Below, in pieces: positions 1 to 64,000 of a DNA stretch of 64,000 bases. Position 1 is the first letter of the stretch. The number at the start of each line of letters is the position of its first letter. The stretch is from Acidobacteriota bacterium. GTDB lineage: Bacteria; Acidobacteriota; Thermoanaerobaculia; Gp7-AA8. The stretch lies in contig JAFATB010000014.1 in assembly GCA_019244185.1 (NCBI GenBank), positions 544,001-608,000 of the forward strand. Direction: 5' to 3'. The position numbers were made by a program, and so were the translations under genes. The notes beneath the pieces were generated by a model, which did not search any database, was not told the DNA's origin, and worked only from the letters and a program-made list of their open reading frames with translations.

Positions 1-288
1 ACGGTCGGGAATCTCCTCGGCACGCGCATGGTGCTCAACGAGTTCGTGGCGTTCGCCAAGCTCGGTGAGCCGGGCGTCGGCTCGAGCCTCTCGCCGCGCA
101 GCTTCGTGATCGTGACGTACGCGCTCTGCGGCTTCGCGAACTTTTCGTCGATCGCGATTCAGATCGGCGGCATCGGCTCGCTCGCGCCGTCGCGTCGCGG
201 CGATCTCGCGCGGCTGGGCTTGCGCGCGATGATCGCGGGGACGCTGGCGAACTTTCTGACGGCGACGATCGCGGGAGCGATTTTGTAG
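1..288 (+). CDS. nupC: CNT/NupC family nucleoside transporter, C-terminal part (5' truncated by the window)
   Basis: The frame is open from base 1. NEFVAF and [20 protein letters not shown]...[10 protein letters not shown] are hallmark CNT C-terminal motifs. Confidence 0.9.
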
Positions 289-306
289 GGAGCAGGTGAG
301 GGATCG

Positions 307-885
307 CTACTCCTCTCCCTCCTCCTTCACCGGCACCATCGAAATCGTGATCGCGTAGCGCGTGCCGCGCGTGCGCGGACCGCGCGCCGCGTTCTGCGTG
401 CGGGTGAGCGCGCCGAGGAGGTCATCGCGGAGCGCGCGGGCAGCGCGTTGGGAGAGGCGGAGCACGCCGCGCACGGCGACGATCAACTCCGACGAGTCGT
501 CGTCCGCCGTCGCCAGCGCGCGGGCGAGCTCGTTGCGCGCTTGATCGAACACCAGCATGCCCATCGCGGCGCGTTCGCGCGCGCCGGCGCGTGACGTTGG
601 GAACGTCTGCTCGTCGGCGAGAAAACGATGGGCGACGGCCTCGAAGTACTTTTCCGTCGTCCCGCGGTTCGGCCGCGTCTCGCGCAGCCGGATGAGGCCC
701 GCACGTTCGAGCGCGGCCACGTGGTGGTAGAGCCGCGTCGGAGACTCGTCCATCGCCTCCGCGGCCTGCTTCGTCGTCCGCGGGCGCGCCGCGAACAGCT
801 CGAGCAGACGGAGGCGGGTGGGGTGGGAGAGGGCGCGGACCTGCGCGAGTCCGTTCACCGTTTGCGTTGCACGCTTCCTGGCCAT
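307..885 (-). CDS. ArsR-like winged-HTH transcriptional regulator
   Basis: RALSHPTRLRLLELF...RLYHHVAALERAGLI...EKYF matches the HTH_20-type pattern. Confidence 0.85.
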   Translation of the reverse strand: MARKRATQTVNGLAQVRALSHPTRLRLLELFAARPRTTKQAAEAMDESPTRLYHHVAALERAGLIRLRETRPNRGTTEKYFEAVAHRFLADEQTFPTSRAGARERAAMGMLVFDQARNELARALATADDDSSELIVAVRGVLRLSQRAARALRDDLLGALTRTQNAARGPRTRGTRYAITISMVPVKEEGEE

Positions 886-911
886 GTCGCCGGCGAATGT
901 AGCGTATTTGA

Positions 912-939
912 CGATTATTCAACTTTTATTGAATAATCG
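912..939. promoter_or_regulatory. Perfect 11-bp inverted repeat, probable operator of the ArsR-like regulator
   Basis: CGATTATTCAA-N6-TTGAATAATCG lies in the AT-rich gap between the divergent regulator and CPBP genes. Confidence 0.75.
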
Positions 940-946
940 CGCGGTC

Positions 947-1624
947 ATGAATGAACTGCTCGCGCTGTGGATCGTGCTCGTCAACCCGCTGGTCGATGTC
1001 GTGCTTTACCGACAGCTGGGCCGTTCCTCCGCCGCGAGCTCGCGGCTGCGCTACTACGCGATCGGTCTCGCACTGCAGTGGACGGTCACGCTCTGCGTCC
1101 TCTTCGTGTCGCGGCGTGACGCCGCCGCGTGGCAGGGCTTTCGATTCGCGGTTGGACCACCGCTGCGGTTCGCGCTCGGCTTCGCCATCGGCGCCGCTTA
1201 TCTCGCGGTGATGCTCGCGCAGCGGCGGAAGCTCATCGCGCGGCCGGAGCTGATGCCGCTCGTCCGCCGGTCCTTCCATCGCGCGGAACTGCTGCTGCCG
1301 CATACGCGCGCCGAGCTCCGCGCGTTCACCGCGATCGCGCTGACCGCGGGTTTCACCGAGGAAGTGCTCTACCGCGGCTTCCTGCTCACGTATGCGAACG
1401 CGTTCCTCGGACTCGGACTGGCCATCTTCGCGAGCTCGCTCGCGTTCGGCTTCGCGCACGTCTACCTCGGCTGGCGTCACGTCGCGCGTACGGCGATCGT
1501 CGGGCTCGCATTCGCGGGACTGCTGTTTCTCTCCGGCTCGATCTGGCCCGCGATCGCAACGCACGCCGCGATCGATCTCGTGGCCGGCAACCTCGGATGG
1601 CATGCGCTCCGCGGCGCGGATTGA
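947..1624 (+). CDS. CPBP (CAAX/Abi) family intramembrane glutamic endopeptidase
   Basis: Motifs EEVLYRG, FGFAHVY and HAAID with several TM helices; ATG at 947 follows the operator. Confidence 0.88.
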   Translation: MNELLALWIVLVNPLVDVVLYRQLGRSSAASSRLRYYAIGLALQWTVTLCVLFVSRRDAAAWQGFRFAVGPPLRFALGFAIGAAYLAVMLAQRRKLIARPELMPLVRRSFHRAELLLPHTRAELRAFTAIALTAGFTEEVLYRGFLLTYANAFLGLGLAIFASSLAFGFAHVYLGWRHVARTAIVGLAFAGLLFLSGSIWPAIATHAAIDLVAGNLGWHALRGAD

Positions 1625-1651
1625 GGAACCTCTGTACAAGGCACAGGTTCC

Positions 1652-2599
1652 CTAGCGCAGCGCGTCGAGCAATGCCGCGAAGTCCGGCGCGAGCGGCGCC
1701 ACGAACGTCATCCGCTCGCCGCTGCGCGGATGCGGCAGCGTGATGCGCGCGGCGTGCAGCGCCTGCCGCGTGAACGACGCGAGCGTGCGCTGCACCTTCT
1801 TGTCCGGAATGCCGCGCCACTGCGGGCCGGAGTAGAGCGGATCGCCGACGAGCGGATGTCCGGCGTGCTTCAGATGCACGCGGATCTGATGCGTGCGCCC
1901 GGTGCGGAGGCGGCACTGCACGAGCGAGACGTACCGCAACCGCTCGCGCAGCTCGTAGTCCGTCACGGCGCGGCGTCCACCGTTCGCGACGACGGCCATG
2001 CGTTTGCGGTCGCGCGGATCGCGACCGATTGCCGCGTCGATGGTGCCGCGATCGGGATCGGGCGTGCCGTAGACAAGCGCGAGGTACTCCTTGCGCATGG
2101 CGTCCGTGCTCCACGCCTCGGTGAGCCTGCGGTGCGCGTCGTCGTGCTTCGCGATCACCATCACGCCGCTCGTGTCCTTGTCGAGCCGGTGCACGATGCC
2201 GGGGCGGATCTCGCCGCCGACGCCGGAGAGGTCCTTCACGTGGAAGAGCAGCGCGTTGACGAGCGTGCCGTCGGCGTGTCCCGCCGCGGGATGGACGACG
2301 AGTCCCGCGGGTTTGTCGATCGCGACGAGGTCGTCGTCCTCGTAGAGGATCGTGAGCGGAAGGTCCTGCGAGACCGCCGAGGACGGCGCCGCATCGGGCA
2401 CGTCGATCGCAACGCGCTGCCCGTCCTCGACGCGCTGCGACGGTTTGGCCGCGACGCGATCGTCGACGCGCACGCGTCCTTCTTCGATGAGGCGTGCGAG
2501 GAAGTTGCGGCTGTGCTCGGGGAAGAGGATGCCGAGGGCACGGTCGAGGCGGAGACCGGCGTGAGCGGGGGTGATGGCGGCCTCAGACGTAGTGCTCAC
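1652..2599 (-). CDS. rluD: RluA/RluD family 23S rRNA pseudouridine synthase with S4 domain
   Basis: RLDRAL S4 start, KPAGLVVHP, HRLDKDTSG and GRTHQIRVH motifs. The GTG start is approximate. Confidence 0.9.
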   Translation of the reverse strand: MSTTSEAAITPAHAGLRLDRALGILFPEHSRNFLARLIEEGRVRVDDRVAAKPSQRVEDGQRVAIDVPDAAPSSAVSQDLPLTILYEDDDLVAIDKPAGLVVHPAAGHADGTLVNALLFHVKDLSGVGGEIRPGIVHRLDKDTSGVMVIAKHDDAHRRLTEAWSTDAMRKEYLALVYGTPDPDRGTIDAAIGRDPRDRKRMAVVANGGRRAVTDYELRERLRYVSLVQCRLRTGRTHQIRVHLKHAGHPLVGDPLYSGPQWRGIPDKKVQRTLASFTRQALHAARITLPHPRSGERMTFVAPLAPDFAALLDALR

Positions 2600-2748
2600 G
2601 AGGGTGACGTTCTCCGGATGTGATCCGTATACGTTCGTTGACAACGATGTGGAGCAGCAGCGCGCGATTCGCGTAGAATGCGGCGGCAGCATATCGTTGG
2701 ATGCAGTGCAGACCAATATCACGTGGTGTTAAAGGGGAGAATATGTTC

Positions 2749-3753
2749 ATGAAGAAACTCGGTGTCGCGGCGGCCATGATGCTCTGCGCGTTCGGCGCAT
2801 CCGCGAGTAACTTCCGCGGTGCGGACCAGGTGTATTTGCCGGTCGCCGGTCACGTGGGTGGTTCGAGCGGTACGTTCATCTCGGACGTGTATCTGTCGAA
2901 CCTCAGCCAGACCGAAGACGTCGACGTGTCGGTGATCTATCAGCCGATCGGCGAAGGTGGCGGCTCGGGAACGGAGTTCAAGAACGTCATCACGCTCACG
3001 GCCGGTGAGCGTCGCGAGATCACGGACTTTTTCCCGACGGTTCTCGGCCAGAACGGCTACGGACAGCTGATCTTCAACGGCTGCCTCAAGGGCGCGAACT
3101 GCGGCCCCGAGACGCAGGACGACAACGGCAACAGCCCGAACTATCGCGCCATCAGCGCGGAGAGCCGCATTTATCAGATCCCGAACGGCGGCTCGGTCAA
3201 CGACGGCACCACGGGCCAGCTCTTCTCCGGCATTCCCTGGTACAACTTCGTGAGCTCGCTCCAGAGCGCGCAGGGTCTCGACAAGATCTTCATCACCGGC
3301 ATCCGCCAGACCGGTCTCGCCGGAGCCGCTGGCACGTTCCGCACGAACATCGGCCTCGTGAACGCGTCGCAGTACAACACGACCGAGATGGTCGTCACGC
3401 TCTATCAGGGTTCGACCAGCGCGACCAGCAAGAAGGGCGAGTATCACCTCGACCTCGGCCCGCTCGGCAGCGTGCAGAAGGGCTTCGGCGAGATGTTCGG
3501 CAACGACATCACCGGCACGAACTTCTTCGTCACCGTCGAGCAGCGCAACAACCGCCCGAGCCCCGATTCGCCGAGCGGCTGCACGCAGGGCTGCCCGGCC
3601 TTCCTCGCGTACGGCTCGATCCTCGACAACAAGTCGGGTGACGCGACGACGCTCGAAGCGCAGTACATGCAGGCGCTCTCGCCGGAAGCGATCACCGTCA
3701 TCTACCCGAACGGCTCGGGCAAGACGCTGATGCACCGCAGCGTGCACCACTAA
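2749..3753 (+). CDS. Secreted protein made of one uncharacterised ~230-300 aa beta module, ending in HRSVHH
   Basis: RBS AAGGGGAG; signal peptide MKKLGVAAAMMLCAFGASA; motifs YLPVAGH..SDV..N, FRTNIGLVN and AYGSILDN..GD are shared with the C-terminus of 41462-47755. Confidence 0.85.
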   Translation: MKKLGVAAAMMLCAFGASASNFRGADQVYLPVAGHVGGSSGTFISDVYLSNLSQTEDVDVSVIYQPIGEGGGSGTEFKNVITLTAGERREITDFFPTVLGQNGYGQLIFNGCLKGANCGPETQDDNGNSPNYRAISAESRIYQIPNGGSVNDGTTGQLFSGIPWYNFVSSLQSAQGLDKIFITGIRQTGLAGAAGTFRTNIGLVNASQYNTTEMVVTLYQGSTSATSKKGEYHLDLGPLGSVQKGFGEMFGNDITGTNFFVTVEQRNNRPSPDSPSGCTQGCPAFLAYGSILDNKSGDATTLEAQYMQALSPEAITVIYPNGSGKTLMHRSVHH

Positions 3754-3777
3754 GATCCTTTCCCGGGACGTTGACGC

Positions 3778-3807
3778 AAGGCCGCGCCGAGAGGCGCGGC
3801 CTTTTTT
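3778..3807 (+). terminator. Intrinsic terminator
   Basis: AAGGCCGCGCC-GAGA-GGCGCGGCCTT followed by a T-run. Confidence 0.85.
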
Positions 3808-3822
3808 GTACCATTGCGCCGC

Positions 3823-4554
3823 ATGCAAAGCCCACGAACCCGCCGTGTTCAGCGGGTGCACCTGGCGCAGCCTCTGCTCGCGCGGCTCGGCTCGACGCAG
3901 GTGGTGCTCGTCGACGTGAGCGTGCTCGGCGCGCGGGTGGAGCATCACGTGCCGCTCGTGGCCGGCGCGCATGCGCGGCTCTCGTTCGTCTGCGAGGGGG
4001 AAGAGATCGCGACCGACTGCCGCATCGTCCGCTCGCGGCTGGAGCGTTTCTCCGTCGGCGCCGACGGCCTCACGGTCTATCACTCCGGACTCGAGTTCGA
4101 GAACCTCGACGAGGCGACGCGCGCGCAGCTCAAGACCATCATCGGCCGCTGCATCACGCGCGCGCTCGAGGAGCAGAAGCTCAACGCGCGCGGCGTGCTG
4201 CCGCAGCATTCGATCGACCGCATGCCGATCTTCCGCTTCGGACAGCTCACGGCCGACGCGCGCGACAAGGAAGTGGCGGGCGCCGCGTATCTCCCCGCCG
4301 CGCGCGTGGCGAACGAGACCGGCTACATCTGCTACGCGCTCGAGAACGATCACTGGCGTCGCAAGCGCACGCACGATCCCGGGCAGCCGCACGAGGGCTT
4401 CACGATCTCCGCGAATGAAGACCACGATCAGGCCGAGCTGCTGTGCGATGCGTACCGCCGTTCCGACCGCGACGGACGCAGGCTCATCCAGCTGTGCGCG
4501 CAGCTCAGCATCGTCGACGGCGAGGGGATTTCGCCGGGGCGTTTCGACCCCTGA
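3823..4554 (+). CDS. PilZ-domain protein (putative c-di-GMP receptor) with an unknown C-terminal region
   Basis: N-terminal RRVQR (RxxxR) and DVSVLG (DxSxxG), then a GLEF strand. Confidence 0.75.
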   Translation: MQSPRTRRVQRVHLAQPLLARLGSTQVVLVDVSVLGARVEHHVPLVAGAHARLSFVCEGEEIATDCRIVRSRLERFSVGADGLTVYHSGLEFENLDEATRAQLKTIIGRCITRALEEQKLNARGVLPQHSIDRMPIFRFGQLTADARDKEVAGAAYLPAARVANETGYICYALENDHWRRKRTHDPGQPHEGFTISANEDHDQAELLCDAYRRSDRDGRRLIQLCAQLSIVDGEGISPGRFDP

Positions 4555-4652
4555 CCGGCGAGCCGTTTCCGGGAATCGTCCCCGGGAAGCCTCTGTTGTC
4601 GGCAAACGCAGTGCTGTGTTAGTCTTCGACGGCTTTCGAGCAACACCTTTCG

Positions 4653-4679
4653 AAAGCGGCCGATTCGGCCGCTTTTTTT
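4653..4679 (+). terminator. rimP-leader type terminator/attenuator
   Basis: AAAGCGGCCG-ATT-CGGCCGC followed by T7, directly upstream of rimP. Confidence 0.7.
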
Positions 4680-4683
4680 GTTG

Positions 4684-5160
4684 ATGGGGCTAATGAACGG
4701 ACTACCGGAACGGGTCGAGCAGCAGGTCCAGCGGATCGTCGAATCCGAAGGGCTGGAGCTCGTCCACATCGATTATCGGCGCCAGGGACACGCGTTCCTG
4801 CTGCGCATCGATATCGACAAGGAGGGCGGCGTCACGATCGACGACTGCTCGCTCGTCTCGCAGCAGGTGTCCGCGTGGCTCGACGTCGAGGATCCGATTC
4901 CGGCCGAGTACGAGCTGCAGGTGTCGTCGCCCGGCCTGGACCGGAAGTTCTACCGCACGTCCGACTACGAGAAGTTCGTCGGCCGTCTCGTGCGCGTGAA
5001 AACGAGCAAGGCCGTCCGCGGCCTGCACGTCATCGTCGGGACGCTCAAGCAGTTCGATGGAGCCACCGTCGTCGTCACCGATCCGGTGGTGAAAAAAGAT
5101 CCGGACTACGCGATCCCGCTCGCGGACATCAAGGAAACGCGTTTGGAAGTGGAGATCTAA
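4684..5160 (+). CDS. rimP: Ribosome maturation factor RimP
   Basis: LRIDIDKEGGVTIDDC and YELQVSSPGLDR motifs; sits before nusA. Start is 4684 or 4693. Confidence 0.95.
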   Translation: MGLMNGLPERVEQQVQRIVESEGLELVHIDYRRQGHAFLLRIDIDKEGGVTIDDCSLVSQQVSAWLDVEDPIPAEYELQVSSPGLDRKFYRTSDYEKFVGRLVRVKTSKAVRGLHVIVGTLKQFDGATVVVTDPVVKKDPDYAIPLADIKETRLEVEI

Positions 5161-5164
5161 CGGG

Positions 5165-6682
5165 ATGTTCAACGACAAAGACATCAAGGCGCTGGCTTAC
5201 GAGAAGTCGATCGAGCCGGATCGCGTCTACGCGGCGCTCGAAGATGCGCTTTCGACCGCGGCGCGCAAGTACTACAAGACGCGCGAGCCGATCGAGGCGA
5301 AGATCAACCGCACCGACGGCTCCGTGATCGTCATGGCGGTCAAGGAAGTGGTCGCCGACGAGAACGAGATCGAAGACCCGCAGGCGCAGTGGACGCTCGC
5401 GGCCGCGCGCAAAGTCGACTCCAACGCGGAGATCGGCACGCCGATCCGCCTGCCGTTCATCACCAAGGAAGTCGTGGACGTCGTCCGCGATCCGAACACG
5501 CAGATCCGCACGTACGAGGCGCAGAAGCTCGACTCCGAGGTCGAACAGGGCGATGAAGTGAAGATCGTGCTCAGCGGCAATGCCGCAGAGTTCGGCCGCA
5601 TCGCCGCGCAGTCGGCCAAGCAGGTCCTCTATCAGAAGGTCCGCGAGGCGGAGCGCGAGAAGGTCTTCAACGAGTTCAAGGACAAGATGGGCGAGCTCGA
5701 AAACGGCTACGTGAAGCGTTTCGAGCGCGGCGACATGATCATCGATCTCAACGGCAAGACCGAGGGGATCATCCCGCGCTCGCAGCAGTCGCGCGCGGAG
5801 CGTTACTCGCAGGGCGACCGCATCAAGGCCGTCATCGTCGACGTCCATACGCAGCCGAAGGGACCGCAGGTCGTGCTCTCGCGCACGGACCCGCGTCTGC
5901 TCATCAAGCTCTTCGAGATGGAAGTGCCGGAGATCTACGACGGAACGGTCGTGATCAAGGGCGCCGTGCGCGAGCCGGGCGAGCGCGCGAAGATCGCGGT
6001 CATGTCGCGCGAGCGCGACGTCGATCCGGTCGGCGCGTGCGTGGGCATGAAGGGCTCGCGCGTGCAGTCCATCATCCGCGAGTTGCGCGGCGAGAAGATC
6101 GACATCATTCCCTGGCACGACGACATCGTGAACTACGCGCAGAACGCGCTCGCGCCGGCGAAGATCACCCGCGTCTCCGTCACCAGCGACGAGAGCGCGC
6201 ATCGCCCGCACCTCGACGTCATCGTCGACAACGACCAGCTCTCGCTCGCCATCGGCAAGCGCGGCCTCAACGTCCGGCTCGCGGCGGAGCTCATCGGCGC
6301 GAAGATCGACATCAAGTCCGAAGAGGAAGTGAAGGGCGAGGTCGCGGACGCGCTTGCGGCCATGCTGCAGGAAGCGATGGCCGAGACGCGCGCGCAGACC
6401 GCCGTCACCGAGATCGAAAACATGCCCGAGGATTGGGCGCAGCTGCTCGAGGACGCCGGCTACGACGACCTCGACTCCGTGATCAACGCCTCCGTCGAAG
6501 ACCTCACGGCCATCGAAGGCGTCGACGAGGAGACCGCGGCGAAAATGATCGAGCTCGCGCGCAAGCACGAGCAGGTCGATGAAGGCGATGGCGATGCTGT
6601 CGCCGAAGAAGGCGACGAAGACGACGATGCAGCGGCGGAAGAGGCTTCCGACGAGCAGCAGGAAGAAGCCTCGGTCGAATGA
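5165..6682 (+). CDS. nusA: Transcription termination/antitermination factor NusA
   Basis: FGRIAAQSAKQV, S1 and KH domains (REPGERAKIAV, AIGKRGLNVRLA), C-terminal HhH/acidic tail. Confidence 0.97.
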   Translation: MFNDKDIKALAYEKSIEPDRVYAALEDALSTAARKYYKTREPIEAKINRTDGSVIVMAVKEVVADENEIEDPQAQWTLAAARKVDSNAEIGTPIRLPFITKEVVDVVRDPNTQIRTYEAQKLDSEVEQGDEVKIVLSGNAAEFGRIAAQSAKQVLYQKVREAEREKVFNEFKDKMGELENGYVKRFERGDMIIDLNGKTEGIIPRSQQSRAERYSQGDRIKAVIVDVHTQPKGPQVVLSRTDPRLLIKLFEMEVPEIYDGTVVIKGAVREPGERAKIAVMSRERDVDPVGACVGMKGSRVQSIIRELRGEKIDIIPWHDDIVNYAQNALAPAKITRVSVTSDESAHRPHLDVIVDNDQLSLAIGKRGLNVRLAAELIGAKIDIKSEEEVKGEVADALAAMLQEAMAETRAQTAVTEIENMPEDWAQLLEDAGYDDLDSVINASVEDLTAIEGVDEETAAKMIELARKHEQVDEGDGDAVAEEGDEDDDAAAEEASDEQQEEASVE

Positions 6683-6741
6683 TCGGGTCCCTCATCATGT
6701 GACGCGCGAAGCCCGGCGGTAAACAGATCCAAGGAGATTGA

Positions 6742-9693
6742 ATGGCGGCAGCAAAGATTCGAGTGAGCGACATCGCGAAGAGGATGGGCAAGTCCGAGAA
6801 GGACGTCATCTTCCAGCTCCAGTCGCTCGGCGCGGAGGTCTCCGACGCCTCCCAGGTGCTCGAGCCTGAAGTGATTCAGGCGTTGATCACCGGGAAGAAG
6901 CTGACCACGCGCACGCGCAGCGTCATCATGCGCGAGGACAAACCGCAGGTCGAAAAGAAGAAGGAAGCGGTGCGTCCGCCACGCCCGATCGTGCAGCCGC
7001 CGGTGCGCGCCAAACGCGAGGTGCCGAAGGAAGAGCCGGTCGTTGCGCCCGCGCAGCCGGCTGTCATCATCCAGGAGTTCGTGGAGGCCGCGGAAGCCGA
7101 AGAGCGCGCCGCGAAGGAAGCGCCGCCGGCTCCCGAGAAGCACCCGAAGGTCGCCGCCGAAGCCGCGCCCGCCGTCGAAACGCCGGAGCCGGAAGTCAGC
7201 GAAGCGCCGCGCGAGGCGCCCGCCGCCGCAGCAGCGGCGCAGCCGTCCGCACCGGCGCCGGCAGCACCGGAGCGTCCGCGCGTCACGCCGCCGCGTCCGA
7301 TCACGCCGCCTCCCGCGGGCGCCGATCGCCGCCCGACCGGTCCCACCGGTCCGCGCGCGCGTGCGCCGCAGGGTCCGCGTCCGAACTACGCCGGCCAGCA
7401 GACCGTGCCGACCGGCCGTCCGATGAACGCGCCGGGCGCGCCGTCGGGTCCGCGTCCCAACGCGCCGATGGGCGCGCGTCCCGCCGGTCCTGGCGGTCCG
7501 CGTCCCGGCGGTCCGATGGGTCAGCGTCCGGGCGGTCCGATGGGAGCGCGTCCTGCCGGTGGTCCTGGCGGCATGCGCGGTCCGGGCACGGGTCCGGGCA
7601 ACTTCCGCCCCGCGGGCGGACGTCCGATGAATACGCCGCCTCCGCCACCGATGGTGCCGGGCGCGAACATCATCCGTCGCAAGAAAGAAGACGAGACCTC
7701 GGACGATCGCGAGAAGAAGAAGAGCACGCAGAAGCGCGGCAAGACCGTGCGCGCCGCGGAGTTCGATCAGGAACTGCTGACCAAGGGACCCTTCTCGGGC
7801 ACGCAGGTCATCAACGACGACATCGGTCCGGACATCGTCCTGCCCGACGTCGACGAGCCGAAGCGTGTCTCCTCGCGCCGCGACGCCCGCAAGCAGTCCG
7901 CGCCGAACGCGCGCGTGCTCGAGTTCAAGCGTCCCACCGGACGCGTGGCCCTCACCGAAGGCGTCACCGTGAAGGAACTCGCCGAAAAGATCGACGTCAA
8001 GGCGAGCGATCTCATGAAGCACCTCTTCATGAAGAAGGGGCTCATGGTCTCGATCAACCAGCCGCTCGGCGGCGAGCTCGCACTCGAAGTGTCGCGCGAG
8101 CTCGGCATCGACGCGGAAATCGTCTCCTTCGAAGAAGCGGTCGAGATGGAAGCGATGGAGCGTACCGAGGTCACCGGCACCGTGCCGCGCGGCCCGGTCA
8201 TCACCGTCATGGGTCACGTCGACCACGGCAAGACCTCGCTCCTCGACGCCATCCGAGAAACGAATGTCGCCGGCGGTGAAGCGGGCGGCATCACGCAGCA
8301 CATCGGCGCGTATCACGTCGAGAAGCGCGGCCGGAAGATCGTCTTCCTCGACACGCCGGGCCACGAGGCCTTCACGATGATGCGCGCGCGCGGCGCGAAG
8401 GTGACGGACATCGTCATCCTCGTCGTCGCCGCGGACGACGGTGTCATGCCGCAGACGAAGGAAGCGATCGATCACGCGAAGGCCGCGAAGGTCCCGATGA
8501 TCGTGGCCATCAACAAGATCGACAAGCCGAACGCGAACGTCGAGCGCGTGCGCCGCGAGCTCGCGGATGCGAACGTGCTCGTCGAGCAGTGGGGCGGCGA
8601 AGTCGTCTCCGTCGAGGTCTCGGCCGTGAAGCGCCAGGGCATCGACGACCTGCTCGACATGATCCTGCTCACCGCCGACATCCTCGATCTCAAGGCGAAC
8701 CCCGACATGCCCGCCAAGGGCGTGGTGCTCGAGGCGCGCAAGGAAGTCGGCCGCGGCATCGTCGCCACCGCGCTCATTCAGGACGGCACGCTGAAGATCG
8801 GCGATCCGTTCTTCTCCGGCTCCACGTGGGGCCGCGTGCGCGCGATGACCGACGAGCGCGGCGAGCGCATCAAGGACGCCGGTCCCGCGACGCCGGTGCA
8901 GGTCACCGGTTTCGAAGACGTCCCGAACGCCGGCGACTCCATCGCCGTCGTCGACGACGATACGCAGGCGCGCATGATCGGCCAGATGCGGCAGGAGAAA
9001 GTGCGCGAGGCGGCCCAGCAGAAGGGCGGCCGCATGTCGCTCGATCAGCTGTTCCAGCGCATGCAGAGCGGCGGTGTCAAGGAACTGAACCTCATCGTCA
9101 AAGCGGACGTGCAGGGCTCGGTCGAAGTGCTCAACGAGACGCTGCGCAAGCTCTCGACCAGCGAGGTCAAAGTCAGCGTCATCCACTCCTCGGTCGGGGC
9201 GATTTCGACGAACGACGTGCTCCTCGCGACGGCGTCCGACGCGATCGTGGTCGGCTTCAACGTCCGCCCCGAGCGCAACGCGTCCGAGCTCGCGGAGAAG
9301 GAAGGCGTCGACGTCCGCCTCTACACCGTCATCTACACCCTGGTCGACGAGATCAAGGGCGCGATGGTCGGCCTGCTCGATCCGAAGTTCCAGGAAGTCT
9401 TCCAGGGCCGCGCCGAAGTGCGCGACACGTTCAAGGTGCCGAAGATCGGCGTCATCGCCGGCTGCATGGTCACCGACGGCGTGATCCCGCGCACGGCCAG
9501 CGTCCGCCTGCTGCGCGACAACCGCGTGATTTACGAGGGAAAGATCGGCTCGCTCCGCCACTTCAAGAACGACGTTGCGGAAGTCCGCCAGGGCTTCGAG
9601 TGCGGCATCGGCATCGAGAAGTTCCAGGACATCAAGAACGGCGACGTGATCGAAGCCTTCAAAATCGAGAAGCTCGAGCCGGCGCTGGGCTGA
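6742..9693 (+). CDS. infB: Translation initiation factor IF-2
   Basis: [20 protein letters not shown] and NKID G-motifs; Pro/Gly-rich N-terminal linker. Confidence 0.98.
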
Positions 9694-9700
9694 TGCGTCA

Positions 9701-9795
9701 AACGATGAATGCTGAACGATGAACGATGAACCGGGCGAAACCGGTCATCGTTCATGTTCATCGTTCCGCGTTCATCGCTCATCGTTCGTGTTCAC
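9701..9795. repeat. Heptamer-built inverted repeat (GATGAAC)n...(GTTCATC)n
   Basis: About 4 GATGAAC-like units followed by about 7-8 degenerate GTTCATC units, filling the infB-DUF503 gap up to the ATG at 9796. Confidence 0.8.
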
Positions 9796-10101
9796 ATGAT
9801 CGTCGCCGTCGCGCTGTTCGAGTTGCACATCGAGTACGCCGAGTCGCTCAAGGACAAGCGCATGGTCGTGCGCAGCGTGCGCGACAAGCTCCGCCGCCGC
9901 TTCAAGGTCGCGGTCAACGAGGTCGCGTTCCAGGATCTGCATCAGCGCGCGCGCCTCGCCGTTGCCCTGATCGCCGACCGCAACGACTCGGCAGACTCGT
10001 TGCTCGATACAATCCAGCGGTTCGTCGAGTCGAACACCGACGCGGTGCTCACCGGCTGGATCAACGAGAAGCTCGACTTCGACGAAGAAGCGGATCTATG
10101 A
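9796..10101 (+). CDS. DUF503 (YlxP-like) protein
   Basis: SLKDKRMVVRS...RRFKVAVNEV..QDLHQRA; canonical position between infB and rbfA. Confidence 0.9.
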   Translation: MIVAVALFELHIEYAESLKDKRMVVRSVRDKLRRRFKVAVNEVAFQDLHQRARLAVALIADRNDSADSLLDTIQRFVESNTDAVLTGWINEKLDFDEEADL

Positions 10102-10102
10102 A

Positions 10103-10537
10103 ATGAAGAAAACACGCAGAACGTCCCGCGTCGGCGAGAACGTGCGCGATGCGCTCGCCGCGGTCCTTCGCCACGATCTGAAAGGCGTCGACGTCGGCTG
10201 GTCGTCCATCAGCGAAGTCGAAGTCAGTCCCGATCTTCACTACGCCCGCGTCTACATGACCGGACTCGAGGAAGAGAAGACGAAGGAAGCCGTGGCCGCG
10301 CTGCGCAAGGCCGCCGGCCAGATCCGCCACGCCCTCGGCAAGCGCATTCACCTCCGCTACACGCCGGAGCTCGACTTCCGCTACGACGAGACGGCCATGC
10401 GCGCGCTGCGCATCGAGACCATCCTCCACGAAGTGATGCCGCCGAAAGGCGAAGACGCCGAACCCGAAAGCCCCGACGCGAATGCCGACGACGCGAATGA
10501 CGACCACGGAAACGACGAACCCGACACCGAATCCTGA
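10103..10537 (+). CDS. rbfA: Ribosome-binding factor A
   Basis: VEVSPDLHYARVY and LRYTPELDFRYD motifs; synteny. Confidence 0.95.
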   Translation: MKKTRRTSRVGENVRDALAAVLRHDLKGVDVGWSSISEVEVSPDLHYARVYMTGLEEEKTKEAVAALRKAAGQIRHALGKRIHLRYTPELDFRYDETAMRALRIETILHEVMPPKGEDAEPESPDANADDANDDHGNDEPDTES

Positions 10538-11498
10538 CGCCGCCGCGCGCGAGGTCGCCGAGCGCATCCGCGCCGGACGCAACTTCCTCATCACCTCGCA
10601 CCGCAATCCCGACGGCGACGCGCTCGGCAGCGGGCTCGCGTTGCAGGGACTCATCCGCAAGATGGGCAAGGATGCGCGCGTCGTCGTGCGCGACGGCTTC
10701 GGCAAGCCGCTCTACAACATCCCCGGCGCGCGGGAAGTGACGGTGAGCGACGTGCTGCCGCCCGACTATCCCTCCGCGTACGACGCGATCTTCACGATGG
10801 AATGTCCCGAGGTCGAGCGCACCGGCTTCAACGTGCTGCCCGGTCCCGCGGTCAACATCGATCATCACCTCGGCAATCGCATGTACGGCGAGATCAACTA
10901 CCTCGACGTCGACGCGCCGTCGGTCGGCGAGATGGTGCTGCAGCTCAACCGCAATCATCTGCAACTCGAGCTCGATCGCGACATCGCCATCGCGATGTAC
11001 GTCTCGCTCGCGACGGACACCGGCTTCTTCCGCTATCACAACACGACGTTGCGCGCGTTCGAAGCCGCGCGGGAGCTCGTGCGCCACGGCGTCGTCCCAG
11101 GAGACGTCTCGCTCTGGATCAACGAGAGCGTCACCCGCGGCTCGATCCAGCTCCTCGGCCTCTGCCTCACCACGCTCGAGATGCACGCCGGCGGCAAGAT
11201 CGCCACGCTCGAGCTTCCGCGGCGCTTCTTCGCCGACGCCGGCGCGACGCCCGAGGACACCGAGGGCATCGTCAACTACGGCCGCAACATCGAAGGCGTG
11301 CTCGTCTCCGCGCTGCTGAAGGAAGGCGACAACGGAACGACGCGCGTCTCGCTGCGCGCGAAGCCCGGCATCGACGTGCAGCAGGTCGCGGCGCGTTACG
11401 GCGGCGGCGGACACGCGGCCGCGAGCGGATGCACGATGCCGATGGCGATCGGTGACGCGAAGCGCGAGCTGGTCGCGATTCTTGCGGCGATCGTCTAG
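10497..11498 (+). CDS. nrnA: DHH/DHHA1 family oligoribonuclease/pAp phosphatase
   Basis: HRNPDGDALGS, NIDHH, TDTGFF and GGGGH motifs; follows rbfA. Confidence 0.9.
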   Translation: MTTTETTNPTPNPDAAAREVAERIRAGRNFLITSHRNPDGDALGSGLALQGLIRKMGKDARVVVRDGFGKPLYNIPGAREVTVSDVLPPDYPSAYDAIFTMECPEVERTGFNVLPGPAVNIDHHLGNRMYGEINYLDVDAPSVGEMVLQLNRNHLQLELDRDIAIAMYVSLATDTGFFRYHNTTLRAFEAARELVRHGVVPGDVSLWINESVTRGSIQLLGLCLTTLEMHAGGKIATLELPRRFFADAGATPEDTEGIVNYGRNIEGVLVSALLKEGDNGTTRVSLRAKPGIDVQQVAARYGGGGHAAASGCTMPMAIGDAKRELVAILAAIV

Positions 11499-11500
11499 TT

Positions 11501-11571
11501 TTTGAATTCGTTCAAATTTCTCCTTGACGCTGGCGAGCCACCGACTTACCTTACTTTTGAACACGTTCGAA
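11501..11571 (+). promoter_or_regulatory. Sigma70-like promoter flanked by two palindromic operators
   Basis: TTGACG (11524)-17 bp-TACCTT (11547); TTTGAA-TTCG-TTCAAA at 11501 and TTTGAA-CACG-TTCGAA at 11556. Confidence 0.7.
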
Positions 11572-11584
11572 AGAGAGGAAGCCA

Positions 11585-11983
11585 ATGCTCATAGTCACCA
11601 CCTACGCCGTCTACCTGGTCATCAGCATCACCGTCACGATCTGGGTCGCGCAGACGCTCCAGAAGCACGGGCGGGTGTTTCTCGTTGACTCGTTTCTCGG
11701 CAACGAGACGCTCGCCGACTCGGTCAACCACCTGCTCGTGGTCGGCTTCTATCTGATCAACATCGGCTACGTCTCGCTGGCGTTGCGAATGAGCGACCGC
11801 CCGGCCGACGCGGCGGAGGCGATCGAGCGGCTGAGCACGAAGATCGGCGTCGTGCTGCTGATCCTCGGCGTGATGCACTTCATCAACATCCGCATCTTCT
11901 CGTCGATGCGCCGCCGCGCCATCGAAGGCGCGCGTCCGCCCGTGCGCCCGCAGCAGTACGTCGTGCCGCCGGTGGAGGCCTGA
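11585..11983 (+). CDS. Small 3-TM membrane protein of unknown function
   Basis: RBS GAGAGGAA; three hydrophobic segments; LADSVNHLLVVGFYLINIGY. Confidence 0.85.
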   Translation: MLIVTTYAVYLVISITVTIWVAQTLQKHGRVFLVDSFLGNETLADSVNHLLVVGFYLINIGYVSLALRMSDRPADAAEAIERLSTKIGVVLLILGVMHFINIRIFSSMRRRAIEGARPPVRPQQYVVPPVEA

Positions 11984-11985
11984 CC

Positions 11986-12936
11986 GTGAAGATCGTCATC
12001 GCCGGCGGCTCGGGGCACCTCGGCCGCATCCTTACGCGTGCGCTTTCCGTTGAACACGACGTCGTCGTGCTGACGCGCGACGAGAACCACGCCGGCGTGC
12101 TGTGGGACGGCAGGACGCTCGGTCCTTGGTCGGCGGAGCTCGATGGCGCGGATGTGCTCATCAACCTCGCCGGACGCAGCGTCGACTGCCGCTACGACGC
12201 GGCGCACCGCGCGGAGATTCTCGCGTCACGCGTGGAGTCGACGCGCGTCCTCGGCGAGGCCATCGCCCGCGCGAAGCGGCCGCCGCGCGTCTGGCTGCAG
12301 TCGAGCACGGCCACGATCTACGCGCATCGCTACGACGCGGACAACGGCGAGGTCACGGGACGCATCGGCGGCAACGAGCCGGACACGCCGGAAGCGTGGC
12401 GCTTCAGCATCGAGGTCGCCGAGGCGTGGGAGCGCGCGTGCGATGAGGCGCGCACGCCGAGGACGCGGAAGGTGAAGCTGCGCACGGCGATGGTGATGAG
12501 CGCGGAGGAAGGCGGCGCGTTTCGCGCGATGCTGCGGCACGTTCGGCTGCGTTTCGGACGCTTCGGCGACGGGCGGCAGTACATGTCGTGGATACACGAG
12601 CGCGATTTTGTCGCCGCGGTGCGCTGGCTCATCGCGGATGACGAGGTCGGCGGCGTCGTGAACCTCGCCGCGCCGCATCCGCTGCCGAACGGCGACTTCC
12701 TGCGCGCGATTGCGAAGGCGTGGGGCACGCGGCTGGCGATTCCGACCGGAGGACTCGTGCTGCGATTCGGCGCGTGGCTGCTGCGCACGGAGCCGGAGCT
12801 CGTGCTCAAGAGCCGCCGCGTGGTGTCGCGGCGTCTGGCGGAGCGCGGCTTCCGCTTCGCGTTCACCGAATGGCCCGATGCGGCGCGCGAGCTCTGCGCG
12901 CGTGTGCGCGCCGGCGCGGAAGGGAGCACGTGGTGA
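11986..12936 (+). CDS. TIGR01777/DUF1731-like NAD-dependent epimerase (SDR)
   Basis: GGSGHLG, NLAGRS, SWIH and LKSRRV..RL..GF.F motifs. Confidence 0.9.
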   Translation: MKIVIAGGSGHLGRILTRALSVEHDVVVLTRDENHAGVLWDGRTLGPWSAELDGADVLINLAGRSVDCRYDAAHRAEILASRVESTRVLGEAIARAKRPPRVWLQSSTATIYAHRYDADNGEVTGRIGGNEPDTPEAWRFSIEVAEAWERACDEARTPRTRKVKLRTAMVMSAEEGGAFRAMLRHVRLRFGRFGDGRQYMSWIHERDFVAAVRWLIADDEVGGVVNLAAPHPLPNGDFLRAIAKAWGTRLAIPTGGLVLRFGAWLLRTEPELVLKSRRVVSRRLAERGFRFAFTEWPDAARELCARVRAGAEGSTW

Positions 12937-13346
12937 TCGACACTCTGTACGTGTTGTACGACGCGCGTTGCGGCATCTGCTCGCGCGTCCGCGCGTGGAT
13001 GCAGCAGCAGCCGGCGTACGTCGCGCTGGCATTCGTCGCCGCGGGCTCGGAGCGCGCGCGGCGGCTCTTCCCCGATCTCGACCACGACGCCGACCCGCGC
13101 GAGCTCGTCGTGATCACGAACGAAGGCGCGGTGTACGTCGACGACGCGGCGTGGCTGCTCTGTCTCTGGGCGCTCGCCGACTATCGCACTTGGGCGTTCC
13201 GATTCGCGCGCGGCCCGCTGCGGCCGCTCGCGCGCGTCGCGTGGCAACTGCTGTCGGAGAATCGCCGCGAGCTTGCACGTATCCTTGCGTTACGCAGTGA
13301 TGAGGAGGTGGCCCGTGAGCTCGAACGGCAGCCGGAGACTTGTTAG
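12933..13346 (+). CDS. DCC1-like thiol-disulfide oxidoreductase (DUF393)
   Basis: N-terminal VLYDARCGIC (DxxCxxC); GTG start overlaps the upstream stop codon. Confidence 0.88.
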   Translation: MIDTLYVLYDARCGICSRVRAWMQQQPAYVALAFVAAGSERARRLFPDLDHDADPRELVVITNEGAVYVDDAAWLLCLWALADYRTWAFRFARGPLRPLARVAWQLLSENRRELARILALRSDEEVARELERQPETC

Positions 13347-14283
13347 CGCCTTCGTCGCCGCGCTGTTCGTCGCCGCGGTGATCGACGGCCTGATCGCGCT
13401 GTCGACGGACATCGCGTACTCGTACGGTGTCGCGCTGTTTCTCCTCGTGCCGTTCGTCATCGGCTTCTCCACGACGGCGCTGCTCGCAATCACGGCTCCG
13501 CGCACGCTCGGCTTCTCGGTGCTGATCTCGCTGCTCAGCGGTGCCCTGGTCGTCTTCGGCATGCTGCTCATGCAGCGCGAGGGTCTCGTCTGTGCGCTGA
13601 TGGCGTCGCCGATCGGCATCCCGTTCGTGATCGGCGGTGCAGCGACGTCGTATGGCTTCTTCCACAAACGCCGCGTGCCGGGCGGAGGTACCGCGGCGAT
13701 CCTCGCGTTCGTGCTCGCCGCCGGTGCGATCGTGCTGGAGGCGTCGGTGCGCCGCGCGTCGTCGCCGGTCTACTCGGTCGCGGACTCGATCGTCGTCGAC
13801 GCGAGTCGCGCGGAGGTCTGGCGCACGATCGTCGCGCTCGGCGAGGTGCGTCCGGCCAAAGGCGATCTGCTCTTTCGCGCCGGCATTGCCTGTCCGCTGC
13901 AGACGCGCATCGCGCGCGGCAGCGTCGGCGGACTGCGCGTCTGCACGCTTACGACCGGCACGCTCATCGAGCGTATCGATGTCTGGCAGCCGGGCCAGCG
14001 GCTGGCGTGGCGCGCGCTGTCGACACCGCCGCCGCTGCACGAGCTCAATCCGTTCGGCGAAGTCGATCCGCCGCATTTGCACGGCTTCTATCGCAACATC
14101 CGCGGCGAGTTCGTGATCGAATCGCTCGGGCCGCGGCGCACGCGCGTCACGCGCCGCACGTGGTATCAGCACGACTTGTTTCCCGCCGCGTACTGGCGTA
14201 TCTGGTGTGACTTCGGCGCGTCGAAGATCCAGCGCTTCGTGCTGGAGGAAGTGCGGCGCCGCGCGGAGGGCTTGCCGATTTGA
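13315..14283 (+). CDS. Membrane protein with a C-terminal SRPBCC-like domain
   Basis: RBS GAGGAGG; about 5 TM helices, then SIVVDASRAEVW...ERIDVWQPGQRL. Confidence 0.75.
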   Translation: MSSNGSRRLVSAFVAALFVAAVIDGLIALSTDIAYSYGVALFLLVPFVIGFSTTALLAITAPRTLGFSVLISLLSGALVVFGMLLMQREGLVCALMASPIGIPFVIGGAATSYGFFHKRRVPGGGTAAILAFVLAAGAIVLEASVRRASSPVYSVADSIVVDASRAEVWRTIVALGEVRPAKGDLLFRAGIACPLQTRIARGSVGGLRVCTLTTGTLIERIDVWQPGQRLAWRALSTPPPLHELNPFGEVDPPHLHGFYRNIRGEFVIESLGPRRTRVTRRTWYQHDLFPAAYWRIWCDFGASKIQRFVLEEVRRRAEGLPI

Positions 14284-14957
14284 CGACGGAACGGGGACAG
14301 ACGGCGAAGGCGGAGGAGACGCGCGGGCGCATTCTCGACGGCGCGCTGCGTCTCTTTCGCGAGCACGGTTTCGCGGAGACGACGATGCGCGATGTCGCAT
14401 CCGAGGCAGGCGTGGCGACGGGAGCGGCTTACTACTATTACCGGTCGAAAGAAGATCTGGTGATGGCGTTCTACCTCCGCTCCGACAAGGAGGCGGGGGA
14501 GGCGTTCGCGAAGGCGATCGCATCGTCGAAGGACATCAAGAAGCGCATCCGCGGAATCATCGACGCGAAGTTCGCGCAGTTCGCGGAGCATCGCAGCCTG
14601 CTCACCGCGCTGCTGAAAGCGGGCGTCGATCCGCGCGATCCGCTCTCGCCGTTCGGACCGGAAACGAAGGAAGTGCGAGACGACAACATCGCGTGGTACG
14701 CGCGCGCCATCGAAGGCTCCGATCTCACGGTGCCGAAAGACGTCGCGCCATATCTGCCGCGGATGCTGTGGCTGTATCACATGGGCCTCATCTACTTCTG
14801 GATCATCGACGAGTCGCCGGGGCAGCGGCGCACGCAGCGGCTCGTCGATACGTCGCTCGATCTCCTCGTGCAGCTCCTGCGCGTCTCCTCGCTGCCGCTC
14901 ATGGGACCGCTGCGCAAGCGCGCGCTGAAAGTGCTGCGCGCGGTCGAGGAGGAGTGA
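14280..14957 (+). CDS. TetR family transcriptional regulator
   Basis: ILDGALRLFREHGFAETTMRDVASEAGVATGAAYYYYRSKEDL. Confidence 0.93.
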   Translation: MTTERGQTAKAEETRGRILDGALRLFREHGFAETTMRDVASEAGVATGAAYYYYRSKEDLVMAFYLRSDKEAGEAFAKAIASSKDIKKRIRGIIDAKFAQFAEHRSLLTALLKAGVDPRDPLSPFGPETKEVRDDNIAWYARAIEGSDLTVPKDVAPYLPRMLWLYHMGLIYFWIIDESPGQRRTQRLVDTSLDLLVQLLRVSSLPLMGPLRKRALKVLRAVEEE

Positions 14958-14974
14958 ACTATCATCCGCGCCGG

Positions 14975-15904
14975 ATGATGGAGCAGAAGAAAAGCGTCGA
15001 CGGCGTGGTGCTCGTCGACAAGAAAGCGGGCATCACTTCCCACGACGTCGTCGAGACGTTCCGGCGGCGCGCGAAGATCAAGAAAGTCGGCCACACCGGC
15101 ACGCTCGATCCGCTCGCGACGGGCCTCCTCGTGCTGTGCGTCGGCAAGGCCACGCGCCTGCAGGCGTATCTCATGGGGATGGAGAAAACGTACGAGGGCA
15201 CGATCCAGTTCGGTTGGGCTACCGACTCGTACGACTCCACCGGCACGCCCGCGGGCGAAGCGGTCGAAACGGATGTGACCCACGTCGACTTCGCGCCGCT
15301 CGTCGACCGCTTCCGCGGCGAGATCGAGCAGATGCCACCCGCGTTTTCGGCGAAGAAGATCGACGGCGTGCGCGCGTACGAGCTCGCGCGCAAAGGCGAG
15401 GAAGTCAAACTGCAGCCGAAGCGCGTGACCATCTACGACTTTGAGCTGCTGCGCGTCGACGGCTCGCGTCTCGATTTCCGCGTGCGTTCCTCCGCCGGCA
15501 CGTACATGCGCTCACTCGCGCACGACCTCGGCCAGGCCGCCGGCATTCCCGCGCATCTCTCCGCGCTGCGCCGCACCGCCATCGGCAACTTCCGCGTCGA
15601 CGACGCGCTGCCGTACGACCGCGCCGCCGAATCGAACCTCGACGTGCTGCTCGCGAAACCGCACTTCCAGTCGCTCGCCGAGATCGACCTGCCGCTCGAG
15701 AAGCTGCGCATCGACTGGCCGCAGCAAGCCCGCCTTATGCAAGGCCAGCCCGTGATCATGGTCCCGCGCGTCCCTGTCCGCAAAGGCGATCTCCTCGCCC
15801 TCGGCAATCCGCACGATCAACTCGTTGCGATCGCCGAGGTGGTGAACGTGCTGCGGGAGGGCGGCCCGGTCGAGGTCAGGCCGAAGGTGGTTCTGGCGGG
15901 GTGA
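14975..15904 (+). CDS. truB: tRNA pseudouridine(55) synthase TruB
   Basis: KVGHTGTLDPLATG, PPAFSAKKIDG and SAGTYMRSLAHDLG motifs. Confidence 0.96.
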   Translation: MMEQKKSVDGVVLVDKKAGITSHDVVETFRRRAKIKKVGHTGTLDPLATGLLVLCVGKATRLQAYLMGMEKTYEGTIQFGWATDSYDSTGTPAGEAVETDVTHVDFAPLVDRFRGEIEQMPPAFSAKKIDGVRAYELARKGEEVKLQPKRVTIYDFELLRVDGSRLDFRVRSSAGTYMRSLAHDLGQAAGIPAHLSALRRTAIGNFRVDDALPYDRAAESNLDVLLAKPHFQSLAEIDLPLEKLRIDWPQQARLMQGQPVIMVPRVPVRKGDLLALGNPHDQLVAIAEVVNVLREGGPVEVRPKVVLAG

Positions 15905-16232
15905 GGGATTCGAGTTGTTCGAGGAGTTGCGGCACGGACACGGTGGCTGCTTTCCAGACGATATCCAGATTGATCGCGAAGTAATCGTGCACGAGCCGGT
16001 GCCGCATGCCGATGATGTCGGCCCACGGGATCTCGGGATGCGCGTCGATGAACGCGCGCGAGATGCGGCGCGCGGCTTCGCCGATGCTCTGGATCGCATG
16101 AGTCAGCGCAAATTGCAGCTTGACGTCGTCGTCGAGGCGCTCTCTCGTGGCGCCGGCGACGAGCGTCATCACGACGTGCGACAGATCGCGAATGTGGCCG
16201 AGAAAGACGCTGTCGTCAGTCCTGTTCGACAT
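15876..16232 (-). CDS. HepT-like (DUF86/HEPN) ribonuclease toxin
   Basis: IGEAARRIS...PEIPW..I.GMRHRLVHDY (RX4H motif followed by Tyr). Confidence 0.9.
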   Translation of the reverse strand: MSNRTDDSVFLGHIRDLSHVVMTLVAGATRERLDDDVKLQFALTHAIQSIGEAARRISRAFIDAHPEIPWADIIGMRHRLVHDYFAINLDIVWKAATVSVPQLLEQLESLTPPEPPSA

Positions 16233-16536
16233 ACTCGGGAATCGCCTCGCCGAGGACTCCGGCGCGCACCCAGCGGTTAATGCCGTCGAACGTGCCGAGG
16301 TCGACGCGCCGGCCGCCCAGGATCTGTGAGAGCTCGTTCGGGATCGTGCCGAAGAACTCCCAGCCCGGAATCCGATCGGGTTTGAACTCCACCAGCACAT
16401 CCACATCGCTCTCCGGCCCGAAGTCGTCGCGCACGACGCTGCCGAAGAACGAGAGCTTGCGGATGCCCCACTTGCGGCAGAATGCCGCGATCTCCTCGTG
16501 GGGGATTGGGATGGCGAGGGAGCGGGTGGCGGCCAC
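16216..16536 (-). CDS. MntA-like minimal nucleotidyltransferase antitoxin
   Basis: FGSVVRDDFGPESDVDVLVEF (GSx10DxD); overlaps the HEPN gene. Confidence 0.9.
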   Translation of the reverse strand: MAATRSLAIPIPHEEIAAFCRKWGIRKLSFFGSVVRDDFGPESDVDVLVEFKPDRIPGWEFFGTIPNELSQILGGRRVDLGTFDGINRWVRAGVLGEAIPEYVEQD

Positions 16537-16563
16537 GGGGGGATTTTAGCGCGGCGGGCGGGA

Positions 16564-16592
16564 TTGATTTCGGCCCGAGCCGCTGTTATGGT
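16564..16592 (+). promoter_or_regulatory. Putative sigma70 promoter of rpsO
   Basis: TTGATT-17 bp-TATGGT with an extended TG. Confidence 0.55.
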
Positions 16593-16654
16593 GTCGCGTC
16601 TTACAGCGATACGTGTATTCAGGCAACGGTTTCAACCTCTACAGGAGACGGATT

Positions 16655-16924
16655 TTGTCGACCACCAAGGAGCAGAAGTCAAATCTCATCAACCAGTATC
16701 GGGTCCATGACGCCGATACCGGATCGCCAGAAGTGCAGATTGCACTCCTCTCGAACCGCATTACCTACCTCACCGAGCACTTCAAGAGCCACACGAAGGA
16801 TCACCATTCGCGTCGCGGCCTCCTGAAGCTGGTCGGGCGGCGCCGCCGTCTTCTGGACTATCTCAAGAAGACCGACGTGGAGCGCTATCGCTCGATCATC
16901 GACAAGCTCGGCATCCGTAAGTAA
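16655..16924 (+). CDS. rpsO: 30S ribosomal protein S15
   Basis: RBS AGGAG, TTG start, 89 aa; [12 protein letters not shown] and [23 protein letters not shown]. Confidence 0.97.
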
Positions 16925-16936
16925 AGCGATCCCTCT

Positions 16937-16970
16937 TCGGGGCGGGCTTCGGCCCGCCCCGACTGTTTTT
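16937..16970 (+). terminator. Hairpin/terminator between rpsO and pnp
   Basis: TCGGGGCGGGC-TTCG-GCCCGCCCCGA then CTGTTTTT. Confidence 0.7.
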
Positions 16971-17082
16971 CAGGCTCGGAGCCTGCAGCAAAATCCCACC
17001 GGCCGGATCCCATCATTCGGCCCCAAGCGGACAAATCAACAGCACGCGGTGATGAGTGGTCGCGTGCCACCGAAGGAAATCA

Positions 17083-19500
17083 ATGGCGTACAAAAGAGAA
17101 CTGGAGATCGGCGGGAAGTCCCTGTCGCTGGAGACGGGTGCGATCGCCAAACAGGCCCATGGCTCGTGCGTGGTGCGTTACGGCGATACCGTCGTCCTCG
17201 CCACGGCCTGCTACAAAGACGGCAATGTGCTCGGCGACTTCATGCCGCTGACCGTCGACTACAAGGAGTACACCTACGCGGGCGGCCGCATCCCGGGCGG
17301 CTTCTTCAAACGCGAAGGACGTCCCACCGAGAAAGAGACCCTGACCTCGCGCCTCATCGACCGGCCGCTGCGCCCGTCGTTTCAGAAAGGCTATCGTCAG
17401 GAAACGCAGATCATCGCCCTCGTTCTGTCGGCCGACGGCGAGAACGATCCCGACGTGCTTGCGATCAACGCCGCGTCGACCGCGCTCGTGATCTCGGAGA
17501 TCCCGTTTCACAATGCGATCGGCGCGGTGCGCGTCGGCTATGTCGACGGCCAGATCGTCATCAACCCCACCAACGCGCAGCGCGATCTCTCCGACCTCGA
17601 CCTCGTCGTGGCCGGCACCGACAGCGCGATCGTGATGGTCGAAGCGGGCGCGCGTGAAGTCGACGAGAGCGTTGTCCTCGACGCGTTCGACGCCGCGCAC
17701 GCGGAGATCCGCCGCATCTGCGCGCTGCAGAATCAGCTGCGCACCGACGTCGGCAAAGAAAAGCTGAAGGTCGAGTACACCCCGAAGTTCACCGATGAGC
17801 AACTCAAGGAGCTGATGGACCAGCACGGCGCCGCGCTGCGGCAGGCCATGCTCACCACCGGCAAGCACACGCGCTACGCGGCCATCAAAGCCGTCAAGCA
17901 GCAGATCGTCGGCAGCGTCCCGGCGGAAGAACCGGAGCGTCTCGCCGCCGTCACCGCGGCGTTCGGCGAGATGGAAGTGCAGATCTTCCGCAACCTCATG
18001 CTGCAGGAAAACATGCGCGTCGACGGCCGCCGCTTCGACGAGATCCGTCCGATCTCGATCGACCTCGGCGTCCTCCCGCGCACCCACGGCTCCGCGATCT
18101 TCACCCGCGGCGAGACGCAGGCGCTCGTCACCGTGACCCTCGGCACGCCGCAGGAAGCGCAGAAGATCGAAGACTTCGAAGGCGAGACCTTCCAGCGCTT
18201 CATGCTGCACTACAACTTCCCGCCGTTCTCGGTCGGTGAAGTGAAGTTCCTGCGCGGTCCAGCGCGCCGCGAGATCGGCCACGGCAATCTCGCGCGCCGC
18301 GCGCTCGCGCCGCTGCTGCCGACCGAGGACGAGTTCGCGTACACCATCCGCATCGTCTCCGACATCCTCGAGTCGAACGGCTCGTCGTCGATGGCGTCCG
18401 TCTGCGGCGGCTCGCTCGCGCTGATGCAGGGCGGCGTGCCGATGCGCGCCGCCGTCGCCGGTGTGGCCATGGGTCTCGTCAGCAGCGACGACAACGCGAA
18501 GCAGGCCATCCTCACCGACATCGCCGGCATGGAAGACCACGAAGGCGACATGGACTTCAAGGTCGCCGGCACGCGCACCGGCATCACCGCGCTGCAGATG
18601 GATATCAAAGTAACCGGCCTCTCGCGCGAAGTCATGGCGCGCGCGCTGGAGCAGGCCAAGGCCGGCCGCCTCTACATCCTCGACCGCATGGACGCGGTGA
18701 TCGCCGAGCCGAAGACCGAGCTCTCCGAGTTCGCGCCGCGGCTCTACACGATCCAGATTCCGAAGGACCGCATCCGCGACGTCATCGGTTCGGGCGGCAA
18801 GACCATCCGCTGGATCGTCGAGGAGACCGGGACCAAGATCGACGTCGCCGACGACGGCAAGGTCACGATCGCGTCGACCGACGCGAAGTCGGCTGAGCGC
18901 GCCATCGACATCATCAAAGGTCTCACGGCCTCGCCGGAGATCGGCACCAACTACAAAGGCACGGTCAAGCGCATCGAGCCGTACGGAGCGTTCGTCGAGA
19001 TCCTGCCGGGTCAGGACGGACTGCTGCACATCAGCGAGATGGCGCACACGCGTGTCGGCCAGGTGACGGACCTCTTCCAGCTCGGCGACGAAGTGGAAGT
19101 GCAGGTTGTCGGCATCGAGCCGGAGACGGGCAAGATCCGTCTGTCGCGCAAGCCGCTCCTGCCGCCTCCCACCGAGGAGGAGCTGGCAGCCGCGCGCGAA
19201 TCGCGTGGCAATCGCCCGCCGCGTGAAGGTGGCGAAGGCGGCGGTCACCGCGGTGATCGTGGCGACCGCGGCGGACATCGCGGCGGCGATCGCGATCGCG
19301 GTCCTCGCCGTGAGGGTGGTGGTGGTGGCGGTTTCCGCGACCGTGGCCCGCGCCGCGAAGGCGGAGACCGCGGCGATCGCGGCCCGCGTCGCGAAGGCGG
19401 CGGCAACTTCCGTGAAGGCGGCGAACGTCCGCCGCGCCGCGAAGGCGGCGAGGGTGGGGGCGAGTCGTCCGGCGGCGGCGGGAACAACAATCCGCAGTGA
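17083..19500 (+). CDS. pnp: Polyribonucleotide nucleotidyltransferase with an Arg/Gly-rich C-terminal tail
   Basis: GRIPGGFFKREGRP, FTRGETQAL, ESNGSSSMASVCG and DMDFKVAG motifs; KH and S1 domains. Confidence 0.98.
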   Translation: MAYKRELEIGGKSLSLETGAIAKQAHGSCVVRYGDTVVLATACYKDGNVLGDFMPLTVDYKEYTYAGGRIPGGFFKREGRPTEKETLTSRLIDRPLRPSFQKGYRQETQIIALVLSADGENDPDVLAINAASTALVISEIPFHNAIGAVRVGYVDGQIVINPTNAQRDLSDLDLVVAGTDSAIVMVEAGAREVDESVVLDAFDAAHAEIRRICALQNQLRTDVGKEKLKVEYTPKFTDEQLKELMDQHGAALRQAMLTTGKHTRYAAIKAVKQQIVGSVPAEEPERLAAVTAAFGEMEVQIFRNLMLQENMRVDGRRFDEIRPISIDLGVLPRTHGSAIFTRGETQALVTVTLGTPQEAQKIEDFEGETFQRFMLHYNFPPFSVGEVKFLRGPARREIGHGNLARRALAPLLPTEDEFAYTIRIVSDILESNGSSSMASVCGGSLALMQGGVPMRAAVAGVAMGLVSSDDNAKQAILTDIAGMEDHEGDMDFKVAGTRTGITALQMDIKVTGLSREVMARALEQAKAGRLYILDRMDAVIAEPKTELSEFAPRLYTIQIPKDRIRDVIGSGGKTIRWIVEETGTKIDVADDGKVTIASTDAKSAERAIDIIKGLTASPEIGTNYKGTVKRIEPYGAFVEILPGQDGLLHISEMAHTRVGQVTDLFQLGDEVEVQVVGIEPETGKIRLSRKPLLPPPTEEELAAARESRGNRPPREGGEGGGHRGDRGDRGGHRGGDRDRGPRREGGGGGGFRDRGPRREGGDRGDRGPRREGGGNFREGGERPPRREGGEGGGESSGGGGNNNPQ

Positions 19501-19504
19501 ATGA

Positions 19505-19538
19505 ACGAAGGCCGGCGGCAACGCCGGCCTTCGTGTTT
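19505..19538. terminator. Hairpin terminator after pnp (convergent genes)
   Basis: 13-bp perfect stem ACGAAGGCCGGCG-GCAA-CGCCGGCCTTCGT. Confidence 0.75.
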
Positions 19539-19551
19539 CAGCGACGCTTCG

Positions 19552-19887
19552 TTAACTGTGCGCGGACGATGCGCGCCGGTACTCATCCGGCGACATCCCC
19601 GTGCCGCGGCGGAAGGCGCGGAAGAACGTACGGCGCGTGCCGAAGCAGGAGAGGTAGCCGATGCGCGTGGTCGACAGCTTCGACGATGCGAGGAGGTTTT
19701 GCGCGAGCGCGAGTTGCTGCGCCTTGAGATAGTCGGAGAGCGCGACGCCCGTCGCGGCGGCGAAGTCGCGGCTGACTTTCTCGCGGGTCATGCCGAGCCG
19801 CTCGGCGAGGTCGGAGACGCGGGGAGGGGTTTCCGTCGCGAAGCAGTGCTGGAGGTATTGCTCGATGGCTTCGCGGATTTCCGACAT
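19552..19887 (-). CDS. Stand-alone AraC/XylS double-HTH protein
   Basis: 111 aa; VSDLAERLGM...AQNLL..SKLS...IG...F....F.RAFRR.TGMSP.EYR; no sensor domain. Confidence 0.85.
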   Translation of the reverse strand: MSEIREAIEQYLQHCFATETPPRVSDLAERLGMTREKVSRDFAAATGVALSDYLKAQQLALAQNLLASSKLSTTRIGYLSCFGTRRTFFRAFRRGTGMSPDEYRRASSAHS

Positions 19888-19967
19888 TCGGGACAAGCTT
19901 GCCCGCGTTGCCGCGTGCGCGTGTTGACGCAGATCACAGCGTTCGCGCGCGGGATACACTCTCGCCG

Positions 19968-21167
19968 ATGCCGCGCACGCTTCGCCTCACGCTCACGCTC
20001 CTCGGCGCGCTCGCGGCGATCTACGCGCTCGTCGTGACGTGGCGGAAAAACGAGCGCGCGGCGGGTCTCGATTTCTACATCTACTTCGTCGCGTCGCAGC
20101 TGCCGGCGCGCGCGGACGTCGACAACATCTATGCGCCCGAAGTGCAGGAGCGCGTCGGCGAGGAGTATTACGAACGCGCGCTGCGCAGCGGCTCGGAACT
20201 GCGGATTTACGACGCGAAACGGCGGCGTCGGCTCGACAACGTGTCCAGTCCGTTTCTCTACACGACCTTCCGCTGGGTGAGCCGCAACTACGAGCGCGCG
20301 CTGACGCAGGACCACGTGCTGCTCCTCGCAGCGTTCGTCGCCGGCGTGCTGCTGCTCGCGCGGCGCGTGGGCGTGTCGTGGGCGGCGGCGCTCTTTCTGC
20401 TCGCGGCGCTGCTGCTGTGGTATCGCGGCTTCGAAGCGGATCTGCGCGTGGGCAACGTGAACTCGCTCCAGCTCTTCGCATGCGCCGCGATGTTGTGGGC
20501 GCCGCCGCTCGCGGCCGGCGCGATCCTCGGCGCGCTGCTCGCGTTCAAACCGAATCTGCTCGCGGTCGCGCTGCTGCTCGCATTCGCGCGCATCGCGACG
20601 CGTGAGTTTCACCGGCTGCGCATCGAGATCGCGGGCGGTGCGATCGGCGGCGCGTTCGCGTTTGTCGCGGCGTCGATCAACTTTCATTCGCCGCGTGTCT
20701 GGCTGCAGTGGATCGCGGCGGCGAATCAGTTCTGGCACCGCATTCCGACGCGCCTAGAGCGCAACGTCACGCCCGCGCTGGCGCTGTTCGAGAAGCACGG
20801 CACCGCGCCGTCATATGCGATCGCGTTCGTGCTCTTCGCGATCGCGTGCGCGGCGATCTGGCGCGGACGCCGTGCCGACGATCCGCTCGTCGTCGGCATC
20901 GGCATCCTCATCTATCTGCTGTCGGCGCCGGTCGTGTGGCTGCACTACATGGTGCTCGTCGTCCCGGTCGCGATTGCGCTGCTGCGCTGGCGCGTGACCG
21001 GCGCGATCGCGCTGCTGGCGCTGGCGATGATTGCCGAGGTTCCGTTCGAGCGGCTCACGCAGGTGCCCGCGGCGAACGTTGAGGCGATGCTGATCGCGCC
21101 GGCGCTGTTCGCGTTGTACGTCTGCGCGATCGTCAGACTCTCACAGCGAGATCCAGCCGCCGCTTGA
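19968..21167 (+). CDS. Polytopic membrane protein, GT87/DUF2029-like glycosyltransferase
   Basis: DFYIY near the N-terminus, GNVNSL, AFKP and PVVWLHY motifs; about 10 TM helices. Confidence 0.7.
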   Translation: MPRTLRLTLTLLGALAAIYALVVTWRKNERAAGLDFYIYFVASQLPARADVDNIYAPEVQERVGEEYYERALRSGSELRIYDAKRRRRLDNVSSPFLYTTFRWVSRNYERALTQDHVLLLAAFVAGVLLLARRVGVSWAAALFLLAALLLWYRGFEADLRVGNVNSLQLFACAAMLWAPPLAAGAILGALLAFKPNLLAVALLLAFARIATREFHRLRIEIAGGAIGGAFAFVAASINFHSPRVWLQWIAAANQFWHRIPTRLERNVTPALALFEKHGTAPSYAIAFVLFAIACAAIWRGRRADDPLVVGIGILIYLLSAPVVWLHYMVLVVPVAIALLRWRVTGAIALLALAMIAEVPFERLTQVPAANVEAMLIAPALFALYVCAIVRLSQRDPAAA

Positions 21168-22187
21168 CGCCGAGCGCCGCGCCGCGTCGAGCACGCGCTG
21201 CTGCGCGAGGCCGTCCTCGAAGGTCGCCGCGGGAGCGAGCGCGTCGCGGTCGCCGTCATCGAGCGCCGCGCGCAACGCGCGCCCGAGGTGCAGCGTGCCG
21301 GTGCCGAACGCACCGCCGGGAGAATTGCCGGGACGCTGTTCCAGGGGACCGCCGCCGATGCGCTCGTACGGCTGCTGGTTGCGCGAGAGGAACACTTCCT
21401 CGCCAACGAAACGCATCGCGCCGTGCTCGCCGTGAATGGTGATCGTGGCCGCGTCGTCGGGCGCGCTCGATACCGTGCTGATCGTCAGCGCGCCTGCCGC
21501 GCCGCCGCGGAAGCGCAGGTGAATCGCCGCGAAGTCGTCCGCGGTCACCTCGCGCAGATCATCGCCGAACGGCCGCTGCGCGATGAGCGAGCGTAGCATC
21601 GCCTGCACCGCTTCGATCTCCAGTCCGAAGTAGCGCAGCGCGTCGATGAAGTGCGAGCCGACCGCGCCCCAGATTCCGCCGCCCTGCGCCGCGTCGCTCC
21701 ACCAGTTCCACGCGCGCTTCGGATCGTTTCGTGCCGGGCTCGCGTACCGCACCTCGGCATACCGCGGCGCGCCGATCGTGCCGATGCGCGCGCGTGCGTC
21801 GCGCCACGAGGGGAGGAAGCACAGCTCGTGATCGATGAGCGCGAGCTGCGACGGCCGCTGGCGCGCCGCGTCGACGAGTGCTTCCGCTTCGCCCGCGTCG
21901 AGCGCCGTCGGCTTCTCGCACAGCACATGTTTCCCCGCTTCGAGCGCGGCGAGCGCCATCGCGCGATGTTCGGACGGCGGCGTGACGATCGAGACGAGAT
22001 CGACGTCGCTCGTGACGAGTTCGCGCCAGTCGTCGTACGCCGTGAGGCTGCCGAGGTCGTCGGCCGTCTTGCGGGTTTTCTCGGGCTGCGAGCCGGCGAT
22101 TGCGACGACCTCGAGCCCCGCCTCGCGGAACGTCGGCACTTGTACGCGCGCGCCCCAGCCTGTCCCGACAATGCCGATTTTGGCCAT
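21141..22187 (-). CDS. Gfo/Idh/MocA family oxidoreductase
   Basis: GIVGTGWG, AGKHVLCEKP and GGG....GSHFID motifs. Confidence 0.92.
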   Translation of the reverse strand: MAKIGIVGTGWGARVQVPTFREAGLEVVAIAGSQPEKTRKTADDLGSLTAYDDWRELVTSDVDLVSIVTPPSEHRAMALAALEAGKHVLCEKPTALDAGEAEALVDAARQRPSQLALIDHELCFLPSWRDARARIGTIGAPRYAEVRYASPARNDPKRAWNWWSDAAQGGGIWGAVGSHFIDALRYFGLEIEAVQAMLRSLIAQRPFGDDLREVTADDFAAIHLRFRGGAAGALTISTVSSAPDDAATITIHGEHGAMRFVGEEVFLSRNQQPYERIGGGPLEQRPGNSPGGAFGTGTLHLGRALRAALDDGDRDALAPAATFEDGLAQQRVLDAARRSASSGGWISL

Positions 22188-22229
22188 TTTTTCGATCCTT
22201 GGCAGCTAATTTGCCAAATTACCGCTCAG

Positions 22230-22736
22230 ATGGCTCGCCGCAGAGCGGATCTTATCGTTCCGATTCACGATCGCCGAAAACACCGGCGCTTCGTGACGCT
22301 GCGGAACTTCCGGAACACGCTGCTCGTGTTCGTGGTCTTCTTCGTCGCGCTGACGGTCGCGTCGGAGCTGCGCAAGCCGGTTTCGGGTGCATACGGGCGG
22401 CTGGTGCAGGGCGAGTTGCAGCCGGACGTCGCGCAAAAGCCGGTCGAGGTCGTGCGCGAGGCGCCGCCGCCGGTCAGCGATCAGACCGGTGCCGATCCGA
22501 TGCTGCTCGAGCCCGCGGCGCGATCGCAGTATCTGCGCGAGCTGAACACGAACGCGCCCGCGCCCGTCGAGCCGATCGCCGCCGCGCGCGCCGACACGCT
22601 GGCGACGCCCGTGTACGAGCCGCCGCCGGTGCGCGGCGAGAACGACATCGCCGTCGTCGGCGGTGCCGACGGCGTCACGGTCGTGCAGCGCTCGCACGGC
22701 AAGCCGGTGCTGTCCGGCGGCTTCGGCCGCCACTGA
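22230..22736 (+). CDS. Hypothetical single-TM protein
   Basis: Basic N-terminus, one hydrophobic helix, Pro-rich tail; fills the gap between divergent genes. Confidence 0.6.
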   Translation: MARRRADLIVPIHDRRKHRRFVTLRNFRNTLLVFVVFFVALTVASELRKPVSGAYGRLVQGELQPDVAQKPVEVVREAPPPVSDQTGADPMLLEPAARSQYLRELNTNAPAPVEPIAAARADTLATPVYEPPPVRGENDIAVVGGADGVTVVQRSHGKPVLSGGFGRH

Positions 22737-22756
22737 TTGACGCCGCGTCAGTGTCT

Positions 22757-22779
22757 AGTGTATGGTGACACCATACACT
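22757..22779. promoter_or_regulatory. Perfect palindrome, probable GntR(YtrA) operator
   Basis: AGTGTATGGTG-A-CACCATACACT directly before the GntR ATG, overlapping TTGACG-18-TATGGT. Confidence 0.75.
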
Positions 22780-22782
22780 GAC

Positions 22783-23160
22783 ATGCTGCTGCGCATCGAT
22801 CCCTCCGACCGCCGTCCGATCTACCGCCAGGTAGCGGACGAGATCAAGATGCTGATCGCGGGCGGCAAGCTGCGCGAAGGCGCGCCGCTCCCGTCCGTGC
22901 GGCAGCTCGCGTCCGACCTCGGGGTGAACCTCAACACGATCGCCACGGCCTATCGCGAGCTGCAGGACGAAGGGCTGATCGCCGTGCGCCACGGTTCCGG
23001 CGCGGTCGTGACGTCGCGTACCTCGCAGAGCTCCGGCGCGGAGCTGCGCCAGCCGCTGCGCACCGCGCTCACGGAGCTCGTCCTCGGCGGTCTCTCACGC
23101 CGGGAGATCCTCAACCTCGTCTCGACCGAGCTCAATGACCTGACCAAAGGAGCGAAGTGA
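22783..23160 (+). CDS. GntR family regulator, YtrA subfamily
   Basis: PIYRQV, LPSVRQLA..LGVNLNTIA.AYREL; short C-terminal domain. Confidence 0.92.
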   Translation: MLLRIDPSDRRPIYRQVADEIKMLIAGGKLREGAPLPSVRQLASDLGVNLNTIATAYRELQDEGLIAVRHGSGAVVTSRTSQSSGAELRQPLRTALTELVLGGLSRREILNLVSTELNDLTKGAK

Positions 23161-24200
23161 TGTTCGACCCATTCGTCCTCGCCGCCTACGCATTCCTGGC
23201 CATCGTCCGCTGGCTCGGTCTGCCGCCGTTGCTGCGCCTCGCGACGCATCGCGGCCGCGACTGGTTCTTCGACGTCGAGCTCCGCGACGATCTCGCCGTG
23301 CGCGACCGTTTCGTGTGTGACTATCGCCGCGCGATGTTCGCGACGTCGATCGCGTTCGAGCTCGCGGCGCTCGCGGATCTCGTCGTCTTCCGCGCGTGGT
23401 CGCACATCCTCTACGTGCAGATGCCGCTGCTCCTCGGCGTCGGCGTGGCGCGGCGCATCGTGCTGCGCAAGTACGTGCTCACGGCGCGCGAGCGGCGCGT
23501 GCCCGCGTCCGGCGAGCGCGTCGCGTTCTCGCTCGTGCCGCGGCGTCTCGTCGATTACACGAGCCGCACGTTCGAGCTCTGCAACGCCGCCATCGCACTC
23601 GCATCGCTCGCCGTCATCGATCGCGCGGGACGCTCGCCGATGTTTCTCGTCGCGTTCCTCGTGCTCTACCTGCACGCGGGCCTGCTGCTGTGGAAAGCGC
23701 GTCTCGTGCGGCAGCGCGTCGTGCTGCCCGCCGATCGCGCGGACGAGTATCTCGAACTGGTGGACGAAGCGTTCCGCGCCGGCATGCGCACGTTCGACGG
23801 CGCGCGCTCGGTGGTGACTTTCTTCCTGTTGATGCTCGCCGTGCGCGCGACGTACTGGGACGCGTGGCGCGAGCGGACGCAGACGATCACCGCGATCGCG
23901 ATTCCCGTGCTGATGGTGGCGTGGCTCGTCGTCATGACGACGCGCGGACGCCGCGTCACCGCGACGCTGCTCGCCCGCGCGCGCGAGTTCCGCCCACCCG
24001 CGATTCCGCGCTTCACGCCCGATCCCGCGCGCCTCGGCCTCGCCGGATTCGTCTACTGGAACGCCGACGATCCCGCGGTCGTCGTCGACGGCGGTCCGCT
24101 GCGCTTGTCGATCAACGTCGCCAATCGCTACACGTACGTTTACCTCGCGTACTGGATCGTGCTCGCGCTGCAGGTGCGCGCGCTGGCGGGTGCGCTGTGA
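23160..24200 (+). CDS. Multi-TM membrane protein with a DUF5808-like C-terminus
   Basis: Many TM helices; C-terminal YWNADDPAVVV...SINVAN; coupled to the YtrA gene. Confidence 0.7.
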   Translation: MFDPFVLAAYAFLAIVRWLGLPPLLRLATHRGRDWFFDVELRDDLAVRDRFVCDYRRAMFATSIAFELAALADLVVFRAWSHILYVQMPLLLGVGVARRIVLRKYVLTARERRVPASGERVAFSLVPRRLVDYTSRTFELCNAAIALASLAVIDRAGRSPMFLVAFLVLYLHAGLLLWKARLVRQRVVLPADRADEYLELVDEAFRAGMRTFDGARSVVTFFLLMLAVRATYWDAWRERTQTITAIAIPVLMVAWLVVMTTRGRRVTATLLARAREFRPPAIPRFTPDPARLGLAGFVYWNADDPAVVVDGGPLRLSINVANRYTYVYLAYWIVLALQVRALAGAL

Positions 24201-24865
24201 CGCGCGCGCGGGTCACCGGCCTCACGCCGCTGCTGGTCGTGAGCGACCTGCAGCGATCGCTCGCGTTCTACGAGCAACTCGGTTTCGGCGAGCCGAACGC
24301 GTGGGGCGAGCCGCCGTGCTTCGCGATGATGCATCGCGACGGCTTCGAGCTGATGCTCAGTCTCGTCGAAGGCGACGCCACGCCGCGGCCGAACGGCGCG
24401 AGCGAAGTGTGGGATGCGTACCTGCGCGTCACCGATCTCGCCGCGGAACAGGCGGCGCTCGCCGCCGCGAACATCCGCGTCGACAAAGGTCCGAGCGACA
24501 CGTTCTACAACATGCGCGAGATCGAGATCCTCGATCCCGACGGCTATCGCTGGTGCATCGGACAGGACACGAGCGACATGCCGGAAGTGTGGGAGGGGAC
24601 GCTCGACGTCGGAACGAAACTGCGGCTCGCGCTGCGGATCGCGAAACGCGACGGCGCGTTGCACGTGACGCTCGACAGCATCGACCAGGGCGCGATGAAT
24701 CTGCCGGTGACGGCGTTCACGCGCCACGAGCGCGCGCTGCACTTCGAGCTGCCGGCGATCGGCGCGAGCTACGACGGCGTGCGCAACGAGGAGGATGGTT
24801 CGTTCAGCGGCCACTGGTCGCAACGAGGCAACCAGTGGCCGCTGGTGTGGCGGAAGGTTTCGTAG
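24197..24865 (+). CDS. VOC/glyoxalase protein fused to a C-terminal beta domain
   Basis: PLLVVSDLQRSLAFYEQLGF...REIEILDPDGY, then WEGTL..LRL...LDSIDQGA...GHWSQ.G...PL. Confidence 0.8.
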   Translation: MTRARVTGLTPLLVVSDLQRSLAFYEQLGFGEPNAWGEPPCFAMMHRDGFELMLSLVEGDATPRPNGASEVWDAYLRVTDLAAEQAALAAANIRVDKGPSDTFYNMREIEILDPDGYRWCIGQDTSDMPEVWEGTLDVGTKLRLALRIAKRDGALHVTLDSIDQGAMNLPVTAFTRHERALHFELPAIGASYDGVRNEEDGSFSGHWSQRGNQWPLVWRKVS

Positions 24866-24869
24866 CGAA

Positions 24870-27269
24870 TCAGCGCACCGCGCGGCGCCGCGTCGGCAGC
24901 ACGATCGCGGGCGTCGACGCGGGACCCACGCCGGCGTCGTTGAACGCGCGGACGCGCAGGCCGACGACGACGCCGGTGAATCCGAAGCGGATCGTGGCGG
25001 CGTGCGTGTTCGCGTCGTACCACCCTTCGACTTCGTTCCAGGTGCCGTCGTTGATGCGGTACTCGATGCGATAGCCGTTCACGGGCTGCGACGGTGCGGT
25101 CCAGTCGACGGTGATCAGGCCGTCGTGCGGCGTCGCCGAAACGCGCGGCACGACGGGCAGCTCGGGCAGCGGAATCGAGTCGGCGATCTGCATCACGATG
25201 CGCCGCGAGCCGTGATGCGGCGCATCGGGCCGCGGTGCGATCGTGATGAGCGCAGCGTTGCCGTCCGGCAGCGCGGTCCATTGCGCGGGAGTATCGGCCG
25301 CGTACGTCGTGCGCAGGGTGACGGTGCCGTCGTGCGCGAGCAGCACGGCCTTTCCGTGATGCGTGATCCCGACGCCGCCGCTCACGGCCCGCACGATCGC
25401 CGCGTTCGTGTAGCGCGGTTGGTCCTGAAGAACAGAGACGGGAGCCCCGACCTTTGTCCCGTCGGCTCCGATGCGTTGCATCAGCTCCTCGGTACCCCTC
25501 TGCCAAACGGCGACGAAGGACTCTCCGTCCCACGCCACGCCGCCCGCCAAATCGATCTCGTCATCGAGAAGGATGGCCGTTCCATCGATGGGCTGGAGAG
25601 CTGGCGTGAGGCGGACCGCCTCGAGGCGAGAAGTTCCCACGTTACAAATCAGGCCGCAGTGCTCGTACGTTTTGCTCCAGACCGCGAGCAGCTCTGTGCC
25701 GTTGAAGGCAATCGTCGCGTCAAAGGGAACGATGTCGTCGACGGTATGCTGGAGAAGGACCGGCGGGAGAAGCGTACCGGAGGGTGTGATCTCGGCGCCG
25801 AGGAGATTGAGCGTGAGGTCGAACCCGACACCATCGGGCGCATCGTCATCCGCCCATCCGACCACGACGTAGCCGCGGCCGTTGGCGGCGAGATCCATCG
25901 GCTCAAATGGCAAGGGACCGGTGGTCCCGGTGAGACGTCCCCGCGAGTCGAAGACGCGGACGACATATTCAAATGACGCATTGCGTACCACGAGCGCGAA
26001 GCCGCTAACGTCGCTCGCAGCGATGAGCGGCGTCTCTCCGTTAGCGACGACGCCCTCAGTCCAGCTTCCGTCACGCTGCCGCAGGCCGATATGCAGTTTG
26101 TTCTCGTCATCCGGCGACTCGTTCCATGCGACGAACGTCGTGTCCGCCGAGGACGCCGCGACGCTGTTCTGTTGATCGGTCGCCGCGATCGCCGCCGGCG
26201 TGCCGTTGCCGGCAGCGGACGCATTGCGCACGACGATGGGGTTGACCGACTCGTACGTTCTCCAGGCGATCGTGACCGCGCCGTTCACCGCGGCGAGACT
26301 GGTCATGGTGTCGAAGTTCACTGCCGCGGTGGGCTCGTTCGCGACGACACGGCCGGCCGTTGCATCGACGCGAACGATCCGCACCTCGTATGATTCCGCG
26401 CCCACGGCGACATACGCCACCGTGTACGACGAGCCGTTCCACACGACGGATGGACTATTGAACGGCACGGTATAAGCCGTCGTGGGCTCCGCGAGCGAGA
26501 ATCTCGGCTCGACCACACCGTCCCGGCGCACGCGCGCCGCGCTCACCTCGCCCAGCTTGTTCGTCCAGACGGCGAGCGCGTCGGATGGGCCGCTCGCGAT
26601 GGCGACACCCGTCGGCTCGAACCCGGACAAGACGCCAGTCTGCGACTCCAGCAGTCCGTTCGCCGTGTACTGAAGCACGCGCACGACGCCGTCGTGGATG
26701 CCGACTCCGGCAAAGCGGCTGCCGTTGGCGGTGAGTTGCTGCGGCCCGTGCGTGGCGGTGCCGTACGGGTCGTTCGTCGCCTGGCCGCTCAGCGTCAGAA
26801 GTTGCGATCGCCATTCGAAGCCGTAGAGGTACGTGAGCAGGAGGTTCTGGCCATTGCTCGCCAGCGCCGGCGCGGAGCCCTGCGTCAGCACGAACGCGGG
26901 GCCGAGCGGCTCGCCGGTCGTGCCGTCGAGGAGGCGGCCATAGATCGTGTACGGATCATTGGTCGCGGTTGCCGCGAGCAGGAACTGCGTGCCGGTCCAC
27001 ACGATCGCCGCCTGATTCGTGGCCGGAAACACCAGCCGTCCGACGCGCTTCTCGCCGTGAGCCAGACGCGTGAAGCGCAATCCGTCCAGCGTGTTCCAGA
27101 GGAGGAAGACGTCGCGGCCGTTGGCGACGAGCTGCGGCCGCGCGTCGTACGCGCCGTAGCGTGTATTCGTGAGGGGAAAGGGGGCGCCGAGGTGCGTGGG
27201 TTGGGCCGTGAGCGTCGTTGCGAGAACGAGCGTGAAGAGCGCGGCGACAGCGGTACGCAGATGCGGCAT
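24870..27269 (-). CDS. Secreted beta-propeller-like repeat protein with C-terminal FN3, ending in RRRAVR
   Basis: Signal peptide; repeats of P.(V/I).W(N/D/T)G..(F/Y).V.W; FN3-like VDWTAP..GYRIEY...RVRAFNDAG.G. Confidence 0.8.
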   Translation of the reverse strand: MPHLRTAVAALFTLVLATTLTAQPTHLGAPFPLTNTRYGAYDARPQLVANGRDVFLLWNTLDGLRFTRLAHGEKRVGRLVFPATNQAAIVWTGTQFLLAATATNDPYTIYGRLLDGTTGEPLGPAFVLTQGSAPALASNGQNLLLTYLYGFEWRSQLLTLSGQATNDPYGTATHGPQQLTANGSRFAGVGIHDGVVRVLQYTANGLLESQTGVLSGFEPTGVAIASGPSDALAVWTNKLGEVSAARVRRDGVVEPRFSLAEPTTAYTVPFNSPSVVWNGSSYTVAYVAVGAESYEVRIVRVDATAGRVVANEPTAAVNFDTMTSLAAVNGAVTIAWRTYESVNPIVVRNASAAGNGTPAAIAATDQQNSVAASSADTTFVAWNESPDDENKLHIGLRQRDGSWTEGVVANGETPLIAASDVSGFALVVRNASFEYVVRVFDSRGRLTGTTGPLPFEPMDLAANGRGYVVVGWADDDAPDGVGFDLTLNLLGAEITPSGTLLPPVLLQHTVDDIVPFDATIAFNGTELLAVWSKTYEHCGLICNVGTSRLEAVRLTPALQPIDGTAILLDDEIDLAGGVAWDGESFVAVWQRGTEELMQRIGADGTKVGAPVSVLQDQPRYTNAAIVRAVSGGVGITHHGKAVLLAHDGTVTLRTTYAADTPAQWTALPDGNAALITIAPRPDAPHHGSRRIVMQIADSIPLPELPVVPRVSATPHDGLITVDWTAPSQPVNGYRIEYRINDGTWNEVEGWYDANTHAATIRFGFTGVVVGLRVRAFNDAGVGPASTPAIVLPTRRRAVR

Positions 27270-27328
27270 GACGAGCAATATATGTGGTTATGCCATAAAG
27301 CGCCAGCCCCACCTACAATACGCGCCGC

Positions 27329-28780
27329 ATGAGCGGCGGAATCTCATTCGGGACGGATGGCTGGCGCGCCGTCATTGCGGAAACGTTCACCTTCGACAAC
27401 GTGCGGCGCGTGGCCGACGCCATCGCCGTCGCGGCACGCGGCCTCAAGCCGCCCGACGACATCGATGCGAACGCGCTCCTCGTCGGCTTCGACCGCCGCT
27501 TTCTGTCGCGCGAGTTCGCCGGCGTCGTGGCGGAAGCGCTGCGCGCGGCCGGCTATCGCGTGCTGCTCTCCGATCGCCCGACGCCGTCGCAGACGATCTC
27601 CTTCACCGCGAAACACCGCAAGGTCCTCGGCGGCGTCGTCGTGACCGCGAGCCACAATCCCGCGACGTACAACGGCCTCAAATTCAAAGCGTGGTACGGC
27701 GGCTCCGCGCTGCCCGAGACGTACGCCGCGATCTCCGCGAGCGTCGGGCAACGCGACGCGCGCGACGGCGGCACGATCGAGGAGACGAACATCCTCGACG
27801 ACTACCTCGATGCGCTGCGCGCGCAGCTCGATCTCGCGCTGCTCAAGAACGCGCGCCTCGCGATCCTGCACGATCCCATTCACGGCGTCGCCGCGTCGCT
27901 GCCGTCGAAGATCCTCGGCCTCGACTACACCGGTGCGCATCGCATTCTCGAGCGCGACGCGCGTCCGATCGAGACCACGATCGTCGACGGCATCCGCGGC
28001 GAGGTGAATCCCGGCTTCGGCGGCGTCAATCCCGAGCCGATCCCGGAGAACGTCAACGCCGCGCGCAACGTGATGCTCGCCAACGACTACGACCTCGCCA
28101 TCTGCAACGACGGCGACGCCGACCGCCTCGGCATCCTCGACCAGCGCGGCAACTTCGTCTCGCCGCACAAAGTCATCTCGCTCCTCGCGCTCTATCTCGT
28201 GCGTGAGAAGAAGCGCGCGGGCGAGCTCGTGAAGACGTTCTCCACGACGCGCCTCATCGAGAAAGTCGCGCGCAGCCTCGGCGCGACGCTGCACGAGACG
28301 CCAATCGGGTTCAAGTACGTCGCCGATCTCATGCTGACGCGCGATGTCCTCATCGGCGGCGAAGAGAGCGGCGGCATCGGCATCGGCGCGTTTCTCCCCG
28401 AGCGCGACGGCGTGCTGTCGGGACTCCTCGTCGCGGAAGCCGTCGCGTACTACGGTCTGCCGCTCTCCGATCTCATCGAGCGGATGGAGAAGGAGTTCGG
28501 CGCGCTGCATTACGACCGCCGCGACGTGCATCGTCCGATGGAGCAGTGCGCGCGGCTCATCGAGCGCGTTCGCGCGGGCGCGCTCGACGGCGCGTTCGGC
28601 GTCGCGTTCGCGCGGCTCGAGGAGACCGACGGCGTCAAGATGAACTTCGCGGACGGCTCGTGGCTGCTCTTCCGCAAGTCGGGCACCGAGCCGATCATCC
28701 GCCTCTATTGCGAGAGTCCCGATCCGGAGCTCGTGCAGTCGATGCTGGCCACGGCGATGCGCGAACTGGATCGCGGCTGA
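27329..28780 (+). CDS. Phosphoglucomutase/phosphomannomutase
   Basis: FGTDGWR, TASHNP, DGDADR, GEESGG and SGTEP motifs. Confidence 0.95.
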   Translation: MSGGISFGTDGWRAVIAETFTFDNVRRVADAIAVAARGLKPPDDIDANALLVGFDRRFLSREFAGVVAEALRAAGYRVLLSDRPTPSQTISFTAKHRKVLGGVVVTASHNPATYNGLKFKAWYGGSALPETYAAISASVGQRDARDGGTIEETNILDDYLDALRAQLDLALLKNARLAILHDPIHGVAASLPSKILGLDYTGAHRILERDARPIETTIVDGIRGEVNPGFGGVNPEPIPENVNAARNVMLANDYDLAICNDGDADRLGILDQRGNFVSPHKVISLLALYLVREKKRAGELVKTFSTTRLIEKVARSLGATLHETPIGFKYVADLMLTRDVLIGGEESGGIGIGAFLPERDGVLSGLLVAEAVAYYGLPLSDLIERMEKEFGALHYDRRDVHRPMEQCARLIERVRAGALDGAFGVAFARLEETDGVKMNFADGSWLLFRKSGTEPIIRLYCESPDPELVQSMLATAMRELDRG

Positions 28781-28808
28781 AATGCTAGGATTTCGCGCGG
28801 AGAACCAC

Positions 28809-31172
28809 GTGTCGACACCTGAGACCCAGACCACGCGTACGCAGTTCACGCGCGAGAGCATCATCGAGGATTACCGGATCGCCGTCCGGAGCCGCCACGC
28901 GAGTCTCATCGGCCGGCGCGAAGTGCTGACCGGCAAGGCGAAGTTCGGCATCTTCGGCGACGGCAAGGAGATCGCGCAGCTGGCGTGGGCGCGCGCGTTC
29001 CGCCGCGGCGACTGGCGCTCCGGCTACTACCGCGATCAGACGTTCATGTTCGCCGTCGGCGCGGCCACGCTCGACGAGTTCTTCGCGCAGCTCTACGCCG
29101 ACGCCGACGTCACGCGCGATCCGTGGAGCGCGGGGCGTTCGATGGACGCGCACTTCGCGTCGCGCTTTCTCGACGACGACGGCAACTGGAAGTCGCAGCT
29201 CGACGCCTACAACGTCTCCGCCGACGTCTCGCCGACCGGCTCGCAGATGCCGCGCCTCGTCGGCCTCGGCTGGGCGTCGCGGCTCTACCGCGAGCTCGGC
29301 ATCGATGGCGGCCGCTTCTCGCGCAATGGCGACGAGATCGCGTGGGGCACGATCGGCAACGCGAGCTGCGCGGAAGGGATGTTCTGGGAGTCGCTCAACG
29401 CGGGCGGCGTGCTCGGCATCCCGATGATCGTCTCGATCTGGGACGACGGCTACGGCATCTCCGTGCCGAACGAGCACCAGATCACGAAGGGCGATCTCTC
29501 CGAACTGCTGAAGGGTTTTCAGCGCGAGCCGAAATCGAAACAAGGCTACGACATCTACACCGTCCGCGCGTGGGACTACGCCGCGCTGTGCGAGACGTAC
29601 ATCGCCGCGGCGACGATCGTGCGGCACGAGCACGTCCCCGCGATCATTCACGTCATCGAAGTCACGCAGCCGCAGGGACATTCGACCTCCGGCAGCCACG
29701 AGCGCTACAAGTCGAAAGAGCGGCTCGAGTTCGAGAACGAGTTCGACGGCATCAAGCGGATGCGCGACTGGATGATCGCGCAGGGCATCGCGACGGCCGA
29801 GGAGTTGGATGGATTCGAGAAGGACGACGTGAACCTCGTGCGCGAGGCGCAGCGCCGCGCGTGGGAGGCGTATCGCGCGCCGATCGACGCGGAAGTGCGC
29901 GACGCGATCGGCATTCTCGACCGGCTCGGCGCGCAGGAGCTGAAGAGCGAGCTGCAGCGCACGCAGGCGCCGTATCACCGCGACGCGGTGCGCGCGGTCG
30001 CCAGCGCGGTCATTCAGACGCGCGACGAAAGCGCCGCGGAGTGGCTGCGCGCGCGCATGGCGGAGGGCGACGAGCGCTACGACTCGCACCTCTACAGCGG
30101 CGGCGCGCAGTCCGCGCTGCGCATCGAAGAAGTGAAGGCCGAATACGCGGCCGACGCGCCGTCGCTCAACGGCTTCGAGATTCTTAATCAGTGCTTCGAA
30201 CAGGCGCTGCGCCGCGACGAGCGCGTGCTGATCTTCGGCGAAGACGTCGGCAAGCTCGGCGACGTCAACCAGGGCTGCCTCGGCTTGCAGGAAAAGTTCG
30301 GCGTCTGCCGCGTCGGCGACACCGGCATCCGCGAGACGACCATCGCCGGGCAGGCAATCGGCGCCGCGCTGCGCGGCTTCCGTCCCATCGCCGAGATTCA
30401 GTATCTCGATTACATCCTGTACGCGCTGCAGATCCTCTCGGACGATCTCGCGACGACGCGCTGGCGTTCGGCGGGCGGGCAGAAAGCGCCGGCGATCATC
30501 CGCACGCGCGGACATCGCCTCGAAGGCATCTGGCACTCCGGCTCGCCGATGGCCGGCATTCTCAACCTCGTGCGCGGCATCTACCTCTGCGTGCCGCGCA
30601 ACATGACGCAGGCCGCGGGCTTCTACAACACGCTGCTGCGCGCGGACGATCCGGCCATCGTCGTCGAAGTGCTGAACGGCTATCGCTCGAAGGAAAAGCT
30701 GCCGGCGAACGTCGGCGACTTCACGGTGCCGCTCGGCGTGCCCGAGGTGTTGCGCGAAGGGCGCGATGTCACGCTGGTGTCGTACGGCGCGACGCTGCGC
30801 ATCGTGCAGGAAACGGCGGATCTGCTCGCGACCGTCGGCATCGACGCGGAAGTCATCGACGTGCAGACGCTGCTGCCGTTCGATCTGCGCGGCATCATCG
30901 CGGAGTCGGTGAAGAAGACGAACCGCGTCGTGTTCATCGATGAAGACGTTCCCGGCGGCGCGTCGGCGTTCATGCTGCAGAACGTGCTCGAGCGCGATCG
31001 CGCCTACGAATGGCTCGACTCCGAGCCGCGCACGATCGCGGCGAAGGAACATCGTCCCGCGTATGGCTCCGACGGCGACTACTGGTCGAAGCCGAACCGC
31101 GAGACGATCTTCGCCGGCGTCTACGATCTGATGCGCGAGACGGACCCGCGCAAGTTCCCGCGCATTTTCTGA
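28809..31172 (+). CDS. Fused E1 alpha/beta 2-oxoacid (branched-chain-type) dehydrogenase
   Basis: GKAKFGIFGDGKE, a TPP-binding region, FGEDVG and DTGIRE...AEIQY..Y motifs. Confidence 0.92.
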   Translation: MSTPETQTTRTQFTRESIIEDYRIAVRSRHASLIGRREVLTGKAKFGIFGDGKEIAQLAWARAFRRGDWRSGYYRDQTFMFAVGAATLDEFFAQLYADADVTRDPWSAGRSMDAHFASRFLDDDGNWKSQLDAYNVSADVSPTGSQMPRLVGLGWASRLYRELGIDGGRFSRNGDEIAWGTIGNASCAEGMFWESLNAGGVLGIPMIVSIWDDGYGISVPNEHQITKGDLSELLKGFQREPKSKQGYDIYTVRAWDYAALCETYIAAATIVRHEHVPAIIHVIEVTQPQGHSTSGSHERYKSKERLEFENEFDGIKRMRDWMIAQGIATAEELDGFEKDDVNLVREAQRRAWEAYRAPIDAEVRDAIGILDRLGAQELKSELQRTQAPYHRDAVRAVASAVIQTRDESAAEWLRARMAEGDERYDSHLYSGGAQSALRIEEVKAEYAADAPSLNGFEILNQCFEQALRRDERVLIFGEDVGKLGDVNQGCLGLQEKFGVCRVGDTGIRETTIAGQAIGAALRGFRPIAEIQYLDYILYALQILSDDLATTRWRSAGGQKAPAIIRTRGHRLEGIWHSGSPMAGILNLVRGIYLCVPRNMTQAAGFYNTLLRADDPAIVVEVLNGYRSKEKLPANVGDFTVPLGVPEVLREGRDVTLVSYGATLRIVQETADLLATVGIDAEVIDVQTLLPFDLRGIIAESVKKTNRVVFIDEDVPGGASAFMLQNVLERDRAYEWLDSEPRTIAAKEHRPAYGSDGDYWSKPNRETIFAGVYDLMRETDPRKFPRIF

Positions 31173-31504
31173 TGACGACTCCCGCGCGCACGCCCGAGCC
31201 TCCGTACTACGCGGTCATCTTCACCTCGCGTCGCACGGAAGGTGACGACGGCTACGGCGACATGACCGCGAAGATGATGGAGCTCGCGCCGCAGCAGCCC
31301 GGCTTCCTCGGCGTCGAGTCCGCGCGCGGCGCCGACGGCCTCGGCATCACGGTCTCGTACTGGGAGAGCGAGGAAGCGATCGCGAACTGGCGCAGCCACG
31401 CGGAGCATCGCATCGCACAGGCGAACGGCCGCGGCCGCTGGTACGCGGAGTTCGTCACGCGCGTCGCGAAAGTCGAGCGCGCGCGGTCGTTCGCGCGGGA
31501 GTAG
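31172..31504 (+). CDS. Antibiotic biosynthesis monooxygenase (ABM) family protein
   Basis: PYYAVIFTS, QPGFLGVES and ITVSYW...W..HAEH..AQ..GR..WY motifs. Confidence 0.9.
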   Translation: MTTPARTPEPPYYAVIFTSRRTEGDDGYGDMTAKMMELAPQQPGFLGVESARGADGLGITVSYWESEEAIANWRSHAEHRIAQANGRGRWYAEFVTRVAKVERARSFARE

Positions 31505-31515
31505 ACTTCGGGGCG

Positions 31516-34500
31516 ATGCTCGCCGAGCTGCTTCTGAAGTGGCCGTTGCTCCGCCAGATGCGCGGCGGCGGCGACGGCACCGGTGCCGAGGCGCTGAGCG
31601 AGCGGACGCGAGGACTGCGCAAGAAGAATGAAGAGACGCAGGTCGCGCGGTCGATTTGTCCGTATTGCGCCGTCGGTTGCGGACAGCTCGTCTTCCACCG
31701 CGAGAACAAAGTCGTCAGCATCGAAGGCGATCCCGCGTCGCCGATCTCGCGCGGACATCTGTGTCCGAAAGGCGCGGCGAGCCACGAGCTCGTAACGCAC
31801 GCGGGACGCGCGACGAAGGTGAAGTACCGCGCGCCGTACGCGAGCACGTGGAGCGAGCTCGATCTCGAGACCGCGACGGCGATGGTCGCGGATCGCATCT
31901 GGGATTCGCGCAACCGCACCTTCGACGCGGATGCGAATCACACCACCGGCGTCGCGCACCTCGGCGGTGCGACGCTCGACATCGAAGAGAACTACCTCAT
32001 CAAGAAACTCTTCACCGCGGGACTGGGGATGGTCTGCCTGAGCAATCAGGCGCGGATATGACACAGCTCCACGGTGCCCGGTCTGGGCACCTCCTTCGGC
32101 CGCGGCGGCGCAACGACCGCGCAGCAGGACCTCGCCAACGCCGATGCGATTTTGATCATGGGCTCCTCGATGGCCGAGAACCATCCGGTCGGCTTCCAGT
32201 GGGTCATCGAGGCGCGCGAGAAAAACGGCGCGAAGATCATCCACGTCGATCCGCGCTTCACGCGCACGTCCGCGATGGCGGACTACTGGCTACCGCTGCG
32301 CGCCGGCAGCGATCTGGTCTTCCTCGGCGCGCTGATCAACTATGTAATTAGTAGCCAGCGCGAGTTCCGCGAGTACGTCGTGCACTACACGAACGCCGCG
32401 ACGATCCTGCGCGAGGACTTCCGCGACGCCGACGACCTCGGCGGCGTCTTCTCCGGCTGGGACCCGGAGACGAAGACCTACGATCCGACGACGTGGCTCT
32501 ACGAGGGTGCGAAGCCGGAGCCCGCGCCGGGGATGGATCCGAAGGCGGGAGGTCACGGAAAAGACCGCGGCGGCGAATCGCAGAACGACGAGAAGCCGCG
32601 ACGCGACGAAACGCTCGAGCATCCGCGCTGCGTCTTCCAGGTGCTCAAGCGCCACTTCGCGCGCTACACGCCGGAGCTCGTCGAGCAAGCGTGCGGCATT
32701 CCGCGCGACGCGTTCCTCGAGATCGCCGATGTCTACACGAGCGCGTCCGGTCCCGAGAAAACGGGCGCGATTTGCTACGCCGTCGGCTGGACGCAACACT
32801 CGACGGGCGTGCAGACGATTCGCGCCGCATCGATCCTGCAGTTGCTCCTCGGCAACATCGGACGTCCCGGCGGCGGCATCATGGCGCTGCGCGGACACGC
32901 GTCGATCCAGGGCTCGACCGACATCCCGACGCTGTACGACATCCTGCCCGGCTATCTGCCGATGCCGGTCGCGGAAGATGCAGACCTGCACGCGTACCTG
33001 AAACGCAACCAGTCGCCGAAAGGCTGGTGGTACAACATCGACAAGTACATGATCTCGCTGCTCAAGGCCTACTACGGTGAGGCCGCGACGCGCGAGAACG
33101 ATTTCGGCTTCGCGTGGTTGCCGCGCCTCACCGGCGATCATTCGTACTTTGCGTACTCGTTCGACATGGCGGACGGCGCGCTCGAAGGGCTGATCGTCAT
33201 GGGACAGAACCCGGCGGTCGGCTCGCCGAACGCGAAGCTGCACCGCGAAGGGTTCGGCAAGCTGCAGTGGCTCGTCGTGCGCGACATGGTCGAGATCGAG
33301 ACGGCGACGTTCTGGCAGGACTCGCCCGACACGATCGGCACGGAAGTCTTCTTCTTCCCCGCGGCGTCGCACGTCGAGAAGGAAGGGACGTTCACGAACA
33401 CGCAGCGCCTGTTGCAGTGGCGCGAGAAAGCGGTCGAGCCGCCCGGCGACGCGCGCAGCGAGCTGCACTTCGTCATCGATCTCGGCCGGCGTCTGAAAGC
33501 GCGCGCGACGAACGCGGCGCGCGACGCGGGACTGCGCGCGCTGACGTGGGACTACGCGGATGAAGACGCCGACGAAGTGCTGCGCGAGATCCACGGCAGT
33601 CCGCACATCAAGCACTTCGGCGAGTTGAAGAACGACGGCTCGACGTACTGCGGCTGCTGGATTTACTCCGGCGTGTACGACGGAAAGAACCGCGCGAACG
33701 GTCGCGAGCCTCGCGGACGCTACGGCCACGGCTGGGGCTACGCCTGGCCGCTCGACCGGCGGATTCTCTACAACCGCGCGTCCGCGCGTCCCGACGGCGC
33801 GCCGTGGAGCGAGCGCAAGGCGCTCGTGTGGTGGGACGAGGCGAAGGGCGACTGGACGGGACACGACGTCGCCGACATCACGCGCGGCAAGCGTCCCGAC
33901 TACGTGCCGAACGACGAGAAAGGCGGCGACGAGGCACTGCCCGGCATCGCGCCATTCATCATGCATCCCGACGGCATGGGCTGGCTGTGGGTGCCGTCGG
34001 GCTTGAAGGACGGTCCGCTGCCGGTGCACTACGAGCCGCTGGAGTCGAACGTGCGCAATCCGCTGTATCCGGAGCGGCAGACGAATCCCGCGGCGCAGGC
34101 GTTCGAGCGCGATGACAACGTCTACGCGAGCTCGCCCGATCCGCGGTTTCCGTACGTCCTCACGACCTACCGCCTGACGGAGCACCATACGGCAGGAGGG
34201 ATGTCGCGCACGCTCTCCCACCTGGCGGAACTGCAGCCGGAGCTCTTTGCGGAACTCTCTCCGGAATTGGCGCGGGAGATCGGCGTGGCGAACGGCGACG
34301 TCGTGATCGTCTCGACGGCGCGTGCATCGATCCGCGCGCGTGCGCTGGTGACGACGCGCATGCCGTCGCTCGACGTCGCCGGACAGCGCGTGCATCAGGT
34401 CGGCCTGCCGTATCACTGGGGACCGAGCGGCCTCGCAAAAGGGGACGTCGTCAACGACCTCCTCGCGATCTCCGAGGAGCCGAACGTGAGGATCTTCGAA

Positions 34501-34536
34501 TCGAAGGGACTCACGTGCAAGGTCGAGCGCGCCTGA
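31516..34536 (+). CDS. fdnG: Formate dehydrogenase alpha subunit, selenocysteine-containing (UGA at 32059-32061)
   Basis: CPYCAVGCG 4Fe-4S motif; NQARI-UGA-HSSTV stays in frame with the downstream ORF; ALRGHASIQG; SECIS follows. Confidence 0.93.
32062..32091 (+). promoter_or_regulatory. Bacterial SECIS element
   Basis: 11 nt after the UGA: stem GGTGCCC-GGTCT-GGGCACC, resembling the fdh SECIS apical loop. Confidence 0.88.
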
Positions 34537-34575
34537 CCCGACGTTCCGCGCGCGCGCCGCGTATTCGTCGTTGTC

Positions 34576-36543
34576 ATGCGTGCCCCCGTGCTCCTCGTTC
34601 TCCTCGCCCTGTTCTCGTTCGTCTCCGTGCTTCACGCCGCGGAGATTCCCGTCTCGGAGACGGTGCAGTACGTTCCCGATCCCGGCGACGACGTCTCGCG
34701 ATTCGTTCCTCAGGTTGCGGCGGGGGATGGATTTCTCGTCGTCTGGGAAGACCGGGTGTTCGCCGGCTATCCGGGCGACGTGCACATTCGCGCGTATGAC
34801 GATGATGGCGCGCCGCGCACACCCGCGGCGACGGTCATCGACAGCGGCCATTCGGCACACGTCGTATGGACCGGCAGCGACTATCTCGTCGTATACGCGA
34901 AGTGGCTCCCGCCCTTCGGCAGTCCGTTTCCGCTGCCGCTCTTCGTGGCGGTGCGCGTGCGCGCGGATGGCTCCGTCGTCGAAGGCTCGCGCGTGGTGGT
35001 TCGCGAAGGTCGCGCAAACGGCGACATCGTGAGTCTGGTGTGGACGGGCGAGAACGCGATGCTGCTCACGAGCGAGCTCGATGGCGCCGGACTCTACTCG
35101 CTCGATGCGTCGGGACATCCGATCGGCGACGCCAGCGCGTCCGTGCGCACGCATCCGCCGGTGGCGATCGCCGCGGCGCCCGGCGCACCGCTCTACTACC
35201 TCGCGCCCGAACGCGGCGACGTCGCGGCGGTGCGGCCGGGCGAGATCGCGGTGCTCGACGACACGGTGCTCGGCACGATCGCGGCGCTTTACGACCTGCA
35301 GGGAGCAGTCGTCGACGCATTCCTGCTCGACGCGGTGCACGGTATGCGCTCGCTCGTGTGGGACGGCGCGGCGTGGGAGGGCGTCTACGCGACGAGCGAT
35401 TCCATCTGCACGGTGCGCTTCACGCGCGCGTCGGACGTCGCGACGCAATGCACCGCCGGCGGTGTGCATCCGCAAACGCCGTCGATCGCCGCGGGACGGA
35501 CGCGCACGTTTCGCGCGTGGACGGAAGGCGACACGCAGTACTCGATCGGCGGTGCACGCGTGATGACCGACAGCGGCATCGCGTCCGTCTCCGTCGCGAA
35601 GAAACGGTTGCCGGCGGCGACTGTCGATGCGAGCGGTCTGCTCGTGGCGTGGATCGAAGCGGAACTCGTCCACATCGGCGGCCTCGCGAACGACGGCAAC
35701 CGCCGCGCGGAGGTCGTGCTCGACGGCGACGCCTCGCTCGTCGCACCGGCGATCGCCGCGGCAGGAACGCAGTCGCTCGTCGTGTGGAGCGGTGACGGCG
35801 AGATTCATGCGGTACGCCTCGACGCGTCCGGACATCCGCTGCCGCCATACCTCGACCTCGGCAGCGGCACGAGTCCCGCCATCGCGACGGATGGCGAGCG
35901 CTGGCTCGTCGCGTGGCAGCGCGACGGCGAGATCGCGACGACGATCGTGTCGGCGAACGGCGATCCGAACGGCGTGTTCGCATTCGCCAGCGACGCGCAG
36001 CCATCGACGCCGTCGGTTACGTTCGCCGACGGGCGCTATCTCATCGTGTGGCGCGAGAACGGCGTCGAAACGACGACCATCGCGGTGGCCGCGCTCGATC
36101 GCAACGGCGCGTCGATCTCCGGAACGGTGCGGCATACCGAGGAAGGACTCACGAGTGGACATCCGCCGGCGATTGCATGCAGCGCGAACGGCTGTCTCGT
36201 CACGTGGTTCGAGCTGACGACGTCGACGCTGCTCGGCGCGGCGCTGTCGCTGGACGGCACGACGCTCGGCGAGCCGCACGCGCTCCTGCCCGGCGACGCA
36301 TTCGCACGCACGATCATCGTCGCGCAGAGCGACGGCACGTTCCGCGTGTACGAGCGCAATCGATACGCGATCGTCGGGCGTGACGCGTCAGTACTCGGCT
36401 CCGCGACGTGGATTGCTGACGATCCGAGTCTCGTGCTCGGCGCGGTGCTTCCGTTCCGCGCGAACAGCGTCGCCGTGTACGAGCGCGCCGGCCCCATTTA
36501 CGTCCGCGACTTCGCGGCACGGACGCGTGCGGTTCGTCATTGA
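34576..36543 (+). CDS. Secreted beta-propeller-like repeat protein ending in RTRAVRH
   Basis: Signal peptide ending VLHA; repeats such as VVWTGSDYLVVY, PAIATDGERWLVAW and PSVTFADGRYLIVW. Confidence 0.8.
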   Translation: MRAPVLLVLLALFSFVSVLHAAEIPVSETVQYVPDPGDDVSRFVPQVAAGDGFLVVWEDRVFAGYPGDVHIRAYDDDGAPRTPAATVIDSGHSAHVVWTGSDYLVVYAKWLPPFGSPFPLPLFVAVRVRADGSVVEGSRVVVREGRANGDIVSLVWTGENAMLLTSELDGAGLYSLDASGHPIGDASASVRTHPPVAIAAAPGAPLYYLAPERGDVAAVRPGEIAVLDDTVLGTIAALYDLQGAVVDAFLLDAVHGMRSLVWDGAAWEGVYATSDSICTVRFTRASDVATQCTAGGVHPQTPSIAAGRTRTFRAWTEGDTQYSIGGARVMTDSGIASVSVAKKRLPAATVDASGLLVAWIEAELVHIGGLANDGNRRAEVVLDGDASLVAPAIAAAGTQSLVVWSGDGEIHAVRLDASGHPLPPYLDLGSGTSPAIATDGERWLVAWQRDGEIATTIVSANGDPNGVFAFASDAQPSTPSVTFADGRYLIVWRENGVETTTIAVAALDRNGASISGTVRHTEEGLTSGHPPAIACSANGCLVTWFELTTSTLLGAALSLDGTTLGEPHALLPGDAFARTIIVAQSDGTFRVYERNRYAIVGRDASVLGSATWIADDPSLVLGAVLPFRANSVAVYERAGPIYVRDFAARTRAVRH

Positions 36544-36564
36544 CGCTGGTGTAAGCTCCGTCGC

Positions 36565-37374
36565 GTGAGCGTGACGGGGTTCTTCACCGACTCGACGCTG
36601 TGCATCGGATGCAAAGCGTGCGAGGTCGCGTGCAAGGAGTGGAACGACGTCCCCGAGGATGGGCTGAAGTTTTCGGGGAACTCGTACGACAACACCATCG
36701 CGCTCGGGCACTCGACGTGGCGGCACGTGAAGTTCGTCGAGCACGAGGCCACGATCGGCGCGGGCGGCAACGCGCCGCGGCTGATGACGTGGCAGTTCTC
36801 GTCGGACGTCTGCAAGCACTGCGAGAACGCGGGCTGCCTCGAGTCGTGTCCGACCGGCTCGATCGTGCGCACGGAGTTCGGCGGCGTCTACGTGCAGCCC
36901 GACATCTGCAACGGCTGCGGCTACTGCGTCGTGAACTGTCCGTTCGGCGTGATCGACCGCCGTCCGACGGACGGCCGCGCGTTCAAGTGCACGTTCTGCT
37001 ACGACCGGCAGCGCGCGGGCGAGCAGCCGGCGTGCGCGAAAGCGTGTCCGACGCAGTCGATTCTCTTCGGCGATCTCGAGGAGTTGCAGCTGGTCGCCGA
37101 CGCGCGCATCGCGAAGCTGCACGCGAACGGGATGACGGACGCGAAGATCTACAACCCAACGGACAGCAGCGTCGGCGGCGTGCACGCGTTCTTCCTCGTG
37201 CGCGGCGACGCGCGCGAGTACAACCTGCCCGCGAATCCGGTCGTGCCGACGGTGTACCTGCGCGACGCGTGGGGCGCGGCGGCCGCGGGCGCGGCGGCGA
37301 TCGCCGCCGGCGCGCTTGTCGTGTTTGCGCTGGGGGGTAAGAAGCGAATGAAGAACGCAGAACGCAGAACGTAG
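36565..37374 (+). CDS. fdnH: Formate dehydrogenase iron-sulfur (beta) subunit
   Basis: CIGCKACEVACKEWN, CKHC...C...CP, CNGCGYC...CP and KCTFCYDR motifs; C-terminal hydrophobic helix. Confidence 0.92.
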   Translation: MSVTGFFTDSTLCIGCKACEVACKEWNDVPEDGLKFSGNSYDNTIALGHSTWRHVKFVEHEATIGAGGNAPRLMTWQFSSDVCKHCENAGCLESCPTGSIVRTEFGGVYVQPDICNGCGYCVVNCPFGVIDRRPTDGRAFKCTFCYDRQRAGEQPACAKACPTQSILFGDLEELQLVADARIAKLHANGMTDAKIYNPTDSSVGGVHAFFLVRGDAREYNLPANPVVPTVYLRDAWGAAAAGAAAIAAGALVVFALGGKKRMKNAERRT

Positions 37375-37436
37375 AATGAAGAAAGGGGCGCGATTGCGTT
37401 CTCAATTCTGCGTTCTGCGTTCTGCGTTCTTCATTC
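37346..37436. repeat. 32-bp inverted repeat built of AGAACGC heptamers
   Basis: 37346-37377 pairs with 37405-37436 (one G-U pair) and ends at the next ATG. Confidence 0.85.
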
Positions 37437-38276
37437 ATGTCTACCTATTACGACCTTCCGCTGCTCAAGCCTCCGGTGTGGACGTGGGAAGTGCCCACGT
37501 ACTTTTTCGTCGGCGGTGCGGCGGGAGCGGCGGCGGCGCTCGGCGCGATCGCGCAGGTGACAGGCGCGGATCAAACACTGGTGCGCGACGCGCGCTGGAT
37601 CGCCGCCGCGGGCGCGACGCTTTCCGCGCCGCTGCTCGTCGCGGACCTCGGCCGTCCCGAGCGTTTTCTGAACATGCTGCGCGTGTTCAAGCTGCAGTCG
37701 CCGATGTCGGTCGGCGCGTGGACGCTCACCGCGTTCGGCAGCGCGTCGAGTGCCGCCGCGTTCGCGGAGCTCGTGCAGCGCCGCACGAATCTGCCGGTGC
37801 GCGTCGTCGGCGATGCGTCCGCGGTCGTCGCCGCGGCGACAGGCCTCGTGATGGCGACTTACACCGGCGTGCTCCTCGGCGCGACGGCGATTCCGGTGTG
37901 GAACGAAAACGTCCGCCTGCTGCCCGTGCACTTCGGCGCGTCCGCTCTCGGCTCGGCAGTCTCGCTGCTGGAACTCCGTGGACATCGCGACCGCGCGCTG
38001 AACGCCCTCGGTCTCGGCACCGCGATCTTCGAGACGCTCGTCGCGGCGTCGCTCGACGCGGGTGACGATCGCGTCAACGCTCCGCTCACGCGCGGACGCA
38101 GCGGCACGCTCGTGCGCCTCGCCGGCGCGCTCTCCGGACCCGTGCCGCTCGCGTTGCGTTTGTTCGGCGCGCGCAAAGCCGCCGCGATCGCGACGCTCGC
38201 CGGCTCGTTGGCGACACGATTCGCGTGGGTCGAGGCGGGGAAGGCGAGCGCGCGCGATCCGCGGGTCGCGTTGTAA
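37437..38276 (+). CDS. NrfD/PsrC family membrane anchor subunit
   Basis: W.WEVPTYFFVGG, DLGRPERF, SPMSVGAW and YTGVLL.ATAIPVW motifs. Confidence 0.9.
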   Translation: MSTYYDLPLLKPPVWTWEVPTYFFVGGAAGAAAALGAIAQVTGADQTLVRDARWIAAAGATLSAPLLVADLGRPERFLNMLRVFKLQSPMSVGAWTLTAFGSASSAAAFAELVQRRTNLPVRVVGDASAVVAAATGLVMATYTGVLLGATAIPVWNENVRLLPVHFGASALGSAVSLLELRGHRDRALNALGLGTAIFETLVAASLDAGDDRVNAPLTRGRSGTLVRLAGALSGPVPLALRLFGARKAAAIATLAGSLATRFAWVEAGKASARDPRVAL

Positions 38277-38287
38277 GTGAGCGCGCG

Positions 38288-38755
38288 CTACGCCGCGATG
38301 CAGCGCGTCGCCGACAACCGATCGGGCAGTGACTGCCGCGAAGGCAAGGCCGCGAGGAGAAAGCCGATGCCGGCCGTGAGCAGCGAGAGATACACCGCCG
38401 CCCATCGCAGCGTCGCGTTGCGCAGCGACATCGCGGAGTCCGACGCGGCGATCACGCGCACGTCGAAGATCGCGCCGCCGATGGTCTTGCCCCACAGCAG
38501 CCACGCGCCGACGAAGTAGTAGTACGAGAGCACGACTACGAAACCGGCGAGCGACGCCACGTGCCGCCAGTCGCTCGGCTCCGGCAGCAGTGGCGAGAGC
38601 GCGAGCACGAGGGCGAAGAAGAGCGAGAGATCGATGAGCAGCGCGAAGAGCCTGCGCATGCGCGGCGCGGCATCGTCGTCATTCGCTTCAGGCAGCGGCG
38701 CGGCCGTGTCGTCGACCACTCCTGGCTCGATCTCGATCTCGTCGAAACGCTGCAT
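38288..38755 (-). CDS. RDD family membrane protein
   Basis: RRLFALLID, GKTIG and DRLS.T motifs. Confidence 0.88.
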   Translation of the reverse strand: MQRFDEIEIEPGVVDDTAAPLPEANDDDAAPRMRRLFALLIDLSLFFALVLALSPLLPEPSDWRHVASLAGFVVVLSYYYFVGAWLLWGKTIGGAIFDVRVIAASDSAMSLRNATLRWAAVYLSLLTAGIGFLLAALPSRQSLPDRLSATRCIAA

Positions 38756-38779
38756 CACACCCTCCCACGCGCTGGCGTT

Positions 38780-40981
38780 TTACGTCGGTTGCCGCAACGG
38801 CAGATATTTTACGTAGATCTGGTAGAGGAGATCCTTCGTCTCGTCCTTGTAGTGGACGGCGAGGTCGCGGCTGCGGCGCGCGAGCTCGTCGTTCGGCTCG
38901 GACTTCAGCACCTCGTCGAACTCGCGGATGGCCTCCTCGGTCTTCTCTTCCTGCAGCGCGGCCGCGCCGAGGTTGAAGTGCGCGTTCACGATCATCCGGG
39001 CGATGTTCTGGTTCTGCGGATCGGCGGCGAGCAGCGGCTGCAGCGCGGCGATGGCGTCGCCGTACTTGCGCTCGTCGAACAGCGTCTTCGCGGCGTCGAG
39101 CTTCGCCACCTGCTGCGCGGCGTTGTCGTACAGGGCCTTCACCTCGGGCGGCAGCGGATGGACTTTCTGCGCGTCGTCGAGGTCCGCCTTCGCGGCGGCG
39201 TAGTCGTGCGCGTTGAACGCGGCCTGCGCGGACGTCACCTTCTGATCGTAGTACTGGCTCGCGGGAACGCCGTCGATGAGCGACGCCGTCTTCGACTTCT
39301 TCTGCTGCAGGTCGGCGATCATGACCAGCGCGCGGTCGTGCTGCGGATCGGTCGCCGGGACGTCCTGCAGCAGCGCGATGGCTTGATCGTACTTGCCGTG
39401 GTTCGCGAGATTGGTCGCGCGCGCGAAGACCGCCTGCGTCGCCACCGGCTGCGGCTCGGCCTCGCCGTGGAAACGCGACCACGCGAACCAGCCCGCGGCG
39501 CCGAGGACGAGCACGCCCACGATCGCGGCGAGCGCGCCCATCGGCAGCTTGCGCGCGGCGGCGGGACGCGCTTTCGACGGCTCGCTCTTCTTCGCCTTCG
39601 CCGCCGCGGGCGCCGCGGCCATCGCGCCGGGATCGGGTGGAATCAGCGGCGCGTCGCCGGTCGCAGGGAGTTCGTCGTCGAACATCCCGAAGTCGAGATC
39701 GTCCGACGCGACCGACGGCGGCGGAATGGCGAGATTGCCCGCGGCGGTGGCGGGACGCCCCGCGGCAGGACGCTGGAGCGTCGCGGTCTCGATGCGGTCG
39801 AGGTAGTCGTGTGCCTGCGCGTTGTGCGGGTCGAGGCGCAGCACTTCGCCGAGCTCGTTGCGCGCGGCGTTGAAGTCGCGGCGGTCGAACGCGGCCGTGG
39901 CCGATGCGAGGCGCGTGTCGAGCTCGTCCTCGATGTCGCGGCGCTTCGACTTCGCGCGCTCGATGCGCTCCGACGCCTGCTCGTTCGTGACGTCGATGAG
40001 GAAGATGCGCGACCAGAGATCGATGGCCTGCTGGTAGTCGCCGGCGTTGTACGCGCGGTCGCCGTCGGTGAGGAACTGCGCGATCTTCTGCTGATCGTCG
40101 TCGCTCGTCGCGATCGAGGCGGTGGTGAAGTCGAACTCGTGCGGCGTACCCTCGACCGGCGCCGCGCCGCCGTCGAACGAGAAGCCGGAGAACGGCGAGT
40201 CGGATGCCGGCGTCGCGGGCGCGTCGAAGGAGAAGTTCGAGAAGTTCGAATCGTCGACCGGAGTGGCGGCGCCGGAGTCGAAGGAGAAGTTCGCGAACGA
40301 CGGCGCGTCGGCGGCCGGTTTCGCGTCTTCCTCGAACGTGAAGCCGAAGTCGGCGGCGGGCGTCGACGCGCGCCCCGTGGCCTGTTGCGTGCGGTCGTCG
40401 ACGACGAACGAAGATGACGGCGGCGGCGGCGGCGCGGGTGCATTCGCGCGCGCGGCGATCGCTTTCCCCACCCGCACGACCTCGGGATGCGTGGCGTCGA
40501 GCGCGCGCGCTTTGTCGAGCTCCATGCGCGCGCCGGCGACGTTGCCGGCGGCGAGCTGCTGATCGCACTTGCGCGCGAACTGCTCGACGAACGGCGCGGC
40601 TTCGAGCTTCTCGCGCGCCTCGTCGCCGAGGAGCCGCGCTTCCTCGTTCATGAGATCGTTCGTGAGGATCTCGCCGGTGATGTGGATGACGCGGTTGAAG
40701 TCGCGCGACGCCATCGCCTGGCGCGCGGCCTCGAGCTGCGGAAGTCCGGGCGCGGCGGCGGTGCCGAGCGAGTCGACGTCGATCGGCGCGGCCGGATTGC
40801 GCGTTTTCTCCAGCAGCTTCTTGGCCGGATCGAACATCGGATCCATCTGCAGGATGAGGTTGCATCCGGCGAGGACGTCCTCGCTGCGGCCCTGCTTGTA
40901 GAGCGCGAGCGTCTGTTGAAACGTCGACGCGACGCGGTCGCGCACGGCCGCGGCCAGCGAGGGGTTGCCAGGGTAGGTCAT
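38780..40981 (-). CDS. TPR-repeat bitopic membrane protein
   Basis: Several TPR-like helical pairs, low-complexity linkers and one TM helix (LAAIVGVLVLGAAGWFAW). Confidence 0.8.
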   Translation of the reverse strand: MTYPGNPSLAAAVRDRVASTFQQTLALYKQGRSEDVLAGCNLILQMDPMFDPAKKLLEKTRNPAAPIDVDSLGTAAAPGLPQLEAARQAMASRDFNRVIHITGEILTNDLMNEEARLLGDEAREKLEAAPFVEQFARKCDQQLAAGNVAGARMELDKARALDATHPEVVRVGKAIAARANAPAPPPPPSSSFVVDDRTQQATGRASTPAADFGFTFEEDAKPAADAPSFANFSFDSGAATPVDDSNFSNFSFDAPATPASDSPFSGFSFDGGAAPVEGTPHEFDFTTASIATSDDDQQKIAQFLTDGDRAYNAGDYQQAIDLWSRIFLIDVTNEQASERIERAKSKRRDIEDELDTRLASATAAFDRRDFNAARNELGEVLRLDPHNAQAHDYLDRIETATLQRPAAGRPATAAGNLAIPPPSVASDDLDFGMFDDELPATGDAPLIPPDPGAMAAAPAAAKAKKSEPSKARPAAARKLPMGALAAIVGVLVLGAAGWFAWSRFHGEAEPQPVATQAVFARATNLANHGKYDQAIALLQDVPATDPQHDRALVMIADLQQKKSKTASLIDGVPASQYYDQKVTSAQAAFNAHDYAAAKADLDDAQKVHPLPPEVKALYDNAAQQVAKLDAAKTLFDERKYGDAIAALQPLLAADPQNQNIARMIVNAHFNLGAAALQEEKTEEAIREFDEVLKSEPNDELARRSRDLAVHYKDETKDLLYQIYVKYLPLRQPT

Positions 40982-41025
40982 CGGTCGCGCGATTATAGCT
41001 ATACTGCGCCGCCAGAAAGGATTGC

Positions 41026-41406
41026 ATGCACATGGATTACGTCGCTACCGACGCCGCGCCGAAAGCGATCGGCCCGTATTCGCAGGCGGTCAAAGCGAAC
41101 GGACTCGTCTTCACGTCCGGACAGATCGCGCTCGACCCGGCGAGCGGCAACCTCATCGACGAGAGCTTCGAGGCGCAGGTCCATCGCGTGTTCCGCAATC
41201 TCGAGGCGGTGCTGCGTGAAGCGGGGAGCGACTTCAGCCGCGTACTGCGCGCGACCGTCTATCTCACCGACCTCGCGAACTTCCAGACGCTGAATACGAT
41301 TTACGCGAGCTACTTCGGCGACCACAAGCCGGCGCGCACGACGGTCGGCGTGGCGCAGTTGCCGAAGGGCGGAGCGGTGGAAATCGACCTGGTTGCTCTT
41401 ACGTAG
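41026..41406 (+). CDS. ridA: RidA/YjgF family enamine deaminase
   Basis: APKAIGPYSQA, SGQIALDP and PART.V.V..LP..VEI motifs. Confidence 0.93.
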   Translation: MHMDYVATDAAPKAIGPYSQAVKANGLVFTSGQIALDPASGNLIDESFEAQVHRVFRNLEAVLREAGSDFSRVLRATVYLTDLANFQTLNTIYASYFGDHKPARTTVGVAQLPKGGAVEIDLVALT

Positions 41407-41461
41407 AGACGCGCTGACGTAGAGACGGCGACGTGGACCGCCGCCGTCTCCGGAAGGATGG

Positions 41462-44400
41462 CTACTGCGCCGGGATGTAAGTCGGTGCCTGCGTCTGCAT
41501 GTCGACCACCGAGCCGTACGCGGTGACGCGGCCGTCGCCGTCGACGACGCGAACGGTGATGCGCGCGTTGTAGATGTTGTCGAGCCCGAAGCTGGTGAGG
41601 ATCGGGATCTGCGTCGACTGGAACGGCGCGAGCGGCACGGTGACGACCGGCGTGATCTTCGAGTCGGGCAGCACGACGGAGACTTCGACCGTCGCGGCGT
41701 GACCGGTGACTTCCGCGAGTCCGAGGTTCGTGCGATAGCGCACCGATTGCTCGGCCTGCAGGATCTGCAGCGTGCGCTCGCCGCTGCCGACCGCTTCGCT
41801 CGGGGTGACGGCGGGGATGAGCTGGCCGAGCGTGCCGCCGGCGGTCTCGTCGTACGTGCGGCCGGTGACGATGAGCGGCGCCGGCGCCGGCGTCGTCACA
41901 TGCACGGCGCCGCCGATGTTCGCGACGCCGAAGAAGGACTGCAGCACGTCGTCGAGCGCTTTCACTTCACCAGGATTCACGGTGAGCGTCTGCGAGGACG
42001 GCGGCGCCGCGGGATCGTTCGGGAAGAACGTGAGCGTCGCCGGCTGCGGCTGCATGCTGCTGTTGAAGATGCGCAGGTCGGTGCGCCAGTGCGCGATGCC
42101 GGTGTCGAGGTTCGCGACGCCGGGCACGATGAAGCGCGTGGCGCCGTCGCTGCCGAGGCGGACGCCGCTCGCGAGCATCGGATCGTTGCTGGCGTTGTCG
42201 ATGACGGACGCGTACGCGGTGACGAGTCCCTCGCCGTCGGTGACCTGCACTTCGACGTGGCCGTTCGCGAGTGAGAGATTGTTTGCGGCGAGGAAGCCGT
42301 TGAGTTGGCGCTGCTCGCCTGCGTTGAGCGAGACCGGAACCTCGAGCAGGCGGTTGCCGCTGCCGTCGAAGACGCTGACGAGGACGTTCGCGGGTTTGCC
42401 GGCGGATTCGACGAGGCCGAGGTTCGTGCGGTAGCTCCCGTTCTGCGCGATCTGCTGCAGCGCGAGGATCGAATGCGTCGCGGCGCCGATGAAGTCGCGG
42501 AAGGGAACCGCGGGGATGAACTGGCCGAGCGTGCCGCCGCTGGCGAGGTTGTACGTACGGCTGGAGACGATTGCGCCGAGCGCGGCGTCGGCGGACAGCG
42601 GCTCGATGACGAGCGTGCCGTTCGACGAATCGCCGAGCGAGCCGATGCCGTACCAGTTGCGCACGATGTCGTCGAGCGCCATCGTCGCGCCGGCATCGAC
42701 GGTGACGATCGTTTCGCGGACGCCGTCGGACGGATCGCCGGTGCCGCGATTGAACGAGAGCCGGAACTGCTGTGCGAGCGCGCCGGTGTTCGCGAGCCGC
42801 ACGTCGCTCTGCCAGTTCGAGTTGACGCCGGCGAGATGGCCGACCGCGGGAATCACGAGTGCGTTGCTGCCTGGAGTCGTGAGCGGCGCGGGATCGACTG
42901 GCGTGACGAGGCTGATCGAGATCGGGATCGAAAGCGTGGTCGAGCCTTGCGACGTCAGGCGGTCGTTCACGCGGACGTCTCCGTAGACGACGAAGATCGT
43001 GCCGGTCCACGTGCCGTTGGGCAGTGACGTCGGATCGGCGGAGATCGTGAGCAGGAGTCCGTCGGGCGTGATGATGCCAGACGTCGGCGTCACGGAAAGC
43101 CACGGCTTGTCGACGGTGGCGATGAACGACGTGCTGCCGGCGGGGAGGCCAGGCACGAAGACCTGGAACGTCACCGCGTGCGTGCTGCCGGCGGGCGCGA
43201 CGACGCTGTGATCGACGCCGCGCGGATCGGGCAGCGGAACGATGACGATGCTCGACGCCGCGGAGAATCCGGCGCTCTGGCCGCACGCGGCGACCCCGCG
43301 CACGCGGTAGAAGAAGCGTTTGGCCTGATCGACGTTCTTCGTGAACGCGCGCGTGTTGCCTTGGACAGTGAACGTGACTGCATCGTCGAACGAATCGCTC
43401 GTCGCTTCCTGCAGTTCGAACGTCGCGCTGCTGTCGGTCGAACTCCACGTGACGTTGTACGTCTGGCCCGTCGTCGCTTCGCCGACGACGCTGACGACCG
43501 GCTTCGGCGGCGTGTTGCAGACGACGAACGGCGACGGCGTCGACGTGATCGAGCCGCAGCCGCTGTCGCCGATCGCGGTGACGCGCGCCGTGTAGGCGCC
43601 ATTCGGCAGCGCGGCGGTGACGAACGGATCGAACGTCGTGAGTACGATCGGAGCGCCGCTGCCCTGAATCGTGACGGTGTAGCTCGTCGCGGCGGCGACG
43701 GGAGTCCAGCGGAACGTGACCGGCGACGTCACCACTGCATCGGCGGCGGGGCTGGTGAGCACCGGCACGTCGCTCGGGCACGTGACGATCTGCAGCGTGC
43801 TCGAGCGCGTGTTGTTCGATGCAACGGGATCGGCCTCGGCGCCGGACACCGTGGACGTGTCGACGATGGTCGTGGACGTCGTCGCGGAGACGAGATACGT
43901 CGTCGTGATGACGGTGCTTAGCGTGGCGTTCAACGTGCCGAGGCTGCAGGGATATGGCGTCGTACAGGCGCCGCTGTTCGAGACGAACGTGAGGCCGGCG
44001 GGCGTCGGATCGCTGACGACGACAGCGGTGGCGTTCGCGGGTCCGTTGTTCGTGACGGTGATGGTGAACGTCACGTGGTCGCCGGGCGCGGCCTGGCTTG
44101 GACCGATGCGCGCGATGGCGAGATCGGCGCTCGCCGGCGGAGGCGGCGGGCCGGTGACGGTGGTCGTCGCGGTGCTGCTGTTGTTCGCGCTGTTGGTGTC
44201 GGGCGTGGAACTGCTGACGGTGGCGGTGTTCGCAACCGAGCCGCTCGCGTAGCTCGCCGGCACGTTGTAGGTCGACGTGATCGTCGCGGTCTGACCGGCG
44301 GTGAGCGTGCCGAGGCCGCACGGATACGAGTTCGTGCAGGCGCCGCTGTTCGCAACGAACGTCACGCCGGCCGGCGTCGGATCGTCGACGAAGATGTTGT

Positions 44401-47400
44401 TCGCGGCGAGCGGCCCGTTGTTCGTCACGGTGATCGTGTACGTGACGTTCTGTCCCGCGGTGACGCTGGGCGGGCCGCTCTTGATGAGCGAGAGATCGGC
44501 GTCGTTTGCGGTGGGCGTCACGTGCGTGGTCGCGCTCGCGGAGTCGTTCGAGTTGTCGGGATCGCCGGTCGTGCTCGAGACGGTCGCGGTGTTCGTCACG
44601 TTGCCGTTCAGCGAGACGTCGGAGGAGTAGGTCGAGGTGATCGTCGCCGACTGACCGGCGGTGAGCGTGCCGAGGGTGCAGGGATAGGTGCTCGTGCACG
44701 CGCCGCTGTTCGAGACGAACGTGAGACCGGCGGGGGTCGGATCGCTGACGATGACGTTGTCAGCCGTCGACGGTCCGTTATTCGTCACGGTGATCGTGTA
44801 GGTGATGGGCTGGCCGGCGACGGCGTTCGCGGGGCCGGTCTTGCTGAGGAGCAGATCGGCTTCGGCGATGACGGTCGTGGTCACGCTGTCGGAGTCGTTG
44901 GCGTTGTTCGCGTCGTTGGCGGACGACACCGTCGCGCTATTGGAGACGTTGCCGCCGCTCGCCGGCGCGGTCATCGAAATCGTGAGCGTCGGGAACTGCG
45001 CGGCGTTCGCTATCGACGACGAGGTCGTGCACGTAATCGTGGTCGTCGCGGCGCCGCAGCTCCAGCCGCTGCCGTTCGCGCTGACGCCGGTGGCGCCGAT
45101 CGGCAGCGTGTCGACGACAGTGATCGTGCCGCTGGTCGTGTCGGGACCGTTGTTCGTGATGGTGATGTCGTAGCTGAGCGGCGCGGCGGCGGTGACCGAC
45201 GCGGGACCGCTCATGCTCATCGCGAGATCGGCGCTGCTCGGCGTCACGACGGCGGTGAGCACGAGCGACGTCGGCGTGTAGTTCGACGTGATCGAGCCGT
45301 GCCCGCTCGCGTAGGTCGGGTAGTTCCGCGTGGCGAAGTCGCCGCTGCGCGACGCGAAGGTCAACACTGTAAACGTCTGGGCGTTGGCCGGCTCGTAGCC
45401 GCCGATGAGCGTGACGTCGTGCGTGCCGTCGAGCGTGGCCGAGCCGGAGACGGCCAGCACGTCGTACGACGCCGCGGAGGCGAGCTTCGTCGTCAGCGTG
45501 CCGCCGCTTTGCTGCGTGTAGCTGCCGGTGACGTTGATCGTGCCGGTGCTGCCGGTGTCGCCCGGCGCGACGTCGCCGCCGTTGTCGACGTCGCCGTCGA
45601 TCGTGCCGCTGCCGGTGAGCGAGCCGCCGCTCATCGCGAGCGACGACGCGACTTCGATGTCGCCGCCGTCGAGCGTGGTCGTGCCGCCGGATTGATCGTA
45701 CGTCGAGAGGAAGTTCAGCGTGCCGCTCGAGGCGAGGACCGTCCCGTCGTTGGAGAACGCGGCCTCGATGTCGCTCGTGCCGCCGCCACCGCTCTTCTCG
45801 AACGTCGCGCCGCTGTTGTTGTCGATCTCGCTGGCGAACGACACGAGATCGGCGGCGAGGCCGCGGTCGTGGTGCCGCGCACGCGCGGCGGCGGACGCTT
45901 CGTTCGCGACGCGCGCGGCGATCGGCGTCACGGCGCTCGCGTGGATGGCCTGGTCGGCCTGGATGTCGAAGGTGCCGTAGTTGTCGACGAGCGCCGCGTT
46001 CGCGAACGTGAGGCTATTCGTCGTGGCCGTGTACTGCACCGTACCGTCGTTGCGGAAGTAGAGTCCGTCGAGCGTGACGTCGGCGTTCGCGGCGTCGATG
46101 ACGAACGTGGCGTTCGTGCCGACGGTGACGCTGCCGCTGCCGTCGAGCGTGCCGGCCGACCACGTGCCGCTGCCGGTGATCGTCAGCGCGTCGTTGAGCG
46201 GCACGGTCGTGCTGCCGCCGTCGAACGTGAAGACGTTCGTGCGCGCATCATCCGCGAACGTCACGCTGCCGCCGCGCACCTCGGTCGTCCCGCCGACGTC
46301 GAAGTAGCCGTTGATACTCGCCGTGCCGCGGAACGTCAGCGTGCCGTCGCCGCCGAACGAGGAGCTGTTGGTGAACGTGTCGCTGCCGGTGAAGACCAGC
46401 GCATTGCCGCTGCCGAACGCGTTGAAGGAGCCGTTGTGCGTGCCGCCGCCGTCGAACTGCAGCGTGCCGCTGAAGGTGTATGCAGTGGCGTTGTTGTCGA
46501 GCGGCGGAGCGATGGTCATCGTGCCGGAGCCGCCGCTCTTTTCGAGGACGCCATTCGGCGCGACGAGGAACTTCGCGGGCGTCGTGCCGGCGATCGTGCC
46601 GTCGGTCTCGACGTCGAACGTGCCGTAGTCGGCGAAGAGCGCGCCGTTCGCGAGCTGCAGCGGATTGGGGCTCGGCTGGTAGTCGATGACGCCGTAGTTG
46701 TTGAAGGTCTTGTTGTCGAGCACCATCGTGCCCGCGGTGCCGTAGAAATCGGCGCTGCCGGTGCCCGCGAGCTCCGCGGTGCCGCTGCCGGTGAGCGTGC
46801 CGCCGCGCCAGTCGAAGAAGTTCGTGACCGACAGAAACCCGGCGCCGGTGAGCGTGCCCGCGGTCATGTGCAGTTGATCGGGTTGCGTGACGCCGCCGGC
46901 GGAGAGCGTGCCGCCGCTGATCGAGAGCGTGCCGCTGCCGTTGATGATGCCGTTCGGCGTCGTCGTGTATGTGCCAGACGGGAAGTCGAGCGTCGCACCG
47001 TTGGCGAGGCTGAACGGGCCGTCGCCCGTGCCGCCGCCCGACAGCGACAGCTGCCCGGAGCTCACCGTGACGCTTCCCGTGCTGCCGACATTGAACGCGG
47101 CGCTGACGTTGTTCGTACCGTTCGCCTGCGCGATGCCGTTGTTCGTGACGCTGCTGCTGCCATCGATCGTGCCGCCGTTCAAATCGAGCGTCGCGCCGTT
47201 CTGGATCGTGAGGCCGGAGTTCACGGTCAGCCGGCCGCCGCTCATCGTGAGCGTGCCGCCGCTGAGGCTCTGCGCGGAGCTCAGCGTGGCGTGACCGCCG
47301 CTCTGCACGTCGATGCTGCCGCTCGTGAGGGCGAGCGTTGCGCCGCTCTGGAGGGTGAGGTTGCCGACGTTTGCGATCGTGAGCGTGCCGCCGCTGACTT

Positions 47401-47755
47401 GCAACGTGGCGCCGCTGCCGATGCTGGCACCGCCCGCCAGCGTCAGCGAGCCGCCGGGCTGCACGTCGATGACGCAGCCGGCGCAGTTCAGGTTGAGACC
47501 GATGATCGGGTTCGGGATGGAGCTGTTGACGACGATCGTCGTCGGCGAGGAAGGGACGACCTGCACGGCATCCCCCGGCGCGCAGCCCGGGAAGCCGCCG
47601 TTCGGCGTCCAGTACGTCGTGTCGGTCCAGTTCGCCGTGGGAGGTGGCGTGCCGGAGCGGCTGTAGATGGTGGGAACGCAGAACGCGGCGGCGATCGCGG
47701 CGAGCATCAACGACGCGAGGGTGATGCCGGCTGAAACGTAAACCTTCCTCGACAT
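41462..47755 (-). CDS. 2097-aa secreted surface protein: beta-helix-like G/T-rich repeats, 4 DUF11 domains, FN3/BACON-like domains and two C-terminal uncharacterised modules
   Basis: Signal peptide; four ADL...GP...YTITVTNNGP units; KPWLSVTPTSG; duplicated IP.V...W.(S/T)D.R..N / YRTNLGL / TAY.SV.D module. Confidence 0.88.
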   Translation of the reverse strand: MSRKVYVSAGITLASLMLAAIAAAFCVPTIYSRSGTPPPTANWTDTTYWTPNGGFPGCAPGDAVQVVPSSPTTIVVNSSIPNPIIGLNLNCAGCVIDVQPGGSLTLAGGASIGSGATLQVSGGTLTIANVGNLTLQSGATLALTSGSIDVQSGGHATLSSAQSLSGGTLTMSGGRLTVNSGLTIQNGATLDLNGGTIDGSSSVTNNGIAQANGTNNVSAAFNVGSTGSVTVSSGQLSLSGGGTGDGPFSLANGATLDFPSGTYTTTPNGIINGSGTLSISGGTLSAGGVTQPDQLHMTAGTLTGAGFLSVTNFFDWRGGTLTGSGTAELAGTGSADFYGTAGTMVLDNKTFNNYGVIDYQPSPNPLQLANGALFADYGTFDVETDGTIAGTTPAKFLVAPNGVLEKSGGSGTMTIAPPLDNNATAYTFSGTLQFDGGGTHNGSFNAFGSGNALVFTGSDTFTNSSSFGGDGTLTFRGTASINGYFDVGGTTEVRGGSVTFADDARTNVFTFDGGSTTVPLNDALTITGSGTWSAGTLDGSGSVTVGTNATFVIDAANADVTLDGLYFRNDGTVQYTATTNSLTFANAALVDNYGTFDIQADQAIHASAVTPIAARVANEASAAARARHHDRGLAADLVSFASEIDNNSGATFEKSGGGGTSDIEAAFSNDGTVLASSGTLNFLSTYDQSGGTTTLDGGDIEVASSLAMSGGSLTGSGTIDGDVDNGGDVAPGDTGSTGTINVTGSYTQQSGGTLTTKLASAASYDVLAVSGSATLDGTHDVTLIGGYEPANAQTFTVLTFASRSGDFATRNYPTYASGHGSITSNYTPTSLVLTAVVTPSSADLAMSMSGPASVTAAAPLSYDITITNNGPDTTSGTITVVDTLPIGATGVSANGSGWSCGAATTTITCTTSSSIANAAQFPTLTISMTAPASGGNVSNSATVSSANDANNANDSDSVTTTVIAEADLLLSKTGPANAVAGQPITYTITVTNNGPSTADNVIVSDPTPAGLTFVSNSGACTSTYPCTLGTLTAGQSATITSTYSSDVSLNGNVTNTATVSSTTGDPDNSNDSASATTHVTPTANDADLSLIKSGPPSVTAGQNVTYTITVTNNGPLAANNIFVDDPTPAGVTFVANSGACTNSYPCGLGTLTAGQTATITSTYNVPASYASGSVANTATVSSSTPDTNSANNSSTATTTVTGPPPPPASADLAIARIGPSQAAPGDHVTFTITVTNNGPANATAVVVSDPTPAGLTFVSNSGACTTPYPCSLGTLNATLSTVITTTYLVSATTSTTIVDTSTVSGAEADPVASNNTRSSTLQIVTCPSDVPVLTSPAADAVVTSPVTFRWTPVAAATSYTVTIQGSGAPIVLTTFDPFVTAALPNGAYTARVTAIGDSGCGSITSTPSPFVVCNTPPKPVVSVVGEATTGQTYNVTWSSTDSSATFELQEATSDSFDDAVTFTVQGNTRAFTKNVDQAKRFFYRVRGVAACGQSAGFSAASSIVIVPLPDPRGVDHSVVAPAGSTHAVTFQVFVPGLPAGSTSFIATVDKPWLSVTPTSGIITPDGLLLTISADPTSLPNGTWTGTIFVVYGDVRVNDRLTSQGSTTLSIPISISLVTPVDPAPLTTPGSNALVIPAVGHLAGVNSNWQSDVRLANTGALAQQFRLSFNRGTGDPSDGVRETIVTVDAGATMALDDIVRNWYGIGSLGDSSNGTLVIEPLSADAALGAIVSSRTYNLASGGTLGQFIPAVPFRDFIGAATHSILALQQIAQNGSYRTNLGLVESAGKPANVLVSVFDGSGNRLLEVPVSLNAGEQRQLNGFLAANNLSLANGHVEVQVTDGEGLVTAYASVIDNASNDPMLASGVRLGSDGATRFIVPGVANLDTGIAHWRTDLRIFNSSMQPQPATLTFFPNDPAAPPSSQTLTVNPGEVKALDDVLQSFFGVANIGGAVHVTTPAPAPLIVTGRTYDETAGGTLGQLIPAVTPSEAVGSGERTLQILQAEQSVRYRTNLGLAEVTGHAATVEVSVVLPDSKITPVVTVPLAPFQSTQIPILTSFGLDNIYNARITVRVVDGDGRVTAYGSVVDMQTQAPTYIPAQ

Positions 47756-47861
47756 GGCTGAGCTCCTTCCGGGTCGAATGGCGGCAACGATGTGCGGAGG
47801 GGACCGGCCGCGAATCTATCACACGCAATGTGGCAGCCCGGTTGCAGTTGAGCGACGCATC

Positions 47862-49127
47862 ATGTCCCGCTCCGCGGCCGTTGCCACTCTCGCGTTTCTC
47901 CTTGCAGTTCCGGCACTTGCGGCAACGCGGATGACCTACGACATCCACGGCACGCCGACGCCCATCGAGTGGTCGCCGACGGCCTTTCCGCTCCCGTACA
48001 CGATCGATCAGCGTGTGGTGCAGGCCGACGCCGACGCGCCGGCGATCATCGACCGCGCGTTCGCGGCGTGGGCCGCGGTTCCCGACGCGCAGCTCTCGTT
48101 CCAGTCGCGCGGGACGACCAGCGGCTCGCTCACGCGCACCGCGGGCGGCGTGACCATCTCGCTCGCCGACGATCTCTTCCGCGATCAAGGCGCGCTCGCG
48201 TTGACGACGTACACCTTCGGCGACGACGGACGCTACGTCGACGCCGCGATCCAGATCGATCCGTCGCTCTTCCACGGCAACTGGAACGCGCAAATGGCGA
48301 TCGAGCACGAAGTCGGTCACGTCCTCGGACTCGATCACTCCGGCGTGCTCTCCGCGATCATGTATCCGTACGTCGCGACGGGAGCCGGTGCGCCGGTGCT
48401 CGACAGCGACGACCGCATCGCCATCGTGACGACGTATCCGAAGAGCGATCAGGTGCGCGACGGCGCGACGCTCGAAGGCCGCGTGGTCGGTGACGGCGGC
48501 GGCATCTTCGGCGCGCAGGTCGTCGCCCTCAACACGCACGGCGAGCCGGTCGCGACGGTGCTCACGGACGCCTCGGGCGATTTCACGATCGCCGGCATTC
48601 CGGAAGGACGTTACCGCCTCTATGCGGAACCGCTCGACGGGCCGATGCTGCCCGACTCGCTCCAGGGCTCGTGGCGGCAGGCGAAGGCGAACGCGTTCCC
48701 GACGAAGTTCTTCGACGGCGGTGCGATGGACGTCCAGAACGGACGCGTTTACGGCAATCTCATGCTCGGCGCCGCCGGTGTCTCACAGCTCAACCCGCGC
48801 TGGGTCGGCTGCACGAAGCCGGACGCGAACGCGATCAGCCTCTCCAGCGCGCCGGTCAGCGTGAAGCCGGGGGATACGTTCCGGCTCGCGGTCGGCGGCG
48901 ACGGCTTCACCAGCGGCATGACGCAGTTCGAAGTGACGAACCCCGCGTTCCGCCGCACCTCGGATTTCTCGTGGCAGTCGAACTACATGACCGCGACGTT
49001 CACGGTCGATCGCGACGCGGAGCCGGGCTCGGCGGTCATCCTCGTGAGCAGCGGCAACGAGACGGCGACGCTCACGGGCGCGCTGCGGATCGAGGGTCTG
49101 ACGAAAGCGCGTTCCGTAAGGCATTGA
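47862..49127 (+). CDS. Secreted matrixin-like (metzincin) metalloprotease with a carboxypeptidase-regulatory-like domain, ending in KARSVRH
   Basis: HEVGHVLGLDH plus Met-turn SAIMYP; TDASGDFTIAGIPEGRY; signal peptide. Confidence 0.88.
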   Translation: MSRSAAVATLAFLLAVPALAATRMTYDIHGTPTPIEWSPTAFPLPYTIDQRVVQADADAPAIIDRAFAAWAAVPDAQLSFQSRGTTSGSLTRTAGGVTISLADDLFRDQGALALTTYTFGDDGRYVDAAIQIDPSLFHGNWNAQMAIEHEVGHVLGLDHSGVLSAIMYPYVATGAGAPVLDSDDRIAIVTTYPKSDQVRDGATLEGRVVGDGGGIFGAQVVALNTHGEPVATVLTDASGDFTIAGIPEGRYRLYAEPLDGPMLPDSLQGSWRQAKANAFPTKFFDGGAMDVQNGRVYGNLMLGAAGVSQLNPRWVGCTKPDANAISLSSAPVSVKPGDTFRLAVGGDGFTSGMTQFEVTNPAFRRTSDFSWQSNYMTATFTVDRDAEPGSAVILVSSGNETATLTGALRIEGLTKARSVRH

Positions 49128-50100
49128 TCGCGGCATCGTCGTCCGGCAGCAGCGCGAGCCCATCGATCGTCTTGCGGATGCCTGCGAGGCCGTTCGCGAC
49201 GCGCGGCGTCTTCAGCGTCACCAGCCACCGCGGCTCTTCGAGCATCGCCACCTTCAGCACGCCGCGCCGTTTCCAGTCGCGTTCGCCGCGGATCTCTTCG
49301 ACCGACGCGATCTCTTCGAGCGGAATGGCGACGCTCCAGCGCAAACCGTAACGCAGCGTGAGCGCGTGCTCGTCGAGCGTCGAACGGCGCAGACGCAACG
49401 CGTGGTAGTCGCCGATGAACCAGATCACCGCCCATAGATCGAGCGCCGTCCAGCCCCACGCCGCCTTCGTGCTCCAGCGCGCAAGGAGGAAGTGCATGCC
49501 GAGGCCTTCGAAGGCGATCATCATCAGAATGCAGGCGACGATCGTTCCCCAGCCGCTGCGCTGGTGAAACGTGAGCGTCTGTGCCGGCGTCTCGCGCGGC
49601 TGCTTCCGCCAGCAGAAGAGCGCGTAGTAGAACATCGACATCTCGGACGCGATCGCGTCTCCGATGCGTCCGCCGGCGATCGCATGTGCGGCGGTCGAGA
49701 TGCGCGCGTACGGATCGTCGGTCGCGAAATCGTTCCGGCGCAACGCGGCGACACGACGCACCAGCGCGACGATCACCACGACTTCGACCGCCGACCCGAC
49801 GAACGTGCCGAGCTGATGGAGGAACTGCTGCTCGCCGCGCGGCACGACCAGAGCCGCGATCGCGGAGCCGACGAGGAACACCGGCGCGATCGTCAGCGGC
49901 CGCGCGTGGCCGGTACGGACGACGAAGAACCAGTACAGCAGCGGCAGCGTGATCGTCAGATCGAACGTCACGCCCCACGCGGCAACGTCCGGATTGCGCG
50001 CGAAGAGCGAGGTGTGCACGAGCGTCGCGCACGTCGCAATGACGAGCAGCGCGGCGGCGTAGAAGCGGGCCGAAGGCGAGCGAAGGACCGTGGAGCTCAC
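49072..50100 (-). CDS. Multi-TM membrane protein of unknown function
   Basis: About 7 hydrophobic helices, then LTLRYGLRWSVAIPL (bPH-like). GTG start inferred from an upstream TATCAT. Confidence 0.7.
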   Translation of the reverse strand: MSSTVLRSPSARFYAAALLVIATCATLVHTSLFARNPDVAAWGVTFDLTITLPLLYWFFVVRTGHARPLTIAPVFLVGSAIAALVVPRGEQQFLHQLGTFVGSAVEVVVIVALVRRVAALRRNDFATDDPYARISTAAHAIAGGRIGDAIASEMSMFYYALFCWRKQPRETPAQTLTFHQRSGWGTIVACILMMIAFEGLGMHFLLARWSTKAAWGWTALDLWAVIWFIGDYHALRLRRSTLDEHALTLRYGLRWSVAIPLEEIASVEEIRGERDWKRRGVLKVAMLEEPRWLVTLKTPRVANGLAGIRKTIDGLALLPDDDAAINALRNALSSDPRSAARP

Positions 50101-50138
50101 AATCAGATGATACGCGGGCGCGTGTGCGAGGTTGCGAA

Positions 50139-52835
50139 TCAGCGCAGCAGGTCGTCGAGCGGAATCTCGGCCGTGTGCGGCCGCGGCAGCGCGCGCGCCA
50201 GATAGGGGAGGATCGCCGCGGGCGGAAGCGGCCGGCTGAAGAGATATCCCTGCAGCAGATCGCACGCGTAGTGCCGCAGGAACGTGTACTGCTCTTCCGT
50301 CTCCACGCCTTCGGCGACGACCTTCAGCTGCAGCGTATGCGCGAGATTGATCACGTACGACACGATCGCGGCCGCGGTGTCGTCGAACGTCACCTCGCGC
50401 AGGAACTCCTTGTCGATCTTCACCGTGTCGATCGGGAAGTGCTTGAGATAGATGAGCGACGACTGGCCGGTGCCGAAATCGTCAACCGCGATCGACACGC
50501 CCATCGCGCGCAGCTCGCGCAGCACCGTCAGCGTCGACTCGAAGTTCTGCATCGCCGCGCTCTCGGTGATCTCGAGCTCGAGCAGATGCGGTGAAATGCC
50601 GGACTCCTCGATCGCCGAGCGCACCGTCGTCACGAGATCGCGCTGCTGTAACTGCACCGCCGAGATGTTGACGGCCATCCGCAGCGACGTCAGTCCTTCG
50701 TCGTGCCATTGCCTTAATTGCAGACAGGCGGTGCGCAGCACCCACGCGCCGATGGCGACGATCATCCCGGTCTCTTCGGCGAGCTCGATGAACTCTGACG
50801 GCGGCACGAGGCCGCGGTTCGGATCGCGCCACCGCAGCAGCGCCTCGACCGACGCGATGCGCCGGCCGGCGCGGTCGTAGATCGGCTGATATTCGAGCTC
50901 GAGCTGCTGCCGTTCGATCGCGTGATGGAGATGCTGTTCGAGCGCGAGCCGCCGCACGTAGCGCTCGTTCATGCTGGCCGTGAACAGCTGCGCCTGATTG
51001 CGGCCGAGCTCTTTCGCGCGATACATCGCCGCGTCAGCGCATTTGAGCAGCGTCTCGGCGTCGTCGCCGTCGTTCGGAAAGCAGCTGATGCCGATGCTCG
51101 CCGTGACGATGAGTTCGTGTCCTTCGACCGAGAACGGCTGTGCGAGCGAGTCGAGGATTTTCCGCGCCACGCCCGCCATCGCCTCGGTATTCACGACTTC
51201 CGGCAGCAGGATGCTGAACTCGTCGCCGCCGATGCGCGAGATCGTGTCCGACGCGCGCAGCGCGCCCTGCAGCCGCCGCGCGACCTCGGCCAGCAGCGCG
51301 TCGCCGAGCGAATGCCCGAGGCCGTCGTTGATCAGCTTGAAGTGATCGACGTCGAGATACATCACCGCCACGCCGACGCGGTTGCGTCGCGCGTGCGCGA
51401 CGGCGTTCACGAGCCGGTCGCGAAACAGCAGCCGGTTCGGCAGCGCGGTCAGCGAGTCGTAGTACGCGCGGTATTCGAGCTGCTTCTCGGTTTCCTTGCG
51501 CTGCGAAACGTCGCGGTAGTTGAGCACGACCGCGCCGACGCTCGTCTCGTGCAGCAGGTTCTGCGCGAAGCCTTCGAGCCAGACCCAGTTGCCGTCGCGG
51601 TGGCGGAAGCGCAGCTCGCCGTGGCCTTCGCCGGTTTCCGACGCCACGATCTGCGCGAAGATCGCGCGCGTGCGCTCGGCGTCGCGCGGATGCACGAAGT
51701 CGAACAGCGAGCGCCCGAGGAGCTCGTCATCGCGGTAGCCGAGAAGGTGTTGCGTCGACGAGCCCACGAAGCAGAAGCAGAGCTCCGCGTCGACCAGCGC
51801 CACGCCGCTCCAGCTCTTCTCGACGATCGTGCGGAAGCGCTGCTCGCGCATCTCCAGGCGTCGCTCCGCTTCCTTGCGCGCCGAGATGTCGTGGATGAAC
51901 GCCGTCAGCGTGAAGTCCGCGTCGCTGCCCGCCGGCGCGATCGTGACTTCCGCCGGGAACTCCTCGCCCGACGCGCGCCGTGCGCGGATCTCGAGCCGCC
52001 GCCGCAGCAGCCGGCTCGGCCGTCCCGCGCGATGCCGCTCGAACGCGACGCGCAGCAGATGCATCGTGCCCTCGGGAAAGAGCGACGGTTGCAGCGGCTG
52101 GCCGATCACGTCGCGCGCGGCGAGGCCGAACGTCGTCTCCGCCTGCCGATTCCACTCCGTCACGAGCAGCGAGCGGTCGACCGTGAGCACGGCGTCGACC
52201 GTCGTGGCGATGACCTGCCGCAGCCGCGCCTCGGAACTGCGCAGCGCGTGCTCGGTGCGGCCGCGCGTGATCGCTTCGCCGAGGATGTTCGCGGTCGAGC
52301 GGAGGAACGCCAGCTCGTATTCGGCGAATGTGCGTTCGTTGTCGGAGTAGGCGAGGAGCACGCCGAACGGACCGTACTGCGTGCGGATGACCACGCCCGC
52401 GCCGCTGCGGATGCCGTGGAAGTGCCGGAGATGCGGCGCTTCGAAGCGCGTCTCGTCTTCCAGTCGCGCGAACGAGACCGGGCCATCGGCGAGCAGCGTG
52501 AGCATTCCGATCGACTCGTCTTCCGCGCCGTCGCGGTCGCAGTGGAGGAACGTCTCGTTCGCGCCGAGCGCCGCGCGCACGCGCATGCCGCCGCCGGGTG
52601 CGAGCTCGAGCGCGCGACAGTGGCTGACCTGCAGCGTGAGCTCGACGAGCGCGCACGCCTGGCCGAGGAGCATCAGCGGATCGACGCCGGTGAGGGCGCC
52701 CTGGCCGAGCTCGGCGATGGCGGTTTCCTGCCGGTCGCGCGCCGCGAGCTCCGCGCGCAACGCCTCCAGCTCCGCGTCGCGCGCGTTGCTCCGGCCGTTC
52801 GGGAGCAGGTGGAGCGGCGTCGGCTGCTCGGGCAT
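50139..52835 (-). CDS. GAF-PAS-PAS-GGDEF-EAL c-di-GMP cyclase/phosphodiesterase
   Basis: DSLTALPNR, intact GGDEF, EALLRW, DDFGTG and VAEGVE motifs; two PAS domains and an N-terminal GAF. Confidence 0.95.
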   Translation of the reverse strand: MPEQPTPLHLLPNGRSNARDAELEALRAELAARDRQETAIAELGQGALTGVDPLMLLGQACALVELTLQVSHCRALELAPGGGMRVRAALGANETFLHCDRDGAEDESIGMLTLLADGPVSFARLEDETRFEAPHLRHFHGIRSGAGVVIRTQYGPFGVLLAYSDNERTFAEYELAFLRSTANILGEAITRGRTEHALRSSEARLRQVIATTVDAVLTVDRSLLVTEWNRQAETTFGLAARDVIGQPLQPSLFPEGTMHLLRVAFERHRAGRPSRLLRRRLEIRARRASGEEFPAEVTIAPAGSDADFTLTAFIHDISARKEAERRLEMREQRFRTIVEKSWSGVALVDAELCFCFVGSSTQHLLGYRDDELLGRSLFDFVHPRDAERTRAIFAQIVASETGEGHGELRFRHRDGNWVWLEGFAQNLLHETSVGAVVLNYRDVSQRKETEKQLEYRAYYDSLTALPNRLLFRDRLVNAVAHARRNRVGVAVMYLDVDHFKLINDGLGHSLGDALLAEVARRLQGALRASDTISRIGGDEFSILLPEVVNTEAMAGVARKILDSLAQPFSVEGHELIVTASIGISCFPNDGDDAETLLKCADAAMYRAKELGRNQAQLFTASMNERYVRRLALEQHLHHAIERQQLELEYQPIYDRAGRRIASVEALLRWRDPNRGLVPPSEFIELAEETGMIVAIGAWVLRTACLQLRQWHDEGLTSLRMAVNISAVQLQQRDLVTTVRSAIEESGISPHLLELEITESAAMQNFESTLTVLRELRAMGVSIAVDDFGTGQSSLIYLKHFPIDTVKIDKEFLREVTFDDTAAAIVSYVINLAHTLQLKVVAEGVETEEQYTFLRHYACDLLQGYLFSRPLPPAAILPYLARALPRPHTAEIPLDDLLR

Positions 52836-52959
52836 GTGCGGTTGGGCGAGAGTGTACGCGAGTCGGAAGCGGGGGCCGGATCGGAAGTCGGGAAGGAGAC
52901 AACGGCGGAGGCCGTTGAAGTGCAAAATAAGTTTTTTATCCGGTGTTTTCGGAAAAGAC

Positions 52960-52968
52960 TGCTATCAT
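52960..52968 (+). promoter_or_regulatory. Extended -10 element upstream of the giant adhesin
   Basis: TG-C-TATCAT with an AT-rich upstream tract, about 85 nt before the ATG. Confidence 0.5.
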
Positions 52969-53051
52969 GAACTTCGTCCATTTCCCCCGGGGTGAAGTGT
53001 GTCTCTCAGGAACTCCTGAGGGGGGCACCGGTCCTAAGAAGGAATTATACA

Positions 53052-56000
53052 ATGATGGCTCTGCGTCGTCTACGTCTCGCTTTGATCCTGAGTGCGATCG
53101 TTTGGGTACCTCTCGCACATGCCGCCACCTCGGACTATCGAGTCCTGATCGACGCGGACAACAACGCAGCCACCGGCTGCTTCGTCGGGGCCATCCCCGG
53201 CATCGATCAGGTGTTGACGACGCGCGTGACGACAACGGATACGGATGGTTCCGTGACGTTGACGCAGCGGCAGGTCTGCTCGACCGGCGTGCTCGGCGCG
53301 CCGATCACGATCAGCACGACCCCGTGGCCGGCCGGCTTTAACGCGAGCAGCGGCAGTCTCCTCATCGAGACCCGCATCCCGTACTCGGCCTTCAGCGGCG
53401 GCGTCGCGCCCGAGGTCATGCATCTCTACTTTGACGGTACGCTCGGCGTCGCGAATCAGATTGTCACGACCAAGCCGAACGGCGATCCGATCCTCTATCC
53501 GACGGCGCCCGCGGGACGGCGTCACTCGGTGCACGTCGGCGACCCGCGCATGATCACGCTCGACGGGCTCGCCACGGACTGGGGCATGATCTCGCCGCTC
53601 GTCGAAGGGCTCGCCTCGGGCGGCACGCAGGCGCTGCGCCTCATCAAGATCTACGCGTTCTCGAATCCGAACGACGGATTCATCTACTTCCGCTTCGACG
53701 CGAACATCTCCACGAACAGCCCCTTCGCGGCCGACGACACGTACTCGCGCGCGCACGGCGCCGGCCTCACCGTTCCGGCGCCGGGCGTCCTCGCGAATGA
53801 CGGCGACCCGAACGGCGCGCCGCTCACCGCGAGCCCGGTCGGTTCGCCTGCCCGCGGCACCGTCACGCTCAACCCCGACGGCAGCTTCACGTACGCGCCG
53901 GACGATCCGACCTCGAACACGGCCGACAGCTTCGACTACAAGGCCTCGAACGGCTCGAAGGACTCGAACGTCGCGCACGTCACCATCAAGGTGTCGACGT
54001 CGACCAACACCGCGCCGCATGCGAACGCCGACTCGTACAGCACCACGGAAGACGTGCCGCTCGTCGTGCCGCCTCCGGGCGTGCTCGCGAACGACCACGA
54101 CGATGAATCCGATCCGCTGACCGTGACCCTCGGCGCGAACGCGACGCACGGCGACGTCGTGCTGCAGGCGAACGGCGGCTTCACATACACGCCGGACGCG
54201 AACTACTTCGGCGCCGACAGCTTCACCTACACCGTCAGCGACGGCCACGCCACCGCGACGGCGACGGTCACGATCGCCGTGACCAGCGTCAACGATCCGC
54301 CGAAGGTGACCGACGCGGCGTTCTCGATTCCGGAGAACAGCCCGAACGGCACCGCCGTCGGCACCGTGCACGTCACCGACAACGACGTCGCCGACAGCCA
54401 CACCTTCTCCATCACGGCCGGCAACACCGGCAACGCGTTCGCGATCAACGCCACCAGCGGCGCGATCACCGTGGCGAACACGACCGCGCTCAACTTCGAG
54501 ACCACGCCGTCGTTCACGCTGACCGTGCACGTCGTCGACAACGGCGTGCCGAACAAGTCGGACAACGGAACGGTCACCATCACGCTCACCGACGTGAACG
54601 ACAAGCCGGTGGCGCAGCCGGATTCCTACACGATCGGCGAAGACGGCACGCTCACCGTGCCGGCGCCCGGCGTGCTCGCGAATGATTCCGATCAGGATGC
54701 GGGCACGACGCTCACCGCGGTCCAGAACGTCGCGCCGCTGCACGCGGCGTCGTTCGCGCTCAACGCGGACGGCTCCTTTACGTACGTCCCGGCCGCGAAC
54801 TACAACGGCACGGACTCGTTCAGCTACCACGCGCACGACGGCTCGCTCGACTCCGACGTCGTGCTCGTCACGATCACGATCACGCCGGTCAACGACACCC
54901 CGAGCTTCACGGGATCCGGCGACGTCTCGTCGCCCGAGGATGTCGCGTACAGCGCGACGTGGGCGACGGCGATCAGCAAAGGACCGAGCGACGAGAACGC
55001 GCAGACGCTGACGTTCAACGTCAGCAACGATGCGAACGCGCTCTTCAGCGTGCAGCCGGCGATCGCCGCCGACGGAACACTGACGTTCACCCCGGCCCCG
55101 AATGCGGTCGGCCTGGCGCACGTCACCGTCACGCTTTCCGATAACGGCGACGGCGCGAACACGTCCGCGCCGGTCAACTTCACGATCAACATCACGGCGG
55201 TCAACGACGCTCCGGTGCTCACGGCGGGCGGCGCATCTCCGGCGTTCACCGAAGACGGCGCGCCGGTCGCGATCGATCCGTCGATCAGCGTGAGCGACGT
55301 CGACGACGCGAACCTCGAGTCGGCGACGATCACCATCACGAACCTTCTCGACAGCGGCTCCGAGACGCTGGCGGCGAACACCGCCGGCACGTCGATCACC
55401 GCGGTCTACAGCGCGCCGACGCTGACGCTGTCCGGCAGCGACACGCTGGCGAACTACCAGCAGGTGCTTCGCAGCATCACGTACGCGAACAGCGCGCAGG
55501 ATCCGAACACGACCGCGCGCAGCATCAGCATCGTCGTCAACGACGGCGACGTGAACAGCAACACGGTCACGAAGACGATGAGCGTCACCGCGGTCAACGA
55601 CGCGCCCGTCGTGACGACGAGCGGCGGCACGACCGCGTTCGTCGAAGACTCCGCGGCCGTCGTCGTCGACAACGCGCTCACGATCACCGACGTCGACTCG
55701 ACGACGCTGACCGGCGCGACCGTCACGATCTCGAACCTCCTCGACAGCGGCGCCGAGACGCTGGCCGCGCCGACGCTCGTCGGCGGCGTGACCGCCGTGT
55801 ACGTCGCGCCGACGCTCACCTTCACCGGCACGGCCACGCTCGCGCAGTACGAGACGATGCTCCGCGCGGTGACGTACAACGACGCCGCCAACGCGCCGAA
55901 CACGACCGCGCGCATCATCTCCTTCCAGGTCAACGACGGTGCCGCGGCGAACAACCTCTCCAACGTCGCCACCAAGAACGTCTCCGTGACGCCGACCAAC

Positions 56001-59000
56001 GACGCGCCGGTGCTCGTCGCCGGCCACACGGTCGCGTACACCGAGAACGGCAGCCCCGTCACGCTCGAGCCGGCGCTCACGATCACCGATCCCGACTCCG
56101 CGACGATGCAGTCGGCGGCGGTGCTCGTCTCCGGAAATGCAGGTGCCGGCGACGTCCTCGCGTGCCCCGCGTGCGGCACGACCGTCCCGGGCATCACCGC
56201 GATCTTCAGCAGCGGGACGCTGCAGCTCTCCGGCGTCGACACGCTCGCGAATTACCAGACCGCGCTGCGCAGCGTCACGTACGCCAACGCCAGCGACGCC
56301 CCGTCCACCGCGCAGCGCGGAATCGACTGGTTCGTGACGGACGCCGGCGGCCTCCAGAGCCAGGACGACGCGCAGAACGACACGCTCGTCAACGTCACCG
56401 CCGTCAACGACGCGCCGGTCGTCACGACCAGCGGCGGCACGACCGCGTTCGTCGAAGACGCCGGCCCGGTCGCCGTCGACAGCGGCCTCACCGTCACCGA
56501 CGTCGACTCGACGACGCTCACCGGTGCGACGGTCACCATCACGAACGTTCTCGACGGCGCGGCGGAAGCCCTCGCGGCACCGTCACTCCTCGGCGGCGTC
56601 ACGGCGAGCTACAACGCCGGCGTGCTGACGCTGAGCGGCACCACGACCCTCGCCAACTACCAGGCCATGCTCCGCGCCGTCACCTACGACAACGCGTCGG
56701 ACACGCCGGCCACCACCAGCCGCACGATCGCGTTCCAGGTCAACGACGGCGGCGCGGTGAACAACCTCTCCACCGTCGCCAACCAGACCGTCTCCGTCAC
56801 GCCGACGAATGACGCGCCGGTCGTCACCACCACCGGGACGACCAGCGCCTTCACCGAAGACGGCTCGCCGGTCGCCGTCGACGGCGGCGTCACGATCAGC
56901 GACGTCGACAGCGCGAACCTCACCGGCGCGACCGTCACGATCACGAACCTCCTCGACAGCGGTGCGGAAACGCTCGCCGCGCCGACGCTGCTCGGCGGCG
57001 TCACCGCCAGCTACGTTGCGCCGACGCTCACGCTCACCGGCACCGCGACGCTTGCGCAGTATCAGACCATGCTGCGGGCGGTCACGTACACGAACTCCTC
57101 GAACGACCCGACCACGACCACGCGCGTCATCTCGTTCCAGGTGAACGACGGCGGCGCGGTGAACAACCTCTCGAACACCGCCACGAAGAACGTTTCCATC
57201 ACCGCGTCGAACGACGCGTCCGTGGTGACGACCAGCGGCGGCACGAGCGCGTTCGTCGAAGACTCGCCCGCCGTCGTCGTCGACGGTTCGGTGAGCGTCA
57301 CCGACATCGACTCGACCACGCTCACGGGCGCGACGGTCACGATCACGAACCTCCTCGACGGCAGCGCCGAATCGCTGGCCGCGCCGACGCTCCTCGGCGG
57401 TGTGACCGCGAGCTACAACGCCGGCACGCTGACCTTCAGCGGCACGACCTCGCTCGCCAACTACCAGACCATGCTCCGCGCGGTGACGTACGACAACTCG
57501 TCGAACGCGCCGAGCACCACCGCCCGCGTCATCGCCTTCCAGGTGAATGACGGCGGCGCGGTGAACAACCTCTCGAACGTCGCCAACAAGAGCGTCTCCG
57601 TCACGGCGACGAACGACGCGCCGGTGGTCACGCCGACCGGCACGACGACGCCGTTCACCGAGGATGGCGGGGCGGTGGCGGTCGACAGCGGCGTCAGCGT
57701 GAGCGACGTCGATAGCGCGAACCTCACCAGCGCTACGGTCACGATCACGAACCTCCTCGACAGCGGCGCGGAAACGCTCGCCGCGCCGACGCTGCTCGGC
57801 GGCGTCACCGCGAGCTACGTCGCGCCGACGCTGACGCTCACCGGCACCGCGACCGTCGCGCAGTACCAGACGATGCTGCGGGCGGTGACGTACAACAACT
57901 CCTCGAACAACCCCACCACGACCACGCGCGTGCTCAACTTCCAGGTGAACGACGGCGGCGCCGTCAACAACCTGTCGAACGTCGGCGCGAAGAACGTCTC
58001 GATCACCGCCGTCAACGACGCGCCGGTGGTCACGACCACCGGCGGCTCGAGCGCGTTCGTCGAAGACTCGCCCGCGGTCGCGGTCGACAACGGACTGACA
58101 ATCACCGACATCGACTCGACGAACCTCACCGGCGCGACGGTCACGATCACGAACCTCCTCGACGGCGTGGCGGAATCGCTCACGGCGACCTCGCTCGTCG
58201 GCGGCGTCACCGCGAACTACGTCGGCGGCGTGCTCACCTTCACCGGCACGACGTCGCTCGCGAACTACCAGTCGATGTTGCGCGCGGTGACGTACAACAA
58301 CACGTCCAACACGCCCAACGTCACCGCTCGCGTCATCGCCTTCCAGGTCAATGACGGCGGAGCGGCGAACAACCTCTCGAACGTCGCGACGAAGACCGTC
58401 AGCGTCACCGCGACGAACGACGCGCCGGTCGTCACCACGACTGCCGCGATCACCAGCTTCACCGAAGGCGCCGGCGCGGTCGCGATCGATTCGCTGGTCG
58501 CCGTCACCGACGTCGACTCGCCGACCCTCGGCAGCGCCGTTATCACGATCACGAACCTGCAGGACGCGGGACTGGAGACGCTGGCCGCGCCGACGCTGCT
58601 CGGCGGTGTGACCGCGAGCTACGTCGCGCCCACGCTCACGCTCACCGGCACGGCCACGGTCGCGCAGTATCAGACGATGCTGCAGGCCATCACGTACAAC
58701 AACTCCTCGAACGCGCCGAACACCACCAACCGCTCGGTCTCGTACCAGGTGAATGACGGCAGCGCCAACAGCAACGTCGCGACGAAGACGGTCAGCGTGA
58801 CGTCCGTCAACAGCGTCCCGGTCGTCACGACGTCGGCGGGCACGTCGGCGTTCGTCGAAGACGCGGCTCCGGTCGTGGTCGACGCCGGCGTCACCGTCAC
58901 CGATCCCGACACCGCGACGCTCGCCTCGGCGACCGTCACGATCGCGAACCTTCTCGACAGCGGCGCCGAAACGCTGGCCGCGCCGACGCTGCTCGGCGGC

Positions 59001-62000
59001 GTCACGGCGAGCTACGTCGCTCCGACGCTGACCCTCACCGGCACGGCCACGCTCGCGCAGTACCAGACCATGCTCCGCGCGGTCACGTACAACAACGCGT
59101 CGAACACGCCGAACGTCACCGTGCGCACGATCAACTTCCAGGTCGATGACGGCCAGAGCACGAACCACCAGAGCGCAGTCGCCTCGAAGAGCGTCAGCGT
59201 GACGCCGTCGAACGACGCGCCGGTCGTGACGACCAGCGGCGGCACGGCCGCGTTCACCGAGGATGGGGGAGCGGTGGCGGTGGACAACGGCGTGACCGTG
59301 ACGGACGTGGATTCCGGCACGCTCGCCAGCGCCACCATCACCATCACGAACCTGCTCGACAGCGGCGCGGAAACGCTCGCCGCGCCGACGCTCCTCGGCG
59401 GCGCGACTGCCAGCTACGTCGCTCCGACGCTCACCATCACCGGCGTCACGACGCTTTCCAACTACCAGACGATGCTGCGCGCGGTGACGTACAACAACAC
59501 CTCGCAGAATCCGAACGGCACCACGCGCACGATCTCGTTCACGGTCAACGACGGCGCCGCCAACAGCAACACGGCGACGCGCGGCGTGACCGTGGCGTCG
59601 GTCAACGACGCGCCGGTCGTCACGACCAGCGGCGGCACCAGCGCGTTCGTCGAAGACTCGCCGGCCATCGCCGTCGACAACGCGCTCACGGTGACCGACG
59701 TCGACTCGGCGAACCTCACCGGCGCGACGGTCACGATCACGAACCTGCTCGACGCCGGCGCGGAAACGCTGGCCGCGCCGACGCTGCTCGCCGGCGCCAC
59801 CGCGAGCTACGTCGCGCCGACGCTGACCATCAGCGGCACGGCCACGCTCGCCCAGTACCAGACCATGCTCCGCGCGGTGACGTACAACAACTCGTCGAAC
59901 ACGCCGTCGACCACGAACCGCTCCATCTCGTTCCAGGTCAACGACGGCGCGGGCGTGAACAACCTCTCCAACGTCGCCAGCAAGACCGTCTCGATCACGC
60001 CGACGAACGATCCGCCGGTGCTCACGGTCAGCGGCTCGCTCAGCTACACCGAGAACCAGGCGCCGGCTGCGCTCGGCGTCACGGCGTCCGTGACCGACGT
60101 CGACTCGACGAACATCACCTCCGCGACCGTGACGATCTCCGCCGGCTTCCAGAGCGGCGCCGACGTCCTCGGCTTCACGACGCAGAACGGCATCACCGGC
60201 AACTACGTCGCGCCGACGCTGACCCTCAGCGGCTCCGCGACGCTGGCGCAGTACGCCGCGGCGCTGCAGAGCGTCACCTACCAGAACACCTCGGACGATC
60301 CGACGACGGCCGCGCGCACGGTCACGTTCCAGGTCAACGACGGCAGCGCGAACAGCAACACGCAGACGTCGACGATCAGCGTCACCGCGACCAACGACCC
60401 GCCGGTCAACAACGTCCCGACGAATGCGCAGTCGGTGAACGAAGACACGCCGCTCACCTTCACCGGCGCGGGCAACATCGTCTCGATCACCGATCCGGAC
60501 GCGCAGTCGGGGAACATCTCCGTCGAGATCAAGACCACCAACGGCACGACCACGATCGTCACGCCGACGGGCCTCACGTTCGCCCCGCCGGCGGGCAACG
60601 GCACCGCCGACTACACGATCAGCGGCACGCTCGCCAACGTGAACGCGTCGCTGGCCACGCTGCGCTTCAACCCGACGGCCGACTTCCCGTTCGCCGCCGC
60701 CTCGGGCACCGCGTCGATTCAGCTCATCACGACCGATAACGGCAATACGCCGGCGCCGGCGAAGGGCGACGACGACACCTTCAACATCACCGTCAACCAG
60801 GTCAACGATCCGCCGACGGCGGGCAGCGACACGTTCGACACCATCGGCAACACCGAGCTGCGCGTCGACATCGGCGTGGCCGGCACGACGCCGAACGTGG
60901 TCAAGACCAGCGTCACCACCCTCAAAGGCGTTCTCGGGAACGACTCCGACAACCCGAACGAGAACAATCCGTTCACCGTCACGTCGATCGTCGGCTGCGC
61001 CGACATGAGCAACTGCACCCTCGCGTCGGGCTCGATCGTCTCGATGAACAGCAACGGCACGTTCACCTTCAAGCCGTCGCCGACGATCCCCACCGGTGCA
61101 CCGGCCTCGGACACGTTCCAGTACGTCATCACCGACCAGCCGGCCGGCGGCACGCCGCAGACGGCGACCGGCACCGTCACGATCCACATCTTTGACAAGG
61201 TGTGGTACGTGAAGGAAGGCGGCACGGGCAACGGCCGCTCCGATTCACCGCTCGGTGCCTTCACGACTCTCAACGGCGCAGGCGGCGCCGGCGACGTCGA
61301 CGCCGCGGGCGACTACATCTTCGTGCAGCGCAACTCGACCAACCCGGTCAACGGTCCGATCGAGCTCGAGGCGAATCAGCACCTGCTCGGTGAGGGCGTC
61401 GGTCTTTCGATCCCGCGCGCGCTCAACGGCAACGCCTCGCCGGTCAATCTCGTCGCGGCCGGCACGAAGCCGCCGATCGCTTCGGCGAGCGACGCCGTCC
61501 AGATCAAGGCGGCCATGCCGGTCGAAGTGCGCGGTCTCGACATCAGCGCGAGCGGCGGCAACGACGTCGATCTCACGGCCACCGGAGCGTTCAGCGGTTC
61601 GCCGACGCTGACGATCTCCGACAACGTCTTCACGACGGCGTCTGCGGAAGACGTCGACGTCAACGCCGGCGCGACCGGCACGCTGGGTCTCACGATCCAG
61701 AACAACAGCTGGGGCACAGGCGCTCACGGCAACAACGGCATCGACATCCGCACGACGGCCGCGAATACGCTGAACCTCCTCGTGGCGAACAACACCGGCA
61801 TCGGAGTGACCGGCACCGGCATCCTGATCGACGGCAGCGGTGCGACCGTCACCATCACCGACTTCTCCAGCAACACGATCACCGGCGCCACCGGCGGGAC
61901 CGGCATCTCGATCAACAACGCCAAGTTCGACCAGACCCCGACCGGCGGCTTCCAGGCCGTCTCCGGCGGCACGACGACCATCGGCGTGACCGGCAACGGC

Positions 62001-64000
62001 GTCGGCGGCGCGGGTCTCATCATGACGAACGTCACCGGTGACCTCAGCTTCAACGATCTCGACATCGTGGCCGACAACGGCACGGCGCTGCGCGCCACCA
62101 GCGGCGCCACGTTCAATTCCGGCGCCGGCGCCGGCTTCCAGATCGCGGTCACGTCCGGCGCGGGCACGATGACGTCCACGAACGGAGCCGCGGTCGACCT
62201 CACGACCGTCACGGCGTCGCTGCCGCTCGGCGTCATCAGCAGCACCACCAGCACGGGCACGGGCGTCAACCTCGACACCGTCCTCGGCACGTTCTCCGCG
62301 GCCTCCGGCAGCGCGATCAGCAACGCCACCGGCACCGACTTCAACATCAACGCCGGCAACGCCAACGTGACGTACAACGGCACGATCACCGATACCAGCG
62401 GCCGCGTCGTCGCGATTGCGAGCTCCACCGGCGGCACCAAGCAGTTCACCGGCGCGATCACGAACAACGGCGGCACCGGCATCTCGCTCACGAACAATAC
62501 CGGTACGACGATGACCTTCAACGGCGGCGTCGTCCTGTCGACCGGCTCGAGCGACGCCTTCACGGCGACGGGCGGCGGTACGGTGAGCGTCTGCGACGAG
62601 GCGGCCTGCAACGCGGCCGTGGGCGGCGCGCTGGTCAACACGTTGACCACCACGACGGGCATCGCGCTCAACGTCGCCAACACCACCATCGGCGCCGGCG
62701 GCCTCGAGTTCCGCAGCATCAACGCGGGCACGGCCGCCAGCGGTCCGGCCAGCGGCATCATCCTGAACACCACCGGCGCCACCGCGGGGCTCACCGTGCG
62801 CGCGAACGGCGGTACCTGCAGCAGCGCGGGTACGTGCACGGGCGGTGCGATTCAGCACACCACCAGTCACGGCATCTCGCTCAACAGCACGCTCTCGCCG
62901 ACGTTCGACCGCATGTTCATCGACACCACCGGCGGCAGCGGCGTCAACGGCCAGACGGTGACGAACTTCACCTTCACCAACGGCGTGATCAGCAACTCCG
63001 GCAACGCCCTCGGCGAGTCGAACATCGCGTTCAACGGCAGCGGCGCGCTGTCGGGCAACAACATCTCCGGCACGCTCACCGTCACCAACAGCACGCTGAC
63101 GAATGCGTTCGACGACGGCATCGACGTCACCAACGACGCGGGCACGATCTCCAATGCGGTGATCACCGGCAACACGCTGACCAGCACCACCAGCTCGGCC
63201 ACGTCGCAGAACGACGCGATTCACCTCATCGGCATCGGCAACGGCACCACCGCCTCCTCGCTCACCAAGGCCACCATCGACAGCAACACCATCCGCAACT
63301 TCCCCGGCGGCGGTGGCATCCAGGTGAGCTATGGCAACGCCAGCGTGACCGGACCGGGCGGCTCTGCCGGTACGGCGGGTAACGCGACGAACATCATCAA
63401 CATCACCAACAACACGGTGCAGGGTCAGAGCGCGGCCGCCCGCATGAACACCAGCGCGATCATGATCCAGATCAACGGCGGCAACTCCGGCAACCGCTCG
63501 CAGGGCAACTTCAACGTGTCGAACAACGGCACGGTTGCGAACCCGCTCGGCAACACGGACGGCACGGTCATCCTCGTCGGCAACAACGGCTACGCGACGA
63601 TGACCGGCACGATCAGCGGCAACCGCATCGTCGCCAACAACACCGTCGCGTCGAACGGCATCGGCGGCGGCAACGGCGTGAGCGTCGGTACGTCGGACAC
63701 CCCGCTGCTCACGCTGACGGTGAGCAGCAACAACATCAGCGCCACGGACGGCAACGGCATTCTGCTCGTCAGCCGCGGCGTGACCGGCCAGGCCAACCTG
63801 ACCATCACCAGCAACACCGTCGCCGCGCCGCTCAGCGGCAATCGCGAAGGCATCCGCGTGGATGCGGGCAACGCCGCTTCGGTCGACGACGCGGTCTGCC
63901 TCGACATCCGCAGCAACACCAGCGCCGGCAGCGGCGTGGCCACGGGTATCGGTCTGCGCAAGCAGGGCACGAGCAGCACCGTCAACGACTTCGGCATCGA
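53052..64000 (+). CDS. Giant repetitive secreted adhesin (>3600 aa, 3' truncated by the window)
   Basis: RBS AAGGA; signal peptide MMALRRLRLALILSAIVWVPLAHA; Ig-like/tandem-95 (GVLANDxD..DGSFTY) and cadherin-like domains, 13 tandem repeats, then a beta-helix region. Frame is consistent at 55200, 60000 and 63960; it is missing from the ORF track, presumably because it has no stop in the window. Confidence 0.92.
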   Translation, partial: MMALRRLRLALILSAIVWVPLAHAATSDYRVLIDADNNAATGCFVGAIPGIDQVLTTRVTTTDTDGSVTLTQRQVCSTGVLGAPITISTTPWPAGFNASSGSLLIETRIPYSAFSGGVAPEVMHLYFDGTLGVANQIVTTKPNGDPILYPTAPAGRRHSVHVGDPRMITLDGLATDWGMISPLVEGLASGGTQALRLIKIYAFSNPNDGFIYFRFDANISTNSPFAADDTYSRAHGAGLTVPAPGVLANDGDPNGAPLTASPVGSPARGTVTLNPDGSFTYAPDDPTSNTADSFDYKASNGSKDSNVAHVTIKVSTSTNTAPHANADSYSTTEDVPLVVPPPGVLANDHDDESDPLTVTLGANATHGDVVLQANGGFTYTPDANYFGADSFTYTVSDGHATATATVTIAVTSVNDPPKVTDAAFSIPENSPNGTAVGTVHVTDNDVADSHTFSITAGNTGNAFAINATSGAITVANTTALNFETTPSFTLTVHVVDNGVPNKSDNGTVTITLTDVNDKPVAQPDSYTIGEDGTLTVPAPGVLANDSDQDAGTTLTAVQNVAPLHAASFALNADGSFTYVPAANYNGTDSFSYHAHDGSLDSDVVLVTITITPVNDTPSFTGSGDVSSPEDVAYSATWATAISKGPSDENAQTLTFNVSNDANALFSVQPAIAADGTLTFTPAPNAVGLAHVTVTLSDNGDGANTSAPVNFTINITAVNDAPVLTAGGASPAFTEDGAPVAIDPSISVSDVDDANLESATITITNLLDSGSETLAANTAGTSITAVYSAPTLTLSGSDTLANYQQVLRSITYANSAQDPNTTARSISIVVNDGDVNSNTVTKTMSVTAVNDAPVVTTSGGTTAFVEDSAAVVVDNALTITDVDSTTLTGATVTISNLLDSGAETLAAPTLVGGVTAVYVAPTLTFTGTATLAQYETMLRAVTYNDAANAPNTTARIISFQVNDGAAANNLSNVATKNVSVTPTNDAPVLVAGHTVAYTENGSPVTLEPALTITDPDSATMQSAAVLVSGNAGAGDVLACPACGTTVPGITAIFSSGTLQLSGVDTLANYQTALRSVTYANASDAPSTAQRGIDWFVTDAGGLQSQDDAQNDTLVNVTAVNDAPVVTTSGGTTAFVEDAGPVAVDSGLTVTDVDSTTLTGATVTITNVLDGAAEALAAPSLLGGVTASYNAGVLTLSGTTTLANYQAMLRAVTYDNASDTPATTSRTIAFQVNDGGAVNNLSTVANQTVSVTPTNDAPVVTTTGTTSAFTEDGSPVAVDGGVTISDVDSANLTGATVTITNLLDSGAETLAAPTLLGGVTASYVAPTLTLTGTATLAQYQTMLRAVTYTNSSNDPTTTTRVISFQVNDGGAVNNLSNTATKNVSITASNDASVVTTSGGTSAFVEDSPAVVVDGSVSVTDIDSTTLTGATVTITNLLDGSAESLAAPTLLGGVTASYNAGTLTFSGTTSLANYQTMLRAVTYDNSSNAPSTTARVIAFQVNDGGAVNNLSNVANKSVSVTATNDAPVVTPTGTTTPFTEDGGAVAVDSGVSVSDVDSANLTSATVTITNLLDSGAETLAAPTLLGGVTASYVAPTLTLTGTATVAQYQTMLRAVTYNNSSNNPTTTTRVLNFQVNDGGAVNNLSNVGAKNVSITAVNDAPVVTTTGGSSAFVEDSPAVAVDNGLTITDIDSTNLTGATVTITNLLDGVAESLTATSLVGGVTANYVGGVLTFTGTTSLANYQSMLRAVTYNNTSNTPNVTARVIAFQVNDGGAANNLSNVATKTVSVTATNDAPVVTTTAAITSFTEGAGAVAIDSLVAVTDVDSPTLGSAVITITNLQDAGLETLAAPTLLGGVTASYVAPTLTLTGTATVAQYQTMLQAITYNNSSNAPNTTNRSVSYQVNDGSANSNVATKTVSVTSVNSVPVVTTSAGTSAFVEDAAPVVVDAGVTVTDPDTATLASATVTIANLLDSGAETLAAPTLLGGVTASYVAPTLTLTGTATLAQYQTMLRAVTYNNASNTPNVTVRTINFQVDDGQSTNHQSAVASKSVSVTPSNDAPVVTTSGGTAAFTEDGGAVAVDNGVTVTDVDSGTLASATITITNLLDSGAETLAAPTLLGGATASYVAPTLTITGVTTLSNYQTMLRAVTYNNTSQNPNGTTRTISFTVNDGAANSNTATRGVTVASVNDAPVVTTSGGTSAFVEDSPAIAVDNALTVTDVDSANLTGATVTITNLLDAGAETLAAPTLLAGATASYVAPTLTISGTATLAQYQTMLRAVTYNNSSNTPSTTNRSISFQVNDGAGVNNLSNVASKTVSITPTNDPPVLTVSGSLSYTENQAPAALGVTASVTDVDSTNITSATVTISAGFQSGADVLGFTTQNGITGNYVAPTLTLSGSATLAQYAAALQSVTYQNTSDDPTTAARTVTFQVNDGSANSNTQTSTISVTATNDPPVNNVPTNAQSVNEDTPLTFTGAGNIVSITDPDAQSGNISVEIKTTNGTTTIVTPTGLTFAPPAGNGTADYTISGTLANVNASLATLRFNPTADFPFAAASGTASIQLITTDNGNTPAPAKGDDDTFNITVNQVNDPPTAGSDTFDTIGNTELRVDIGVAGTTPNVVKTSVTTLKGVLGNDSDNPNENNPFTVTSIVGCADMSNCTLASGSIVSMNSNGTFTFKPSPTIPTGAPASDTFQYVITDQPAGGTPQTATGTVTIHIFDKVWYVKEGGTGNGRSDSPLGAFTTLNGAGGAGDVDAAGDYIFVQRNSTNPVNGPIELEANQHLLGEGVGLSIPRALNGNASPVNLVAAGTKPPIASASDAVQIKAAMPVEVRGLDISASGGNDVDLTATGAFSGSPTLTISDNVFTTASAEDVDVNAGATGTLGLTIQNNSWGTGAHGNNGIDIRTTAANTLNLLVANNTGIGVTGTGILIDGSGATVTITDFSSNTITGATGGTGISINNAKFDQTPTGGFQAVSGGTTTIGVTGNGVGGAGLIMTNVTGDLSFNDLDIVADNGTALRATSGATFNSGAGAGFQIAVTSGAGTMTSTNGAAVDLTTVTASLPLGVISSTTSTGTGVNLDTVLGTFSAASGSAISNATGTDFNINAGNANVTYNGTITDTSGRVVAIASSTGGTKQFTGAITNNGGTGISLTNNTGTTMTFNGGVVLSTGSSDAFTATGGGTVSVCDEAACNAAVGGALVNTLTTTTGIALNVANTTIGAGGLEFRSINAGTAASGPASGIILNTTGATAGLTVRANGGTCSSAGTCTGGAIQHTTSHGISLNSTLSPTFDRMFIDTTGGSGVNGQTVTNFTFTNGVISNSGNALGESNIAFNGSGALSGNNISGTLTVTNSTLTNAFDDGIDVTNDAGTISNAVITGNTLTSTTSSATSQNDAIHLIGIGNGTTASSLTKATIDSNTIRNFPGGGGIQVSYGNASVTGPGGSAGTAGNATNIINITNNTVQGQSAAARMNTSAIMIQINGGNSGNRSQGNFNVSNNGTVANPLGNTDGTVILVGNNGYATMTGTISGNRIVANNTVASNGIGGGNGVSVGTSDTPLLTLTVSSNNISATDGNGILLVSRGVTGQANLTITSNTVAAPLSGNREGIRVDAGNAASVDDAVCLDIRSNTSAGSGVATGIGLRKQGTSSTVNDFGI
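55203..60392 (+). repeat. 13 tandem ~400-bp (129-136 aa) coding repeats
   Basis: NDAP-type starts at 55203, 55596, 55998, 56406, 56808, 57210, 57612, 58014, 58416, 58809, 59211, 59604 and 60006. Confidence 0.9.

Follow-up and report, generated by a model that had tools for sequence, protein, structure and literature searches.

About thirty exported proteins of an uncultured soil acidobacterium (Acidobacteriota, Thermoanaerobaculia; genome of 5.3 Mb, 67% GC) end in the same short basic tail. This tail is a protein-level motif rather than a composition effect, and it resembles an undescribed address label. We see an even chance that it serves one Thermoanaerobaculia clade as a short, linear address or docking tag at the C-terminus of Sec-exported proteins, a reading built on sequence comparison. 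The window, i.e. the whole 64,000-nucleotide stretch of DNA analysed, encodes four of these proteins:

P0001, 2743..3753, plus strand: exported two-beta-sandwich protein, family not assigned; signal peptide at about 2743-2811, by eye.
Tail of P0001, HRSVHH, 3733..3750, plus strand: abuts the stop codon (3751-3753); the C-terminus reads ...KTLMHRSVHH-stop.
P0002, 24870..27278, minus strand: exported repeat protein whose C-terminal part is an fn3-like domain; signal peptide at the 5' end, about 27278-27201, by eye.
Tail of P0002, RRRAVR, 24873..24890, minus strand: abuts the stop codon (24870-24872); the C-terminus reads ...LPTRRRAVR-stop.
P0003, 34576..36543, plus strand: exported repeat protein, distant relative of P0002; signal peptide at 34576-34641, by eye.
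Tail of P0003, RTRAVRH, 36520..36540, plus strand: abuts the stop codon (36541-36543); the C-terminus reads ...FAARTRAVRH-stop.
P0004, 47754..49127, plus strand: exported metalloprotease of the M10 (matrixin) type that also has a CarboxypepD_reg domain.
Likely start of P0004, Met at 47862, plus strand: signal peptide at about 47862-47927, by eye.
Tail of P0004, KARSVRH, 49104..49124, plus strand: abuts the stop codon (49125-49127); the C-terminus reads ...GLTKARSVRH-stop.

The letters and stop positions of the four tails are exactly those of the preliminary description, their N-terminal signal peptides were confirmed by eye, and no other protein among the 46 gene calls touching the window ends in the motif. 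The tails had been ascribed to three families, which is right because BLASTP links P0002 to P0003 through weak repeats (E=1e-4). The P0003 gene sits within a formate-dehydrogenase-like operon. P0001 has no Pfam or NCBIfam match. Within the clade it belongs to the single-copy core genes, being present in 47/48 genomes of family f1, with the gene order RluD, P0001, (PilZ), RimP-NusA in 14/14 genomes. Its AF2 model has a pLDDT of 90; the tail is predicted to be disordered because its own pLDDT is low.

The strict pattern [RKHQ][ASG]V[RH][HKRP]?-stop was scanned over the 4452 called genes. It ends 28 of them, when about 1.7 would be expected from how often it occurs internally. Shuffling the last ten residues 200 times produced 3.07 matches on average and 9 at most; of the non-gene ORFs, 48 of 38303 end in it. 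With two or three variant tails, the exported carriers number about 30 in all. The full logo of the 28 reads [PG]-[RK]-[RHQ]-R-[ASG]-V-[RH]-[H or end]. Counting back from the Val, V-4 is Arg or Lys in 25/28 tails, independently of the search pattern, and V-5 is Pro or Gly in 18/28. The motif as first described therefore stands but its length, put at six to seven residues, does not, V-4 and V-5 being part of it as well. In this genome's tails Arg (25/28) is never replaced by Lys at V-2, and Arg or His follows the Val in 28/28; [ASG] and V are also present in 28/28, both being fixed by the search pattern. Nothing stands beyond this Arg or His in nine of the 28 tails and one further residue in 19, whereas relatives have up to 4-5 residues after the Val. 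Across the proteome there are 26 instances of the 6-mer [RK][RHQK]R[ASG]V[RH], of which 20 lie at 0-1 residue from the C-terminus and six are internal.

The codons of the 28 tails vary synonymously, all three stop codons are in use and the downstream DNA is unrelated. Codon variation and differing downstream DNA indicate selection at the protein level. The high-GC Arg/Ala bias that could have made the motif trivial does not account for it, since a net charge of at least +3 in the last 8 residues is no commoner on exported proteins (8.9% of signal-peptide-positive versus 9.7% of negative ones).

A link to export had been proposed as a check, and the tail is indeed tied to the exported set: a crude rule with a 32% positive rate gives 26 of the 28 carriers a signal peptide, compared with 1394/4424 in the background (Fisher p=2e-11). 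One of the two rule-negative carriers has an obvious signal peptide that the rule overlooked and the other is a frameshifted gene; by eye, 27/28 have a signal peptide, the 28th being the frameshifted one. The carriers span more than 15 domain architectures and are typical exoenzymes and adhesin-like proteins. They include five of the nine S8 subtilases of the genome (a sixth has a tail with Val changed to Ala), a PL8 lyase, GH44, a GDSL lipase, the M10 protease, a PQQ dehydrogenase and BNR/sortilin, as well as HYR, PKD, Calx-beta and TIG/DUF11 proteins. The statement that the tail comes without a membrane helix is borne out for all 28: no carrier contains a hydrophobic 19-residue window, and a search for proteins ending in a helix followed by a basic cluster picked out 21 others and 0/28 carriers.

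Conservation in orthologues is likewise borne out: homologues of the four window proteins listed above retain the tail, as do those of a fifth. Among 120 P0001 homologues, 108 end in the motif, 70 of them in exactly RSVRH. Arg at V-2 is found in 120/120, and the following residues are conserved at 0.82 (S), 0.90 (V), 0.88 (R) and 0.90 (H); entropy reaches 2.7-3.0 bits in the three columns directly upstream of the tail, and non-basic residues (I, V, S or T) often stand at V-3 and V-4, e.g. ...TSIVRSVRH. HRSVHH was correctly read from P0001, but it is a divergent copy of the family's RRSVRH. For P0002, the 19 distinct tails of same-genus homologues (27-38% identity) end mostly in [KR]RR[AS]VR; P0003 has the R[AS]VRH end in 3/3 homologues (32-34% identity), and P0004 has R[AS][VA][RG][HKQ] in 12/12 same-genus homologues (56-64% identity), one of which (L182) comes from the unpublished genome G002. 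The strict form is restricted to one family-level clade, which agrees with the lineage specificity proposed earlier, and looser forms are found more widely. Every P0001 copy read from family f1 (22 genera) has a basic tail at its end. The genera of one family use dialects such as VRH, VKH, AKH, VKHQF and PVRR, and several lineages have Pro directly after the Arg (RRPVRR, RRPARRP, RRPVRMPRR). One dialect per lineage is the expected result of co-evolution with a reader.

Neither the window nor the genome yielded any reading machinery, and no gene family recurs meaningfully among the neighbours of the 28 tail genes. NCBIfam and Pfam gave no match to a sorting or CTERM model in any of the 28 carriers, so that among these models the tail corresponds to no described sorting HMM; no publication on such a tail was found in the literature searched. 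The exosortase search returned one weak partial match (45 bits, 176-aa frame). The genome encodes seven Rce1-like/CPBP genes, and the CPBP protease near P0001 was rejected as the reader, its synteny being kept in 0/14 relatives. Two strong genes for Peptidase_C25 (gingipain/PorU family; 262.8 and 252.5 bits) both adjoin a type II/IV-pilus-like secretion operon that encodes a secretin, T2SSE, T2SSF, pseudopilins and a prepilin peptidase. C25 is found in 100/201 genomes of the class, some of them from families that lack the strict tail, and in 32/48 genomes of family f1; it was not found in the other 16, although 47/48 have P0001 homologues, and gave no match in the tail-rich genomes G012, G132 and G065 (94-99% complete). 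C25 was rejected as the reader because it is not clade-specific and was not found in some of the genomes that have the tail.

The preliminary description had read the tail as a sorting signal. Its protein-level nature, link to export, conservation, lineage restriction, lack of a helix and lack of a named model all hold; the sorting itself, for which it had suggested outer-membrane translocation, covalent anchoring or surface binding, is proposed here with more reserve. The cargo would pass the inner membrane via its N-terminal signal peptide, then fold and display the tail on a short flexible Pro/Gly-rich linker. The displayed residues, i.e. an invariant Arg, a small residue, Val, Arg or Lys and usually then His or the end, would be bound by a dedicated envelope protein, which may be a receptor or a secretion-system component, e.g. 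of the genome's type II-like apparatus. This partner would send the cargo to the cell surface or retain it there. We infer that a protein reads the tail, with surface or extracellular targeting as the outcome. Selection is residue-specific and not for charge alone. As the number of residues after the Val varies, it is unlikely that a pocket holds the free carboxylate in one fixed register. We propose only tentatively that the tail marks the cargo of a new, helix-less sorting pathway of diderm bacteria with a dedicated envelope reader. If so, the reader would recognise R-small-V-R/K-H at a free C-terminus and could act as a receptor, belong to the type II-like system as an adaptor, or be an Arg-specific transpeptidase; some 30 exoenzymes per cell would be delivered to the surface, and the pathway would be used in lineage dialects across at least a family, perhaps across most of Thermoanaerobaculia.

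Alternatively, the tail could be sticky and need no protein reader. It would bind electrostatically to anionic LPS, acidic exopolysaccharide or eDNA, so that exoenzymes stay near the producing cell or load onto vesicles. The Cardin-Weintraub heparin-binding consensus is XBBBXXBX or XBBXBX, and the own-genome consensus [PG][RK][RHQ]R[ASG]V[RH][H] has the spacing of the first form. The carriers are enzymes that would profit from retention, neither a reader nor a conserved neighbour was found, and the accessible part of PMC3733896 offers a precedent in the alginate retention of a secreted lipase. We nevertheless consider this unlikely. The P0001 family conserves only R-S-V-R-H, its upstream "basic" positions being often I, V, S or T. 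Lys never stands at V-2, and the conserved Val and small residue are not needed by charge alone. Exported proteins show no excess of basic C-termini in general, and polymer binding does not need the strict C-terminal placement seen in 20/26 occurrences. The tail might instead be a processing or transpeptidation site, at which an Arg-specific endopeptidase cleaves after the Arg and frees a leaving group of 3-6 residues, the protein being matured or transferred to a surface acceptor. PorU transfers T9SS cargo in this way to a surface acceptor, and asparaginyl ligases use short C-terminal tripeptides. An invariant Arg with a small residue and Val behind it would suit such an enzyme, as would the two C25 genes beside the secretion operon. 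However, the distributions of C25 and tail differ (100/201 class genomes; no match in 16/48 of family f1), no Peptidase_C11 was found, and the Pro after Arg in several lineages makes a bond that most endopeptidases leave uncut. The motif is almost never internal (6/26), therefore it is no general maturation site. Altogether a processing site seems improbable.

A role outside sorting has also to be weighed, for instance with the charged end shielding periplasmic transit forms from tail-specific proteases or tuning the folding or translation termination of exported proteins. The extreme C-terminal position, the modelled disorder and the missing reader would fit such roles. Yet generic features or charge would suffice for them, the invariant but lineage-specific R-small-V-R/K-H core would be unneeded, and the tail is confined to some 30 exoenzyme- or adhesin-type carriers instead of exported proteins in general; a role of this kind is very improbable. 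Last, the 67% GC of the genome and the general frequency of Arg-rich C-termini could suggest an artefact of Arg/Ala bias, of a DNA repeat over gene ends or of gene calling. This is hardly credible in view of the excess over chance, the signal-peptide link, the terminal placement, the lack of generic charge enrichment and the conservation in other genomes at 30-70% protein identity. The basic tail also behaves opposite to the genome's true DNA-repeat tail, NEERRTQNAE. The latter ends six cytoplasmic proteins with near-identical codons and lies within an inverted repeat.

The address tag that we favour can be compared with several known systems. Against the tripartite signals (LPXTG, PEP-CTERM, IPTL-CTERM, MYXO-CTERM, GlyGly-CTERM), the tail has six of the seven sorting-signal attributes listed in the accessible part of bioRxiv 10.1101/2023.06.07.544157: it lies at the very end of the protein, recurs many times in one genome, keeps a few near-invariant residues, includes a basic cluster, and sits on proteins that have N-terminal signal peptides but are otherwise unrelated. 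It differs in having no hydrophobic membrane-spanning segment and no matching named model, in its 6-9 residues versus about 25-35, and in that no intramembrane sorting enzyme is implied or found. The signals of sortase, exosortase and myxosortase are cleaved within or at the membrane; the tail, because it has no membrane helix, cannot act like them. The same genome has IPTL-CTERM as well, with eight TIGR04174 matches above cut-off. Short C-terminal tags are familiar in eukaryotes, e.g. KDEL, PTS1 -SKL and CaaX, and the C-end rule [RK]xx[RK]-COOH is bound by neuropilin. These tags are likewise helix-less and made of few residues at the extreme C-terminus, and they are read by receptors, but in another domain of life and other compartments. 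The R-x-x-R end of the C-end rule fits the nine tails that stop at the Arg or His after Val, whereas 19/28 have one residue beyond it. In the accessible part of PMC3733896, the secreted lipase LipA is held by alginate electrostatically. The likeness to polymer retention is that basic residues are clustered on secreted enzymes. XBBBXXBX spacing suits the own-genome consensus, but many P0001 orthologues (e.g. ...TSIVRSVRH) do not have it, and the tail differs from both kinds of polymer retention by its conserved specific non-basic residues and strictly terminal placement. The T9SS C-terminal domain (TIGR04183, Por_Secre_tail) stands in the same slot on orthologous enzymes with the same types of cargo. 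It folds into a domain of about 70-100 residues, whereas the tail is a predicted disordered peptide of 6-9, and no tail protein of the genome matches TIGR04183. Elsewhere, the tail-bearing dehydrogenase has a T9SS type A domain (TIGR04183) above cut-off in 12 of the 13 C-terminal extensions tested (Bacteroidota-type and other records), and Soli_cterm in 3/3 Bryobacterales/Bryobacteraceae records. Other Thermoanaerobaculia have on this enzyme a choice-of-anchor Z domain followed by a short basic tail; in the source genome, such a domain (61.7 bits against a cut-off of 30) stops 18 residues before a tail. The tail thus occupies the slot where other lineages carry the T9SS domain or another C-terminal module.

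The window (contig C4, G000:C4:544001-608000) is part of a genome, G000, of 5.30 Mb in 26 contigs, with 67% GC and a completeness rated at 98.9%. The named relatives found via one tail protein are MAGs from soil that bear the label Thermoanaerobaculia (phylum Acidobacteriota). Translation of the frames gives exactly the four basic C-termini cited in the preliminary description, and all four N-termini are signal-peptide-like, as it had proposed.

Exported proteins with a basic tail in the window (frame translation)
2701/2743-3753, plus strand: P0001, two-beta-sandwich protein, ending KTLMHRSVHH-stop
24870-27278, minus strand: P0002, repeat protein, ending LPTRRRAVR-stop
34576-36543, plus strand: P0003, repeat protein, ending FAARTRAVRH-stop
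47754-49127, plus strand: P0004, M10 metalloprotease, ending GLTKARSVRH-stop

P0002 and P0003 have weak repeats in common; neither P0001 nor P0004 is related to these two. The AlphaFold model of P0001 (pLDDT 90) comprises two beta-sandwiches and a tail that is modelled with low confidence and appears to be disordered. A Foldseek comparison of this fold with the PDB gave weak matches alone, with TM scores of 0.2 or less (RbmA, Bap, arrestin-like), and no convincing relative was found.

Genes were called by codon log-likelihood, with long frames of high GC3 as the training set; the 4452 genes obtained occupy 92% of the genome. Twenty-eight of them end in [RKHQ][ASG]V[RH][HKRP]?, versus about 1.7 predicted by internal frequency, and the exact end VRH is found in 12 proteins versus about 0.6 expected. 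The same pattern closes 48 of 38303 unselected ORFs; when the last ten residues were shuffled 200 times, it arose in 3.07 genes on average and in 9 at most. When the tails are aligned on the conserved Val, positions outside the search pattern are also biased, with Arg or Lys four residues before it in 25/28 and Pro or Gly five residues before it in 18/28. Proteome-wide there are 26 copies of the core [RK][RHQK]R[ASG]V[RH], 20 of them at 0-1 residue from the C-terminus. Among 979 soluble proteins with a signal peptide, 8.9% have a net charge of at least +3 over the last eight residues; among 2517 without one, 9.7% do. Because charged ends are about equally frequent with and without a signal peptide, generic basic ends are ruled out as an explanation. 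Composition bias was rejected on the terminal excess, the terminal placement and the lack of charge enrichment on exported proteins. The proteome scan thus confirms the excess and placement of the motif in this genome, and the Arg/Ala bias that the preliminary description had considered as a refutation is not supported.

A DNA repeat at gene ends was also rejected: the tails are encoded by many synonymous codons, all three stop codons are used, and the sequences after the stop are unrelated. The reverse is true of six unrelated cytoplasmic proteins of the same genome: they finish in NEERRTQNAE with near-identical codons, since a conserved, AT-richer inverted repeat extends with its left arm over their stop codons or 3' ends. 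It is probably an element resembling a terminator or a REP sequence.

Genes ending in NEERRTQNAE
C26:429452-432616
C2:206981-208522
C2:243423-244517
C26:364476-365513
C2:116344-117198
C7:287502-287945

The proposed association of the tail with secretion holds across the genome: 26/28 tail proteins are signal-peptide-positive (Fisher p=2e-11) by a crude rule under which 32% of all proteins score positive. One of the two misses is P0003, with a signal peptide obvious on inspection, and the other corresponds to the 3' portion of a BNR-repeat gene that carries a frameshift. By eye, the other N-termini have the form of a classical type I signal peptide, with a lipobox in one or two. No hydrophobic segment was found near the C-terminus of any of the 28, in agreement with the suggestion that the tail lacks a transmembrane helix. 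Five of the nine S8 subtilases of the genome carry the tail, and a sixth ends in PPKRRSAR, a V-to-A variant. The other enzymes are a PL8 polysaccharide lyase, a GH44 hydrolase, a GDSL lipase, the M10 metalloprotease and a PQQ sugar dehydrogenase; further carriers are two BNR/sortilin proteins, proteins with HYR, PKD, Calx-beta, CARDB or TIG/DUF11 domains, and several of no known family. The set has the domain make-up of a secretome. A frameshift splits a BNR/sortilin tail gene (C11:127936-129102 and upstream), the N-terminal repeats of which run on upstream in another frame.

The tail is retained in homologues of all four window proteins and of the PQQ dehydrogenase, as expected from the initial proposal. 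For the latter, it is kept in 11/11 readable same-genus orthologues (62-71% identity; a twelfth is unreadable owing to an internal stop, and one row comes from the unpublished genome G002), in forms such as RRRGVRH, RRRAARH, KKRSVRH and KRRAVRR, and the linker upstream is variable. P0001 has 803 homologues in the protein database at E<=1e-5; among the best 120 of these (59-100% identity), the motif is terminal in 108 and exactly RSVRH in 70. In the alignment of these 120, the Arg two residues before the Val is present in 120/120, and S, V, R and H are found at 0.82-0.90; the three columns preceding the tail have entropies of 2.7-3.0 bits versus a protein-wide mean of 1.08. The tail is also kept in 12/12 same-genus homologues of P0004 (one row from G002) and in 3/3 homologues of P0003, and the P0002 family shows 19 distinct tails, mostly [KR]RR[AS]VR, at only 27-38% identity.

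The range of the tail was scanned with a DNA pattern for R[ASG]VRH-stop, which gave 9 matches in the host genome versus 0, 0 and 4 for three permuted decoys.

Matches in the host's family, f1, in the 201-genome class scan
Own genus: 11 genomes, 103 hits, built-in control 18
Second genus of the family (g17): 13 genomes, 65 hits, built-in control 10
Other genera of the family: 25 genomes, 62 hits, built-in control 48

Outside the family, genomes of the class have 0-3 matches each, with one exception at 7; these numbers resemble the control. Nothing stands out beyond the class in 301 genomes of the phylum; the highest count there, 8 in G257, is due mostly to non-coding look-alikes, in which the second codon is TGA in 3 and a Cys codon in 1, and 1 more ends in TGG. 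The unpublished genomes G002, G183, G117, G148 and G256 are single rows in these tallies and in those of P0001 and Peptidase_C25 given below, and the conclusions are independent of them. The strict form is thus restricted to the host's family, consistent with the lineage specificity first suggested, and looser forms are wider, so that the strict pattern understates the range. P0001 is single-copy in 47/48 family genomes, in the order RluD, P0001, (PilZ), RimP-NusA in 14/14. Its tail differs by genus within the family (VRH, VKH, AKH, VKHQF, AKHIF, VNHP, ADHP, and also ATRRR, PVRR, LVRRQ, IRRAK, PARRP, SVGR); a neighbouring family within the order has RRAVRHR, and a third family has RRPVRMPRR. 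The tail is absent from the P0001 homologues of two further families; its forms are just as diverse among distant representatives (40-56% identity). Since P0001 is near-universal and syntenic, with a tail form that differs by genus and family, the tag is old, at least family- to order-wide, and has lineage dialects.

Two other C-terminal endings were observed in signal-peptide proteins of this genome. Four giant proteins have a common extreme end, PTY[VI]PAQ, after a conserved stretch of about 25 residues, and this ending is possibly a separate C-terminal tag. Seven others end in [IV][IV]DV[TF]GY[FY][KQ], a beta-strand-like tail.

Proteins ending in PTY[VI]PAQ
Window 41462-47707, minus strand, rich in DUF11 domains
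C2:135561-149384
C2:150424-154830
C11:44260-49569
Locations of the proteins ending in [IV][IV]DV[TF]GY[FY][KQ]
C7:246882-258323
C7:284500-286914
C10:154856-156346

Evident reader machinery was not seen in the window, where most genes have housekeeping roles (rimP-nusA-infB-rbfA-truB-rpsO-pnp, among others). Between truB and rpsO lies a toxin-antitoxin pair of the MNT-HEPN type, made up of a HepT-like ribonuclease and a nucleotidyltransferase (15876-16536, minus strand). Adjacent Molybdop_Fe4S4 and Molybdopterin frames (31516-34536, plus strand) form one gene with read-through of an in-frame TGA (32059-32061), whose context, NQARI-U-HSSTVPG, resembles the site at which alpha subunits of formate dehydrogenase have selenocysteine. 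The P0003 gene sits between this gene and those of the Fer4_11 and NrfD subunits. No meaningful gene family recurs beside the 28 tail genes; recurring neighbours (crotonases, histidine kinases, GGDEF/PAS proteins, ABC ATPases, alcohol dehydrogenases) all belong to common families. Two very large Peptidase_C25 proteins (strong matches), one with DUF11 repeats, are encoded on either side of a type II secretion/type IV pilus-like operon (C26:8548-37186; T2SSF, T2SSE, secretin, pseudopilins, prepilin peptidase). Peptidase_C25 is present in 100/201 class genomes, 32/48 family genomes and 0/14 control genomes, and three tail-rich genomes with a completeness of 94-99% gave no match to it; it was rejected as reader because this phyletic pattern does not fit. 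The host genome has no Peptidase_C11 and, for an exosortase, a weak fragment alone. A CPBP/Rce1-like protease two genes from P0001 was discarded, being within 4 kb on either side of P0001 in 0/14 relatives.

From these sequence comparisons, we give an even chance to the tail being a short linear address or docking tag that would be read by a protein. In favour of this reading are the conservation of specific residues, the dialects of the lineages, the placement strictly at the end, the nature of the cargo as exoenzymes and the equivalence of its slot to that of known sorting modules. A tail that binds polyanions without any reader, with which the spacing of the host's own consensus agrees and that of the P0001 family does not, seems rather unlikely. 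Still less likely is a site for Arg-specific cleavage or transpeptidation, an idea weakened by the distribution of Peptidase_C25 and by the Pro that directly follows the Arg in some lineages. A role in stability or termination appears improbable, and an artefact scarcely credible.

A tag of 6-9 residues that lacks a helix and is present on some 30 exoenzymes in each genome would extend the known address labels by a new class. If this is true, secretome and surface-proteome prediction would become possible for an abundant, uncultured group of soil Acidobacteriota, and the tail peptide would be a concrete bait for finding the machinery. The tail-bearing proteases, polysaccharide lyases, glycosidases and lipases are relevant to soil carbon turnover. 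These results suggest that minimal short tags are under-catalogued, because profile models are unable to score them.

To our knowledge, every well-studied bacterial C-terminal sorting tag is a complete folded domain or else a tripartite signal that includes a membrane helix. In line with the claim that the tail is not a described signal, the sorting models of NCBIfam and Pfam matched 0/28 tail proteins, although an 8-residue motif is hardly scorable by a profile. No description of such a tail was found in the open-access literature, to which the search was confined, subscription-only literature lying outside it. A canonical tripartite system is present in the host genome too, with 8 IPTL-CTERM matches over the cut-off. 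Of seven attributes of tripartite sorting signals given in a preprint (bioRxiv 10.1101/2023.06.07.544157), the basic tail has six; the missing one is the membrane helix. In one tail protein of the host genome, a choice-of-anchor Z domain (61.7 bits in one search and 67 bits in another; cut-off 30) ends 18 residues before the tail. The dehydrogenases of two other Thermoanaerobaculia have a choice-of-anchor Z match, one over the cut-off and one just under, followed by a short basic tail. A clean swap between IPTL-CTERM and the basic tail was not found among the choice-of-anchor Z domains elsewhere in the host genome. The C-terminal extensions of Bacteroidota-type and other dehydrogenase records contain a T9SS type A domain over the cut-off in 12/13 tested, and Bryobacterales/Bryobacteraceae records contain Soli_cterm in 3/3, preceded by choice-of-anchor Z in 2/3. 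The basic tail thus occupies the slot held by T9SS and Soli_cterm sorting modules in the dehydrogenases of other lineages, and it may be a C-terminal sorting or retention tag.

Follow-up and report, generated by a model that had tools for sequence, protein, structure and literature searches.

A short arginine-rich C-terminal tag of exported acidobacterial proteins and its probable internal copy in the base module of a giant cadherin-repeat adhesin

Here we describe a short, arginine-rich tag at the C termini of exported proteins of an acidobacterium of the Thermoanaerobaculia type. The tag is real and apparently undescribed. On balance, we consider it probable that the motif PAGRRHSVH in the N-terminal region of a giant cadherin-repeat adhesin of the same genome is a working internal copy of this tag of exported exoenzymes, which lacks a transmembrane (TM) segment, and we take the adhesin site to be an internal site for sorting or processing, in a variant form without a TM segment. 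A preliminary description had noted the motif in the window, the stretch of 64,000 nucleotides that was analyzed here, and translation places it exactly at the residues and positions reported (Table 1).

The adhesin has a full length of 3690 aa and ends in GFVSCNSAP, without the tag; the long ORFs antisense to it are shadows of its high GC content (GC3 of 0.94 in the adhesin frame). Its signal peptide is followed by a two-Cys region, the motif, the sequence ITLDGLATDWG and, finally, the cadherin-like repeats, with Pfam matches to Big_9, Cadherin_4, Cadherin_5, and Cadherin at residues 308-498 and a match to the tandem-95 repeat model NF012211. No Pfam family was found for residues 25-150, the N-terminal part of the base module, in which C43 and C76 constitute the two-Cys region and are invariant across homologues. 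The motif is followed by 3529 residues and hence is not C-terminal, and the slot that holds it is the sole match to [RK].[RKH][SAG]V in all 3690 residues.

Table 1. Features of the adhesin gene, its divergent neighbor, and the C-terminal tags encoded in the window
Feature	Position in window	Strand	Basis or remark
PAS-GAF-GGDEF-EAL gene, transcribed divergently from the adhesin	50139..52925	-	Pfam
Giant cadherin-repeat adhesin gene	53052..63998, runs past the window end; true end G000:C4:608124	+	ORF, start ATG 53052, GC3 0.94
Sec-type signal peptide, residues 1-24 (MMALRRLRLALILSAIVWVPLAHA)	53052..53123	+	assigned by eye from the sequence, no predictor; model helix 2-17
N-terminal part of predicted base beta-sandwich module, residues 25-150	53124..53501	+	models, pLDDT 91-93
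Slot, predicted flexible surface loop holding the motif, residues 151-174	53502..53573	+	no secondary structure over 150-174
Flagged motif PAGRRHSVH, residues 153-161	53508..53534	+	translation
Conserved core RRHSV, R156-V160	53517..53531	+	position counts over 71 representatives
C-terminal part of predicted base module, residues 175-232, including DW of LDGxxxDW	53574..53747	+	two strands predicted to pair with the N-terminal part
Tag MHRSVHH-stop of exported 350-aa protein (2701-3753)	3730..3753	+	
Tag RRRAVR-stop of exported ~800-aa protein (24870-27269)	24870..24890	-	
Tag RTRAVRH-stop of exported 655-aa protein (34576-36543)	36520..36543	+	
Tag KARSVRH-stop of exported matrixin (M10) and CarboxypepD_reg protein (47862-49127)	49104..49127	+	

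The tag reads approximately P-x-[RK]-[RH]-R-[SAG]-V-[RH]-(H)-stop and lies at the extreme C terminus, with 0-2 residues after the Val. The genome has 3254 high-GC3 ORFs that do not overlap, and 23 of them have the ending [basic]x[basic]-[SAG]-V-[RH]-(H)-stop; in a stricter set of 3133 ORFs VRH-stop was observed nine times when 0.47 occurrences were expected. Signal peptides are present on 22 of the 23 tagged ORFs, and the tagged exported proteins belong to unrelated families (PL8, GH44, four S8, M10, GDSL, GSDH, BNR, HYR, and PKD/Calx). The tails are strongly cationic and are preceded by Pro-rich spacers. The codons of the tag vary between ORFs, and therefore selection acts on the protein. Within the window, the tagged ~800-aa protein has a subthreshold fn3 match (21.4 bits, cut-off 25), the tagged 350-aa protein shows no homology to the adhesin N terminus by BLASTP (E 2.4), and the matrixin has an ortholog in genome G075 that ends in RVRAVRH. 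Among 120 listed homologues of the GH44 protein, 38 carry the strict tag at their end and 67 a basic tail; these endings occur on two different C-terminal architectures, and four homologues end in V-G, like the internal consensus described below. The tag extends to related genomes: in 71 published family genomes, the DNA pattern for R-x-V-R-H-TGA was counted 510 times (control, 138), and 76 genomes from elsewhere in the class gave 117 occurrences (control, 68). The full-length form of the adhesin is present in 40 of 72 family genomes. Co-occurrence of tag and adhesin is loose because the tag pattern exceeds its control in adhesin-free family genomes also (mean 5.0 versus 1.9), and kinship and genome size act as confounders. 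In the parts of the literature that were available to us, work on sorting signals of Thermoanaerobaculia and on adhesins with internal exosortase signals does not mention the tag.

The preliminary description regarded the adhesin motif as the same as the C-terminal tag, and comparison of the two bears this out. Preceded by Pro/Gly, P-A-G-R-R-H-S-V satisfies the tag core [RK]-x-[RKH]-[SAG]-V. On a PSSM built solely from the 22 exported C-terminal tags of the source genome (positions -6 to 0), PAGRRHSVH scores 16.3, within the range of 11.9-22.2 of the true tags. The adhesin N-terminal region has 231 homologues at E ≤ 1e-3; 71 of the 150 representatives listed for them, each less than 50% identical to one another, span the slot. 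When the complete proteins were scanned with the same PSSM (81,944 residues), the top-scoring site fell in the slot in 61 of these 71. The relaxed core [RK]-x-[RH]-[AS]-[VAI] is kept in the slot of 68 of the 71 representatives, and the strict form [RK][RKHQ][RH][ASG][VAI] in 43, while the flanks of the slot differ in length and sequence. The family consensus is P-P-G-[RK]-R-[RH]-[AS]-[VAI]-[GA]-x-P-G. Among the 68 anchored sequences, the basic cluster R156-R157-H158 of the adhesin corresponds to R or K (54 and 12), R (51), and R or H (55 and 13), respectively. In the published genomes of its own family, all 29 loci keep the core in the slot and are without a hydrophobic segment there. The motif does not, therefore, lie in an unconserved linker, a prospect that had been raised against its significance.

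Two AlphaFold models of the base region are confident (mean pLDDT of 91 and 93), with a dip solely at residues 151-164 (62 over residues 151-160 in one model and 66 over 155-164 in the other). In the latter model, residues 172-181 and 186-194 form strands. The motif is thus the only low-confidence, structure-free stretch of these models rather than part of a folded core. The single-chain model of the module has a pTM of 0.89. When the chain was split at the motif, the two parts were predicted to pair, with an ipSAE of 0.78 compared with 0.00 for the best control and with model residues 79-87 antiparallel to 185-193. According to these models, the motif is an exposed flexible loop inside a single beta-sandwich module. 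It does follow the Cys-containing region and precede ITLDGLATDWG, as the preliminary description stated, but its setting is this predicted loop and not a linker between independent domains. Since both parts are predicted to form one beta-sandwich, a cut at the loop would nick the module and leave the parts clasped, and the proposal that a small N-terminal piece is set free is weakened. Foldseek returned nothing for the base module at E ≤ 0.001. The best match in a wide fold search with VIA, the unrelated starch-binding protein 7uwu_A, had a Z of 5.0 (rmsd of 5.0 over 125 aligned residues), and galectin, C2, and CBM9-like entries had a Z of 3-4. Such matches reflect the common beta-sandwich arrangement only, with no clear solved fold for the module. 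Fold searches with a 330-residue model were swamped by the cadherin-like repeat.

It had been suggested that other lineages might hold a known sorting signal, such as IPTL-CTERM, in place of the motif, and such an exchange was found among distant homologues. In other families of the class, all 11 loci have IPT[LV][SG], a TM segment, RRR, and a second TM segment in the slot, ahead of (V/I)LDG..DW. Of the D1-only representatives, 42 have 90 aa or more downstream, and of these 31 show two TM-like segments and 7 show one. Among 18 IPTL-like or VPLSPW-type D1-only relatives, the model TIGR04174 matches 9 at an internal position, of which P0086, P0100, and P0145 exceed its cut-off of 20.5 bits, and NF033207 matches 12, none of which reaches its cut-off of 45 (best 43.5) and which cover only profile positions 5 to 89. 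Neither model matches the first 500 aa of the adhesin at E ≤ 1, NF033207 has no match above cut-off in the whole source genome, and residues 151-174 of the adhesin (TAPAGRRHSVHVGDPRMITLDGLA) contain no hydrophobic run. The adhesin slot thus has the basic cluster but neither the IPTL motif nor a membrane helix. The source genome encodes XrtH (L009:1462-1986; 104.4 bits on TIGR04177, cut-off 86) and about 12 ordinary IPTL-CTERM proteins. Because XrtH and its IPTL-CTERM proteins are retained, the swap was not forced by loss of the XrtH system. One small exosortase is present in each of the five genomes with IPTL-type adhesins that were examined; proximity to the adhesin gene did not hold up as a link, an exosortase lying within about 9.5 kb of it only in G070. 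We take the swap as strong comparative evidence that the two slot elements do the same kind of job.

As the most likely mechanism, we infer that the tag and the loop have a common reader, so that an envelope factor which recognizes the exoenzyme tails would recognize the adhesin loop as well. This factor may cut or transpeptidate beside the basic cluster, at about R-R-[RH] / [AS]-V, or alternatively dock on the loop, without a cut. Processing would amount to a nick and not to release because the parts of the module are predicted to be clasped by beta-strand pairing; the nicked base might then hand the foot of the adhesin to an anchor, and no free N-terminal fragment would arise. Several points speak against our explanation. 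After the Val, the C-terminal tags have R or H, whereas the internal slot mostly has G or A, and the reader may therefore not be shared; no protease gene is conserved beside the adhesin in the 12 other family genomes examined; and the arginine cluster could be left over, by descent, from the cytoplasmic loop in a TM hairpin. In its most specific form, which we regard as unlikely, the proposal is that Thermoanaerobaculia-type acidobacteria possess an undescribed sorting or transpeptidation system that uses an eight-residue, helix-free RRR-[AS]-V-R tag, both C-terminal and within a loop, and that has replaced the exosortase midcut membrane hairpin in a family of giant adhesins. A periplasmic or outer-membrane enzyme would cut after the arginines and join the new C terminus to an envelope acceptor, and the adhesin would be anchored by its nicked, clasped base.

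No reading enzyme emerged among the candidates examined, namely, C11, C25, a P-domain protein, and a CPBP protease. The genome is 98.9% complete and contains no match to C11, an Arg-specific peptidase family of clan CD. The clan CD family C25 is represented by two genes, but it does not track the tag; it is present in 145 of 301 genomes of the class, including those of tag-poor families, and was not found in the tag-rich genomes G259, G191, and G047. As for a kexin-like convertase, the single P-domain hit is an M36 metallopeptidase and not a subtilase. For the Rce1-like CPBP protease of the window (818-1624), 17 congeneric genomes gave no close ortholog, and at E ≤ 1e-15 only 3 of 72 family genomes have one.

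A functionless basic patch that resembles the tag by chance would be most improbable. The source proteome by itself would allow it: five internal sites score at least as high as PAGRRHSVH on the tag PSSM, compared with two to four in each of 10 shuffles, and the internal match within this proteome alone is no better than chance, four of the five sites lying within the first 73 codons of stop-to-stop frames and thus probably upstream of the true starts. Judged by the alignments, the motif is more than chance because it is conserved in homologues, not because of statistics within the proteome; a core kept in 68 of 71 representatives, with the best PSSM site in the slot of 61, already contradicts a chance origin. 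The arginine cluster might instead be a relic of the loop in an IPTL-TM-RRR-TM hairpin that has lost its helices, kept for a role other than that of a tag, for example, to keep the loop soluble, to set the kinetics of export, or to help the base module bind a ligand. Position and composition fit the inter-helix loop of IPTL-type relatives, including L050, which has LRRQRRAV between its two helices; the residue after the Val, unlike that of the C-terminal tags, and the chance-level statistics within the genome fit this reading as well. A relic would be expected to drift, yet it is the flanks that drift while the five-residue core stays, and [AS]-V is a feature of the tag and not general to hairpin loops. 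We therefore consider a relic unlikely.

Less easily set aside, although still doubtful in our view, is an uncut docking peptide, which corresponds to the N-proximal tether of the preliminary description: loop and tails would attach to a receptor in the envelope or to an anionic polymer of the surface and so hold the adhesin base and the exoenzymes at the cell surface. Exposure and flexibility of the loop in the models agree with docking, as do the cationic tails after Pro-rich spacers, the membrane hairpin in the same loop of the relatives, which is itself a tether, and the lack of a protease that tracks the tag. The strict succession of a small residue and Val suggests a specific active site or pocket, beyond charge; moreover, a free C terminus is not needed, the internal copy being conserved, and the receptor is hypothetical.

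An internal copy of a sorting tag, our preferred reading, resembles midcut-by-XrtH (NF033207), with its IPTL-CTERM (TIGR04174) and exosortase H (TIGR04177), in that the signal is internal in a secreted protein, and distant homologues of the base module have such an IPTL signal at the loop where the adhesin has PAGRRHSVH. It differs in that the adhesin slot lacks both IPTL and helix; even the IPTL-type relatives fall below the NF033207 cut-off. NF033207 members are presumably cut internally, to judge only from the name of the model, and we found no literature on how these midcut proteins work. One report (PMC8671808) mentions an S-layer protein for which an IPTL-CTERM domain was predicted. Like LPXTG/sortase, PEP-CTERM/exosortase, GlyGly-CTERM/rhombosortase, and MYXO-CTERM/myxosortase, the tag is shared by many unrelated exported proteins, follows a spacer, is lineage-restricted, and has a basic cluster. 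Unlike these tripartite signals, it comprises only about eight residues, without a membrane helix and without a signature motif upstream of the helix; this comparison draws on general knowledge and on abstracts.

To our knowledge, every prokaryotic sorting tag that has been well described is C-terminal and depends on a membrane helix. The case described here differs in its helix-free signal of about eight residues on about twenty unrelated exoenzymes per genome, and in the conserved internal copy of the tag in a loop where relatives hold an internal exosortase signal. Because this internal copy is conserved, the short tag would not need a free C terminus, which limits its possible readers. The hairpin and arginine-motif forms of the adhesin provide a defined pair for comparison that bears also on the working of the exosortase midcut.

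In SEA and GAIN/GPS domains, the chain is self-cut in a loop and the pieces are held by a shared beta-sheet. The split-chain prediction for the base module is similar, with no likeness in sequence or fold. In giant RTX adhesins of the LapA type, an N-terminal retention module holds the adhesin, and the LapG site, a di-alanine, lies just after it. The adhesin described here is likewise a giant repeat protein with an N-proximal module, and its GGDEF-EAL neighbor provides a link to c-di-GMP. Unlike the LapA type, it has a Sec signal peptide and an Arg-rich motif, and by its Pfam domains, which include PAS and GAF, the GGDEF-EAL neighbor does not qualify as a LapD-like receptor. The arrangement of the GGDEF-EAL gene and the adhesin recurs in 8 of the 12 other family genomes examined. 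A tagged matrixin gene lies upstream of the adhesin only in the source genome and G075, and a DUF5666 protein is encoded directly upstream of the adhesin in G159, G131, G017, G291, and G012 and further upstream in G199.

The motif PAGRRHSVH occupies residues 153-161 of the giant cadherin-repeat adhesin when the frame is read from the ATG at 53052, just as the preliminary description placed it (GC3 of the frame is 0.94; long ORFs antisense to the adhesin are the usual shadows in a genome of 67% GC). The window corresponds to C4:544001-608000 of the source genome (G000) and the gene extends past its end. In the genome sequence the full-length protein has 3690 residues. It opens with an apparent Sec signal peptide (residues 1-24, judged from the sequence), and bacterial Ig and cadherin families are matched over residues 308-498. 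The adhesin's own C terminus, ...GFVSCNSAP, lacks the tag, and [RK].[RKH][SAG]V is matched in this protein only in the loop of residues 151-174, the slot.

The short basic tag itself was identified by calling ORFs by GC3 and inspecting their C-terminal ends. The ending [basic]-x-[basic]-[SAG]-V-[RH]-(H)-stop, mostly preceded by Pro or Gly, closes 23 of 3254 non-overlapping ORFs, and in a stricter set of 3133 ORFs VRH-stop was observed 9 times against 0.47 expected. Tag codons vary between genes and selection therefore acts on the peptide, not the DNA. Clear signal peptides are present in 22 of the 23 tagged ORFs; the other, a family-2 glycosyltransferase, is taken to be a chance match. The carriers belong to unrelated families: a PL8 lyase, a GH44 hydrolase, four S8 subtilases, an M10 matrixin, a GDSL lipase, a glucose/sorbosone dehydrogenase, and BNR/sortilin, HYR and PKD/Calx proteins. 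Orthologues beyond this genome retain the tag. Of the best 120 among 7304 GH44 homologues passing E<=1e-20, the strict tag closes 38 and a basic tail of this type closes 67. The tagged homologues among these 120 have two distinct C-terminal architectures, with the tag behind Pro-rich spacers, and Val is followed by R (36), G (4), nothing (2), R-P-R (1) or S-R (1); several tailed homologues are source-named Thermoanaerobaculia. The tag on exported proteins is lineage-wide. In 71 published genomes from the source genome's own family, the DNA pattern R-x-V-R-H-TGA was counted 510 times and its reversed control 138 times (7.2 versus 1.9 per genome); 76 published genomes from other families (handles G001-G100) gave 117 and 68. 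The pattern covers one tag form alone, the genomes are kindred, and composition and genome size influence the counts. G285, G230 and G283 are pattern-rich outliers. Raw tallies of the adhesin, DNA pattern and C25 surveys include unpublished genomes (G175, G104, G171 or G004), on which the conclusions do not depend.

With a PSSM of the genome's tags, the slot scores 16.3, within the range of true tags (11.9-22.2). Within this proteome the internal match is no better than chance, with five internal sites scoring as high against 2-4 in any one of ten shuffles. Of these five, four fall within the first 73 codons of a stop-to-stop frame, a stretch probably upstream of the true start. The case for an internal copy rests on relatives. 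Residues 25-235 were searched against 1.84 billion representatives; 231 matched at E<=1e-3, and 71 of the 150 listed span the slot. In these 71, the core reads [RK] (R 54, K 12), R (51), [RH] (R 55, H 13), [AS] (A 41, S 14) and [VAI] (V 39, A 10, I 9); it is kept in relaxed form by 68 and in strict form by 43, whereas the flanking residues differ in identity and number on either side. Trimmed to positions -6 to 0, and so without input from the C-terminal R/H, the PSSM places its whole-protein best site in the slot in 61 of the 71 (81,944 residues). The full-length adhesin form was found in 40 of 72 own-family genomes (sample of 301 genomes of the class; tally including unpublished G175), and in all 29 loci read from published own-family genomes the core is retained and hydrophobic segments are absent. 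The base of the adhesin carries a conserved copy of the tag in an exposed loop.

Two AlphaFold models, based on alignments of 40 and 47 homologues, cover residues 1-330 (pLDDT 91, pTM 0.81) and 25-232 (pLDDT 93, pTM 0.89). In both, residues 150-174 have no secondary structure and the sole pLDDT dip falls at the motif (62 at residues 151-160; 66 at residues 155-164). The segment behind the motif consists of just two modeled strands, and the model joins what precedes and what follows the loop into a single beta-sandwich; the slot is therefore a loop inside the module. The stretch earlier described as a linker lies within one module. Structure searches with the base module found no clearly similar solved fold. 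When the chain was cut after H158 and folded as two chains, the prediction brought the two pieces together (ipSAE 0.78; best control 0.00), with model residues 79-87 running antiparallel to 185-193. Of 157 solved complexes 116 attain that ipSAE mark, as do 2 of 215 mismatched pairs; these counts are a rough guide only, because our own alignment was used. Runs had at least 93% of contacts in common and partner pLDDT of at least 68. Such a pass is expected for two pieces of one predicted domain.

The proposal that the slot might be occupied by a known sorting signal in other lineages was borne out. Relatives sharing only D1, the first part of the base module, continue after it with IPT[LV][SG], a hydrophobic helix, an arginine cluster, a second helix and (V/I)LDG..DW, which starts the module's second part. 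All 11 loci taken from the class's other families showed this IPTL-type arrangement, an exosortase-type signal (a twelfth, from unpublished G104, was left out), and the membrane hairpin is inserted into the same loop as the adhesin's slot. Among 42 D1-only representatives with at least 90 residues downstream, a strict filter found two TM-like segments in 31, one in 7 and none in 4. In an NCBIfam scan of 18 D1-only relatives, TIGR04174 (IPTL-CTERM) matched nine, three above cut-off and always at the internal slot position, and NF033207 ('midcut-by-XrtH protein') matched 12, all below cut-off (best 43.5 versus 45); six VPLSPW-type relatives matched neither. The source genome encodes exosortase H (104 bits; cut-off 86) and IPTL-CTERM tails, eight above cut-off and about a dozen in all when weaker ones are included, and therefore both tag types coexist.

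We infer that loop and tails would be read by one shared envelope factor and that the slot would be a processing or anchoring site. Processing beside the basic cluster is favored, since the slot's counterpart is named a 'midcut' site, the invariant small residue followed by Val resembles an enzyme-pocket site, and the tail of 2-4 residues past the presumed cut is like the short leaving groups of transpeptidases. The main rival is docking without cleavage. Against any shared reader, the residue past Val is not alike in tails and loop, and the tag is enriched also in own-family genomes without the adhesin (mean R-x-V-R-H-TGA count 5.0 per genome, versus 8.9 with it); among the candidates examined, no enzyme was found whose occurrence follows the tag. 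A weaker alternative takes the slot core as a relic of the hairpin's cytoplasmic loop, as LRRQRRAV at that place in one relative would suggest. If processing does occur, the small N-terminal piece envisaged earlier would not be freed, because the predicted clasp would hold it; the product would be a nicked base, and its first part could be joined to an anchor.

The closest known counterpart of the adhesin slot is the NCBIfam trio of IPTL-CTERM, exosortase H and 'midcut-by-XrtH'. The adhesin shares the slot with the IPTL/midcut-type signal of its relatives, but it falls outside TIGR04174 and NF033207, having neither IPTL motif nor helix and matching neither model in the NCBIfam scan. We class the slot as an internal site for sorting or processing that lacks a membrane helix, possibly part of a sorting system so far undescribed. 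The literature searched yielded no paper about midcut proteins or the arginine tag; its one relevant passage describes an S-layer protein for which an IPTL-CTERM domain is predicted (PMC8671808).

Coordinates of the adhesin, its motif and other features (window positions unless a contig or fetched locus, L, is named)
Feature	Position	Strand	Remark
CPBP intramembrane protease gene, Rce1-like	818-1624	+	near next entry
Tagged gene	2701-3753
Molybdopterin oxidoreductase gene	32074-34536
Tagged protein, family unknown	34576-36543	+	signal peptide
4Fe-4S and NrfD genes	36565-38276
DUF11-repeat protein	41462-47755	-	2097 aa
PAS-GAF-GGDEF-EAL gene	50139-52925	-	divergently upstream of adhesin
Adhesin	from 53052	+
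PAGRRHSVH	53508-53534	+
Second giant protein	C4:608105-615502 (L078:106-7503)		open frame 2465 codons; ~2370 aa from likely signal peptide
Two tandem phage tail collar domain genes	C4:616062-617153 (L078:8063-9154)		downstream of both giant genes
Frame with RRPGRRRAVRW	C7:193464-196016	+	850 codons
DUF5666 genes upstream of adhesin (five family genomes)	L080:8393-9706, L089:445-1671, L082:8794-9744, L090:8477-9718, L085:382-1383		same strand as adhesin

Of 12 other family genomes examined, eight (G075, G159, G131, G017, G291, G012, G039 and G055) also have the divergent PAS-GAF-GGDEF-EAL gene; this recurrence suggests c-di-GMP control of the adhesin. The second giant protein, just behind the adhesin, has the last ~150 residues in common with it, both ending G-F-x-x-C-x-x-x-P; it contains no D1 module and no tag-like motif. 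The DUF5666 proteins, directly upstream of the adhesin, have a Lys/Gly-rich tail, and a tagged matrixin takes their place in G000 and G075.

Four of the 23 tagged ORFs and the internal copy fall within the 64-kb window, 1.2% of the genome, and two further tagged subtilase genes lie side by side on contig C17. The position of a tagged secreted protein between molybdopterin oxidoreductase and 4Fe-4S/NrfD genes was unexpected. No close ortholog of the CPBP protease occurs among the 17 further genomes from the same genus. The DUF11-repeat protein has another kind of C-terminal ending, ...VDMQTQAPTYIPAQ, and its gene is missing from the syntenic region of G075. Genome-wide, the commonest C-terminal tetrapeptide is LRYE, which ends seven ORFs. 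RRPGRRRAVRW, at codon ~73 of its frame and right behind a hydrophobic stretch, is among the few internal tag-like sites with a high score and may be a genuine N-proximal copy of the tag.
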